Positions 1 through 64,000 of a stretch of 64,000 nucleotides of DNA are shown here, piece by piece. The DNA lies in assembly GCA_965655095.1 (NCBI GenBank), contig OZ296658.1:88660001-88724000 (forward strand), written 5' to 3'. Within the stretch, counting starts at the first letter, position 1; the number at the start of each line of letters is the position of its first letter. The DNA comes from Haplodiscus bocki (Eukaryota). A model generated the notes under the pieces. The model was given only the letters and a program-made list of their open reading frames with translations. It was not told the origin of the DNA and made no database searches. The position numbers were made by a program, and so were the translations under genes.

Positions 1-142
1 GATTAATGAGTTCTTTAGTTTACAGACTGGTTTTTATGATGTAACTGATCGAAACATTATATGAATTTTTTTAATCCCTTTTTCATATGAACAAAAACCT
101 GTTGATAATGGTAGTTTAGAATAATTGCAGATGGCGAATACC

Positions 143-1545
143 CCAAACAACATCATTTTCAATTCAACTCGGAATTGGCTGAAAAATATGGGAATGATAG
201 AAATGTAGTTGAGGTTTTTCATAGTTTGTGAGACCTTTTTTTACTGAACATAGAAAAAAGGACATCCGATGACATTTTTGAAGGCGGCATAGTTATGTAG
301 TTCAGTATGCAGCGAGCAATGTGGGTTAAAAAGATTTATGGGGCCATTTGGTTTGATCCAAGTGAAATTGATATCATCATTCCACCGGGTTAATGTAAAG
401 TAGCTGACATCGATAAAGCAATGTAAATAGAAGTGTGAACACATGACTTCTCTTCGAACAACACATCATGGTTTAGTGTACACTTAGTAAAAGAATGAAC
501 TGTTACGTTTTAATATTCATTTTTGGGAGCTGTACAACAGTTTGCTTGGGTTTTAGAGTATATCTTTGACTACTCAAATATTGATGAGGAAGTTTTTATG
601 AAAACTATTAAAGAGAATATGCATGCCTGAAATTTGTATTTCTATTCTTTTGAAAAAAGAAGGGTTTTGTTAATAGGCTTCAAAAAGTGGTTTTCTTCCA
701 AAATAAGATTCTGAACTGGTTAAAAATGGACTCTTGTTGCTACTTAAGCTTTGAGACATAATGGTTTTCCTAGATCATGCTTTCTTTCTGAATTACTGCA
801 AAACGTTTAGCTGTTAATTAAAGTTGTTAGTTAAAACAACATTATTTACAAATCAAAATGGAACTGGCTGATTCTTTTGGAAAATTTGGAACTAGTGGCG
901 ACAATTTTGATTATTTGTGAGATGTTAATTAATAAAAACATAGAAAATGCTAAACTTACGGGTTTAAAAGATGACATCCGCTTTCATTTTTTGAAAGCGG
1001 CATAGATGTGTTGATCAGTATGCAATCAACAATATGGGTAAAAAGTTTATGGGCTCCGTTTGGTTTGATCCAATTGAAATCGTTATCATGGTTCCACCTG
1101 GAATTTTTAAAATAACTGATCAATAACTGAAGCAATGGGAATAGAAGTTTAATCAGATGATTTATGAAGGGAATCAATTCTAACAACACATCTTGTTTTA
1201 GTGTACACTTAATAATGGAATGAAGTGTCAGGTTTTAACTATTCTTTTTGGAAGCTGTAGAACACTTTGTTTGTTTTTTGGAGTTTTTCTTGGACTACTT
1301 AAAGAATGATGAGATGGTTGTTACTATAAAAGAGAATATGCATGCTTAAAATTTAGCTTTCGATTCGTTTTGAAAAAAGGATTTTGTTGAAAAAAGCTTC
1401 AAGAAAGCGATTTCCAAAGTGAGCTGCGAAACTGATTAAATATGGAGTCTTGTTCGTCTTTGTGCTTCAAGACTAAATGGTTTTTTTTATAATACTTAGC
1501 TTCTGAACCACTGGAAAATGATAAGCTGTAACCTAAAGTTGTCAT
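143..1545 (+). repeat. Diverged ~0.7 kb internal tandem duplication within each A monomer (module 1 ~143-834, module 2 ~835-1545)
   Basis: Paired landmarks in unit 1: AAACAACAT..GAAYTGGCTGA (~144-182 and ~834-871), TTTGGTTTGATCCAA (~346 and ~1058), TTAGTGTACACTT (~473 and ~1198), AAGAGAATATGCATGC (~611 and ~1329). Present in every full A unit; B and C carry one copy. Confidence 0.92.
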
Positions 1546-2842
1546 ACCCTAGAATTTGTTTTTAAGTTTCCAAGGATAATTAGGATGTTTTGTGAACCAA
1601 GATTTTTTTTCGTGGTTAGGTGTGTGCTTCTGGGAAATCGGGAAATAATGAAGAAGTCCATCTGAAAACTTTAAAGTCACCCATATCCTCTATCTTTGGC
1701 GTCAGAAAACTGCAAAAATTGTTGAATAATCTGCAAAAGAAAGTTTGGGTCGATGTTGGCACAAGCATCAATATTTTCAAAATCGAAAATCAAGTTGGTA
1801 TGGAGACAGTTAAACAATATAAAGATGCCTTTTCTTTGCATGTGAAGACTCGAGTAATTGGTACAGAAGCTGTTGGATATAGCCTTCAAGTTGGCTGTAT
1901 GCTAAAAAGACAGCATAAGTTGAGATCTTTTGCTGAAATTGCAAAAAAATAGTCAACGCGAGTTCCCTAATTGTATTACGTTTGTTCAATCACAAGCATT
2001 AAACTTGATTCTCTTTTTCCCGGATACGAAGCTCGAGAACAGTTTTTTCACGCAAACCGTTCGATAGTAAAATAGCTACAAGTTTTTTTTAATATATGGA
2101 ACAATCACTTGTTTTGATACGAACAGTTTTTATCGATTAGATAAACCTAGCTAACAAAAAGAAACCAACAACTCAAAAAGTTGAAATTCCTGAAAAGAAT
2201 TGAAATCAAGGTTTCGATATTGCTGAGGTTTGTGAAGTTACTACTGATGACAAAAGGAAGTGTAGCTCGAAAAAAAGATTTGAGAAGTTAATTCAAGTCA
2301 AAAAAATTGATGTTTAAAGTTGATCCTCTGTAAATACAACTTCCGTGGTGGTTTTTCTGAAAGAAACTCAATTTAGAAGGATTGATTTACAATAGAATAA
2401 AATGAGGAACAGCGTATTTGTGGAGAGAAGTCGTTTCATGAATGTTGTTCAAAAGCTGTAAATGACGTGTTTTTCAAAATGGGTTTGCTTGGAAATTGTT
2501 AGCATTGAAATATTTTTTAGCAAACTATGACTCAAAAAGAAGCGCAACAAGCAATGTGAGTTACAGGAGGTGCTTATTGAATTAGAATTGGTTAGTGTGG
2601 ATACTAACATGAAAGTTGGTCTTGTATTAGCAACATCTGCTTCCATCCAACTTTTGGACTCATTTGGTTTTGTTCTATGGATATTACAATTTCTGTTCGT
2701 ATGCTTGTGCGCATCCAAAAGTTTTACTATACTAACTGCCAAAGGAGCTATAAGAATGTATTTACTTATAATACCCAACCAAACAACGATAGATTACTTG
2801 CAAGTTAGTGTTCGTGTATTCTGTATCGTTTTGGACTTATGA
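1245..2842 (+). pseudogene. Decayed DUF4116-like repeat-protein coding sequence (representative copy in A unit 1; present in every monomer)
   Basis: Plus-strand fragments broken by stops and frameshifts: EAVEH..DYLKNDEMVVTIKENMHA*NLAFDSF, LASEPLENDK, CASGKSGNNEEVHLKTLK (CASGKLRNNEEV in unit 10), KIENQVGMETVKQ (EVGMEAVKQ in other units), QNGFAWK, KVGLVLATSASIQLLDSFGFVL. These resemble the DUF4116 unit D-K-E-I-V-L-E-A-V-K-Q-N-G-x-A-L-x-Y-A-S-E-E-L-K-N recalled from memory. No search was run. Confidence 0.65.
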
Positions 2843-5800
2843 GTTTCAAATATCAAAACAATTGAGAAGTATTCGAAAACTGTGGAGCTAGGTTCCTCAG
2901 CGAAGCGTTTTTAAATCTTCGATTGGAGATCTCAAAGGATAACGACCTCTTTCGTGGACCTAAACCGAAATCGATTGAACGAAGCAATACAGGAGATACT
3001 CAAAATTTTTCGCAGTTAGATTCTCATCTCTTCGAGATGTGTTGACTGCTTCAATAATTGCTAGTTGACTTTCATGTTTGTCGGAAAAATCAAATAGACC
3101 TATCTCAATCTACTTCCACTATTGAAAGGGAGTCTTGTCCTAGAGTAAGGATCATCACTTCAGCTGGTAGTAAAAATTTCACTTCAAAAACCGACGAGAG
3201 ACTGGATTTTTGGATGAATGATTCCAAAAAATGACCGCTTTCAGAAACATGGATCATGGGATTAATGAGTTCTTTAGTTTACAGACTGGTTTTTATGATG
3301 TAACTGATCGAAACATTATATGAAATTTTTTAATCCCTTTTTCATATGAACAAAAACCTGTTGATAATGGTAGTTTAGAATAATTGCAGATGGCGAATAC
3401 CCCAAACAACATCATTTTCAATTCAACTCGGAATTGGCTGAAAAATATGTGAATGATAGAAATGTAGTTGAGGTTTTTCATAGTTTGTGAGACCTTTTTT
3501 TTACTGAACATAGAAAAAAGGACATCCGATGACATTTTTGTAGGCGGCATAGTTATGTAGTTCAGTATGCAGTGAGCAATGTGGATTAAAAAATTTACAG
3601 GGCCATTTGGTTTGATCCAAGTGAAATTAATATCATCATTCCACCGGGTTAATGTAAAGTAACTGACATCGATAAAGCAATGTAAATGGAAGTTTAAACA
3701 CATGACTTCTATTCGATCAACACATCATGGTTTAGTGTACACTTAATAAAAGAATGAAGTGTTACGTTTTAATATTCATTTTGGGAGCTGTACAACAGTT
3801 TGCTTGGGTTTTAAAGTATATCTTTGACTACTCAAATATTGATGAGGAATTTTTCATGAAAACTATACAAGAGAATATGCATGCCTAAAATTTGCATTCC
3901 TATTCTTTTGAAAAAAGAAGGGTTTTGTTAATAGGCTTCAAAAAGTGGTTTTCTTCCAAAATAAGATTCTGAACTGGTTAAAAATGGACTCTTGTTGCTA
4001 CTTAAGCTTTGAGACATAATGGTTTTCCTAGATCATGCTTTCTTTCTGAATTACTGCAAAACGTTTAGCTGTTAATTAAAGTTGTTAGTTAAAACAACAT
4101 TATTTACAATTCAAAATAGAACTGGCTGATTCATTTGGAAAATTTTGAACTAGTGGCGACAATTCTGATTATTTGTGAGATGTTAATTAATAAAAACATA
4201 GAAAAGGCTAAACTTAAGGGTTTAAAAGATGACATCCGCTTTCAATTTTTGAGAGCGGCATAGATGTGTTGATCAGTATGCAATCAACAATATGGGTAAA
4301 AAGTTTATGGGCTCCCTTTGGTTTGATCCAATTGAAATCATTATCATGGTTCCACCTGGAATTTTTAAAATAACTGATCAATAACTGAAGCATTGGGAAT
4401 AGAAGTTTAATCAGATGATTTATCAAGGGAATCAATTCTAACAACACATCTTGTTTTAGTGTACACTTAATAATGGAATGAAGTGTTAGGTTTTAACTAT
4501 TCTTTTTGGAAGCTGTAGAACACTTTGTTTGTTTTTTGGAGTTTTTCTTGGACTACTTAAAGAATGATGAGAGGGTTGTTACTATAAAAGAGAATATGCA
4601 TGCTTAAAATTTAGCTTTCGATTCGTTTTGAAAAAAGGATTTTGTTGAAAAAAGCTTCAAGAAAGCGATTTCCAAAGTGAGCTGCGAAACTGATTAAATA
4701 TTGGAGTCTTGTTCATCTTTGTGCTTCAAGACTCAATGGTTTTTTTAAAATGCTTAGCTTCTGAAATTTTGGAAAATGATAAGCTGTAACCTAAAGTTGT
4801 CATACCCTAGAAATTGTTTTTATGTTTCCAAGGACAATTAGAATGTTTTGTGAACCAATATTTTTTTCGTGGTTAGGTGTGCGCTTCTGGGAAATTGGGA
4901 AATAATGAAGAAGTCCATCTGAAAACTTTGAAGTCACCCATGTCCTCTGTCTTTGGCGTCAGAAAACTGCAAAAGTTGTTGAATAATCTGCAAAAGAAAG
5001 TTTGGGTCGATGTTGGCACAAGCATCAATATTTTCAAAATCGAAAAAGAAGTTGGTATGGAGGCAGTTAAACAATATAAGGATGCCTTTTCTTTGCATGT
5101 GAAGAATCGAGTAACTGGTACAGAAGCTGTTGAATATAGCCTTGAAGTTGGCTGTTTGCTAAAAAGACAGCATAAAATGAAATCTTTTGCTGAAATTGAA
5201 AAAAAAATAGTCAACGCGAGTTCCCTAATTGTATTACGTTTGTTCAATCACAAGCATTAAACTTGGTTCTCTTTTTCCTGGATACGAAGTTCGGGAACAG
5301 TTTTTTCACGCAAACCGTTCGATAGTAAAATAGCTACAAGTTTTTTTAATATATGGAACAATCACTGGTTTTGATACGAACAGTTTTTATCGATAAGATA
5401 GAAACCTAGCTAACAAAAAAAACCAACAACTCAAAAAGTTGAACTTCCTGAAAAGATTTCAAATCAAGGTTTCGATATTGCTGAGAATCGTGAAGTTACT
5501 ACTGATGACAGAAGGAAGTGTAGCTCGGAAAAAATGTTTGAGAAGTTAATTCAAGTCAAAAAAATTGATGTTTAAAGTTGATGCTCTGTAAATACAACTT
5601 CCGTGGTGGTTTTTTTGAAAGAAACTCAATTTAGAAGGTTTGATTTACAATAGAAAAAAATGCAGGACAGCGTATTTGTGGAGAGAAGTCGTTTCATAAA
5701 TGTTGTTCAAATGCTGTAAATGACGTGTTTTTCAAAATGGGTTTGCTTGGAAATTGTCAGCATTGAAAGATTTTTTTAGCAAACTATGCCTCAAAAAGTA

Positions 5801-8800
5801 GCGCAACAAGCAATGTGAGTTACAGGAGGTGCTTATTGAATTAGAATTGGTTAGTGTGGATACTAACATGAAGGTTGGTCTTGTATTAGCAACATCTGCC
5901 TCCATCCAACTTCTGGAACTTGTTGGATTTTGTTCTATGAATATTACCTTTTCGTATGGTTGTGCGCATCCAAAAGTTTTAGTAAACTAACTGTCAAAGG
6001 AGGTATAAGAATCTATTTACCTGTAATACCCTACTAAACAACGATAGATTACTTGCAAGTTAGTGTTCGTGTATTCTGTATCGTTTTGGACTTATGAGTT
6101 TCAAATATCAAAACAATTGAGAAATATTCGAAAACTGTGGAGCTAGGTTCCTCAGCGAAGCGTTTTTAAATCTTCGATTTGACATCTCAAAGGATAACAA
6201 CCTCTTTCATGGACCTAAACAGAAATCGATTGAACGAAGCAATACAGGAGATACTCAAAATTCTTCGCAGTTAGATTATCATGTCTTCGAGATGTCTTGA
6301 CTGCTTCAATAACTGCTAGTTGACTTTCATGTTTGTCGGAAAAATCAAATAGACCTATCTCAATCTACTTCCACTATTGAAAGGGAGTCTTGTCCTAGAG
6401 TAAGGAACATCACTTCAGCTGGCAGTAGAAATTTCACTTCAAAAACCGACGAGAGACTGTGGATTTTTGGATGAATGATTCCAAAAATTGACCGCTTTCA
6501 GAAACATGGATCATGGGATTAATGAGTTCTTTAGTTTACAGACTGGTTTTTATGATGTAACTGATCGAAACATTATATGAATTTTTTTAATCCCTTTTTC
6601 ATATGAACAAAAACCTGTTGATAATGGTAGTTTAGAATAATTGCAGATGGCGAATACCCCAAACAACATCATTTTCAATTCAACTCGGAATTGGCTGAAA
6701 AATATGGGAATGATAGAAATGTAGTTGAGGTTTTTCATAGTTTGTGAGACCTTTTTTTACTGAACATAGAAAAAAGGACATCCGATGACATTTTTGAAGG
6801 CGGCATAGTTATGTAGTTCAGTATGCAGTGAGCAATGTGGGTTAAAAAATTTACGGGGCCATTTGGTTTGATCCAAGTGAAATTAATATCATCATTCCAC
6901 CGGGTTAATGTAAAGTAACTGACATCGCTAAAGCAATGTAAATGGAAGTGTGAACACATGACTTCTATTCGATCAACACATTATGGTTTAGTGTACACTT
7001 GATAAAAGAATGAAGTGTTACGTTTTAATATTCATTTTGGGAGCTGTACAACAGTTTGCTTGGGTTTTAAAGTATATCTTTGACTACTCAAATATTGATG
7101 AGGAAATTTTTATGAAAACTATACAAGAGAATATGCATGCCTAGAATTTATATTTCGGTTCTTTTGAAAAAGAAAAGGGTTTTGTAAATAGGCTTCAAAA
7201 AGTGGTTTTCTTCCAAATTAAGATTGTGAACTGGTTAAAAATGGATTCTTGTTGCTACTTAAGCTTTGAGACATAATGGTTTTCCTAGATCAAGCTTCAA
7301 GTCTGAACTACTGCAAAATCTTTAGCTGTTAATTAAAGTTGTTAGTTAAAACAACATTATTTACAATTCAAAATAGAACTGGCTGATTCATTCGGAAAAT
7401 TTGGAACTAGTGGCGACAATTTTGAATATTTGTGAGATGTTAATTAATAAAAACATTGAAAAGGCTACACTTAAGGGTTTAAAAGATGACATCCGCTTTC
7501 ATTTTTTGAAAGCGGCATAGATGTGTTGATCAGTATGCAATCAACAATATGGGTAGAAAGTTTATGGGCTCCGTTTGGTTTGATCCAATTGAAATCATTA
7601 TCATGGTTCCACCTGGAATTTTTAAAATAACTGATCAATAACTGAAGCAATGAGAATAGAAGTTTAATCAGATGATTTATCAAGGGAATCAATTCTAACA
7701 ACACATCTTGTTTTAGTGTACACTTAATAAAGGAATGAAGTGTTAGGTTTTAACTATTCTTTTTGGAAGCTGTAGAACACTTTGTTTGTTTTTTGGAGTT
7801 TTTCTTTGACTACTTAAAGAATGATGAGAGGGTTGTTACTATAAAAGAGAATATGCATGCTTAAAATTTAGCTTTCGATTCGTTTTGAAAAAAGGATTTT
7901 GTTGCAAAAAGCTTCAAGAAAGCGATTTCCAAAGTGAGCTGCCAAACTGAATAAATATTGGAGTCTTGTTCACCTTTGTGCTTCAAGACTCAATGGTTTT
8001 TTTAATGCTTAGCTTCTGAAGTACTGGAAGATGATAAGCTGTAACCTAAAGTTGTCATACCCTAGAATTTGTTTTTAAGTTTCCAAGGACAATTAGGATG
8101 TTTTGTGAACCAAGATTTTTTTTTCGTGGTTAGGTGTGTGCTTCTGGGAAATCGGGAAATAATGAAGAATTCCATCTGAAAACTTTGAAGTCACCCATGT
8201 CCTCTATCTTTGGCGTCAGAAAACTGCAAAAGTTGTTGAATAATCTGCAAAAGAAAGTTTGGGTCGATGTTGGCACGCATCAATATTTTCAAAATCGAAA
8301 ATGAAGTTGGTATGGAGGCAGTTAAACAATATAAAGATGCCTTTTCTTTGTATGTGAAGAATCGAGTAATTGGTACAGAGGCTGTTGGATATAGCCTTCA
8401 TGTTGGCTGTTTGCTAAAAAGACAGCATAAATTGAAATCTTTTGCTGAAATTGAAAAAAAAAGTCAACGCGAGTTCCCTAATTGTATTACGTTTGTTCAA
8501 TCACAAGCATTAAACTTGGTTCTCTTTTTCCTGGATACGAAGTTCGGGAACAGTTTTTTCACGCAAACCGTTCGATAGTAAAATAGCTACAAGTTTTTTT
8601 AATATATGGAACAATCACTGGTTTTGATACGAACAGTTTTTATCGATTAGATAGAAACCTAGCTAACAAAAAGAAACCAACAACTCAAAAAGTTGAACTT
8701 CCTGAAAAGATTTGAAATCAAGGTTTCGATATTGCTGAGATTTGTGAAGTTACTACTGATGACAAAAGGAATTGTGGCTCGAAAAAAAAGAATTGAGAAG

Positions 8801-11800
8801 TTAATTCAAGTCAAAAAAATTGATGTTTAAAGTTGATGCTCTGTAAATTCAACTTCCGTGGTGGTTTTTCTGGAAGAAACTCAATTTAGGAGGTGTGATT
8901 TACAATAGAAAAAAATGCAGAACAGCGTATTTGTGGAGAGAAGTCGTTTCATAAATGTTGTTCAAATGCTGTAAATGACGTGTTTTTCAAAATGGGTTTG
9001 CTTGGAAATTGTCAGCATTGAAAGATTTTTTTTAGCAAACTATGCCTCAAAAAGTAGCGCAACAAGCAATGTGAGTTACAGGAGGTGCTTAGTGAATTAG
9101 AATTGGTTAGTGTGGATACTAACATGAAAGTTCGTCTTGTATTAGCAACATCTGCCTCCATCCAACTTCTGGAACTCGTTGGATTTTGTTCTATGAATAT
9201 TACCTTTTCGTATGGTTGTGCGCATCCAAAAGTTTTACTAAACTAACTGCCAAAGGAGCTATAAGAATGTATTTACTTGTAATACCCAACCAAACAACGA
9301 TAGATTACTTGCAAGTTAGTGTTCGTGTATTCTGTATCGTTTTGAACTTTTGAGTTTCAAATATCAAAACAATTGAGAAATATTCGAAAACTGTGGAGCT
9401 AGGTTCCTCAGCGAAGCGTGTTTAAATCTTCGATTGGACATCTCAAAGGATAACAACCTCTTTCATGGACCTAAACAAATCGATTGAACGAAGCAATACA
9501 GGATATACTCAAAATTCTTCACAGTTAGATTATCATGTCTTCGAGATGTCTTGACTGCTTCAATAACTGCTAGTTGACTTTCATGTTTGTCGGAAAAATC
9601 AAATAGACCTATCTCAATCTACTTCCACTATTGAAAGGGAGTCTTGTCCTAGAGTAAGGAACATCACTTCAGCTGGTAGTAGAAATTTTACTTAAAAAAC
9701 CGACGAGAGACTGTGGATTTTTGGATGAATGATTTCAAAAAATGACCGCTTTCAGAAACATGGATCATGGGATTAATGAGTTCTTTAGTTTACAGACTGG
9801 TTTTTATGATATAACTGATCGAAACATTATATGAAATTTTTTAATCCCTTTTTCATATGAACGAAAACTGTTGATAATGGTAGTTTAGAATGCCCCAAAC
9901 AACATCATTTTCAATTCAACTCGGAATTGGCTGAAAAATATGGGAATGATAGAAATGTAGTTGAGGTTTTTCATAGTTTGTGAGACCTTTTTTTACTGAA
10001 CATAGAAAAAAGGACATCCGATGACATTTTTGAAGGCGGCATAGTTATGTAGTTCAGTATGCAGTGAGCAATGTGGGTTAAAAAATTTATGGGGCCATTT
10101 GGTTCGATCCAAGTGAAATTAATATCATCATTCCACCGGGTTAATGTAAAGTAACTGACATCGATAAAGCAATGTAAATGGAAGTGTAAACACATGACTT
10201 CTATTCGATCAACACATTATGGTTTAGTGTACACTTAATAAAAGAATGAAGTGTTACGTTTTAATATTCATTTTGGGAGCTGTACAACAGTTTGCTTGGG
10301 TTTTAAAGTATATCTTTGACTAATCAAATATTGATGAGGAAATTTTTATGAAAACTATACAAGAGAATATGCATGCCTAGAATTCATATTTCGGTTCTTT
10401 TGAAAAAGAAAAGGGTTTTGTAAATAGGCTTCAAAAAGTGGTTTTCTTCCAAATTAAGATTGTGAACTGGTTAAAAATGGATTCTTGTTGCTACTTAAGC
10501 TTTGAGACATAATGGTTTTCCTAGATCAAGCTTCAAGTCTGAATTACTGCAAAATCTTTAGCTGTTAATTAAAGTTTTTAGTTAAAACAACATTATTTAC
10601 AATTCAAAATAGAACTGGCTGATTCATTTGGAAAATTTGGAACTAGTGGCGACAATTTTGAATATTTGTGAGATGTTAATTAATAAAAACATTGAAAAGG
10701 CTACACTTAAGGGTTTAAAAGATGACATCCGCTTTCATTTTTTGAAAGCGGCATAGATGTGTTGATCAGTATGCAATCAACAATATGGGTAGAAAGTTTA
10801 TGGGCTCCGTTTGGTTTGATCCAATTGAAATCATTATCATGGTTCCACCTGGATTTTTTAAAATAACTGATCAATAACTGAAGCAATGAGAATAGAAGTT
10901 TAATCAGATGATTTATCAAGGGAATCAATTCTAACAACACATCTTGTTTTAGTGTACACTTAATAAAGGAATGAAGTGTTAGGTTTTAACTATTCTTTTT
11001 GGAAGCTGTAGAACACTTTGTTTGTTTTTTGGAGTTTTTTTTTGACTATTTAATGAATGATGAGAGGGTTGTTACTATAAAAGAGAATATGCATGCTTGA
11101 AATTTAGCTTTCGATTCGTTTTGAAAAAAGGATTTTGTTGAAAAAAGCTTCAAGAAAGCGGTTTCCAAATTGAGCTGCGAAACTGATTAAATATGGAGTC
11201 TTGTTCATCTTTGTGCTTCAAGACTCAATGGTTTTTTTAATGCCTAGCTTCTGAAGTACTGGAAGATGATAAGCTGTAACCTAAAGTTTTCATACCCTAG
11301 AATTTGTTTTTAAGTTTCCAGGGATATTCAGGATGTTTTGTGAACCAAGATTTTTTTTTCGTGGTTAGGTGTGTGCTTCTGGGAAATCGGGAAATAATGA
11401 AGAATTCCATCTGAAAACTTTGAAGTCACCCATGTCCTCTATCTTTGGCGTCAGAAAACTGCAAAAGTTGTTGAATAATCTGCAAAAGAAAGTTTGGGTC
11501 GATGTTGGCACGCATCAATATTTTCAAAATCGAAAATGAAGTTGGTATGGAGGCAGTTAAACAATATAAAGATGCCTTTTCTTTGTATGTGAAGAATCGA
11601 GTAATTGGTACAGAGGCTGTTGGATATAGCCTTCATGTTGGCTGTTTGCTAAAAAGACAGCATAAATTGAAATCTTTTGCTGAAATTGAAAAAAAAAGTC
11701 AACGCGAGTTCCCTAATTGTATTACGTTTGTTCAATCACAAGCATTAAACTTGATTCTCTTTTTCTTGGATACGAAGCTCGAGAACAGTTTTTTCACGCA

Positions 11801-14800
11801 AACGGTTCGATAGTAAAATAGCTACAAGTTTTTTTAATATTTGGAACAATCACTGGTTTTGATACGAACAGTTTTTATCGATTAGATAGAAACCTAGCTA
11901 ACAAAAAGAAACCAACAACTCAAAAAGTAGAACTTCCTGAAAAGATTTGAAATCAAGGTTTCGATATTGCTGAGATTTGTGAAGTTACTACTGATGACAA
12001 AAGGAAGTGTAGCTCGAAAAAAAAGAATTGAGAAGTTAATTCAAGTCAAAAAAATTGATGTTTAAAGTTGATGCTCTGTAAATACAACTTCCGTGGTGGT
12101 TTTTCTGGAAGAAACTCAATTTAGAAGGTGTGATTTACAATAGAATAAAATGGGGAACAGCGTGTTTGTGGAGAGAAGTCGTTTCATAAATGTTGTTCAA
12201 ATGCTGTAATTGACGTGTTTTTCAAAATGGGTTTGCTTGGAAATTGTTTGCATTGAAAGATTTTTTAGCAAACTATGACACAAAAAGTAGCGCAACAAGC
12301 AATGTGAGTTACAGGAGGTGCTTATTGAATTAGAATTGGTTAGTGTGGATACTAACATGAAAGTTGGTCTTGTATTAGCAACATCTGCTTCCATCCAACT
12401 TTTGGACTCATTTGGTTTTGTTCTATGGATATTACAATTTCTGTTCGTATGCTTGTGCGCATCCAAAAGTTTTACTATACTAACTGCCAAGGGAGCTATA
12501 AGAATGTATTTACTTATAATACCCAACCAAACAACGATAGATTACTTGCAAGTTAGTGTTCGTGTATTCTGTATCGTTTTGAACTTTTGAGTTTCAAATA
12601 TCAAAACAATTGAGAAATATTCGAAAACTGCGGAGCTAGGTTCCTCAGCGAAGCGTGTTTAAATCTTCGATTGGACATCTCAAAGGATAACAACCTCTTT
12701 CATGGACCTAAACAGAAATCGATTGAACGAAGCAATACAGGATATACCCAAAATTCTTCGCAGTTAGATTATCATGTCTTCGAGATGTCTTGACTGCTTC
12801 AATAACTGCTAGTTGACTTTCATGTTTGTCGGAAAAATCAAATAGACCTATCTCAATCTACTTCCACTATTGAAAGGGAGTCTTGTCCTAGAATAAGGAA
12901 CATCACTTCAGCTGGCAGTAGAAGTTTCACTTAAAAAACCGACGAGAGACTGTGGATTTTTGGATGAATGATTCCAAAAAATGACCGCTTTCAGAAACAT
13001 GGATCATGGGATTAATGAGTTCTTTAGTTTACAGACTGGTTTTTATGATATAACTGATCGAAACATTATATGGAATTTTTTAATCCCTTTTTCATATGAA
13101 CGAAAACTGTTGATAATGGTAGTTTAGAATGCCCCAAACAACACCATTTTCAATTCAACTCGGAATTGGCTGAAAAATATGGGAATGATAGAAATGTAGT
13201 TGAGGTTTTTCATAGTTTGTGAGACCTTTTTTTACTGAACATAGAAAAAAGGACATCCGATGACATTTTTGAAGGCGGCACAGTTATGTAATTCAGTATG
13301 CAGTGAGCAATGTGGGTTAAAAAATTTATGGGGCCATTTGGTTTGATCCAAGTGAAATTAATATCATCATTCCACTGGGTTAATGTAAAGTAACTGACAT
13401 CGATAAAGCAATGTAAATGGAAGTGTGAACACATGACTTCTATTCGATCAACACATTATGGTTTAGTGTACACTTAATAAAAGAATGAAGTGTTACGTTT
13501 TAATATTCATTTTGGGAGCTGTACAACAGTTTGCTTGGGTTTTAAAGTATATCTTTGACTACTCAAATATTGATGAGGAAATTTTTATGAAAACTATACA
13601 AGAGAATATGCATGCCTAGCATTTATATTTCGATTCTTTTGCAGAAGAAAAGGGTTTTGTAAATAGGCTTCAAAAAGTGGTTTTCTTCCAAATTAAGATT
13701 GTGAACTGGTTAAAAATGGATTCTTGTCGCTACTTAAGCTTTGAGACATAATGGTTTTCCTAGATCAAGCTTCAAGTCTGAATTACTGCAAAATCTTTAG
13801 CTGTTAATTAAAGTTGTTTGTTAAAACAACATTATTTACAATTCAAAATAGAACTGGCTGATTCATTTGGAAAATTTGGAACTAGTGGCGACAATTTTGA
13901 TTATTTGTGAGATGTTAATTAATAAAAACATAGAAAATGCTAAACTTACGGATTTAAAAGATGACATCCGCTTTCATTTCTTGAAAGCGGCATAGATGTG
14001 TTGATCAGTATGCAATCAACAATATGGGTAAAAAGTTTACGGGCTCCCTTTGGTTTGATCCAATTGAAATCTTTATCATGTTTCCACCTGGAATTTTTAA
14101 AATAACTGATCAATAACTGAAGCAATGGGAATAGAAGTTTAATCAGATGATTTATCAAGGGAATCAATTCTAACAACACATCTTGTTTTAGTGTACACTT
14201 AATAAAGGAATGAAGTGTTAGGTTTTAACTATTCTTTTTGGAAGCTGTAGAACACTTTGTTTGTTTTTTTGGAGTTTTTCTTTGACTACTTAAAGAATGA
14301 TGAGAGGGTTGTTACTATAAAAGAGAATATGCATGCTTAAAATTTAGCTTTCGATTCGTTTTGAAAAAAAGGATTTTGTTGAAAAACGCTTCAAGAAAGC
14401 GACTTCGAAAGTGAGCTGCGAAACTGATTAAATATGGAGTCTTGTACATCTTTGTGCTTCAAGACTCAATGGTTTTTTTAATGCTTAGCTTCTGAAGTAC
14501 TGGAAGATGATAAGCTGTAACCTAAAGTTGTCATACCCTAGAATTTATTTTCAAGTTTCCAAGGACAATTAGGATGTTTTGTGAACCAAGATTTTTTTTC
14601 GTGGTTAGGTGTGCGCTTCTGGGAAATTGAGAAATAATGAAGAAGTCCATCTGAAAACGTTAAAGTCACCCATGTCCTCTATCTTTGGCGTCAGAAAACT
14701 GCAAAAGTTGTTGAATAATCTGCAAAAGAAAGTTTAGGTCGATGTTGGCACAAGCATCAATATTTTCGAAATCGAAAATGAAGTTGGTATGGAGGCAGTT

Positions 14801-17800
14801 AAACAATATAAGGATGCCTTTTCTTTGCATGTGAAGAATCGAGTAACTGGTACAGAAGCTGTTGAATATAGCCTTGAAGTTGGCTGTTTGCTAAAAAGAC
14901 AGCATAAAATGAAATCTTTTGCTGAAATTGAAAAAAAAATAGTCAACGCGAGTTCCCTAATTGTATTACGTTTGTTCAATCACAAGCATTAAACTTGGTT
15001 CTCTTTTTCCTGGATACGAAGTTCGGGAACAGTTTTTTCACGCAAACCGTTCGATAGTAAAATAGCTACAAGTTTTTTTAATATATGGAACAATCACTGG
15101 TTTTGATACGAACAGTTTTTATCGATTAGATAGAAACCTAGCTAACAAAAAAAACCAACAACTCAAAAAGTTGAACTTCCTGAAAAGATTTGAAATCAAG
15201 GTTTCGATATTGCTGAGATTTGTGAAGTTACTACTGATGACAGAAGGAAGTGTAGCTCGGAAAAAATGTTTGAGAAGTTAATTCAAGTCAAAAAAATTGA
15301 TGTTTAAAGTTGATGCTCTGTAAATACAACTTCCGTGGTGGTTTTTTTGAAAGAAACTCAATTTAGAAGGTTTGATTTACAATAGAAAAAAATGCAGAAC
15401 GCAGAACAGCGTATTTGTGGAGAGAAGTCGTTTCATAAATGTTGTTCAAATGCTGTAAATGACGTGTTTTTCAAAATGGGTTTGCTTGGAAATTGTCAGC
15501 ATTGAAAGATTTTTTTTAGCAAACTATGCCTCAAAAAGTAGCGCAACAAGCAATGTGAGTTACAGGAGGTGCTTATTGAATTAGAATTGGTTAGTGTGGA
15601 TACTAACATGAAAGTTGGTCTTGTATTAGCAACATCTGCCTCCATCCAACTTCTGGAACTCGTTGGATTTTGTTCTATGAATATTACCTTTTCGTATGGT
15701 TGTGCGCATCCAAAAGTTTTACTAAAATAACTGCCAAAGGAGCTATAAGAATGTATTTACTTATAATACCCAACCAAACAACGATAGATTACTTGCAAGT
15801 TAGTGTTCGTGTATTCTGTATCGTTTTGAACTTTTGAGTTTCAAATATCAAAACAATTGAGAAATATTCGAAAACTGTGGAGCTAGGTTCCTCAGCGAAG
15901 CGTCTTTAAATCTTCGATTGGACATCTCAAAGGATAACAACCTCTTTCATGGACCTAAACAGAAATCGATTGAACGAAGCAATACAGGATATACTCAAAA
16001 TTCTTCGCAGTTAGATTATCATGTCTTCGAGATGTCTTGACTGCTTCAATAACTGCTAGTTGACTTTCATGTTTGTCGGAAAAATCAAATAGACCTATCT
16101 CAATCTACTTCCACTATTAAAAGGGAGTCTTGTCCTAGAGTAAGGAACATCACTTCAGCTGGTAGTAGAAATTTCACTTAAAGAACCGACGAGAGACTGT
16201 GGATTTTTGGATGAATGATTCCAAAAAATGACCGCTTTCAGAAACATGGATCATGGGATTAATGAGTTCTTTAGTTTACAGACTGGTTTTTATGATATAA
16301 CTGATCGAAACATTATATGGAATTTTTTAATCCCTTTTTCATATGAACGAAAACTGTTGATAATGGTAGTTTAGAATGCCCCAAACAACATCATTTTCAA
16401 TTCAACTCGGAATTGGCTGAAAAATATGGGAATGATAGAAATGTAGTTGAGGTTTTTCATAGTTTGTGAGACCTTTTTTTACTGAACATAGAAAAAAGGA
16501 CATCCGATGACATTTTTGAAGGCGGCATAGTTATGTAGTTCAGTATGCAGTGAGCAATGTGGGTTAAAAAATTTATGGGGCCATTTGGTTCGATCCAAGT
16601 GAAATTAATATCATCATTCCACCGGGTTAATGTAAAGTAACTGACATCGATAAAGCAATGTAAATGGAAGTGTAAACACATGACTTCTATTCGATCAACA
16701 CATTATGGTTTAGTGTACACTTAATAAAAGAATGAAGTGTTACGTTTTAATATTCATTTTGGGAGCTGTACAACAGTTTGCTTGGGTTTTAAAGTATATC
16801 TTTGACTACTCAAATATTGATGAGGAAATTTTTATGAAAACTATACAAGAGAATATGCATGCCTAGAATTCATATTTCGGTTCTTTTGAAAAAGAAAAGG
16901 GTTTTGTAAATAGGCTTCAAAAAGTGGTTTTCTTCCAAATTAAGATTGTGAACTGGTTAAAAATGGATTCTTGTTGCTACTTAAGCTTTGAGACATGATG
17001 GTTTTCCTAGATCAAGCTTCAAGTCTGAATTACTGCAAAATCTTTAGCTGTTAATTAAAGTTGTTAGTTAAAACAACATTATTTTTAATTCAAAATAGAA
17101 CTGGCTGATTCATTTGGAAAATTTGGAACTAGTGGCGACAATTTTGAATATTTGTGAGATGTTAATTAATAAAAACATTGAAAAGGCTACACTTAAGGGT
17201 TTAAAAGATGACATCCGCTTTCATTTTTTGAAAGCGGCATAGATGTGTTGATCAGTATGCAATCAACAATATGGGTAGAAAGTTTATGGGCTCCGTTTGG
17301 TTTGATCCAATTGAAATCATTATCATGGTTCCACCTGGATTTTTTAAAATAACTGATCAATAACTGAAGCAATGAGAATAGAAGTTTAATCAGATGATTT
17401 ATCAAGGGAATCAATTCTAACAACACATCTTGTTTTAGTGTACACTTAATAAAGGAATGAAGTGTTAGGTTTTAACTATTCTTTTTGGAAGCTGTAGAAC
17501 ACTTTGTTTGTTTTTTGGAGTTTTTTTTGACTACTTAATGAATGATGAGAGGGTTGTTACTATAAAAGAGAATATGCATGCTTGAAATTTAGCTTTCGAT
17601 TCGTTTTGAAAAAAGGATTTTGTTGAAAAAAGCTTCAAGAAAGCGGTTTCCAAAGTGAGCTGCGAAACTGATTAAATATGGAGTCTTGTTCATCTTTGTG
17701 CTTCAAGACTCAATGGTTTTTTTAATGCCTAGCTTCTGAAGTACTGGAAGATGATAAGCTGTAACCTAAAGTTTTCCTACCCTAGAATTTGTTTTTAAGT

Positions 17801-20800
17801 TTCCGGGGATATTCAGGATGTTTTGTGAACCAAGATTTTTTTTTCGTGGTTAGGTGTGTGCTTCTGGGAAATCGGGAAATAATGAAGAATTCCATCTGAA
17901 AACTTTGAAGTCACCCATGTCCTCTATCTTTGGCGTCAGAAAACTGCAAAAGTTGTTGAATAATCTGCAAAAGAAAGTTTGGGTCGATGTTGGCACGCAT
18001 CAATATTTTCAAAATCGAAAATGAAGTTGGTATGGAGGCAGTTAAACAATATAAAGATGCCTTTTCTTTGCATGTGAAGACCCGAGCAATTGGTACAGAA
18101 GCTGTTGGATATAGCCTTCAAGTTGGCTGTTTGCTAAAAAGACCGCATAAGTTGCGATCTTTTGCTGAAATTGCAAAAAAATAGTCAACGCGAGTTCCCT
18201 AATTGTATTACGTCTGTTCAATCACAAGCATTAAACTTGATTCTCTTTTTCTTGGCTACGAAGTTCGAGAACAGTTTTTTCACGCAAACGGTTCGATAGT
18301 AAAATAGCTACAAGTTTTTTCAATATTTGGAACAATCACTGGTTTTGATACGAACAGTTTTTATCGATTAGATAGAAACCTAGCTAACAAAAAGAAACCA
18401 ACAACTCAAAAAATTGAACTTCCTGAAAAGATTTGAAATCAAGGTTTCGATTTTGCTGAGATTTGTGAAGTTACTACTGATGACAAAAGGAAGTGTAGCT
18501 CGAAAAAAAAGAATTGAGAAGTTAATTCAAGTCAAAAAAATTGATGTTTAAAGTTGATGCTCTGTAAATACAACTTCCGTGGTGGTTTTTCTGGAGGAAA
18601 CTCAATTTAGAAGGTGTGATTTACAATAGAATAAAATGCGGAACAGCGTGTTTGTGGAGAGAAGTCGTTTCATAAATGTTGTTCAAATGCGGTAATTGAC
18701 GTGTTTTTCAAAATGGGTTTGCTTGGAAATTGTTTGCATTGAAAGATTTTTTTAGCAAACTATGACACAAAAAGTAGCGCAACAGGCAATGTGAGTTACA
18801 GGAGGTGCTTATTGAATTAGAATTGGTTAGTGTGGATACTAACATGAAAGTTGGTCTTGTATTAGCAACATCTGCTTCCATCCAACTTCTGGACTCATTG
18901 GATTTTGTTCTATGAATATTACAATTTCTGTTCGTATGCTTGTGCGCATCCAAAAGTTTTACTATACTAACTGCCAAAGGAGCTATAAGAATGTATTTAA
19001 TTATAATACCCAACCAAACAACGATAGATTACTTGCAAGTTAGTGTTCGTGTATTCTGTATCGTTTTGGACTTATGAGTTTCAAATATCAAAACAATTGA
19101 GAAGTATTCGAAAACTGTGGAGCTAGGTTCCTCAGCGAAGCGTTTTTAAATCTTCGATTGGACATCTCAAAGGATAACAACCTCTTTCATGGACCTAAAC
19201 AGAAATCGATTGAACGAAGCAATACAGGATATACCCAAAATTCTTCGCAGTTAGATTATCATGTCTTCGAGATGTCTTGACTGCTTCAATAACTGCTAGT
19301 TGACTTTCATGTTTGTCGGAAAAATCAAATAGACCTATCTCAATCTACTTCCACTATTGAAAGGGAGTCTTGTCCTAGAATAAGGAACATCACTTCAGCT
19401 GGCAGTAGAAGTTTCACTTAAAAAACCGACGAGAGACTGTGGATTTTTGGATGAATGATTCCAAAAAATGACCGCTTTCAGAAACATGGATCATGGGATT
19501 AATGAGTTCTTTAGTTTACAGACTGGTTTTTATTATGTAACTGATCGAAACATTATATGAAATTTTTTAATCCCTTTTTTATATGAACAAAAAACTGTTG
19601 ATAATGGTAGTTTAGATTAATTGCAGATGCAGAATACCCCAAAAAACATCATTTTCAATTCAACTCGGAATTGGCTGAAAAATATGGGAATGATAGAAAT
19701 GTAGTTGAGGTTTTTCATAGTTTGTGAGACCTTTTGTTACTGAACATAGAAAACAGGACATCCGATGACATTTTTGAAGGCGGCATAGTTATGTAGTTCA
19801 GTATGCAGTGAGCAATGTGGGTTAAAAAATTTATGGGGCCATTTGGTTTGATCCAAGTGAAATTAATATTATCATTCCACCGGGTTAATGTAAAGTAACT
19901 GACATCGATAAAGCAATGTAAATGGAAGTGTAAACACATGACTTCTATTCGATCAACACATTATGGTTTAGTGTACACTTAATAAAAGAATGAAGTGTTA
20001 CGTTTTAATATTCATTTTGGGAGCTGTACGACAGTTTGCTTGGGTTTTAAAGTATATCTTTGACTACTCAAATATTGATGAGGAAATTTTTATGAAAACT
20101 ATACAAGAGAATATGCATGCCTAGAATTTATATTTCGGTTCTTTTGAAAAAGAAAAGGGTTTTGTAAATAGGCTTCAAAAAGTGGTTTTCTTCCAAATTA
20201 AGATTGTGAACTGGTTAAAAATGGATTCTTGTTGCTACTTAAGCTTTGAGACAGAATGGTTTTCCCAGATCAAGCTTCAAGTCTGAATTACTGCAAAACC
20301 TTCAGCTGTTAATTAAAGTTGTTATTTAAAACAACATTATTTACACTTCAAAATAGAACTGGCTGATTCATTTGGAAAATTTGGAACCAGTGGCGACAAT
20401 TTTGAATATTTGTGAGATGTTAATTAATAAAAACATAGAAAAGGCTAAAGTTAAGGGTTTAAAAGATGACATCCGCTTTCATCTATTGAAAGCGCCATAG
20501 ATGTGTTGATCAGTATGCAATCAACAATATGGGTAAAAAGTTTATGGGCTCCGTTTGGTTTGATCCAATTGAAATCATTATCATGGTTCCAACTGGAATT
20601 TTTAAAATAACTGATCAATAACTGAAGCAATGGGAATAGAAGTTTAATCAGATGATTTATCAAGGGAATCAATTCTAACAACACATCTTGTTTTAGTGTA
20701 CACTTAATAAAGGAATGAAGTGTTAGGTTTTAACTATTCTTTCTGGAAGCTGTAGAACACTGTTTGTTTTTTGGAGTTTTTCTTTGACTACTTAAAGAAT

Positions 20801-23800
20801 GATGAGAGGGTTGTTACTATAAAAGAGAATATGCATGCTTAAAATTTAGCTTTCGATTCGTTTTGAAAAAAAGGATTTTGTTGAAAAACGCTTCAAGAAA
20901 GCGACTTCGAAAGTGAGCTGCGAAACTGATTAAATATGGAGTCTTGTACATCTTTGTGCTTCAAGACTCAATGGTTTTTTTAATGCTTAGCTTCTGAAGT
21001 ACTGGAAGATGATAAGCTGTAACCTAAAGTTGTCATATCCTAGAATTTATTTTCAAGTTTCCAAGGACAATTAGGATGTTTTGTGAACCAAGATTTTTTT
21101 TCGTGGTTAGGTGTGCGCTTCTGGGAAATCGGGAAATAATGAAGAATTCCATCTGAAAACTTTGAAGTCACCCATGTCCTCTATCTTTGGCGTCAGAAAA
21201 CTGCAAAAGTTGTTGAATAATCTGCAAAAGAAAGTTTGGGTCGATGTTGGCACGCATCAATATTTTCAAAATCGAAAATGAAGTTGGTATGGAGGCAGTT
21301 AAACAGTATAAAGATGCCTTTTCTTTGTATGTGAAGAATCGAGTAATTGGTACAGAGGCTGTTGGATATAGCCTTCATGTTGGCTGTTTGCTAAAAAGAC
21401 AGCATAAATTGAAATCTTTTGCTGAAATTGAAAAAAAGGCAACGCGAGTTCCCTAATTGTATTACGTTTGTTCAATCACAAGCATTAAACTTGATTCTCT
21501 TTTTCTTGGATACGAAGTTCGAGAACAGTTTTTTCACGCAAACGGTTCGATAGTAAAATAGCTACAAGTTTTTTTAATATTTGGAACAATCACTGGTTTT
21601 GATACGAACAGTTTTTATCGATTAGATAGAAACCTAGCTAACAAAAAGAAACCAACAACTCAAAAAATTGAACTTCCTGAAAGGATTTGAAATCAAGGTT
21701 TCGATTTTGCTGAGATTTGTGAATTTACTACTGATGACAAAAGGAAGTGTAGCTCGAAAAAAAAGAATTGAGAAGTTAATTCAAGTCAAAAAAATTGATG
21801 TTTAAAGTTGATGCTCTGTAAATACAACTTCCGTGGTGGTTTTTCTGGAAGAAACTCAATTTAGAAGGTGTGATTTACAATAGAATAAAATGCGGAACAG
21901 CGTGTTTGTGGAGAGAAGTCGTTTCATAAATGTTGTTCAAATGCTGTAATTGACGTGTTTTTCAAAATGGGTTTGCTTGGAAATTGTTTGCATTGAAAGA
22001 TTTTTTTAGCAAACTATGACACAAAAAGTAGCGCAACAAGCAATGTGAGTTACAGGAGGTGCTTATTGAATTAGAATTGGTTAGTGTGGATACTAACATG
22101 AAAGTTGGTCTTGTATTAGCAACATCTGCTTCCATCCATCTTCTGGACTCATTGGATTTTGTTCTATGAATACCACCATTTCTTTTCGTATGGTTGTGCG
22201 CATCCAAAAGTTTTACTAAACTAACTGCCAAAGGAGCTATAAGAATGTATTTACTTATAGTACCCAACCAAACAACGATAGATTACTTGCAAGTTAGTGT
22301 TCGTGTATTCTGTATCGTTTTGAACTTTTGAGTTTCAAATATCAAAACAATTGAGAAATATTCGAAAACTGTGGAGCTAGGTTCCTCAGCGAAGCGTTTT
22401 TAAATCTTCGATTGGACATCTCAAAGGATAACAACCTCTTTCATGGACCTAAACGGAAATCGATTGAACGAAGCAATACAGGAGATACTCAAAATTTTTC
22501 GAAGTTAGATTATCATGTCTTCGAGATGTGTTGACTGCTTCAACAACTGCTAGTTGACTTTCATGTTTGACGGAAAAATCAAATAGACCTATCTCAATCT
22601 ACTTCCACTATTGAAAGGGAGTCTTGTCCTAGAGTAAGGAACATCACTTCAGCTGGCAGTAGAAATTTCACTTAAAAAACCGACGAGAGACTGTGGATTT
22701 TTGGATGAATGATTCCAAAAAATGACCGCTTTCAGAAACATGGATCATGGGATTAATGAGTTCTTTAGTTTACAGACTGGTTTTTATGATGTAACTGATC
22801 GAAACATTATATGAAATTTTTTAATCCCTTTTTTATATGAACAAAAAACTGTTGATAATGGTAGTTTAGATTAATTGCAGATGCAGAATACCCCAAAAAA
22901 CATCATTTTCAATTCAACTCGGAATTGGCTGAAAAATATGGGAATGATAGAAATGTAGTTGAGGTTTTTCATAGTTTGTGAGACCTTTTGTTACTGAACA
23001 TAGAAAACAGGACATCCGATGACATTTTTGAAGGCGGCATAGTTATGTAGTTCAGTATGCAGCGAGCAATGTGGGTTAAAAAATTTATGGGGCCATTTGG
23101 TTTGATCCAAGTGAAATTAATATTATCATTCCACCGGGTTAATGTAAAGTAACTGACATCGATAAAGCAATGTAAATGGAAGTGTAAACACATGACTTCT
23201 ATTCGATCAACACATTATGGTTTAGTGTACACTTAATAAAAGAATGAAGTGTTACGTTTTAATATTCATTTTGGGAGCTGTACGACAGTTTGCTTGGGTT
23301 TTAAAGTATATCTTTGACTACTCAAATATTGATGAGGAAATTTTTATGAAAACTATACAAGAGAATATGCATGCCTAAAATTTGCATTCCTATTCTTTTG
23401 AAAAAAAAAAGGGTTTTGTAAATAGGCTTCAAAAAGTGGTTTTCTTCCAAATTAAGATTCTGAACTGGTTAAAAATGGATTCTTGTTGCTACTTAAGCTT
23501 TGAGACATAATGGTTTTCCTAGATCAAGCTTCATTTCTGAATTACTGCAAAATCTTTAGCTGTTAGTTAAAGATGTTAGTTAAAAGAACATTATTTACAT
23601 TTCAAAATAGAACTGGCTGATTCATTTGGAAAATTTGGAACTAGTGGCGACAATTTTGTTTTTTTTTGTGAGATTTTAATTAATAAAAACATAGAAAAGG
23701 CTAAAGTTAAGGGTTTAAAAGATGACATCCGCTTTCATCTATTGAAAGCGCCATAGATGTGTTGATCAGTATGCAATCAGCAATATGGGTAAAAAGTTTA

Positions 23801-26800
23801 TGGGCTCCGTTTGGTTTGATCCAATTGAAATCATTATCATGGTTCCAACTGGAATTTTTAAAATAACTGAAGCAATGGGAATAGAAGTTTAATCAGATGA
23901 TTTATCAAGGGAATCAATTCTAACAACACATCTTGTTTTAGTGTACACTTAATAAAGGAATGAAGTGTTAGGTTTTAACTATTCTTTCTGGAAGCTGTAG
24001 AACACTGTTTGTTTTTTGGAGTTTTTCTTTGACTACTTAAAGAATGATGAGAGGGTTGTTACTATAAAAGAGAATATGCATGCTTAAAATTTAGCTTTCG
24101 ATTCGTTTTGAAAAAAGGATTTTGTTGAAAAACGCTTCAAGAAAGCGACTTCCAAAGTGAGCTGCGAAACTGATTAAATATGGAGTCTTGTACATCTTTG
24201 TGCTTCAAGACTCAATGGTTTTTTTAATGCTTAGCTTCTGAAGTACTGGAAGATGATAAGCTGTAACCTAAAGTTGTCATACCCTAGAATTTGTTTTCAA
24301 GTTTCGAAGGACAATTCGGATGTTTTGTGAACCAAGATTTTTTTTCGTGGTTAGGTGTGTGCTTCTGGGAAATCGGGAAATAATGAAGAATTCCATCTGA
24401 AAACTTTGAAGTCACCCATGTCCTCTATCTTTGGCGTCAGAAAACTGCAAAAGTTGTTGAATAATCTGCAAAAGAAAGTTTGGGTCGATGTTGGCACGCA
24501 TCAATATTTTCAAAATCGAAAATGAAGTTGGTATGGAGGCAGTTAAACAATATAAAGATGCCTTTTCTTTGTATGTGAAGAATCGAGTAATTGGTACAGA
24601 GGCTGTTGGATATAGCCTTCATGTTGGCTGTTTGCTAAAAAGACAGCATAAATTGAAATCTTTTGCTGAAATTGAAAAAAAAAGTCAACGCGAGTTCCCT
24701 AATTGTATTACGTTTGTTCAATCACAAGCATTAAACTTGATTCTCTTTTTCTTGGATACGAAGCTCGAGAACAGTTTTTTCACGCAAACGGTTCGATAGT
24801 AAAATAGCTACAAGTTTTTTTAATATTTGGAACAATCACTGGTTTTGATACGAACAGTTTTTATCGATTAGATAGAAACCTAGCTAACAAAAAGAAACCA
24901 ACAACTCAAAAAGTAGAACTTCCTGAAAAGATTTGAAATCAAGGTTTCGATATTGCTGAGATTTGTGAAGTTACTACTGATGACAAAAGGAAGTGTAGCT
25001 CGAAAAAAAAGAATTGAGAAGTTAATTCAAGTCAAAAAAATTGATGTTTAAAGTTGATGCTCTGTAAATACAACTTCCGTGGTGGTTTTTCTGGAAGAAA
25101 CTCAATTTAGAAGGTGTGATTTACAATAGAATAAAATGCGGAACAGCGTGTTTGTGGAGAGAAGTCGTTTCATAAATGTTGTTCAAATGCTGTAATTGAC
25201 GTGTTTTTCAAAATGGGTTTGCTTGGAAATTGTTTGCATTGAAAGATTTTTTTAGCAAACTATGACACAAAAAGTAGCGCAACAAGCAATGTGAGTTACA
25301 GGAGGTGCTTATTGAATTAGAATTGGTTAGTGTGGATACTAACATGAAAGTTGGTCTTGTATTAGCAACATCTGCTTCCATCCATCTTCTGGACTCATTG
25401 GATTTTGTTCTATGAATACCACCATTTCTTTTCGTATGGTTGTGCGCATCCAAAAGTTTTACTAAACTAACTGCCAAAGGAGCTATAAGAATGTATTTAC
25501 TTATAGTACCCAACCAAACAACGATAGATTACTTGCAAGTTAGTGTTCGTGTATTCTGTATCGTTTTGAACTTTTGAGTTTCAAATATCAAAACAATTGA
25601 GAAATATTCGAAAACTGTGGAGCTAGGTTCCTCAGCGAAGCGTTTTTAAATCTTCGATTGGACATCTCAAAGGATAACAACCTCTTTCATGGACCTAAAC
25701 AGAAATCGATTGAACGAAGCAATACAGGAGATACTCAAAATTTTTCGAAGTTAGATTATCATGTCTTCGAGATGTGTTGACTGCTTCAACAACTGCTAGT
25801 TGACTTTCATGTTTGACGGAAAAATCAAATAGACCTATCTCAATCTACTTCCACTATTGAAAGGGAGTCTTGTCCTAGAGTAAGGAACATCACTTCAGCT
25901 GGCAGTAGAAATTTCACTTAAAAAACCGACGAGAGACTGTGGATTTTTGGATGAATGATTCCAAAAAATGACCGCTTTCAGAAACATGGATCATGGGATT
26001 AATGAGTTCTTTAGTTTACAGACTGGTTTTTATGATGTAACTGATCGAAACATTATATGAAATTTTTTAATCCCTTTTTTATATGAACAAAAAACTGTTG
26101 ATAATGGTAGTTTAGATTAATTGCAGATGCAGAATACCCCAAAAAACATCATTTTCAATTCAACTCGGAATTGGCTGAAAAATATGGGAATGATAGAAAT
26201 GTAGTTGAGGTTTTTCATAGTTTGTGAGACCTTTTGTTACTGAACATAGAAAACAGGACATCCGATGACATTTTTGAAGGCGGCATAGTTATGTGGTTCA
26301 GTATGCAGTGAGCAATGTGGGTTAAAAAAAATTATGGGGCCATTTATTTGATCCAAGTGAAATTAATATCATCATTGCACCGGGTTAATGTAAAGTAGCT
26401 GACATCGATAAAGCAATGTAAACAGAAGTCTAAACACATGACTTCTCTTCGAACAACACATCATGGTTTAGTGTACACTTAGTAAAAGAATGAACTATTA
26501 CGTTTTAATATTCATTTTGGGAGCTGTACAACAGGTTGCTTGGGTTTTAGAGTATATCTTTGACTACTCAAATATTGATGAGGAAGTTTTTATGAAAACT
26601 ATAAAAGAGAATATGCATGCCTAAAAATTGTATTCCTATTCTTTTGAAAATAAAGGGTTTTGTAAAAAGGCTTCAAAAAGTGGTTTTCTTCCAAATTAAG
26701 ATTCTGAACTGGTTAAAAATGGATTCTTGTTGCTACTTAAGCTTTGAGACATAATGGTTTTCCTAGATCAAGCTTCATTTCTGAATTACTGCAAAATCTT

Positions 26801-27606
26801 TAGCTGTTAATTAAAGTTGTTAGTTAAAACAACATTATTTACACTTCAAAATAGAACTGGCTGATTCATTTGGAAAATTTGGAACCAGTGGCGACAATTT
26901 TGAATATTTGTGAGATGTTAATTAATAAAAACATAGAAAAGGCTAAAGTTAAGGGTTTAAAAGATGACATCCGCTTTCACCTTTTGAAAGCGCCATAGAT
27001 GTGTTGATCAGTATGCAATCAACAATATGGGTAAAAAGTTTATGGGCTCCGTTTGGTTTGATCCAATTGAAATGATTATCATGGTTCCAACTGGAATTTT
27101 TAAAATAACTGAAGCAATGGGAATAGAAGTTTAATCAGATGATTTATCAAGGGAATCAATTCTAACAACACATCTTGTTTTAGTTTACACTTAATAAAGG
27201 AATGAAGTGTTAGGTTTTAACTATTCTTTCTGGAAGCTGTAGAACACTGTTTGTTTTTTGGAGTTTTTCTTTGACTACTTAAAGAATGATGAGAGGGTTG
27301 TTACTATAAAAGAGAATATGCATGCTTAAAATTTAGCTTTCGATTCGTTTTGAAAAAAGGATTTTGTTGAAAAACGCTTCAAGAAAGCGACTTCCAAAGT
27401 GAGCTGCGAAACTGAATAAATATGGAGTCTTGTTCATCTTTGTGCTTCAAGACTCAATGTTTTTTTATAATGCTTAGCTTCTGAAATACTGGAAAATGAT
27501 AAGCCGTAACCTAAAGTTGTCATACCCTAGAGTTTGTTTTTAAGTTTCCAAGGACAATTAGGATGTTTACTGAACAAGATTTTTTTCCTGGTTAGGTGTG
27601 TGCTTC

Positions 27607-28280
27607 TTAGAAATTAGGAAATAATGGAGAAGTCCTTCTGAAAGCTGTAAAGTCGCCCATGTGTTTTATCTTTTTTGTCCAAAAAATGCTAAAAACTGTT
27701 GAATAACCTGCAAAAAAAGTCGATGTTGGCACAAGCGACAATATTTTCGAAATCGAAAATAAAGTTGGTATGGAGGCTGTTAAACAACAAAGATGCTTTT
27801 TCTTTGAATCCGAAGAAATAAGTAATTGGTATAAAAGCTGCTGAATGTAGTCTTCTAGTTGACTGTTTGCTAATATAAGCAGTAGCATAAAATGATTTCT
27901 ATTGCTGAAACCAAAGAATTTAGTCAACGCGAATTCCTTAATCGTAATACATTTGTTAAATCACAGTGTTTAAATTCAATAGTTACTATCCAGGATACCA
28001 AGTTACAGAACGGTTATTTTTTGCGTAAGCAGTTGGATACCCCAAACAACATAATATATATTTCAAAATTGAACTGGCTGAAAAATATGGGAATGATAGA
28101 AATGTAGGTGATGTTTTCTGTTTTTTTTACGAGACCTGAATTATTGAACATGGAAAAAGGTATAAAGGAGTGTTTAAAAATGATAAGCGCTGACGTTTTT
28201 TGAAGACGGCATAGATATGTAGTTCAATATTAATTGACAATATGGGTAAAAAGTTTATGGGGCCATTTGGTTTGATCCAA
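27607..28280 (+). repeat. Isolated family-B segment embedded in the A array
   Basis: Switches from A to B type at TGCTTCT|TAGAAATTAGG (27607), carries the B-only 71-aa ORF (27892-28107) and the B-specific junction GTTGGATA|CCCCAAAC (28040), and returns to A module 1 after GGTTTGATCCAA (~28280). Confidence 0.93.
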
Positions 28281-31200
28281 GTGAAATTAATATCATCATT
28301 CCACCGGGTTAATGTAAAGTAACTGACATCGATAAAGCAATGTAAATGGAAGTTTAAACACATGACTTCTATTCGATCAACACATCATGGTTTAGTGTAC
28401 ACTTAATAAAAGAATGAAGTGTTACGTTTTAATATTCATTTTGGGAGCTGTACAACAGTTTGCTTGGGTTTTAGAGTATATCTTTGACTACTCAAATATT
28501 GATGAGGAAGTTTTTATGAAAACTATAAAAGAGAATATGCATGCCTAAAAATTGTATTCCTATTCTTTTGAAAATAAAGGGTTTTGTAAAAAGGCTTCAA
28601 AAAGTGGTTTTCTTCCAAATTAAGATTCTGAACTGGTTAAAAATGGATTCTTGTTGCTACTTAAGCTTTGAGACATAATGGTTTTCCTAGATCAAGCTTC
28701 ATTTCTGAATTACTGCAAAGTCCTTAGCTGTTAATTAAAGTTGTTAGTTAAAACAACATTATTTACAATTCAAAATAGAACTGGCCGATTCATTTGGAAA
28801 ATTTGGAACTAGTGGCGACAATTTTGAATATTTGTGAGATGTTAATTAATAAAAACTTAGAAAAGGCTACACTTAAGGGTTTAAAAGATGACATCTGCTT
28901 TCATTTTTTGAAAGCGGCATAGTTGTGTTGATCAGTATGCAATCAACAATATGGGTAGAAAGTTTATGGGCTCCGTTTGGTTTGATCCAATTGAAATCAT
29001 TATCATGGTTCCACCTGGAATTTTTAAAATAACTGATCAATAACTGAAGCATTGAGAATAGAAGTTTAATCAGATGATTTATCAAGGGAATCAATTCTAA
29101 CAACACATCTTGTTTTAGTGTACACTTAATAAAGGAATGAAGTGTTAGGTTTTAACTATTCTTTTTGTTAGCTGTAGAACACTTTGTTTGTTTTTTGGAG
29201 TTTTTTTGACTACTTAAAGAATGATGAGAGGGTTGTTACTATAATAGAGAATATGCATGCTTAAAATTTAGCTTTCGATTCGTTTTGAAAAAAGGATTTT
29301 GTTAGAAAAAGCTTCAAGAAAGCGATTTCCAAAGTGAGCTGCGAAACTGATTAAATGTGGAGTCTTGTTCATCTTTGTGCTTCAAGACTCAATGGTTTTT
29401 TTTATAATGCTTAGCTTCTGAAATACTGGAAAATGATAAGCTGTAACCTAAAGTTGTCATACCCTAGAATTTGTTTTTATGTTTCCAAGGACAATTAGAA
29501 TGTTTTGTGAACCAATCTTTTTTTCGTTGTTAGGTGTGCGCTTCTGGGAAATTGAGAAATAATGAAGAAGTCCATCTGAAAACTTTAAAGTCACCCATGT
29601 CCTCTATCTTTGGCGTCAGAAAACTGCAAAAATTGTTGAATAATCTGCCAAAGAAAGTTTGGGTCGATGTTGGCACAAGCATTAATATTTTCAAAATCGA
29701 AAATGAAGTTGGTATGGAGGCAGTTAAACAATATAAAGATGCCTTTTCTTTGCATGTGAAGACCCGAGCAATTGGTACAGAAGCTGTTGGATATAGCCTT
29801 CAAGTTGGCTGTTTGCTAAAAAGACCGCATAAGTTGCGATCTTTTGCTGAAATTGCAAAAAAAATAGTCAACGCGAGTTCCCTAATTGTATTACGTTTGT
29901 TCAATCACAAGCATTAAACTTGATTCTCTTTTTCTTGGATACGAATTTCGAGAACAGTTTTTTCACGCAAACGGTTCGATAGTAAAATAGCTACAAGTTT
30001 TTTTAATATATGGAACAATCACTGGTTTCGATACGAACAGTTTTTATCGATTTGATAGAAACCTAGCTAACAAAAAGAAACCAACAACTCAAAAAGTTGA
30101 AATTCCCGAAAAGAATTGAAATCAAGGTTTCGAGATTGCTGAGATTTGTGAAGTTACTGCTGATGACAAAAGGAAGTGTGGCTCGAAAAAAAAGATTTGA
30201 GAAGTTAATTCAAGTCAAAAAAGTTGATGTTTAAAGTTGATGCTCTGTAAATACAACTTCCGTGGTGGTTTTTTTGAAAGAAACTCAATTTAGAAGGTTT
30301 GATTTACAATAGAAAAAAATGCGGAACAGCGTATTTGTGGAGAGAAGTCGTTTCATAAATGTTGTTCAAATGCTGTAAATGACGTGTTTTTCAAAATGGG
30401 TTTGCTTGGAAATTGTTTGCATTGAAAGATTTTTTTAGCAAACTATGACTCAAAAAGTAGCGCAACAAGCAATGTGAGTTACAGGAGGTGCTTATTGAAT
30501 TAGAATTGGTTAGTGTGGATACTAACATGAAAGTTGGTCTTGTATTAGCAACATCTGCTTCCATCCAACTTCTGGACTCATTGGATTTTGTTCTATGGAT
30601 ATTACAATTTCTTTTCGTATGCTTGTGCGCATCCAAAGGTTTTACTAAACTAACTGCCAAAAGAGCTATAAGAATGTATTTACTTATAATACCCAACCAA
30701 ACAACGATAGATTACTTGCAAGTTAGTGTTCGTGTATTCTGTATCGTTTTGAACTTTTGAGTTTCAAATATCAAAACAATTGAGAAATATTCGAAAACTG
30801 TGGAGCTAGGTTCCTCAGCGAAGCGTTTTTAAATCTTCGATTGGACATCTCAAAGGATAACAACCTCTTTCATGGACCTAAACAGAAATCGATTGAACGA
30901 AGCAATACAGAAGATACTCAAAATTTTTCGAAGTTGGATTATCATGTCTTCGAGATGTGTTGACTGCTTCAATAACTGCTAGTTGACTTTCATGTTTGTC
31001 GGAAAAATCAAATAGACCTATCTCAATCTACTTCCACTATTGAAAGGGAGTCTTGTCCTAGAGTAAGGAACATCACTTCAGCTGGTAGTAGAAATTCCAC
31101 TTAAAAAACCGACGAGAGACTGTGGATTTTTGGATGAATGATTCCAAAAAATGACCGCTTTCAGAAACATGGATCATGGGATTAATGAGTTCTTTAGTTT

Positions 31201-33063
31201 ACAGACTGGTTTTTATGATATAACTGATCGAAACATTATATGAAATTTTTTAATCCCTTTTTCATATGAACGAAAACTGTTGATAATGGTAGTTTAGAAT
31301 GCCCCAAACAACATCATTTTCAATTCAACTCGGAATTGGCTGAAAAATATGGGAATGATAGAAATGTAGTTGAGGTTTTTCATAGTTTGTGAGACCTTTT
31401 TTTACTGAACATAGAAAAAAGGACATCCGATGACATTTTTGAAGGCGGCATAGTTATGTGGTTCAGTATGCAGTGAGCAATGTGGGTTAAAAAAAATTAT
31501 GGGGCCATTTATTTGATCCAAGTGAAATTAATATCATCATTGCACCGGGTTAATGTAAAGTAGCTGACATCGATAAAGCAATGTAAACAGAAGTCTAAAC
31601 ATATGACTTCTCTTCGAACAACACATCATGGTTTAGTGTACACTTAGTAAAAGAATGAACTATTACGTTTTAATATTCATTTTGGGAGCTGTACAACAGG
31701 TTGCTTGGGTTTTAGAGTATATCTTTGACTACTCAAATATTGATGAGGAAGTTTTTATGAAAACTATAAAAGAGAATATGCATGCCTAAAAATTGTATTC
31801 CTATTCTTTTGAAAATAAAGGGTTTTGTAAAAAGGCTTCAAAAAGTGGTTTTCTTCCAAATTAAGATTCTGAACTGGTTAAAAATGGATTCTTGTTGCTA
31901 CTTAAGCTTTGAGACATAATGGTTTTCCTAGATCAAGCTTCATTTCTGAATTACTGCAAAATCTTTAGCTGTTAGTTAAAGATGTTAGTTAAAAGAACAT
32001 TATTTACATTTCAAAATAGAACTGGCTGATTCATTTGGAAAATTTGGAACTAGTGGCGACAATTTTGTTTTTTTTTTGTGAGATGTTAATTAATAAAAAC
32101 ATAGAAAAGGCTACACTTAAGGGTTTAAAAGATGACATCTGCTTTCATTTTTTGAAAACGGCATAGATGTGTTGATCAGTATGCAATCAACAATATGGGT
32201 AGAAAGTTTATGGGATCCGTTTGGTTTGATCCAATTGAAATCATTATCATGGTTCCAACTGGAATTTTTAAAATAACTGATCAATAACTGAAGCAATGGG
32301 AATAGAAGTTTAATCAGATGATTTATCAAGGGAATCAATTCTAACAACACATCTTGTTTTAGTGTACACTTAATAAAGGAATGAAGTGTTAGGTTTTAAC
32401 TATTCTTTTTGGAAGCTGTAGAACACTTTGTTTGTTTTTTGGAGTTTTTCTTTGACTACTTAAAGAATGATGAGAGGGTTGTTACTATAAAAGAGAATAT
32501 GCATGCTTAAAATTTAGCTTTCGATTCGTTTTGAAAAAAGGATTTTGTTGAAAAACGCTTCAAGAAAGCGACTTCCAAAGTGAGCTGCGAAACTGATTAA
32601 ATATGGAGTCTTGTACATCTTTCTGCTTCAAGACTCAATGGTTTTTTTAATGCTTAGCTTCTGAAGTACTGGAAGATGATAAGCTGTAACCTAAAGTTGT
32701 CATACCCTAGAATTTGTTTTCAAGTTTCCAAGGACAATTAGGATGTTTTGTGAACCAAGATTTTTTTTCGTGGTTAGGTGTGTGCTTCTGGGAAATCGGG
32801 AAATAATGAAGAATTCCATCTGAAAACTTTGAAGTCACCCATGTCCTCTATCTTTGGCGTCAGAAAACTGCAAAAGTTGTTGAATAATCTGCAAAAGAAA
32901 GTTTGGGTCGATGTTGGCACGCATCAATATTTTCAAAATCGAAAATGAAGTTGGTATGGAGGCAGTTAAACAATATAAAGATGCCTTTTCTTTGTATGTG
33001 AAGAATCGAGTAATTGGTACAGAGGCTGTTGGATATAGCCTTCATGTTGGCTGTTTGCTAAAA

Positions 33064-36000
33064 TAATTCTTAGAAATTAGGAAATAATGGAGAAGTCCTT
33101 CTGAAAGCTGTAAAGTCGCCCATGTGTTTTATCTTTCTTGTCAGAAAAATGCTAAAAACTGTTGAATAACCTGCAAAAAAAGTCGATGTTGGCACAAGCG
33201 ACAATATTTTCAAAATCTAAAATAAAGTTGGTATGGAGGCTGTTAAACAACAAAGATGCTTTTTCTTTGAATCCGAAGAAATAAATAAATGGTATAAAAG
33301 CTGTAGAATATAGTCTTCAAGTTGACTGTTTGCTAATATAAGCAGCAGCATGATTTCTATTGCTGAAACCAAAGAATTTAGTCAACGCGAATTCCTTAAT
33401 CGTAATACATTTGTTAAATCACAGTGTTTAAATTCAATAGTTACTATCCAGGTTACCAAGTTACAGAACGGTTATTTTTTGCGTAAGCAGTTGGATACAC
33501 CAAACAACATAATATATAATTCAAAATTGAACTGGCTGAAAAATATGGGAATGATGGAAATGTAGGTGATGTTTTTTATTTTTTTTACGAGACCGGAATT
33601 ATTGAACATGGAAAAAGGTATAAAGGAGTGTTTAAAAAATGATATGCGCTGACGTTTTTTGAAAACGGCCTAGATATGTAGTTGAATATTAATTGACAAT
33701 ATGGGTAAAAAGTTTATGGGGCCATTTGGTTTGATCCAAAGGAGATTGATATCATCATTCCACCTGGTTTATGTGAAGTAACTGACATCGTTAAAACAAT
33801 GGGAATAGAATCTTAAGCACATGGTGTCTCAAACATATCTGTTCGAACAACACATGAGGATTTAGTGTACAATTAATAAGAATGAAATTTGAGGTTTTAC
33901 TATTCATTTTGGTGGAAGCTGTAGAGCAATTTGTTTGTTTTGGACTTTGACTTTGACTACTCCAACAATGATGAGGAATTTTTTATGGAAGCTATAACAG
34001 AGATTATGTATGCTTGAAATTGAGCTTTCGATTCATTTAAAAGGGAAAAATAGTTTGTTGATTCAGCTTTAAAAAAGTGGTTTTCTTCCAAGGTAAACTG
34101 CTGAACTGGTTAAATATGGAATCTTTTTGGTATTTGCGCTTTAGGACATATTGTTTTTTTTAGATCTTGCTTCGCTTCTGAATTACTGGAAAATGATCAG
34201 TTGTAAATTGAAATTGTCTTGCTCTAGACTTCGTTTTTAAATGTCCAGTGATAGTTAGGATGTTGTTTCATAGACCATAAGTTTTTTTCGTGGTCAAGTG
34301 TATGCTTCTTAGAAATTAGGAAATAATGGAGAAGTTCTTCCGAACGCTGTAAAGTCGCCCATGTGTTTTATCTTTCTTGTCAGAAAAATGCTAAAAACTG
34401 TTGAATAACCTGCAAAAAAAGTCGATGTTGGCACAAGCGACAATATTTTCAAAATCTAAAATAAAGTTGGTATGGAGGCTGTTAAACAACAAAGATGCTT
34501 TTTCTTTGAATCCGAAGAAATAAATAAATGGTATAAAAGCTGCTGAATGTAGTCTTCTAGTTGACTGCTAATATAAGCAGTAGCATAAAATGATTTCTAT
34601 TGCTGAAACCAAAGAATTTAGTCAACGCGAATTCCTTAATCGTAATACATTTGTTAAATCACAGTGTTTAAATTCAATAGTTACTATCCAGGTTACCAAG
34701 TTACAGAACGGTTATTTTTTGCGTAAGCAGTTGGATACCCCAAACAACATAGATTATAATTCAAAATTGAACTGGCTGAAAAATATGGGAATGATGGAAA
34801 TGTAGGTGATGTTTTTTATTTTTTTTACGAGACCTGAATTATTGAACATGGAAAAAGGTATAAAGGAGTGTTTAAAAAATGATATGCGCTGACGTTTTTT
34901 GAAGACGGCCTAGATATGTAGTTGAATATTAATTGACAATATGGGTAAAAAGCTTATGGGGCCATTTGGTTTGATCCAAAGGAGATTGATATCATCATTC
35001 CGCCTGGTTTATGTGAAGTAACTGACATCGTTAAAACAATGGGAATAGAATCTTAAGCACATGGTTTCTCAAACATATCTGTTCGAACAACACATGAGGA
35101 TTTAGTGTACAATTAATAGGAATGAAATTTGAGGTTTTACTATTCATTTTGGTGGAAGCTGTAGAGCAATTTGTTTGTTTTGGACTTTGACTTTGACTAC
35201 TCCAACAATGATGAGGAATTTTTTATGGAAGCTATAACAGAGAATATGTATGCTTGAAATTGAGCTTTCGATTCATTTAAAAGGGAAAAATAGTTTGTTG
35301 ATTCAGCTTTAAGAAAGTGGTTTTCTTCCAAGGTAAACTGCTGAACTGGTTAAATATGGAATCTTTTTGGTATTTGCGCTTTAGGACATATTGTTTTTTT
35401 AGATCTTGCTTCGCTTCTGAATTACTGGAAAATGATCAGTTGTAAATTGAAATTGTCTTGCTCTAGACTTCGTTTTTAAATGTCCAGTGACAGTTAGGAT
35501 GTTGTTTCATAGACCATAAATTTTTTTCGTGGTCAAGTGTATGCTTCTTAGAAATTAGGAAATAATGGAGAAGTTCTTCTGAACGCTGTAAAGCCGCCCA
35601 TGTGTTTTATCTTACTTGTCAGAAAAATGCTAAAAACTGTTGAATAACCTGCAACAAAAGTCGATGTTGGCACAAGCGACAATATTTTCAAAATCTAAAA
35701 TAAAGTTGGTATGGAGGCTGTTAAACAACAAAGATGCTTTTTCTTTGAATCCGAAGAAATAAATAAATGGTATAAAAGCTGCTGAATGTAGTCTTCTAGT
35801 TGACTGCTAATATAAGCAGTAGCATAAAATGATTTCTATTGCTGAAACCAAAGAATTTAGTCAACGCGAATTCCTTAATCGTAATACATTTGTTAAATCA
35901 CAGTGTTTAAATTCAATAGTTACTATCCAGGTTACCAAGTTACAGAACGGTTATTTTTTGCGTAAGCAGTTGGATACCCCAAACAACATAGATTATAATT

Positions 36001-39000
36001 CAAAATTGAACTGGCTGAAAAATATGGGAATGATGGAAATGTAGGTGATGTTTTTTATTTTTTTTACGAGACCTGAATTATTGAACATGGAAAAAGGTAT
36101 AAAGGAGTGTTTAAAAAATGATATGCGCTGACGTTTTTTGAAGACGGCCTAGATATGTAGTTGAATATTAATTGACAATATGGGTAAAAAGCTTATGGGG
36201 CCATTTGGTTTGATCCAAAGGAGATTGATATCATCATTCCGCCTGGTTTATGTGAAGTAACTGACATCGTTAAAACAATGGGAATAGAATCTTAAGCACA
36301 TGGTTTCTCAAACATATCTGTTCGAACAACACATGAGGATTTAGTGTACAATTAATAGGAATGAAATTTGAGGTTTTACTATTCATTTTGGTGGAAGCTG
36401 TAGAGCAATTTGTTTGTTTTGGACTTTGACTTTGACTACTCCAACAATGATGAGGAATTTTTTATGGAAGCTATAACAGAGAATATGTATGCTTGAAATT
36501 GAGCTTTCGATTCATTTAAAAGGGAAAAATAGTTTGTTGATTCAGCTTTAAGAAAGTGGTTTTCTTCCAAGGTAAACTGCTGAACTGGTTAAATATGGAA
36601 TCTTTTTGGTATTTGCGCTTTAGGACATATTGTTTTTTTTAGATCTTGCTTCGCTTCTGAATTACTGGAAAATGATCAGTTGTAAATTGAAATTGTCTTG
36701 CTCTAGACTTCGTTTTTAAATGTCCAGTGATAGTTAGGATGTTGTTGCATAGACCATAAATTTTTTTCGTGGTCAAGTGTATGCTTCTTAGAAATTAGGA
36801 AATAATGGAGAAGTTCTTCTGAACGCTGTAAAGCCGCCCATGTGTTTTATCTTACTTGTCAGAAAAATGCTAATAACTGTTGAAAAACCTGCAAAAAAGT
36901 CGATGTTGGCACAAGCGACAATATTTTCAAAATCTAAAATAAAGTTGGTATGGAGGCTGTTAAACAACAAAGATGCTTTTTCTTTGAATCCGAAGAAATA
37001 AATAAATGGTATAAAAGCTGCTGAATGTAGTCTTCTAGTTGACTGCTAATATAAGCAGTAGCATAAAATGATTTCTATTGCTGAAACCAAAGAATTTAGT
37101 CAACGCGAATTCCTTAATCGTAATACATTTGTTAAATCACAGTGTTTAAATTCAATAGTTACTATCCAGGTTACCAAGTTACAGAACGGTTATTTTTTGC
37201 GTAAGCAGTTGGATACACCAAACAACATAATATATAATTCAAAATTGAACTGGCTGAAAAATATGGGAATGATGGAAATGTAGGTGATGTTTTTTATTTT
37301 TTTTACGAGACCGGAATTATTGAACATGGAAAAAGGTATAAAGGAGTGTTTAAAAAATGATATGCGCTGACGTTTTTTGAAAACGGCCTAGATATGTAGT
37401 TGAATATTAATTGACAATATGGGTAAAAAGTTTATGGGGCCATTTGGTTTGATCCAAAGGAGATTGATATCATCATTCCACCTGGTTTATGTGAAGTAAC
37501 TGACATCGTTAAAACAATGGGAATAGAATCTTAAGCACATGGTGTCTCAAACATATCTGTTCGAACAACACATGAGGATTTAGTGTACAATTAATAAGAA
37601 TGAAATTTGAGGTTTTACTATTCATTTTGGTGGAAGCTGTAGAGCAATTTGTTTGTTTTGGACTTTGACTTTGACTACTCCAACAATGATGAGGAATTTT
37701 TTATGGAAGCTATAACAGAGATTATGTATGCTTGAAATTGAGCTTTCGATTCATTTAAAAGGGAAAAATAGTTTGTTGATTCAGCTTTAAGAAAGTGGTT
37801 TTCTTCCAAGGTAAACTGCTGAACTGGTTAAATATGGAATCTTTTTGGTATTTGCGCTTTAGGACATATTGTTTTTTTAGATCTTGCTTCGCTTCTGAAT
37901 TACTGGAAAATGATCAGTTGTAAATTGAAATTGTCTTGCTCTAGACTTCGTTTTTAAATGTCCAGTGATAGTTAGGATGTTGTTGCATAGACCATAAATT
38001 TTTTTCGTGGTCAAGTGTATGCTTCTTAGAAATTAGGAAATAATGGAGAAGTTCTTCTGAACGCTGTAAAGCCGCCCATATGTTTTATCTTACTTGTCAG
38101 AAAAATGCTAATAACTGTTGAAAAACCTGCAAAAAAGTCGATATTGGCACAAGCGACAATATTTTCAAAATCTAAAATAAAGTTGGTATGGAGGCTGTTA
38201 AACAACAAAGATGCTTTTTCTTTGAATCCGAAGAAATAAATAAATGGTATAAAAGCTGCTGAATGTAGTCTTCTAGTTGACTGCTAATATAAGCAGTAGC
38301 ATAAAATGATTTCTATTGCTGAAACCAAAGAATTTAGTCAACGCGAATTCCTTAATCGTAATACATTTGTTAAATCACAGTGTTTAAATTCAATAGTTAC
38401 TATCCAGGTTACCAAGTTAAAGAACGGTTATTTTTTGCGTAAGCAGTTGGATACCCCAAACAACATAGAATATAATTCAAAATTGAACTGGCTGAAAAAT
38501 ATGGGAATGATCGAAATGTAGGTGATGTTTTTTATTTTTTTTTACGAGACCTGAATTATTGAACATGGAAAAAGGTATAAAGGAGTGTTTAAAAAATGAT
38601 ATGCGCTGACGTTTTTTGAAGACGGCCTAGATATGTAGTTGAATATTAATTGACAATATGGGTAAAAAGTTTATGGGGCCATTTGGTTTGATCCAAAGGG
38701 AGATTGATATCATCATTCCACCTGGTTTATGTGAAGTAACTGACATCGTTAAAACAATGGGAATAGAATCTTAAGCACATGGTTTCTCCAACATATCTGT
38801 TCGAACAACACATGAGGATTTAGTGTACAATTAATGAAAGAATGAAATTTGAGGTTTTACTATTCATTTTGGTGGAAGCTGTAGAACAATTTGTTTGTTT
38901 TGGAGTTTGACTTTGACTACTCCAACAATGATGAGGAATTTTTTATGGAAGCTATAACAGAGATTATGTATGCTTGAAATTGAGCTTTCGATTCATTTAA

Positions 39001-42000
39001 AAGGGAAAAATAGTTTGTTGATTCAGCTTTAAGAAAGTGGTTTTCTTCCAAGGTAAACTGCTGAACTGGTTAAATATGGAATCTTTTTGGTATTTGCGCT
39101 TTAGGACATATTGTTTTTTTTAGATCTTGCTTCGCTTCTGAATTACTGGAAAATGATCAGTTGTAAATTGAAATTGTCTTGCTCTAGACTTCGTTTTTAA
39201 ATGTCCAGTGATAGTTAGGATGTTGTTGCATAGACCATAAATTTTTTTCGTGGTCAAGTGTATGCTTCTTAGAAATTAGGAAATAATGGAGAAGTTCTTC
39301 TGAACGCTGTAAAGCCGCCCATGTGTTTTATCTTACTTGTCAGAAAAATGCTAATAACTGTTGAAAAACCTGCAAAAAAGTCGATGTTGGCCCAAGCGAC
39401 AATATTTTCAAAATCTAAAATAAAGTTGGTATGGAGGCTGTTAAACAACAAAGATGCTTTTTCTTTGAATCCGAAGAAATAAATAAATGGTATAAAAGCT
39501 GCTGAATGTAGTCTTCTAGTTGACTGCTAATATAAGCAGTAGCATAAAATGATTTCTATTGCTGAAACCAAAGAATTTAGTCAACGCGAATTCCTTAATC
39601 GTAATACATTTGTTAAATCACAGTGTTTAAATTCAATAGTTACTATCCAGGTTACCAAGTTACAGAACGGTTATTTTTTGCGTAAGCAGTTGGATACCCC
39701 AAACAACATAGAATATAATTCAAAATTGAACTGGCTGAAAAATATGGGAATGATGGAAATGTAGGTGATGTTTTTTATTTTTTTTTTACGAGACCTGAAT
39801 TATTGAACATGGAAAAAGGTATAAAGGAGTGTTTAAAAAATGATATGCGCTGACGATTTTTGAAGACGGCCTAGATATGTAGTTGAATATTAATTGACAA
39901 TATGGGTAAAAAGTTTATGGGGCCATTTGGTTTGATCCAAAGGGAGATTGATATCATCATTCCACCTGGTTTATGTGAAGTAACTGACATCGTCAAAACA
40001 ATGGGAATAGAATCTGAAGCACGTGGTTTCTCAAATCTATCTGTTCGAACAACACATGAGGATTTAGTGTACAATTAATAAGAATGAAATTTGAGGTTTT
40101 ACTATTCATTTTGGTGGAAGCTGTGGAGCAATTTGTTTGTTTTGGACTTTGACTTTGACTACTCCAACAATGATGAGGAATTTTTTATGGAAGCTATAAG
40201 AGATTATGTATGCTTGAAATTGAGCTTTCGATTCATTTAAAAGGGAAAAATAGTTTGTTGATTCAGCTTTAAAAAGTGGTTTTCTTCCAAGGTAAACTGC
40301 TGAACTGGTTAAATATGGAATCTTTTTGGTATTTGCGCTTTAGGACATATTGTTTTTTTTAGATCTTGCTTCGCTTCTGAATTACTGGAAAATGATCAGT
40401 TGTAAATTGAAATTGTCTTGCTCTAGACTTCGTTTTTAAATGTCCAGTGATAGGATGTTGTTGCATAGACCATAAATTTTTTTCGTGGTCAAGTGTATGC
40501 TTCTTAGAAATTAGGAAATAATGGAGAAGTTCTTCTGAACGCTGTAAAGCCGCCCATGTGTTTTATCTTACTTGTCAGAAAAATGGTAAAAACTGTTGAA
40601 AAACCTGCAAAAAAGTCGATGTTGGCACAAGCGGCAATATTTTCAAAATCTAAAATAAAGTTGGTATGGAGGCTGTTAGACAACAAAGATGCTTTTTCTT
40701 TGAATCCGAAGAAATAAATAAATGGTATAAAAGCTGCTGAATGTAGTCTTCTAGTTGACTGCTAATATAAGCAGTAGCATAAAATGATTTCTTTTGCTGA
40801 AACCAAAGAATTTAGTCAACGCGAATTCCTTAATCGTAATACATTTGTTAAATCACAGTGTTCAAATTCAATAGTTACTATCCAGGTTACCAAGTTACAG
40901 AACGGTTATTTTTTGCGTAAGCAGTTGGATACGCCAAACAACATAGAGTATAAGTCAAAATTGAACTGGCTGAAAAATATGGGAATGATGGAAATGTAGG
41001 TGTTGTTTTTTATTTTTTTTTACGAGACCTGAATTATTGAACATGGAAAAAGGTATAAAGGAGTGTTTAAAAAATGATATGCGCTGACGTTTTTTGAAGA
41101 CGGCATAGATATGTAGTTCAATATTAATTGACAGTTTGGGTAAAAAGTTTATGGCGCCATTTGGTTTGATCCAAAGGAGATTGATATCATCATTCCACCT
41201 GGATTATGTGAAGTAACTGACATCGTTAAAACAATGGGAATAGAATCTTAAGCACATGGTTTCTCCAACATATCTGTTCGAACAACACATGAGGATTTAG
41301 TGTACAATTAATGAAAGAATGAAATTTGAGGTTTTACTATTCATTTTGGTGGAAGCTGTAGAACAATATGTTTGTTTTGGAGTTTGACTTTGACTACTCC
41401 AACAATGATGAGGAATTTTTTATGGAAGCTATAACAGAGATTATGTATGCTTGAAATTGAGCTTTCGATTCATTTAAAAGGGAAAAATAGTTTGTTGACT
41501 CAGCTTTTGAAAAGTGGTTTTCTTCCAAGGTAAACTGCTGAACTGGTTAAATATGGAATCTTTTTGGTATTTGCGCTTTAGGACATATTGTTTTTTTTAG
41601 ATCTTGCTTCGCTTCTGAATTACTGGAAAATGATCAGTTGTAAATTGAAATTGTCTTGCTCTAGACTTCGTTTTTAAATGTCCAGTGATAGTTAGGATGT
41701 TGTTTCATAGACCATAAATTTTTTTCGTGGTCAAGTGTATGCTTCTTAGAAATTAGGAAATAATGGAGAAGTTCTTCCGAACGCTGTAAAGCCGCCCATG
41801 TGTTTTATCTGACTTGTCAGAAAAATGCTAAAAACTGTTGAAAAACCTGCAAAAAAGTCGATGTTGGCACAAGCGACAATATTTTCAAAATCTAAAATAA
41901 AGTTGGTATGGAGACTGTTAAACAACAAAGATGCTTTTTCTTTGAATCCGAAGAAATAAATAAATGGTATAAAAGCTGTAGAATATAGTCTTCAAGTTGA

Positions 42001-45000
42001 CTGTTTGCTAAAATAAGCAACAGCATAAAATGATTTCTATTGCTGAAACCAAAGAATTTAGTCAACGCGAATTCCTTAATCGTAATACATTTGTTAAATC
42101 GCAGTGTTTAAATTCAATAGTTACTATCCAGGTTACCAAGTTACAGAACGGTTATTTTTTGCGTAAGCAGTTGGATACCCCAAACAACATAATATTTAAT
42201 TCAAAATTGAACTGGCTGAAAAATATGGGAATGATGGAAATGTAGTTGATGTTTTTTATTTTTTTTTACGAGACCCGAATTATTGAACATGGAAAAAGGT
42301 ATAAAGGAGTGTTTAAAAACTGATATGCGCTGACGTTTTTTGAAGACGGCATAGATATGTAGTTCAATATTAATTGACAATATGGGTAAAAAGTTTATGG
42401 GGCCATTTGGTTTGATCCAAAGGAGATTGATATCATCATTCCACCTGGTTTATGTGAAGTAACTGACATCGATAAAACAATGGGAGTAGATTTTCTTCAA
42501 TAAGCCTAAAAAGTGATTTTCTTCTGAAGTAAGCTGCTGAACTGGTTAAATATGGAATCTTTTTGGTATTTGCGCTTTAGGACATATTGTTTTTTTTCGA
42601 TCTTGCTTCGCTTCTGAATTACTGGAAAATGATCAGTTGTAAATTGAAATTCTCTTGCTCTAGACTTCGTTTTTAAATGTCCAGTGACAGTTAGGATGTT
42701 GTTTCATAGACCATAAATTTTTTTCGTGGTCAAGTGTATGCTTCTTAGAAATTAGGAAATAATGGAGAAGTTCTTCTGAACGCTGTAAAGCCGCCCATGT
42801 GTTTTATCTTACTTGTCAGAAAAATGCTAAAAACTGTTGAATAACCTGCAACAAAAGTCGATGTTGGCACAAGCGACAATATTTTCAAAATCTAAAATAA
42901 AGTTGGTATGGAGGCTGTTAAACAACAAAGATGCTTTTTCTTTGAATCCGAAGAAATAAATAAATGGTATAAAAGCTGCTGAATGTAGTCTTCTAGTTGA
43001 CTGCTAATATAAGCAGTAGCATAAAATGATTTCTTTTGCTGAAACCAAAGAATTTAGTCAACGCGAATTCCTTAATCGTAATACATTTGTTAAATCAGAG
43101 TGTTTAAATTCAATAGTTACTATCCAGGTTACCAAGTTACAAAACGGTTATTTTTTGCGTAAGCAGTTGGATACCCCAAACAACATAGATTATAATTCAA
43201 AATTGAACTGGCTGAAAAATATGGGAATGATGGAAATGTAGGTGATGTTTTTTATTTTTTTTACGAGACCTGAATTATTGAACATGGAAAAAGGTATAAA
43301 GGAGTGTTTAAAAAATGATATGCGCTGACGTTTTTTGAAGACGGCATAGATATGTAGTTCAATATTAATTGACAATATGGGTAAAAAGTTTATGGGGCCA
43401 TTTGGTTTGATCCAAAGGAGATTGATATCATCATTCCACCTGGTTTATGTGTAGTAACTGACATCGTTAAAACAATGGGAATAGAATCTTAAGCACATGG
43501 TTTCTCAAACATATCTGTTCGAACAACACATGAGGATTTAGTGTACAATTAATAAAGGAATGAAATTTGAGGTTTTACTATTCATTTTGGTGGAAGCTGT
43601 AGAACAATTTGTTTGTTTTGGAGTTTGACTTTGACTACTCCAACAATGATGAGGAATTTTTTATGGAAGCTATAACAGAGATTATGTATGCTTGAAATTG
43701 AGCTTTCGATTCATTTAAAAGGGAAAAATAGTTTGTTGACTCAGCTTTTGAAAAGTGGTTTTCTTCCAAGGTAAACTGCTGAACTGGTTAAATATGGAAT
43801 CTTTTGGTATTTGCGCTTTAGGACATATTGTTTTTTTTAGATCTTGCTTCGCTTCTGAATTACTGGAAAATGATCAGTTGTAAATTGAAATTGTCTTGCT
43901 CTAGACTTCGTTTTTAAATGTCCAGTGATAGTTAGGATGTTGTTTCATAGACCATAAATTTTTTTCGTGGTCAAGTGTATGCTTCTTAGAAATTAGGAAA
44001 TAATGGAGAAGTTCTTCCGAACGCTGTAAAGCCGCCCATGTGTTTTATCTGACTTGTCAGAAAAATGCTAAAAACTGTTGAAAAACCTGCAAAAAAGTCG
44101 ATGTTGGCACAAGCGACAATATTTTCAAAATCTAAAATAAAGTTGGTATGGAGGCTGTTAAACAACAAAGATGCTTTTTCTTTGAATCCGAAGAAATAAA
44201 TAAATGGTATAAAAGCTGTAGAATATAGTCTTCAAGTTGACTGTTTGCTAAAATAAGCAACAGCATAAAATGATTTCTATTGCTGAAACCAAAGAATTTA
44301 GTCAACGCGAATTCCTTAATCGTAATACATTTGTTAAATCGCAGTGTTTAAATTCAATAGTTACTATCCAGGTTACCAAGTTACAGAACGGTTATTTTTT
44401 GCGTAAGCAGTTGGATACCCCAAACAACATAATATTTAATTCAAAATTGAACTGGCTGAAAAATATGGGAATGATGGAAATGTAGTTGATGTTTTTTATT
44501 TTTTTTTACGAGACCCGAATTATTGAACATGGAAAAAGGTATAAAGGAGTGTTTAAAAACTGATATGCGCTGACGTTTTTTGAAGACGGCATAGATATGT
44601 AGTTCAATATTAATTGACAATATGGGTAAAAAGTTTATGGGGCCATTTGGTTTGATCCAAAGGAGATTGATATCATCATTCCACCTGGTTTATGTGAAGT
44701 AACTGACATCGATAAAACAATGGGAGTAGATTTTCTTCAATAAGCCTAAAAAGTGATTTTCTTCTGAAGTAAGCTGCTGAACTGGTTAAATATGGAATCT
44801 TTTTGGTATTTGCGCTTTAGGACATATTGTTTTTTTTCGATCTTGCTTCGCTTCTGAATTACTGGAAAATGATCAGTTGTAAATTGAAATTCTCTTGCTC
44901 TAGACTTCGTTTTTAAATGTCCAGTGATAGTTAGGATGTTGTTTCATAGACCATAAATTTTTTTCGTGGTCAAGTGTATGCTTCTTAGAAATTAGGAAAT

Positions 45001-48000
45001 AATGGAGAAGTTCTTCTGAACGCTGTAAAGCCGCCCATGTGTTTTATCTTACTTGTCAGAAAAATGCTAATAACTGTTGAAAAACCTGCAAAAAAGTCGA
45101 TGTTGGCACAAGCGACAATATTTTCAAAATCTAAAATAAAGTTGGTATGGAGGCTGTTAAACAACAAAGATGCTTTTTCTTTGAATCCGAAGAAATAAAT
45201 AAATGGTATAAAAGCTGCTGAATGTAGTCTTCTAGTTGACTGCTAATATAAGCAGTAGCATAAAATGATTTCTTTTGCTGAAACCAAAGAATTTAGTCAA
45301 CGCGAATTCCTTAATCGTAATACATTTGTTAAATCAGAGTGTTTAAATTCAATAGTTACTATCCAGGTTACCAAGTTACAAAACGGTTATTTTTTGCGTA
45401 AGCAGTTGGATACCCCAAACAACATAGATTATAATTCAAAATTGAACTGGCTGAAAAATATGGGAATGATGGAAATGTAGGTGATGTTTTTTATTTTTTT
45501 TACGAGACCTGAATTATTGAACATGGAAAAAGGTATAAAGGAGTGTTTAAAAAATGATATGCGCTGACGTTTTTTGAAGACGGCATAGATATGTAGTTCA
45601 ATATTAATTGACAATATGGGTAAAAAGTTTATGGGGCCATTTGGTTTGATCCAAAGGAGATTGATATCATCATTCCACCTGGTTTTTGTGTAGTAACTGA
45701 CATCGTTAAAACAATGGGAATAGAATCTTAAGCACATGGTTTCTCAAACATATCTGTTCGAACAACACATGAGGATTTAGTGTACAATTAATAAAGGAAT
45801 GAAATTTGAGGTTTTACTATTCATTTTGGTGGAAGCTGTAGAACAATTTGTTTGTTTTGGAGTTTGACTTTGACTACTCCAACAATGATGAGGAATTTTT
45901 TATGGAAGCTATAACAGAGATTATGTATGCTTGAAATTGAGCTTTCGATTCATTTAAAAGGGAAAAATAAATTGTTGATTCAGCTTTAAAAAAGTGGTTT
46001 TCTTCCAAGGTAAACTGCTGAACTGGTTAAATATGGAATCTTTTTGGTATTTGCGCTTTAGGACATATTGTTTTTTTAGATCTTGCTTCGCTTCTGAATT
46101 ACTGGAAAATGATCAGTTGTTAATTGAAATTGTCTTGCTCTAGACTTCGTTTTTAAATGTCCAGTGATAGTTAGGATGTTGTTTCATAGACCATAAATTT
46201 TTTTCGTGGTCAAGTGTATGGTTCTTAGAAATTAGGAAATAATGGAGAAGTTCTTCTGAACGCTGTAAAGCCGCCCATGTGTTTTATCTGACTTGTCAGA
46301 AAAATGCTAAAAACTGTTGAATAACCTGCAGAAAAAGTCGATGTTGGCACAAGCGACAATATTTTCAAAATCTAAAATAAAGTTGGTATGGAGGCTGTTA
46401 AACAACAAAGATGCTTTTTCTTTGAATCCGAAGAAATAAATAAATGGTATAAAAGCTGTAGAATATAGTCTTCAAGTTGACTGTTTGCTAAAATAAGCAG
46501 CAGCATAAAATGTTTTCTATTGCTGAAACCAAAGAATTTAGTCAACGCGAATTCCTTAATCGTAATACATTTGTTAAATCGCAGTGTTTAAATTCAATAG
46601 TTACTATCCAGGTTACCAAGTTACAGAACGGTTATTTTTTGCGTAAGCAGTTGGATACCCCAAACAACATAATATTTAATTCAAAATTGAACTGGCTGAA
46701 AAATATGGGAATGATGGAAATGTAGGTGATGTTTTTTATTTTTTACGAGACCTGAATTATTGAACATGGAAAAAGGTATAAAGGAGTGTTTAAAAAATGA
46801 TATGCGCTGAAGTTTTTTGAAGACGGCATAGATATGTAGTTCAATATTAATTGACAATATGGGTAAAAAGTTTATGGGTCCATTTGGTTTGATCCAAAGG
46901 AGATTGGTATCATCATTCCACCTGGTTTATGTGAAGTAACTGACATCGTTCAAACAATGGGAATAGAATCTTAAGCACATGGTTTCTCAAACATATCTGT
47001 TCGAACAACACATGAGGATTTAGTGTACAATTGATAAAAGAATGAAATTTGAGGTTTTACTCTTCATTTTGGTGGAAGCTGTAGAATAATTTGTTTGTTT
47101 TGGAGTTTGACGTTGACTACTCCAACAATGATGAGGATTTTTTTATGGAAGCTATAACAGAGATTATGTATGCTTGAAATTGAGCTTTCGATTCATTTAA
47201 AAGGGAAAATTAGTTTGTTGATTCAGCTTTAAAAAAGTGGTTTTCTTCCAAGGTAAACTGCTGAACTGGTTAAATATGGAATCTTTTTGGTTTTTGCGCT
47301 TTAGGACATATTGTTTTTTTAGATCTTGCTTCGCTTCTGAATTACTGGAAAATGATCAGTTGTTAATTGAAATTGTCTTGCTCTAGACTTCGTTTTTAAA
47401 TGTCCAGTGATAGTTAGGATGTTGTTTCATAGACCATAAATTTTTTTCGTGGTCAAGTGTATGCTTCTTAGAAATTAGGAAATAATGGAGAAGTTCTGAA
47501 CGCTGTAAAGTCGCCCATGTGTTTTATCTTACTTGTCAGAAAAATGCTAAAAACTGTTGAATAACCTTCAAAAAAAGTCGATGTTGGCACAAGCGACAAT
47601 ATTTTCAAAATCTAAAATGAAGTTGGTATGGAGGCTGTTAAACAACAAGGATGCTTTTTCTTTGAATCCGAAGAAATAAATAAATGGTATAAAAGCTGTT
47701 GAATATAGTCTTCAAGTTGACTGTTTGCTAATATAAGCAGTAGCATAAAATGATTTCTTTTGCTGAAAGCGAATAATTTAGTCAACGCGAATTCCTTAGT
47801 CGTAACACATTTGTTATATCACAAAATACGAATTCAACAGTTACTATCCAGGATACAAAGTTACAGAACGGTTATTTTTTGCGTAAGCAGTTGGATACCC
47901 CAAACAACATATTTTACAATTCAAATGTGAACTGGCTGAAAATTATGGCAATGATGAGAACTTTTGGTGTTGTTTTTTTTTTACGAGACCTGAATTATTG

Positions 48001-48240
48001 AACATGGAAGAAGGTATAAAGGAGTGTTTAAAAAATGATATGCGCTGACGTTTTCTGAAGACGGCATAGATATGTAGTTCAATATTAATTGACAATATGG
48101 GTGAAAAAATTTATGGGGCCATTGTTTTGGTCCAAGTGAGCTTGATATCATCATTCCACCTGGTCTATGTGAAGTAACTGACATCGATAAAACAATGGGA
48201 GTAGATTTTCTTCAATAAGCCTAAAAAGTGATTTTCTTCC
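33064..48240 (+). repeat. Satellite family B: 13 tandem monomers of ~1.24 kb, including two internal ~995 bp deletion variants
   Basis: The start of the MISIAETKEF-type ORF recurs at 33350, 34590, 35829, 37068, 38306, 39549, 40784, 42030, 43026, 44270, 45265, 46510 and, broken, at 47750. Spacings are 1235-1246 bp except 996 and 995 bp. Confidence 0.98.
41480..45960 (+). repeat. Higher-order repeat: two copies of a ~2240 bp (short + long) B dimer
   Basis: ORF starts 42030 to 44270 (2240 bp) and 43026 to 45265 (2239 bp). Variant GTTGACTCAGCTTTTGAAAAG at ~41494 and ~43734, and the short-unit junction at 42481 and 44721. Ends are approximate. Confidence 0.9.
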
Positions 48241-50439
48241 GAAGTAAGCTGCTGAACTGGTTATTTATGGAATCTTGTTGGTGTTTCCGCTTTACGGCTT
48301 AATGGTTTTTTTATTACGCTTCGCCTCAAGTACTGGAACCCGAAAATTGTCATACTCTTGAATTTGTTTTTAAATTTCTAAGGATAAATAGGCTGTTGTT
48401 TTATGAACCATGAATTTTATTCGTTTTTAGGTGTCTGATTCTGGAAAATTAGGAAATAATGACGAAGTGCTTCTTGGAGCTTTAAAGTCACGCGTGTCCT
48501 CTATGTTTGGCGTCAGAAAAATGCAAAAAATTGTTGAATAACCTGCAAAAAATTTCGATGTTGGTACAAGCGACAATATTTTCAAAATCGAAAATAAAGT
48601 TGGTATGGAGGCAGTTGAACAACATAATGATGCCTTTTCTTCGCATCTGAAACATCATGTAATTGGTATACAAGCTGTTGAATACACAGCTATCAAAAAG
48701 ATACCAACAGCTCAAAAAGTTGATATTTCTGAGAAGAACTGAAATCAGAGATTCAATATCGCTGAGATTTCTGAACTTACTACTGTTGACGAAAGGAAGT
48801 CTAGATCGAAGAAAAAAGAATTATTTGCGAAGTTGATTCAAGTAAGAAAATGATGTTCAAAGTTGTTGCTCTGTAATTACAACCTCGTTTGTAATTTTTC
48901 TGAAGGAAACTCAAATCAAAAGTTTGATTTACAAAAGAATAAAGTGCGAAACAGCCTTTTTGGGAAGAGAAATCCTTTCAAAAATGTTGTTCAAATGTTG
49001 TAGACGTGTTTTTCAAAATGGGTTTTCTGGCAGTTGTTAGCATTGACTGATTTTTTTTAGCAAACTATGACCTAAAAATTAGGGCAACAAGCAATTTTAT
49101 TTACAAGAAATACTTACTGAATTAGAATTGGTTAGTGTGAATACATATACGAAATTTGGTCTTGCATTAGCAGCATCTGCCTCCATCCAAGTTCTGGAAC
49201 TCATTGGATTTTGTTGTATGAGAATTACCGTTTAAATTCGTATGTTTGTGCGCTACGAAAAGTAGTACTGAATCAACTGCCAAAGGAGCGTGGTGATTGT
49301 ATTCACTTATAATACCGAATCCAAGAACGATAGCTTACTTGCACGTTAGTGTTTGTATTCTGTATCTTTTTAATCTTATGAGTTTCAAATATCAGAACAA
49401 ATGACCAATATTCCAAACCTGTGGAGTCAGGTTCCTCAGCGAAGAGTTTTCGAGTCTTCTATTGAACCTCTCAAAATCGATTGAACGAAGCACTACAGGA
49501 GAACTTCGAGGTTTTGCAGTTAATTTATCATATCTTCGAGATGTGTTCACTGCTTCATTAACTGCTAGCTGGCTGGAAGGTTTTTGACTTTGTCGGTAAA
49601 AATAAATGGACCCATCTGAATCTACTTCAATAATGAATGTGAGTCTCTTCTACTAAAAAGTCTCTTCTTTTAAACTTCAATTTCAGATATCAAAAATACT
49701 CGAAACCTGTGGAGTTAGGTTCCTCAGCGAAGCTATTTCAAATCTTCGATATGACATCTCAAAGGATAACAGGATAACAACCTCGTTGATGAATCTAATC
49801 AAATCGGTTGAACAAAGCACTACAAAACCTAAAATTTTTGCAGCTCAATGATCGTCTCTTCGAGATGTGTTCACTGCTTCATTAACTGCTAGCTGGCTGG
49901 AAGGTTTTTGACTTTGTCGGTAAAAATAAATGGACCGATCTGAATCTACTTCAATAATGAATGTGAGTCTCTTCTACTAAAAAGTCTCTTCTTTTAAACT
50001 TCAATTTCAGATATCAAAAATACTCGAAACCTGTGGAGTTAGGTTCCTCAGCGAAACTATTTCAAATCTTCGATATGACATCTCAAAGGATAACAGGATA
50101 ACAACCTCGTTGATGAATCTAATCAAATCGATTGAACAAAGCACTACAAAACCTAAAATTTTTGCAGCTCAATGATCGTCTCTTCGAGATCTGTTGACTG
50201 CGTCAATAACTGCTAGTTGACTGGTAGATTTTTGGGTTTGTCGGTAAAAATTCATAGACCGATCTGAATCCACTTCAATAAGAATGTGAGTCTCCTCTAC
50301 TAGAGGTAACAACATCACTTTGTTAGTAATAGAAAATACAAGTAGAAAACCCTCAAGAGACTGGAATTTTGGATGAACGATTCCAAGAAATGTTTTTCTA
50401 TTGGAATTCCATTAGTGCTTCGGGAAAAATGGATGGTGG
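48240..50439 (+). repeat. Single-copy diverged relict monomer (D) at the B/C transition
   Basis: Colinear with A/C landmarks (TTTGGCGTCAGAAAA ~48506, GAATTAGAATTGGTTAGTGTG ~49119, GTTCCTCAGCGAA 49431) but has many private substitutions and a private deletion at ~48688. It grades into C-type sequence by ~49600. Confidence 0.85.
49537..50190 (+). repeat. Near-perfect 324 bp tandem duplication, giving three copies of the GTTCCTCAGCGAA module
   Basis: CGAGATGTGTTCACTGCTTCATTAACTGCTAGCTGGCTGG at 49537 and 49861. GTTCCTCAGCGAA at 49431, 49719 and 50043. Confidence 0.92.
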
Positions 50440-50744
50440 GATTGAGGAGTTCTCAAGTTTACAGAATAGTTTGAATGATTTGACTGATAGAAACATTATA
50501 TGAATTTTTCTAACCAGTGTTTGTTATGAACGAAAACCTGTAGATGATGGTATTTCAAAATTAATGCTGATGGCGCATACCCCAAGCAACATAATTTACA
50601 ATTCAATCTAGAACTGGCTGATTCTTATGGAAGTGATAGAAGAATTAGCGAGGATTTTCAATATTTGCGTGTTTTTGGATATCAAAAACGTAGGAGAAGC
50701 TATAATTGAAGGTGTAAAAGATGACTTCCGCTGTCATTTTTTGA

Positions 50745-50984
50745 AGGAGGCATAGATGTGTAGATCAGTATGCAATCAACAACATGGGTAAAAAGTCTTT
50801 TGGCTCCGTTTGGTTCGATCCAGCTGAAATTATCATCAAACCACCTGGATTATGTAAAATAACTGACATCGATAAAGCAATTGGAATTGAAGTTTGAACA
50901 GATGATTTCTCAAGGAAATGTCTTCGCACAACACATCATCATTTAGTGTACACTTTAGGAAATAATGAAGTTTTGGGTTTTACT
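50745..50984 (+). pseudogene. Decayed coding fragment resembling a Polinton/adintovirus-type penton (minor capsid) protein (best-preserved copy)
   Basis: 80 codons with one stop: RRHRCVDQYAINNMGKKSFGSVWFDPAEIIIKPPGLCKITDIDKAIGIEV*TDDFSRKCLRTTHHHLVYTLGNNEVLGFT. The (I)PPG-x-Y-x-I-x-D-I ... LGF pattern is one I associate with such pentons; the match is by eye only. Confidence 0.45.
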
Positions 50985-50985
50985 T

Positions 50986-51600
50986 TTCATTTTAGAAGCT
51001 GTAGAACAATTCGTTTGTCTTTGACTGGTCGAACAGTGATGAGGAAATTGTTATGGAGGCTATAAAAGAGATTGTGCTTGCCTAAAAATTAGCTTTCGAT
51101 TCATGCAAAAGAGAAAAGGAGTTTGTTGAATAAGCTCTAAAAAATGGTTTTCTTCCCACGTAAGCTGCTGAACTGGTTAAAAGTAGAATATTGTTACTTA
51201 AGCTTTAAGACCTAATTTTTTTAGATCACTCTTCGCTTGTGACTTACTGCACAATGATAAGCTCTGAAATAATTTCGTCTAGCTTTAGAATTCGCTCATA
51301 GAATTCCGGAGATGGTTTGATGTTGTTTCATAGACTATAATTTTTTTTCGTGGTCAAGTGTGTGCTCCTTAGAAATTAGGAAATAGTGAAGTTCTTGTAA
51401 AAGCTGTAAAGTAACCCGTGTTCTTTATGTCTCGTGTCAGAAAAATGCTAAAAATTGTTGAAGAATCTGTAGAAAAGTATGGGTTGATGTTGGCACAAGC
51501 ATCAGATAATTTCATACTCGAAAATGCAGTTGTTTTTAGGCAGTTAAAGAGCCTAAAAGTCCGGCTATTTGCATGCGAATAATTAAATAATTGGTATAGA
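50986..51600 (+). pseudogene. Decayed DUF4116-like repeats in C unit 1 (clearest 25-residue periodicity)
   Basis: From 51038 one frame reads DEEIVMEAIKEIVLA*KLAFDSCKR / EKEFVE*ALKNGFLPT*AAELVK, so DEEIV and EKEFV are exactly 25 codons apart. Preceded by FILEAVEQ (50986) and followed by KLGNSEVLVKAVK (~51373). Confidence 0.7.
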
Positions 51601-52569
51601 AGCTATTGAATATGGTCTCCAGGTTGGATGTTTGCTAATCTAAACAGTAGCTTAAATTGAATTCCAGTGCTGAAATCAAGGATATTAGTCATCGCGAATT
51701 CATTAATGGTAATACTTTTGTTGAATCACAAGGAATAAAATTGACTCCGTTTTCCAGTTTAAAATGTTAGAGAAAGGTTATTTTTAACGTGATCAGTTCG
51801 GTAGAAAAATAGGTACAACTTCTTTCCTAATATTTAGGACAACCACTGGTTTGGAACAAACAGTTTTTTTCGATGAGATAGAAAACTAACTACTAAAAAG
51901 GAACCAACAATTAAAAAAAATACTATCCTGAAAGGAACTGAAATCAGAGATTTGATTTTGCTGAAGTTTCTGGAGTTACTATAAATGACGAAAGGGAGTT
52001 TAGTTCAAGGAAACGAATTTATTGCGAATTGAGATCAAATCGAAAAGTTGATGTTTAAGGTTGATGCTCTGTTAAAAACAAACTTTCAAAGTGGTTTTCC
52101 TGAAGGAAGCTCAATTCGATGCTTTAATGTACAATAGACTAAAGTGCGAAACAGGATATTTGTGGAGACAAATCTTTTCGAAAATGATGTTCAAGTGCTG
52201 TAATTTTTTTCAAAATTGGTTTTTTTGCAATTGTTAGCATTAGAAGTTTTAGCAAATTATGATCCATGAAATAACACAACAAGCAAAGTAATATAAAAGA
52301 AATACTCATTGAATTAGAATTGGTTAGTGTGAATACTTATATGAAATTTGGTCTTGCATTAACAGCATGTGCCTTCAACCAACTTCTGGAACTCACTGGA
52401 TTTTGTTGTGTGAAAATTACCATTTAATATCGTATGGTTGTGCGCAACGAAAAGTTTTACTGAATCAACTGCCAAGGGAGCGTGGCGATTGTATTAACCT
52501 TTAATAAGGAATCCATCAACGATAGCTTACTTGCACGTTAGTGTTTGTATTCTGGATCTTTTTAACCTT

Positions 52570-53205
52570 ATGAGTTTCAAATATCAGAACAAATGACCAT
52601 TATTTCAAACCTGCGGAGTAAGGTTCCTCAGCGAAGCGTTTTCGAGTCTCCTATTGGACATCTCAAAGGATAACAACCTCTTTCATAGACCCAAATAGAA
52701 ATCGATTGAACGAAGCACTACAAAACTTCAAAATTTTGCAGTCAATTTGTCATGTCTTCGAGTTGTGTTGACTGCATCACTAACTGCGTGTTGACGGGAA
52801 GATTTTTGAATTTGTCGTTAAAAATTAATGGACCGATCTGAATCTACTTCAATAATGAATGTGAGTCTCTTCTACTAAAAAGTCTCTTCTTTTAAACTTC
52901 AATTTCAGATATCAAAAATACTCGAAACCTGTGGAGTTAGGTTCCTCAGCGAAGCTATTTCAAATCTTCGATATGACATCTCAAAGGATAACAGGATAAC
53001 AACCTCGTTGATGAATCTAATCAAATCGATTGAACAAAGCACTACAAAACCTAAAATTTTTGCAGCTCAATGATCTTCTCTTCGGGATCTGTTGACTGCG
53101 TTAATAACTGCTAGTTGACTGGAAGATTTTTGGGTTTGTCGGTAAAAATTCATAGACCGATCTGAATCCACTTCAATGAGAATGTGAGTCTCCTCTACTA
53201 GAGGT
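52570..53205 (+). repeat. Diverged ~320 bp internal tandem duplication within each C monomer
   Basis: GTTCCTCAGCGAAGC at 52623 and 52941, each followed by ACATCTCAAAGGATAACA, ATCGATTGAAC and GACCGATCTGAATC. A monomers have one copy and B has none. Confidence 0.9.
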
Positions 53206-55215
53206 AACAACATCACTTTGTTAGTAATAGAAAATACAAGTAAAAAACCCTCGAGAGACTGGAATTTTAGATGAATGTTTCCAAGAAATGTTTTTATTGG
53301 AATTCCATTAGTGATTCGGGAAAAATGGATGGTGGGATTGAGGAGTTCTCAAGTTTACAAAATAGTTTGAATGATTTGACTGATAGAAACATTATATGAA
53401 TTTTTCTAACCAATGTTTGTTATGAACGAAAACCTGTAGATGATGGTATTTCAAAATTAATGCTGATGGCGCATACCCCAAGCAACATAATTTACAATTC
53501 AATCTAGAACTGGCTGATTCTTATGGAAGTGATAGAAGAATTAGCGAGGATTTTCAATATTTGCGTGTTTTTGGATATCAAAAACGTAGGAGAAGCTATA
53601 ATTGAAGGTGTAAAAGATGACTTCCGCTGTCATTTTTTGAAGGAGGCATAGATGTGTAGATCAGTATGCAATCAACAACATGGGTAAAAAGTCTTTTGGC
53701 TCCGTTTGGTTCGATCCAGTTGAACTTATCATCAATCCACCTGGATTATGTAAAATAACTGACATCGATAAAGCAATTGGAATTCAAGTTTGAACAGATG
53801 ATTTCTCAAGGAAATGTCTTCCCACAACACATCATCATTTAGTGTACACTCTAGGAAAGAATGAAGTTTTGGGTTTTACTTTTCATTTTAGAAGCTGTAG
53901 AACAAATCGTTTGTGTCTTTGACTGGTCGAACAGTGATGAGGAAATTGTTATGGAAGCTATAAAAGAGATTGTGCATGCCTAAAAATTAGCTTTCGATTC
54001 ATTCAAAAGAGAAAAGGAGTTTGTTGAATAAGCTCTAAAAAATGGTTTTCTTCCCACGTAAGCTGCTAAACTGGTTAAAAGTAGAATATTGTTGTTACTT
54101 AAGCTTTAAGACCTAATTTTTTTTAGATCACTCTTCGCTTCTGACTTACTGCTCAATGATAAGCTGTAAAATAAATTTGTCTAGCTTTAGAATTCGCTCA
54201 TAGAATTCCGGAGATGGTTTGATGTTGTTTCATAGACCATAGACTTTTTTCGTGGTCAAGTGTGTGCTCCTTAGAAATTAGGAAATATTGAAGTTCATGT
54301 AAAAGCTGTAAAGTCACCCGTGTTCTTTGTGTTTCGCGTCAGAAAAATGCTAAAAATTGTTGAAGAATCTGTAAAAAAGTATGGGTTGATGTTGGCACAA
54401 GCATCAGATAATTTCATACTCGAAAATGCAGTTGTTTTGAGGCAGTTAAAGAACCTCAAATTCCGGCTATTTGCATGCGAATAATTAAATAATTGGTATA
54501 GAAGCTATTGAATATGGTCTCCAAGTTGGATGTTTGCTAATCTAAACAGTAGCATAAATTGAATTCCAGTGCTGAAATCAAGGATATTAGTCATCGCGAA
54601 TTCCTTAATGGTAATACTTTTGTTGAATCACAAGGAATAAAATTGACTCCGTTTTCCAGTTTACAATGGTAGAGAAAGGTTATTTTTAACGTGATCAGTT
54701 CGGTAGAAAAATAGGTACAACTTCTTTCCTAATATTTAGGACAACCACTGGTTTGCAACAAACAGTTTTTTTTTCGATGAGATGGAAACCTAACTACTAA
54801 AAAGGAACCAACAACTCAAAAAAAATACTATCCTGAAGGAACTGAAATCAGAGATTTGATTTTGCTGAAGTTTCTGGAGTTACTATAAATGACGAAAGGG
54901 AGTTTAGTTCAAGGAAACGAATTTCTTGCGAATTGAGATCAAATCGAAAAGTTGATGTTTAAGGTTGATGCTCTGTTAAAAACAAACTTTCAAAGTGGTT
55001 TTCCTGAAGGAAACTCAATTCGGTGCTTTAATGTACAATAGAATAAAGTGCGAAACAGCATTTTTGTGGAGACAAATTGTTTCAAAAATGATGTTCAATT
55101 GTTGTATTTTTTTTTCAAATTTGGTTTTTTTGCAATTGTTAGCATTAGTAGAATTTTTAGCAAATTATGATCCATGAAATAACACAACAAGCAAAGTATT
55201 ATAAAAGAAATACTC

Positions 55216-55267
55216 ATTGAATTAGAATTGGTTAGTGTGAAATTGAATTAGAATTGGTTAGTGTGAA
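55216..55267 (+). repeat. Perfect 26 bp tandem duplication (ATTGAATTAGAATTGGTTAGTGTGAA)x2
   Basis: Also at 58152-58203 and 61084-61135. Single copy in C unit 1 (~52308), in relict D and in the A units. Confidence 0.95.
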
Positions 55268-58200
55268 TACTTATATGAAATTTGGTCCTGCATTAACAGC
55301 ATCTGCCTTCAACCAACTTCTGGAACTCACTGGATTTTGTTTTCTGAAAATTACCGTTTAAATTCGTATGGTTGTGCGCAACGAAAAGTATTACTGAATC
55401 AACTGCCAAGGGAGCGTGGCGATTGTATTAACCTTTAATACGGAATCCGTCAACGATAGCTTACTTGCACGTTAGTGTTTGTATTCTGGATCTTTTTAAC
55501 CATATGAGTTTCAAATATCAGAACAAATGACCATTATTTCAAACCTGCGGAGTAAGGTTCCTCAGCGAAGCGTTTTCGAGTCTCCTATTGGACATCTCAA
55601 AGGATAACAACCTCTTTCATAGACCCAAATAGAAATCGATTGAACGAAGCACTACAAAACTTCAAAATTTTGCAGTCAATTTGTCATGTCTTCGAGTTGT
55701 GTTGACTGCATCACTAACTGCGTGTTGACTGGAAGATTTTTGAATTTGTCGTTAAAAATTAATGGACCGATCTGAATCTACTTCACTAATGAATGTGAGT
55801 CTCTTCTACTAAAGAGTCTCTTTTTTTAAACTTTAATTTCAGATATCAAAACAAATACTCGAAACCTGTGGAGTTAGGTTCCTCAGCGAAGCTATTTCAA
55901 ATCTTCGATATGACATGTCAAAGGATAACAGGATAACAACCTCGTTGATGAATCTAATCAAATCGATTGAACAAAGCACTACGAAACCTAAAATTTTTGC
56001 AGCTCAATGATCGTCTCTTTGAGATCTGTTGACTGCGTCAATAACTGCTAGTTGACTGGAAGATTTTTGGATTTCTCGGTAAAAATTCATAGACCGATCT
56101 GAATGCACTTCAATAAGAATGTGAGTCTCCTCTACTAGAGGTAACAACATCACTTTGTTAGTAATAGAAAATACAAGTAGAAAACCCTCGAGAGACTGGA
56201 ATTTTAGATGAATGTTTCCAAGAAATGTTTTTCTATTGGAATTCCATTAGTGCTTCGGGAAAAATGGATGGTGGGATTGAGGAGTTCTCAAGTTTACAAA
56301 ATAGTTTGAATGATTTGACTGATAGAAACATTATATGAATTTTTCTAACCAATGTTTGTTATGAACGAAAACCTGTAGATGATGGTATTTCAAAATTAAT
56401 GCTGATGGCGCATACCCCAAGCAACATAATTTACAATTCAATCTAGAACTGGTTGATTCTTATGGAAGTGATAGAAGAATTAGCGAGGATTTTCATTATT
56501 TGCGTGTTTTTGGATATCAAAAACGTAGAAGCTATAATTGAAGGTGTAAAAGATGACTTCCGCTGTCATTTTTTGAAGGAGGCATAGAAATGTAGATCAG
56601 TATGCAATCAACAACATGGGTGAAAAGTCTTTTGGCTCCGTTTGGTTCGATCCAGTTGAAATTATCATCAATCCACCTGGATTATGTAAAATAACTGACA
56701 TCGATAAAGCAATTGGAATTCAAGTTTGAACAGATGATTTCTCAAGGAAATGTCTTCCCACAACACATCATCATTTAGTGTACACTCTAGGAAAGAATGA
56801 AGTTCTGGGTTTTACTTTTCATTTTAGAAGCTGTAGAACAAATCGTTTGTGTCTTTGACTGGTCGAACAGTGATGAGGAAATTGTTATTGAAGCTATAAA
56901 AGAGATTGTGCATGCCTAAAAATTAGCTTTCGATTCATTCAAAAGAGAAAAGGAGTTTGTTGAATAAGCTCTAAAAAATGGTTTTCTTCCCACGTAAGCT
57001 GCTAAACTGGTTAAAAGTAGAATATTGTTGTTACTTAAGCTTTAAGACCTAATTTTTTTTAGATCACTCTTCGCTTCTGACTTACTGCTCAATGATAAGC
57101 TCTGAAATAATTTCGTCTAGCTTTAGAATTCGCTCATAGAATTCCGGAGATGGTTTGATGTTGTTTCATAGACCATAGACTTTTTTCGTGGTCAAGTGTG
57201 TGCTCCTTAGAAATTAGGAAATAGTGAAGTTCTTGTAAAAGCTGTAAAGTCACCCGTGTTCTTTGTGTTTCGCGTCAGAAAAATGCTAAAAATTGTTGAA
57301 GAATCTGTAGAAAAGTATGGGTTGATGTTGGCACAAGCATCAGATAATTTCATACTCGAAAATGCAGTTGTTTTGAGGCAGTTAAAGAACCTCAAATTCC
57401 GGCTATTTGCATGCGAATAATTAAATAATTGGTATAGAAGCTATTGAATATGGTCTCCAAGTTGGATGTTTGCTAATCTAAACAGTAGCATAAATTGAAT
57501 TCCAGTGCTGAAATCAAGGATATTAGTCATCGCGAATTCCTTAATGGTAATACTTTTGTTGAATCACAAGGAATAAAATTGACTCCGTTTTCCAGTTTAC
57601 AATGGTAGAGAAAGGTTATTTTTAACGTGATCAGTTCGGTAGAAAAATAGGTACAACTTCTTTCCTAATATTTAGGACAACCACTGGTTTGGAACAAACA
57701 GTTTTTTTTTCGATGAGATGGAAACCTAACTACTAAAAAGGAACCAACAACTCAAAAAAAATACTATCCTGAAGGAACTGAAATCAGAGATTTGATTTTG
57801 CTGAAGTTTCTGGAGTTACTATAAATGACGAAAGGGAGTTTAGTTCAAGGAAACGAATTTCTTGCGAATTGAGATCAAATCGAAAAGTTGATGTTTAAGG
57901 TTGATGCTCTGTTAAAAACAAACTTTCAAAGTGGTTTTCGTGAAGGAAACTCAATTCGATGCTTTAATGTACAATAGAATAAAGTGCGAAACAGCATTTT
58001 TGTGGAGACAAATTGTTTCAAAAATGATGTTCAATTGTTGTAATTTTTTTTCAAATTTGGTTTTTTTGCAATTGTTAGCATTAGTAGAATTTTTAGCAAA
58101 TTATGATCCATGAAATAACACAACAAGCAAAGTATTATAAAAGAAATACTCATTGAATTAGAATTGGTTAGTGTGAAATTGAATTAGAATTGGTTAGTGT

Positions 58201-61200
58201 GAATACTTATATGAAATTTGGTCCTGCATTAACAGCATCTGCCTTCAACCAACTTCTGGAACTCACTGGATTTTGTTTTCTGAAAATTACCGTTTAAATT
58301 CGTATGGTTGTGCGCAACGAAAAGTATTACTGAATCAACTGCCAAGGGAGCGTGGCGATTGTATTAACCTTTAATACGGAATCCGTCAACGATAGCTTAC
58401 TTGCACGTTAGTGTTTGTATTCTGGATCTTTTTAACCATATGAGTTTCAAATATCAGAACAAATGACCATTATTTCAAACCTGCGGAGTAAGGTTCCTCA
58501 GCGAAGCGTTTTGGAGTCTCCTATTGGACATCTCAAAGGATAACAACCTCTTTCATAGACCCAAATAGAAATCGATTGAACGAAGCACTACAAAACTTCA
58601 AAATTTTGCAGTCAATTTGTCATGTCTTCGAGTTGTGTTGACTGCATCACTAACTGCGTGTTGACTGGAAGATTTTTGAATTTGTCGTTAAAAATTAATG
58701 GACCGATCTGAATCTACTTCACTAATGAATGTGAGTCTCTTCTACTAAAGAGTCTCTTTTTTTAAACTTTAATTTCAGATATCAAAACAAATACTCGAAA
58801 CCTGTGGAGTTAGGTTCCTCAGCGAAGCTATTTCAAATCTTCGATATGACATGTCAAAGGATAACAGGATAACAACCTCGTTGATGAATCTAATCAAATC
58901 GATTGAACAAAGCACTACGAAACCTAAAATTTTTGCAGCTCAATGATCGTCTCTTTGAGATCTGTTGACTGCGTCAATAACTGCTAGTTGACTGGAAGAT
59001 TTTTGGATTTGTCGGTAAAAATTCATAGACCGATCTGAATGCACTTCAATAAGAATGTGAGTCTCCTCTACTAGAGGTAACAACATCACTTTGTTAGTAA
59101 TAGAAAATACAAGTAGAAAACCCTCGAGAGACTGGAATTTTAGATGAATGTTTCCAAGAAATGTTTTTCTATTGGAATTCCATTAGTGCTTCGGGAAAAA
59201 TGGATGGTGGGATTGAGGAGTTCTCAAGTTTACAAAATAGTTTGAATGATTTGACTGATAGAAACATTATATGAATTTTTCTAACCAATGTTTGTTATGA
59301 ACGAAAACCTGTAGATGATGGTATTTCAAAATTAATGCTGATGGCGCATACCCCAAGCAACATAATTTACAATTCAATCTAGAACTGGTTGATTCTTATG
59401 GAAGTGATAGAAGAATTAGCGAGGATTTTCATTATTTGCGTGTTTTTGGATATCAAAAACGTAGAAGCTATAATTGAAGGTGTAAAAGATGACTTCCGCT
59501 GTCATTTTTTGAAGGAGGCATAGATGTGTAGATCAGTATGCAATCAACAACATGGGTGAAAAGTCTTTTGGCTCCGTTTGGTTCGATCCAGTTGAAATTA
59601 TCATCAATCCACCTGGATTATGTAAAATAACTGACATCGATAAAGCAATTGGAATTCAAGTTTGAACAGATGATTTCTCAAGGAAATGTCTTCGCACAAC
59701 ACATCATCATTTAGTGTACACTCTAGGAAAGAATGAAGTTCTGGGTTTTACTTTTCATTTTAGAAGCTGTAGAACAATTCGTTTGTGTCTTTGACTGGTC
59801 GCACAGTGATGAGGAAATTGTTATGGAGGCTATAAAAGAGATTGTGCTTGCCTAAAAATTAGCTTTCGATTCATGCAAAAGAGAAAAGGAGTTTGTTGAA
59901 TAAGCTCTAAAAAATGGTTTTCTTCCCACGTAAGCTGCTGAACTGGTTAAAAGTAGAATATTGTTACTTAAGCTTTAAGACCTAATTTTTTTAGATCACT
60001 CTTCGCTTCTGACTTACTGCACAATGATAAGCTCTGAAATAATTTCGTCTAGCTTTAGAATTCGCTCATAGAATTCCGGAGATGGTTTGATGTTGTTTCA
60101 TAGACCATAGACTTTTTTCGTGGTCAAGTGTGTGCTCCTTAGAAATTAGGAAATAGTGAAGTTCTTGTAAAAGCTGTAAAGTCACCCGTGTTCTTTGTGT
60201 TTCGCGTCAGAAAAATGCTAAAAATTGTTTAAGAATCTGTAGAAAAGTATGGGTTGATGTTGGCACAAGCTTCAGATAATTTCATACTCGAAAATGCAGT
60301 TGTTTTGAGGCAGTTAAAGAACCTCAAATTCCGGCTATTTGCATGCGAATAATTAAATAATTGGTATAGAAGCTATTGAATATGGTCTCCAAGTTGGATG
60401 TTTGCTAATCTAAACAGTAGCATAAATTGAATTCCAGTGCTGAAATCAAGGATATTAGTCATCGCGAATTCCTTAATGGTAATACTTTTGTTGAATCACA
60501 AGGAATAAAATTGACTCCGTTTTCCAGTTTACAATGGTAGAGAAAGGTTATTTTTAACGTGATCAGTTCGGTAGAAAAATAGGTACAACTTCTTTCCTAA
60601 TATTTAGGACAACCACTGGTTTGGAACAAACAGTTTTTTTTTCGATGAGATGGAAACCTAACTACTAAAAAGGAACCAACAACTCAAAAAAAATACTATC
60701 CTGAAGGAACTGAAATCAGAGATTTGATTTTGCTGAAGTTTCTGGAGTTACTATAAATGACGAAAGGGAGTTTAGTTCAAGGAAACGAATTTCTTGCGAA
60801 TTGAGATCAAATCGAAAAGTTGATGTTTAAGGTTGATGCTCTGTTAAAAACAAACTTTCAAAGTGGTTTTCGTGAAGGAAACTCAATTCGATGCTTTAAT
60901 GTACAATAGAATAAAGTGCGAAACAGCATTTTTGTGGAGACAAATTGTTTCAAAAATGATGTTCAATTGTTGTAATTTTTTTTCAAATTTGGTTTTTTTG
61001 CAATTGTTAGCATTAGTAGAATTTTTAGCAAATTATGATCCATGAAATAACACAACAAGCAAAGTATTATAAAAGAAATACTCATTGAATTAGAATTGGT
61101 TAGTGTGAAATTGAATTAGAATTGGTTAGTGTGAATACTTATATGAAATTTGGTCCTGCATTAACAGCATCTGCCTTCAACCAACTTCTGGAACTCACTG

Positions 61201-64000
61201 GATTTTGTTTTCTGAAAATTACCGTTTAAATTCGTATGGTTGTGCGCAACGAAAAGTATTACTGAATCAACTGCCAAGGGATCGTGGCGATTGTATTAAC
61301 CTTTAATACGGAATCCGTCAACGATAGCTTACTTGCACGTTAGTGTTTGTATTCTGGATCTTTTTAACCATATGAGTTTCAAATATCAGAACAAATGACC
61401 ATTATTTCAAACCTGCGGAGTAAGGTTCCTCAGCGAAGCGTTTTCGAGTCTCCTATTGGACATCTCAAAGGATAACAACCTCTTTCATAGACCCAAATAG
61501 AAATCGATTGAACGAAGCACTACAAAACTTCAAAATTTTGCAGTCAATTTGTCATGTCTTCGAGTTGTGTTGACTGCATCACTAACTGCGTGTTGACTGG
61601 AAGATTTTTGAATTTGTCGTTAAAAATTAATGGACCGATCTGAATCTACTTCACTAATGAATGTGAGTCTCTTCTACTAAAGAGTCTCTTTTTTTAAACT
61701 TTAATTTCAGATATCAAAACAAATACTCGAAACCTGTGGAGTTAGGTTCCTCAGCGAAGCTATTTCAAATCTTCGATATGACATGTCAAAGGATAACAGG
61801 ATAACAACCTCGTTGATGAATCTAATCAAATCGATTGAACAAAGCACTACGAAACCTAAAATTTTTGCAGCTCAATGATCGTCTCTTTGAGATCTGTTGA
61901 CTGCGTCAATAACTGCTAGTTGACTGGAAGATTTTTGGATTTGTCGGTAAAAATTCATAGACCGATCTGAATGCACTTCAATAAGAATGTGAGTCTCCTC
62001 TACTAGAGGTAACAACATCACTTTGTTAGTAATAGAAAATACAAGTAGAAAACCCTCGAGAGACTGGAATTTTAGATGAATGTTTCCAAGAAATGTTTTT
62101 CTATTGGAATTCCATTAGTGCTTCGGGAAAAATGGATGGTGGGATTGAGGAGTTCTCAAGTTTACAAAATAGTTTGAATGATTTGACTGATAGAAACATT
62201 ATATGCATTATATGAATTTTTCTAACCAATGTTTGTTATGAACGAAAACCTGTAGATGATGGTATTTCAAAATTAATGCTGATGGCGCATACCCCAAGCA
62301 ACATAATTTACAATTCAATCTAGAACTGGTTGATTCTTATGGAAGTGATAGAAGAATTAGCGAGGATTTTCATTATTTGCGTGTTTTTGGATATCAAAAA
62401 CGTAGAAGCTATAATTGAAGGTGTAAAAGATGACTTCCGCTGTCATTTTTTGAAGGAGGCATAGATGTGTAGATCAGTATGCAATCAACAACATGGGTGA
62501 AAAGTCTTTTGGCTCCGTTTGGTTCGATCCAGTTGAAATTATCATCAATCCACCTGGATTATGTAAAATAACTGACATCGATAAAGCAATTGGAATTCAA
62601 GTTTGAACAGATGATTTCTCAAGGAAATGTCTTCCCACAACACATCATCATTTAGTGTACACTCTAGGAAAGAATGAAGTTCTGGGTTTTACTTTTCATT
62701 TTAGAAGCTGTAGAACAAATCGTTTGTGTCTTTGACTGGTCGAACAGTGATGAGGAAATTGTTATGGAAGCTATAAAAGAGATTGTGCATGCCTAAAAAT
62801 TAGCTTTCGATTCATTCAAAAGAGAAAAGGAGTTTGTTGAATAAGCTCTAAAAAATGGTTTTCTTCCCACGTAAGCTGCTAAACTGGTTAAAAGTAGAAT
62901 ATTGTTGTTACTTAAGCTTTAAGACCTAATTTTTTTTAGATCACTCTTCGCTTCTGACTTACTGCTCAATGATAAGCTCTGAAATAATTTCGTCTAGCTT
63001 TAGAATTCGCTCATAGAATTCCGGAGATGGTTTGATGTTGTTTCATAGACCATAGACTTTTTTCGTGGTCAAGTGTGTGCTCCTTAGAAATTAGGAAATA
63101 GTGAAGTTCTTGTAAAAGCTGTAAAGTCACCCGTGTTCTTTGTGTTTCGCGTCAGAAAAATGCTAAAAATTGTTGAAGAATCTGTAGAAAAGTATGGGTT
63201 GATGTTGGCACAAGCTTCAGATAATTTCATACTCGAAAATGCAGTTGTTTTGAGGCAGTTAAAGAACCTCAAATTCCGGCTATTTGCATGCGAATAATTA
63301 AATAATTGGTATAGAAGCTATTGAATATGGTCTCCAAGTTGGATGTTTGCTAATCTAAACAGTAGCATAAATTGAATTCCAGTGCTGAAATCAAGGATAT
63401 TAGTCATCGCGAATTCCTTAATGGTAATACTTTTGTTGAATCACAAGGAATAAAATTGACTCCGTTTTCCAGTTTACAATGGTAGAGAAAGGTTATTTTT
63501 AACGTGATCAGTTCGGTAGAAAAATAGGTACAACTTCTTTCCTAATATTTAGGACAACCACTGGTTTGGAACAAACAGTTTTTTTTCGATGAGATGGAAA
63601 CCTAACTACTAAAAAGGAACCAACAACTCAAAAAAAATACTATCCTGAAGGAACTGAAATCAGAGATTTGATTTTGCTGAAGTTTCTGGAGTTACTATAA
63701 ATGACGAAAGGGAGTTTAGTTCAAGGAAACGAATTTCTTGCGAATTGAGATCAAATCGAAAAGTTGATGTTTAAGGTTGATGCTCTGTTAAAAACAAACT
63801 TTCAAAGTGGTTTTCGTGAAGGAAACTCAATTCGATGCTTTAATGTACAATAGAATAAAGTGCGAAACAGCATTTTTGTGGAGACAAATTGTTTCAAAAA
63901 TGATGTTCAATTGTTGTAATTTTTTTTCAAATTTGGTTTTTTTGCAATTGTTAGCATTAGTAGAATTTTTAGCAAATTATGATCCATGAAATAACACAAC

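Follow-up and report, generated by a model that had tools for sequence, protein, structure and literature searches.

The question raised by this locus of Haplodiscus bocki is what sequence seeded its long tandem repeats and how several related repeat families came to lie side by side within it. We analyzed the whole 64,000-nt stretch, referred to here as the window. Our preferred reading, to which we give a probability of roughly 0.8, is that the window is a macrosatellite field seeded by a unit of ~2.55 kb with a DUF4116 gene and probably a spacer, which would have been remodeled in the steps set out below.

Array layout and the shared unit

Self-comparison of the window by BLAST gave 1,567 matches, and every one of them lies on the plus strand. 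They recur every ~3.25 kb at 1-33 kb, every ~1.24 kb at 33.07-48.2 kb, and every ~2.93 kb at ~49.7-64 kb, in agreement with an initial annotation that had described three adjoining families of these lengths on one strand. The blocks follow each other head to tail throughout, in the order A, B, relic D, and C (Table 1), at a uniform GC content of 33%. Units were cut at a landmark common to the families, which yielded 40 segments. Module 1 of the A unit measures 686-688 bp, with a single hybrid of 707 bp, and module 2 with the rest of the unit measures 2,548-2,571 bp in the nine complete units; B units are 1,235-1,246 bp (n = 10) or 995-996 bp (n = 2) long, and the four complete C units are 2,896-2,941 bp long. 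Within the 64-kb window, copy number ranges from 4 to 12 per family.

Descent of all families from one unit of 2.55-2.6 kb, as the annotation had proposed, is borne out by the finding that a doubled 2.55-kb A-derived unit (7342..9889) covers 62,749 of the 64,000 window bases in BLAST. One A unit without module 1 (2,540 nt) and one C unit without 321 nt are colinear at 78% over 2,469 columns, and because the biggest internal gap in this alignment is only 21 nt, the large family-specific segments that would have counted against a common unit are absent. C minus its ~0.32-kb duplication approximates the ancestral unit, as had been suggested, and B was correctly described as a subset of ~1.24 kb, given that its sequence aligns at ~74% with 872-2096 of the C reference unit. 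Identity over the common 0.7-kb segment is 95.6-98.3% inside families and 70.7-77.1% between them, as averages that omit the hybrid A unit and come from an alignment that omits the two short B units and D; this excess of within-array over between-array identity, which had also been noted, is the pattern of concerted evolution. Differences within the family for module 2 and the rest of the A unit amount to 759 substitutions and 100 indels, 20 of them in homopolymers, and because they are mostly substitutions the copies do not resemble sequencing-error clones of one unit.

The arrays consist of head-to-tail tandem monomers longer than 500 bp, as macrosatellites do, and by sequence they are non-coding, in that open frames in the window reach at most 143 aa and a whole unit stays closed under every set of stop codons tried. 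Rfam and tRNA searches of the window gave no match. Over the whole window, the observed/expected ratio is 0.73 for CpG and 0.63 for TpA. Methylation-type mutation was considered and rejected, with transitions at 16 of 294 CpG sites versus 106 of 2,181 other C/G sites and no CpG excess among the copies.

Table 1. Positions of the features discussed in the text, counted from the first base of the window
Feature	Position	Strand	Description
Array A	1..33066	+	~3.25-kb period; extends past the left window end
Example A module 1	6654..7341	+	Landmark +0 to +688; truncated 0.69-kb monomer
Example full-length monomer (A module 2 and rest)	7342..9889	+	Colinear with C at 78%
Longest plus-strand open frame, 127 aa	4877..5260	+	Weak DUF4116 match, E 0.064
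B-type tract inside array A, ~650 bp	27608..28255	+	Carries B junction 28036/28037
A/B boundary 33066/33067	32792..33341	+	Non-homologous join; 275-bp tandem overlap at 80% identity
Array B	33067..48204	+	~1.24-kb period; first 1.24 kb of the monomer from the landmark
D-type tract in B unit 8, ~60 bp	42468..42530	+	Carries the ~245-bp deletion junction of D
Relic D	48205..49200	+	Single unamplified monomer with internal deletions
Array C	49200..64000	+	~2.93-kb period; extends past the right window end
Putative extent of the old gene, one C unit	53325..55300	+	ATG, repeat region, and 3' part; both ends putative
Best-kept DUF4116 (PF13475) remnant	53936..54043	+	26.7 bits versus curated cut-off of 24.9, E 4.1e-6

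Protein-gene remnants in the monomer

Comparison of 24 frame translations, with X at stops, against Pfam gave sub-cut-off matches to DUF4116 on the plus strand with E values of 0.0017 (C) and 0.11 (B). The same scan gave sub-cut-off matches to DUF6294, YtpI, and Rpb1, of which the match to DUF6294 (E 0.0006) was slightly better than the best one to DUF4116 and lay in the same frame. Among 13 shorter segments, picked after the first DUF4116 match, one scored above the Pfam gathering cut-off for this domain, three were weak, and nine had no match. The best-kept remnant was translated with X at its two in-frame stops, and its repeat block recurs in all units without the deletion of D. A profile built from six segments of the window returned a single protein among 847 candidates, P0003, which carries PF13475 (E 1.6e-3). 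In the opposite direction, a profile of P0003 only had 95 matches of at least 5 bits in the window, all 95 on the plus strand; those of at least 6 bits occur in all families at offsets of 40-1080 from the landmark, and the best score was 20.0 bits versus no more than 10.1 in 30 shuffles. A module 1, B, and C had their peak of DNA self-similarity at lags of 74, 73, and 75 nt, respectively, and A module 2 at 63 and then 74 nt. The lag of 73-75 nt, a weak signal (z 2-3.4), was the top one in three of the four 5' parts and missing from the 3' parts. The window resembles DUF4116 proteins in one segment that passes the curated score and, given profile matches at several offsets and the weak lag signal, perhaps in tandem repeats spaced by ~25 residues, but differs from them in that its copies are remnants with no frame above the 143 aa given above. 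DUF4116 has been modeled as an alpha-solenoid (PMC8078820), and other work mentions the domain in connection with virus-like transfers in Symbiodiniaceae and with enrichment in a genome bin of a diatom.

The 1.1 kb that directly follows the landmark is of gene origin. In 14 A and C units, a conserved ATG-led frame opens ~130-150 nt upstream of the landmark; an F-box-like look of the N-terminal frame had no support in Pfam. An excess of G over C on the plus strand persists to ~+1800 and is then gone. Given that 15 segments outside the repeat region, including the 3' 1.3 kb, had no significant family match, it is this skew that points to gene plus spacer in the 3' part, and the old gene would have occupied ~2 kb and the spacer 0.5 kb. 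Judged from its sequence, the monomer appears to be a decayed DUF4116 (PF13475) repeat-protein gene with a probable spacer, and a decayed protein-coding gene would explain both the length of the monomer and its internal landmarks. The longest plus-strand open frame is a fragment of the dead gene and not a gene in its own right.

In the best repeat block, visual alignment places one codon opposite a leucine of P0003, and each of the 37 units in which this site survives has a stop there (11 of A module 1, 11 of A module 2, 10 of B, and 5 of C); the other 3 of the 40 units have lost the site by deletion. The codon lies ~+470-490 from each landmark (e.g., ~53981) and reads TAA, TAG, or TGA, never sense, in the 37 units. 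That the codon varies without taking a sense form is a post hoc observation and probably reflects transition bias. A second stop, in the ATG-led frame, is common to A and C in 12 of 14 units. Recoding was tried and rejected: with TGA as the sole stop the longest frame was 436 aa versus up to 451 aa in shuffles, and with TAA and TAG as stops it was 179 aa, which exceeds the shuffles (118 aa) and falls far below unit length. The alternation of the common stop among all three codons also argues against recoding.

Mismatches between families had no 3-nt periodicity in any of the six pairs (statistic, -0.029 to 0.009; p, 0.22-0.94). Simulated coding divergence gave values of at least 0.015 at omega 0.2 and, for the long pair at omega 0.4, of at least -0.005 versus the observed -0.012; omega values of 0.6 or more are indistinguishable from neutral in this test. 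Frame-breaking indels made up 43 of the 57 indels between A and C, and such indels dominate every family pair. No intact frame under purifying selection, as expected of a live DUF4116 gene cluster, was present. Given that this codon is never sense in the 37 units and that codon periodicity is lacking between families, death of the gene probably preceded the family split, and the frame-breaking indels suggest further that most or all of the family divergence occurred post-mortem.

We considered that the families could instead descend from a cluster of live paralogous DUF4116 genes under relaxed selection, which died separately and were then amplified, in which case the divergence would be partly gene-family evolution. 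The near-star tree with short inner branches described below, the blindness of the periodicity test to omega of at least 0.6, and the conserved ATG-led frame common to A and C would all fit such a cluster. We nevertheless regard it as unlikely, given that the four lineages each carry a stop at the identical codon, that A and C have the second stop in common in those 12 of 14 units, and that indels breaking the frame prevail in every pair. Death of the gene ahead of the split is the reading that we retain.

The protein searches that were run did not return an intact parent gene. A search for a live parent with the longest plus-strand frame found nothing among 222 candidates, and a second profile returned no DUF4116 protein and P0002 alone among 5,594 candidates. 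A representative protein search had two matches, P0001 and P0002, which are frames of family-A-like copies with 39 and 112 exact residues, respectively, in common with frames of the window; both appear to be chance frames of satellite copies. P0002 is located on a 485-kb contig. Bacterial and archaeal genomes gave 279 pattern matches, 0 of which were confirmed, and plasmids and phages gave no match.

Remodeling of the unit and exchange between families

The A unit combines a truncated monomer of 0.69 kb (module 1) with a full monomer of 2.55 kb, and of the nine units that are complete in the array, one has a hybrid in the place of module 1. The array also contains a chimeric 1.9-kb unit at 26134 and a unit truncated at 33066. 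Over the 0.7-kb segment the two modules are the least alike pair, at 70.7%, and whole A units are ~96% alike, so that divergent monomers that are not sisters were amplified as one unit in the manner of a higher-order repeat. Patches of 100% identity occur between non-adjacent A copies. The tree of the shared segment joins A module 1 with B and A module 2 with C, with support of 100/100 (37 rows) and 99/97 (16 rows), and is near-star with short inner branches. A clade of the two A modules was disfavored at a marginal AU p of 0.041, and a pairing of A module 1 with C was disfavored at p = 0.048. Family-fixed sites number 23 for A module 1 with B, 8 for A module 1 with C, and 4 for the two A modules. 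The first two site classes segregate along the segment with a switch after column 506 (permutation p = 0.006), and A module 1 clusters with B over roughly the first 500 columns.

The initial annotation had read A as the ancestor plus its own duplication of ~0.7 kb, which would make the modules a sister pair in this tree. The lengths fit, but the modules are the least alike pair and are not sisters. Given this divergence and the tree, A appears to be a deleted dimer of two old monomers and would thus be a two-monomer repeat whose first monomer has lost ~1.87 kb, with ancestral monomers that were already recombinant. A single monomer that underwent three independent, lineage-specific edits with zero exchange between families would fit the lengths and the colinearity, and the AU rejection of the A-module clade is marginal. 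The divergence of the modules, the 4 family-fixed sites that join them versus 23 and 8, the shift of grouping along the segment, and the exchange seen in the border tracts all speak against it, and the B-type tract at 27608-28255 contradicts it if the assembly is right; we consider this model highly improbable. Derivation of the A junction from the B junction by a second deletion was also rejected, with a lineage pattern opposite to the prediction. The 3' junction of A module 1 (~7342) falls within an imperfect inverted repeat of 14 nt whose loop is 6 nt long (7330-7363), with equivalents in other A units, a layout suggestive of fold-back or of templated end joining.

Array B comprises ten full units and the two of 995-996 bp, with a two-unit repeat of 2,237 bp duplicated at 98.5% and with copies at the right edge decayed to 87-93%; its join (35973/35974) has ~3 nt of microhomology. 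The C unit is the full monomer plus an old duplication of ~321-324 bp. Since the two copies of this duplication are 83% alike and match the single copy in A at 84% and 81%, it would be about as old as the split between A and C. The left edge of C (49474-50302) holds 2.6 copies of 324 bp. Three C units carry a perfect 26-bp duplication (55216-55267, 58152-58203, and 61084-61135) that is missing from the unit at ~52311 and is a recent variant spreading through array C. Relic D, which the annotation had recognized as a relict, is real but is a deleted mosaic: it is nearest to A module 2 at 48360-48690 (81.8%; informative sites, 16 versus 4 and 2), B-like at its 5' end, and grades into C-type from ~49200.

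Independence of the lineages, as implied by the earlier description, is not supported, given that the A array contains B sequence and that two B units contain D sequence. The B-type tract in A is 96-99% like B in its central windows. A gives way to B within 7 identical nt (27601-27607), and the return to A module 1 falls in ~27 identical nt (~28255-28280). The start of B at 33067 is at the position homologous to the switch near 27604, inside the same 7-nt stretch, and the two A-to-B junctions share edge variants that are missing from the aligned inner B copies; one of the two probably derived from the other. The ~60-bp D-type tract occurs a second time at ~44708-44770, in B unit 10, and the two short B units with this tract were duplicated as the 2,237-bp pair. 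By these tracts, the families appear to have swapped sequence across ~20% divergence near their borders. Repeats are prone to mis-joins, and the mosaic borders and the 2,237-bp B duplication could be assembly artefacts, which is very unlikely in view of the private variants of the B tract in A, the distinctness of each of the neighboring units, and the great excess of substitutions over homopolymer indels.

The deletion junctions of A and B both return to within ~8 nt of the common landmark (7342, 56412). This would suit a non-autonomous mobile element (e.g., rolling-circle) with a captured DUF4116 fragment, for which 0.69, 1.24, and 2.55 kb would be forms with one fixed and one variable end, and the pertinent part of PMC12692304 documents Helitrons as a source of satellites. 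However, the ATG-led frame crosses the landmark in A and C, and therefore the landmark is not an element end. The window also has no minus-strand self-matches, no hairpin common to the three units by inspection of the inverted repeats listed, and no Pfam match to transposase, helicase, or reverse transcriptase remnants in the 24 frames, all of them marks of a transposon-derived satellite; decayed element ends may still be present. An origin from a mobile element is distinctly unlikely.

History of the field and its relation to known satellites

Under the gene-seeded history that we favor, a repeat-protein gene would have gained at least one stop. The dead unit would then have multiplied in tandem, and its monomers would have drifted by 22-29% as non-coding DNA while still recombining. 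New units would have arisen by rearrangement, namely, A as a dimer whose first monomer lost ~1.87 kb, B as a monomer shortened to 1.24 kb, and C as a monomer that gained the 0.32-kb duplication. Local re-amplification by unequal exchange and conversion could have brought each unit to 95-99% identity, with D remaining single and decaying, and adjoining families may have kept swapping short tracts via short identical stretches. We infer the order of these events, the role of unequal exchange as the amplifier, and the lack of function. Of the earlier proposal that one unit was remodeled three ways and each version amplified locally, common descent and local amplification are supported, but independence of the lineages is not.

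Macrosatellites, in the portions of PMC12692304 and PMC5615363 devoted to them, have non-coding monomers longer than 500 bp, with related families that arise from an older satellite and cycles of amplification and degeneration. The field described here is like them in its homogeneous arrays, divergent edges, variant-born families, and multi-monomer units. Section 4.1 of PMC12692304 names transposons, rRNA gene spacers, micro- and minisatellites, and older satellites as sources and includes no protein-coding gene in that list; unlike these sources, the seed here would be a protein-coding gene, and the 4-12 copies per family in the window are few for a satellite. D4Z4/DUX4 (PMC12376486) and Su(Ste) and the Y-linked ampliconic families of Drosophila (relevant part of PMC8794474) likewise have a kilobase-sized tandem unit with a protein gene that is homogenized by conversion, and Su(Ste) is described in the latter source as a source of piRNA. 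D4Z4 units carry the protein-encoding DUX4 retrogene, whereas the units here have no intact frame and the gene apparently died before diversification. Compared with the higher-order repeats of alpha satellite, as outlined in PMC5615363, A is similarly an amplified two-monomer unit, with monomers ~71% and units ~96% alike; unlike alpha satellite, it has kilobase-scale monomers, one of them truncated, and the likeness is one of sequence alone. Among the titles listed in literature searches for DUF4116 and PF13475, none concerned a satellite, and broader searches, with most subscription papers outside their scope, listed none on such a case.

In summary, the locus appears to be a group of macrosatellites derived from a pseudogene, ordinary in their satellite dynamics and unusual in their seed. 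It is doubtful that a dead member of an expanded DUF4116 family now serves as chromosome-structural DNA or, for the live family, as a source of small RNAs or a conversion donor, with host recombination that tolerates 20-25% mismatch; if the field were not inert in this way, the common breakpoint and the border swaps would mark a persistent recombination hot spot that generates satellite families. For annotation, the database proteins P0001 and P0002 are a warning that chance frames of such copies may be entered as proteins. The origins of long satellite monomers are usually unreadable, and here the seed can be named as a probable repeat-protein gene, with a common stop codon that places the death of the gene ahead of the family split. 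The later steps, from truncation and the making of a dimer to re-amplification and exchange across families, can be seen side by side in 64 kb together with a relic that was never amplified, and an intact parent gene, used as an outgroup, would allow every substitution and breakpoint to be polarized, which is rare for satellites.

What the first reader, a model, noticed from the sequence alone, without database searches (positions are those of the whole stretch)
50986..51200. The satellite monomer is a fossil DUF4116-type repeat-protein gene
Seen: combining families gives DEEIVMEAIKENMHA*xLAFDSFKR followed exactly 25 codons later by EKEFVE*ALKNG. Further units elsewhere read FASELLEND, YAS*KLGNNGEVLLNAVK, EVGMEAVKQ, QNGFA and SASIQLLDSLDFVL. 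Established (from memory): DUF4116 (PF13475) is built from ~25-residue units like DKEIVLEAVKQNGxALxYASEELKN and is patchily distributed in bacteria, large DNA viruses and some protists. The stop at position 16 (TAA/TGA) is one substitution from Leu TTA. The ORF track misses this because decay preceded amplification. A kb-scale satellite made from such a gene is unusual.
Basis: partly seen in the sequence, partly recalled or inferred. Interest (0 to 1): 0.78.

Follow-up and report, generated by a model that had tools for sequence, protein, structure and literature searches.

The report
Tandem repeat from dead DUF4116 gene
Each unit of this 132-kb, single-locus tandem repeat carries the decayed remains of a DUF4116 helical-repeat gene that was already broken before it was copied; this is a real but ordinary case of a satellite seeded by a dead gene.

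Summary
At 50986-51200 the + strand reads, in one frame, a strong DUF4116-type 25-residue unit from 51038. A second unit follows exactly 25 codons later at 51113, with a partial unit before and a weaker one after.

The resemblance is not chance:
- The best unit scores 23-31 bits on a profile of this genome's own intact DUF4116 units. Dinucleotide shuffles give about 2 ± 3 bits.
- All 96 hits in the array are on the + strand.
- A single-frame read-through with X at stops matches Pfam-confirmed DUF4116 frames of the same genome at E about 5e-7.
- Pfam names DUF4116, and nothing else consistently, for stop-free pieces from three separate parts of the monomer. Each piece stays under Pfam's cut-off.

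Two stops are shared by all repeat families, and changes between families show no codon-position bias. So decay came before amplification.

The array is one locus (C11:88,650,475-88,782,214, about 67 cores). No intact parent gene or dispersed copy was found.

"Unusual" is not supported. Gene- and transposon-derived kb-scale arrays are a known kind. This scan had already reached the same reading of this same array from an overlapping window (s1-382588).

The parts
50986..51037 (+). Tail of unit 0 (FILEAVEQ...), the DUF4116-like unit before the strong one. The homologous unit in family A starts 75 nt before unit 1 (3766 to 3841).
   Evidence: It scores 9.3-12.4 bits in family A copies. Pfam gives DUF4116 at E 0.008-0.06 for stop-free pieces 53855-53980 and 28396-28545, which span units 0-1.
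51038..51112 (+). Unit 1, the best-kept DUF4116 unit. It has a stop at residue 16 that is a stop in every family.
   Evidence: 25.7-30.6 bits against shuffles of 2 ± 3. The shared stop column is shown.
51113..51187 (+). Unit 2 (EKEFVE, stop, ALKNG...), exactly 25 codons after unit 1. The stop at residue 7 is specific to some families. The stop at residue 17 is shared by all families.
   Evidence: (8.8 bits across the unit 1/2 boundary).
51188..51262 (+). Unit 3, weak. It ends in an 'ASxxLLxND'-type tail, clearer in copies 53930-54160 and in family B (FASELLEND).
   Evidence: (2.4 bits). On its own it is not significant.
51373..51579 (+). Two later units in another frame (KLGN-SEVLVKAVK..., then MLKIVEESVEKYG...).
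   Evidence: 10.2-10.7 bits. Pfam gives DUF4116 at E 0.022 and 0.1 for the homologous open pieces 54275-54481 and 63088-63294.
5042..5116 (+). Family A copy of a further unit (EKEVGMEAVKQ...), inside a 127-aa stop-free piece (4877-5257).
   Evidence: 14.8 bits. Pfam gives DUF4116 at E 0.057 for 4877-5257 and E 0.004 for 29534-29914.
35210..35284 (+). Family B copy of unit 1, with stops at residues 16 and 18.
   Evidence: 23.0 bits.
50745..50894 (+). A 50-aa stop-free piece just upstream, which another note calls penton-like. It stays open in many copies of the D-type families. Its origin is unknown.
   Evidence: No Pfam family. All 73 genome candidates lie inside the array. There is only a slight third-position excess on small, non-independent counts.
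1..32050 (+). Family A: units of about 3.25 kb, each with one partial and one full copy of the ~1.2-kb core.
   Evidence: Cores are 96.5% alike within the family.
32050..48300 (+). Family B: units of about 1.24 kb that are nearly all core.
   Evidence: Cores are 98% alike within the family and 78% alike to families A and D.
48300..50300 (+). Transition stretch holding a diverged core piece and a 324-bp tandem repeat (49474-50302).
50300..64000 (+). Family D: 2.93-kb units. The array runs on to window coordinate about 122,200 (C11:88,782,214).
   Evidence: Cores are 97% alike within the family and 73% alike to family A.

Best explanation
A stretch of about 3 kb, holding a fragment of an already dead DUF4116 (alpha-solenoid, 25-residue repeat) gene, was copied head to tail at one place on contig C11. 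Presumably this happened by unequal crossing-over or replication slippage. The copies then split into lineages that are now 73-91% alike: A, B, and D with its relatives. Each lineage was re-amplified locally, giving 96-98% identity within lineages and units of 3.25, 1.24 and 2.6-2.9 kb. The result is a 132-kb array of about 67 cores, all in one orientation.

The DUF4116 reading frame is a fossil. It carries shared and private stops and frameshifts and is under no coding constraint, so the array today is non-coding repeat DNA.

Shown: the homology to DUF4116, the shared stops, the single locus, and the layered identities. Inferred: the mechanism of amplification, the lack of present function, and whether the parent was a host gene or cargo of a mobile element.
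For: Homology to DUF4116:
- Pfam names DUF4116 as the only recurrent family.
- The profile of natural units scores 23-31 bits against shuffles of 2 ± 3.
- The two-unit HMM gives E 4.6e-7 for family D, 2.5e-4 for B and 5e-3 for A, all on the + strand.
- phmmer of the X-read-through hits L007 at 7.3e-7 and L001 at 3.3e-6. Pfam scores those frames as DUF4116 at 1e-54 to 1e-57.
- Strand exclusivity is 96 to 0.
- Unit spacing of 75 nt is seen.

Fossil state:
- Two stop columns are shared by all families.
- Mismatches between families are spread evenly over codon positions.

Single locus:
- All 40 scored of 67 DNA candidates, all 103 protein candidates and all 73 upstream-piece candidates lie in C11:88.650-88.782 Mb.
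- The array bounds come from blastn.

Layering.
Against: No single stop-free piece reaches Pfam's gathering score (12.6-17 bits against 24.9). Beyond the first 3-4 units the chain is no better than shuffles, so the length of the original gene fragment is uncertain. No parent gene was found, so the origin is open. No RNA data were on hand, so the absence of transcription is not shown.
Confidence: 0.87

Rival explanations
1. The monomer is a piece of a Polinton-like (or other) mobile element. The DUF4116 fossil would then be that element's cargo gene, and the upstream piece a fossil viral gene such as the penton. On this reading the array is an endogenous-virus fragment turned satellite. This rivals only the origin, not the DUF4116 reading.
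For: DUF4116 frames are scattered over all chromosomes in very many copies (1363 candidates), as expected of mobile cargo. Several sit next to RING and GFD-repeat frames repeated at different loci. In L005 a frame with a YxDTD-like motif lies upstream of a DUF4116 frame (this is my reading and Pfam did not confirm it). First-reader notes in this scan call such genes Polinton cargo (unchecked).
Against: No Polinton hallmark family was hit by any of 135 pieces of the monomers. The 'penton-like' piece has no Pfam hit and no relative outside the array. The fossil resembles the L007/L001 class, not the RING/GFD class that those notes describe. tblastn of frames from natural loci against the monomers gave only noise.
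Confidence: 0.3
2. The resemblance to DUF4116 is a chance or compositional effect of AT-rich repeat DNA.
For: Each Pfam hit is below the curated cut-off. With 135 queries, single hits at E about 0.01 are expected by chance.
Against: z is about 7-12 against dinucleotide shuffles. The - strand and the reversed sequence give nothing. Three non-overlapping parts of the monomer hit the same family out of 24,736. E is 5e-7 to 7e-7 against the genome's own DUF4116 proteins.
Confidence: 0.03
3. The array is still in use, for example as a cluster of short expressed frames (the 50-aa and 127-aa open pieces) or as a source of regulatory or small RNAs.
For: The 50-aa piece stays open across copies only 66-92% alike, with a slight third-position excess. 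A 127-aa open piece exists in family A.
Against: The open pieces are not open in all families: there are 1-3 stops in A module 1 and in B. The counts are small and the copies share ancestry. No protein family is hit and there is no relative elsewhere. No RNA run was available.
Confidence: 0.04

Closest known systems
DUF4116 (Pfam PF13475) repeat proteins
   Same: Units of 25 residues with the D-x-E-[IV]-V-x-x-A-[VI]-K ... A-S-x-x-L pattern. Tandem spacing of 25 codons. Significant similarity to Pfam-confirmed members in the same genome. The family is predicted to be an alpha-solenoid (PMC8078820).
   Different: Here it is a broken fossil with shared stops and frameshifts. No piece passes Pfam's cut-off by itself, and no open gene is present.
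Gene-derived macrosatellites (e.g. human D4Z4, a 3.3-kb unit derived from a DUX retrogene; from my own knowledge)
   Same: A kb-scale unit, a head-to-tail array at one locus, and a unit descended from a protein-coding sequence.
   Different: D4Z4 units keep an open reading frame that can be expressed. Here the frame was dead before amplification, and the units have diversified into several higher-order forms.
Transposon- or gene-fragment-derived tandem arrays noted elsewhere in this genome (hAT-insertion array; recombinase-fragment array; scan notes s1-366627 and s1-381246, not checked by me)
   Same: The same genome, the same kind of kb-scale single-locus array, and a decayed coding fragment.
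   Different: The seed sequence is different: DUF4116 rather than a transposase or recombinase.

Membership tests
DUF4116 (PF13475) | Match to the Pfam profile at or above the gathering score (24.9 bits) | tested here: inconclusive
   Stop-free pieces score 12.6-17.0 bits (E 0.004-0.1), with DUF4116 the only family hit. The pieces are cut short by stops, and the tool takes no read-through by reference.
DUF4116 (PF13475) | Significant sequence similarity to confirmed members | tested here: met
   The read-through with X gives E 7.3e-7 to L007 and 3.3e-6 to L001, which score 190 and 181 bits on PF13475. The two-unit HMM of natural units gives E 4.6e-7.
DUF4116 (PF13475) | Tandem units of about 25 residues | tested here: met
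   Units 0, 1 and 2 are spaced by 75 nt. The 75-nt lag is top in families D and B. Later units are displaced by indels.
DUF4116 (PF13475) | An intact coding gene | tested here: not met
   There are stops in every unit, two of them shared by all families, and no codon-position bias. It is a fossil relative, not a working member.
Satellite / macrosatellite DNA | Head-to-tail tandem array of a kb-scale unit over tens of kb | tested here: met
   132 kb, about 67 cores, all on the + strand, with periods of 1.24, 2.6-2.9 and 3.25 kb.
Satellite / macrosatellite DNA | Presence at several loci or chromosomes (classical satellite) | tested here: not met
   Every candidate in the 1.5-Gb assembly lies in C11:88.650-88.782 Mb.
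Polinton/Maverick-derived sequence | Hallmark genes (protein-primed PolB, integrase, capsid or penton, packaging ATPase, protease) | tested here: not met
   None was hit among the 135 pieces of the monomers in Pfam. The 'penton-like' piece has no hit and no relative. Pfam covers Polinton capsid proteins poorly, so this is weak negative evidence.

The most novel reading that the evidence does not exclude
The array is a fragment of an endogenous Polinton-like virus (a cargo DUF4116 gene plus a neighbouring viral gene) that was captured and amplified into a 132-kb macrosatellite. That would be a virus-to-satellite route in a coral genome.
Probability: 0.15. Interest if true: 0.45.

Novelty: new member of a known kind. 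Interest (0 to 1): 0.22.

Why it matters
It gives a clean, datable example of how a dead repeat-protein gene fragment can seed a large locus-specific tandem array. The evidence for order is two stops shared by all lineages, followed by layered re-amplification. It also flags that DUF4116 genes are very abundant in this animal genome, which is not the distribution usually quoted for the family. It opens no new mechanism and does not bear on a long-standing question.

Tried and rejected
- A DNA search of the genome with the full 2.9-kb unit was not scored because it had too many candidates. A 371-base query worked.
- tblastn of frames from natural DUF4116 loci against the monomers gave only noise, because BLAST stops at the stop codons.
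- I looked for an intact DUF4116 gene in the 90 kb to the left and the 40 kb to the right of the array. Nothing scored above 10.3 bits.
- The parent search with the 127-aa open piece and with the 50-aa upstream piece found only hits inside the array.
- A frameshift-tolerant chain of 12 units gave support only for the first 3-4 units as a chain.
- The NLR and penton readings made by other notes for this array have no Pfam support.
- I did not use the read-laying tool. The only holders are contig-level runs of one study with no RNA, which cannot show expression.

Full report
**Layout of the window**

The window is G000:C11:88,660,001-88,724,000 of a 1.5-Gb eukaryotic assembly. Earlier notes of this scan call the organism a coral, which I did not verify. 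GC content is 33% throughout.

K-mer offsets and self-BLAST show three blocks of tandem units:
- about 3.25-kb units from 1 to about 32,000 (family A, each with one partial and one full copy of a ~1.2-kb core);
- about 1.24-kb units from about 32,000 to 48,300 (family B);
- 2.93-kb units from about 50,300 to the end (family D).

Between B and D lies a transition stretch with a 324-bp tandem repeat.

I fetched 100 kb on each side. blastn then puts the array at C11:88,650,475-88,782,214. That is 132 kb with about 67 cores, all in the same orientation.

Cores cluster into lineages that are 96.5-98% alike within a lineage and 73-91% alike between lineages.

Every genome-wide candidate lies inside this one array:
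- the 40 scored of 67 candidates for a 371-base DNA query;
- all 103 candidates for a 127-aa open piece;
- all 73 candidates for the 50-aa upstream piece.

**The observation**

In one frame, 51038-51112 reads a unit beginning DEEIVMEAIKE, with a stop at residue 16. The next unit, at 51113-51187, begins EKEFVE, then a stop, then ALKNG. It starts exactly 25 codons after the first. FILEAVEQ at 50986 belongs to the preceding unit. In family A that unit starts exactly 75 nt before unit 1.

**Is it more than chance?**

PF13475 is very common in this genome. At least 140 matches pass the cut-off, from only 150 of 1363 candidates scored, and they lie on all large contigs, many in open frames of 100-288 aa.

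From 86 intact units in 32 such loci I built a 25-column profile and scanned every 25-codon window:
- The best unit scores 25.7-30.6 bits in family D, 23.0 in B and 14.8 in A.
- Dinucleotide shuffles of the same monomers give maxima of about 2 ± 3 bits, with a 99th percentile of about 11.
- Across the 264 kb examined, all 96 hits above 9 bits inside the array are on the + strand. The flanks give only ten hits of 9.2-10.2 bits, eight of them copies of another repeat.

A two-unit HMM from 44 natural segments, run on single-frame read-throughs with X at stops, gives E 4.6e-7 for family D, 2.5e-4 for B and 5e-3 for A, always on the + strand.

I used the read-through of 53855-54169 as a phmmer query. 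It finds the frames of L007 (7.3e-7), L001 (3.3e-6), L005 (1.4e-4) and L011 (1e-3). Pfam scores L007, L001 and L005 as DUF4116 at E 1e-38 to 1e-57.

Pfam itself supports the reading, though weakly for each piece:
- Six of ten chosen stop-free pieces, from three non-overlapping parts of the monomer, hit DUF4116 as their only family. Scores are E 0.004-0.1 and 12.6-17 bits, under the 24.9-bit cut-off.
- In an unbiased scan of all 135 stop-free pieces of 33 aa or more, on both strands of one representative of each block, DUF4116 was the only family hit by more than one piece. All other hits were single noise-level hits.

At the DNA level, the 75-nt lag is the top autocorrelation lag in family D, and lags 73 and 75 are top in B. 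This is not so in A.

**How much of a gene is left?**

About five units can be recognised singly:
- units 0, 1 and 2;
- the KLGN/SEVLVKAVK and MLKIVEES pair at 51373-51579;
- the EKEVGMEAVKQ unit, best kept in family A at 5042.

A possible further unit lies upstream, near 50690.

A frameshift-tolerant chain search stays above shuffles mainly because of the first 3-4 units. So [quoted passage not shown] is shown. "A whole gene per monomer" is not.

**Order of events**

In an alignment of twelve representatives, the stop at residue 16 of unit 1 is a stop (TAA, TAG or TGA) in all eleven copies that cover that column. The stop at residue 17 of unit 2 is a stop in all twelve. Other stops are private to some families.

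Mismatches between families are spread evenly over the three codon positions. It has drifted since.

**Origin**

No intact parent was found in the flanks or elsewhere. The fossil is closest to the L007/L001/L005 class of natural frames. It is not close to the class that joins RING-like and GFD-repeat parts to DUF4116 (L006, L008, L009, L025).

Notes by other first readers call DUF4116 genes of this genome Polinton cargo, and call the piece at 50745-50984 penton-like. I found no Pfam hit for that piece and no relative of it outside the array. No viral hallmark appears in any piece of the monomers. The Polinton origin therefore stays a minority possibility.

All tests used the copies as they stand, with X at stops.

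**Comparison and verdict**

This is a gene-fragment-derived, single-locus macrosatellite. It is the same kind of thing as gene-derived arrays such as D4Z4 (from my own knowledge), and as the transposon-fragment arrays that other notes report in this genome (unchecked). The difference is that it was dead from the start.

A follow-up of an overlapping window (s1-382588) had already called this same array a single-locus 133-kb repeat built from a dead DUF4116 fragment. My independent tests agree.

Published text on DUF4116 is sparse. It covers a predicted alpha-solenoid fold (PMC8078820) and the domain's appearance among virus-derived genes of Symbiodiniaceae (PMC9651163).

The finding is correct and neatly documented, but ordinary.

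Noticed in passing
G000:C3:135,082,677-135,102,893 (L025 holds 135,087,200-135,088,200): PF13475 matches recur every ~5.06 kb in open frames of 128-244 aa. L025 shows a 228-aa open frame with GFD-type repeats plus DUF4116, and a C3HC4 RING-like frame on the other strand. This looks like a living tandem array of DUF4116 genes near the end of C3, a possible intact counterpart of the dead array studied here.
   Followed up: partly
window 50745-50894 (+): This 50-aa piece stays free of stops in most D-type copies, although they are only 66-92% alike at the protein level. It has a slight third-position excess. It has no Pfam family and no relative outside the array. The 'penton-like' label given by another note is not supported by these tests.
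   Followed up: partly
G000:C11:88,560,845-88,600,967 (L045-L049): Another repeated sequence recurs at irregular kb spacings in the left flank. One and the same 25-codon stretch turns up eight times. The neighbourhood about 3 Mb from the contig end seems rich in tandem or dispersed repeats.
   Followed up: no
L005:2790-3137 (-), upstream of the DUF4116 frame L005:1420-1791 (-): A 116-aa frame cut by the locus end contains a Y-I-D-T-D-like motif, reminiscent of motif C of protein-primed B-family DNA polymerases. Pfam did not confirm it. If real, this DUF4116 gene sits in a Polinton-like element.
   Followed up: partly
G000:C9:68.20-68.67 Mb (L001, L007, L010): Many of the best PF13475 matches cluster within about 0.5 Mb of C9. 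They include a 288-aa open frame with a hydrophobic N-terminal stretch followed by seven or so DUF4116 units.
   Followed up: no
window 49474-50302: A 324-bp tandem repeat (2.6 copies, 93% matches) sits at the junction between families B and D. A related copy lies inside each D unit near 52879-53070.
   Followed up: no
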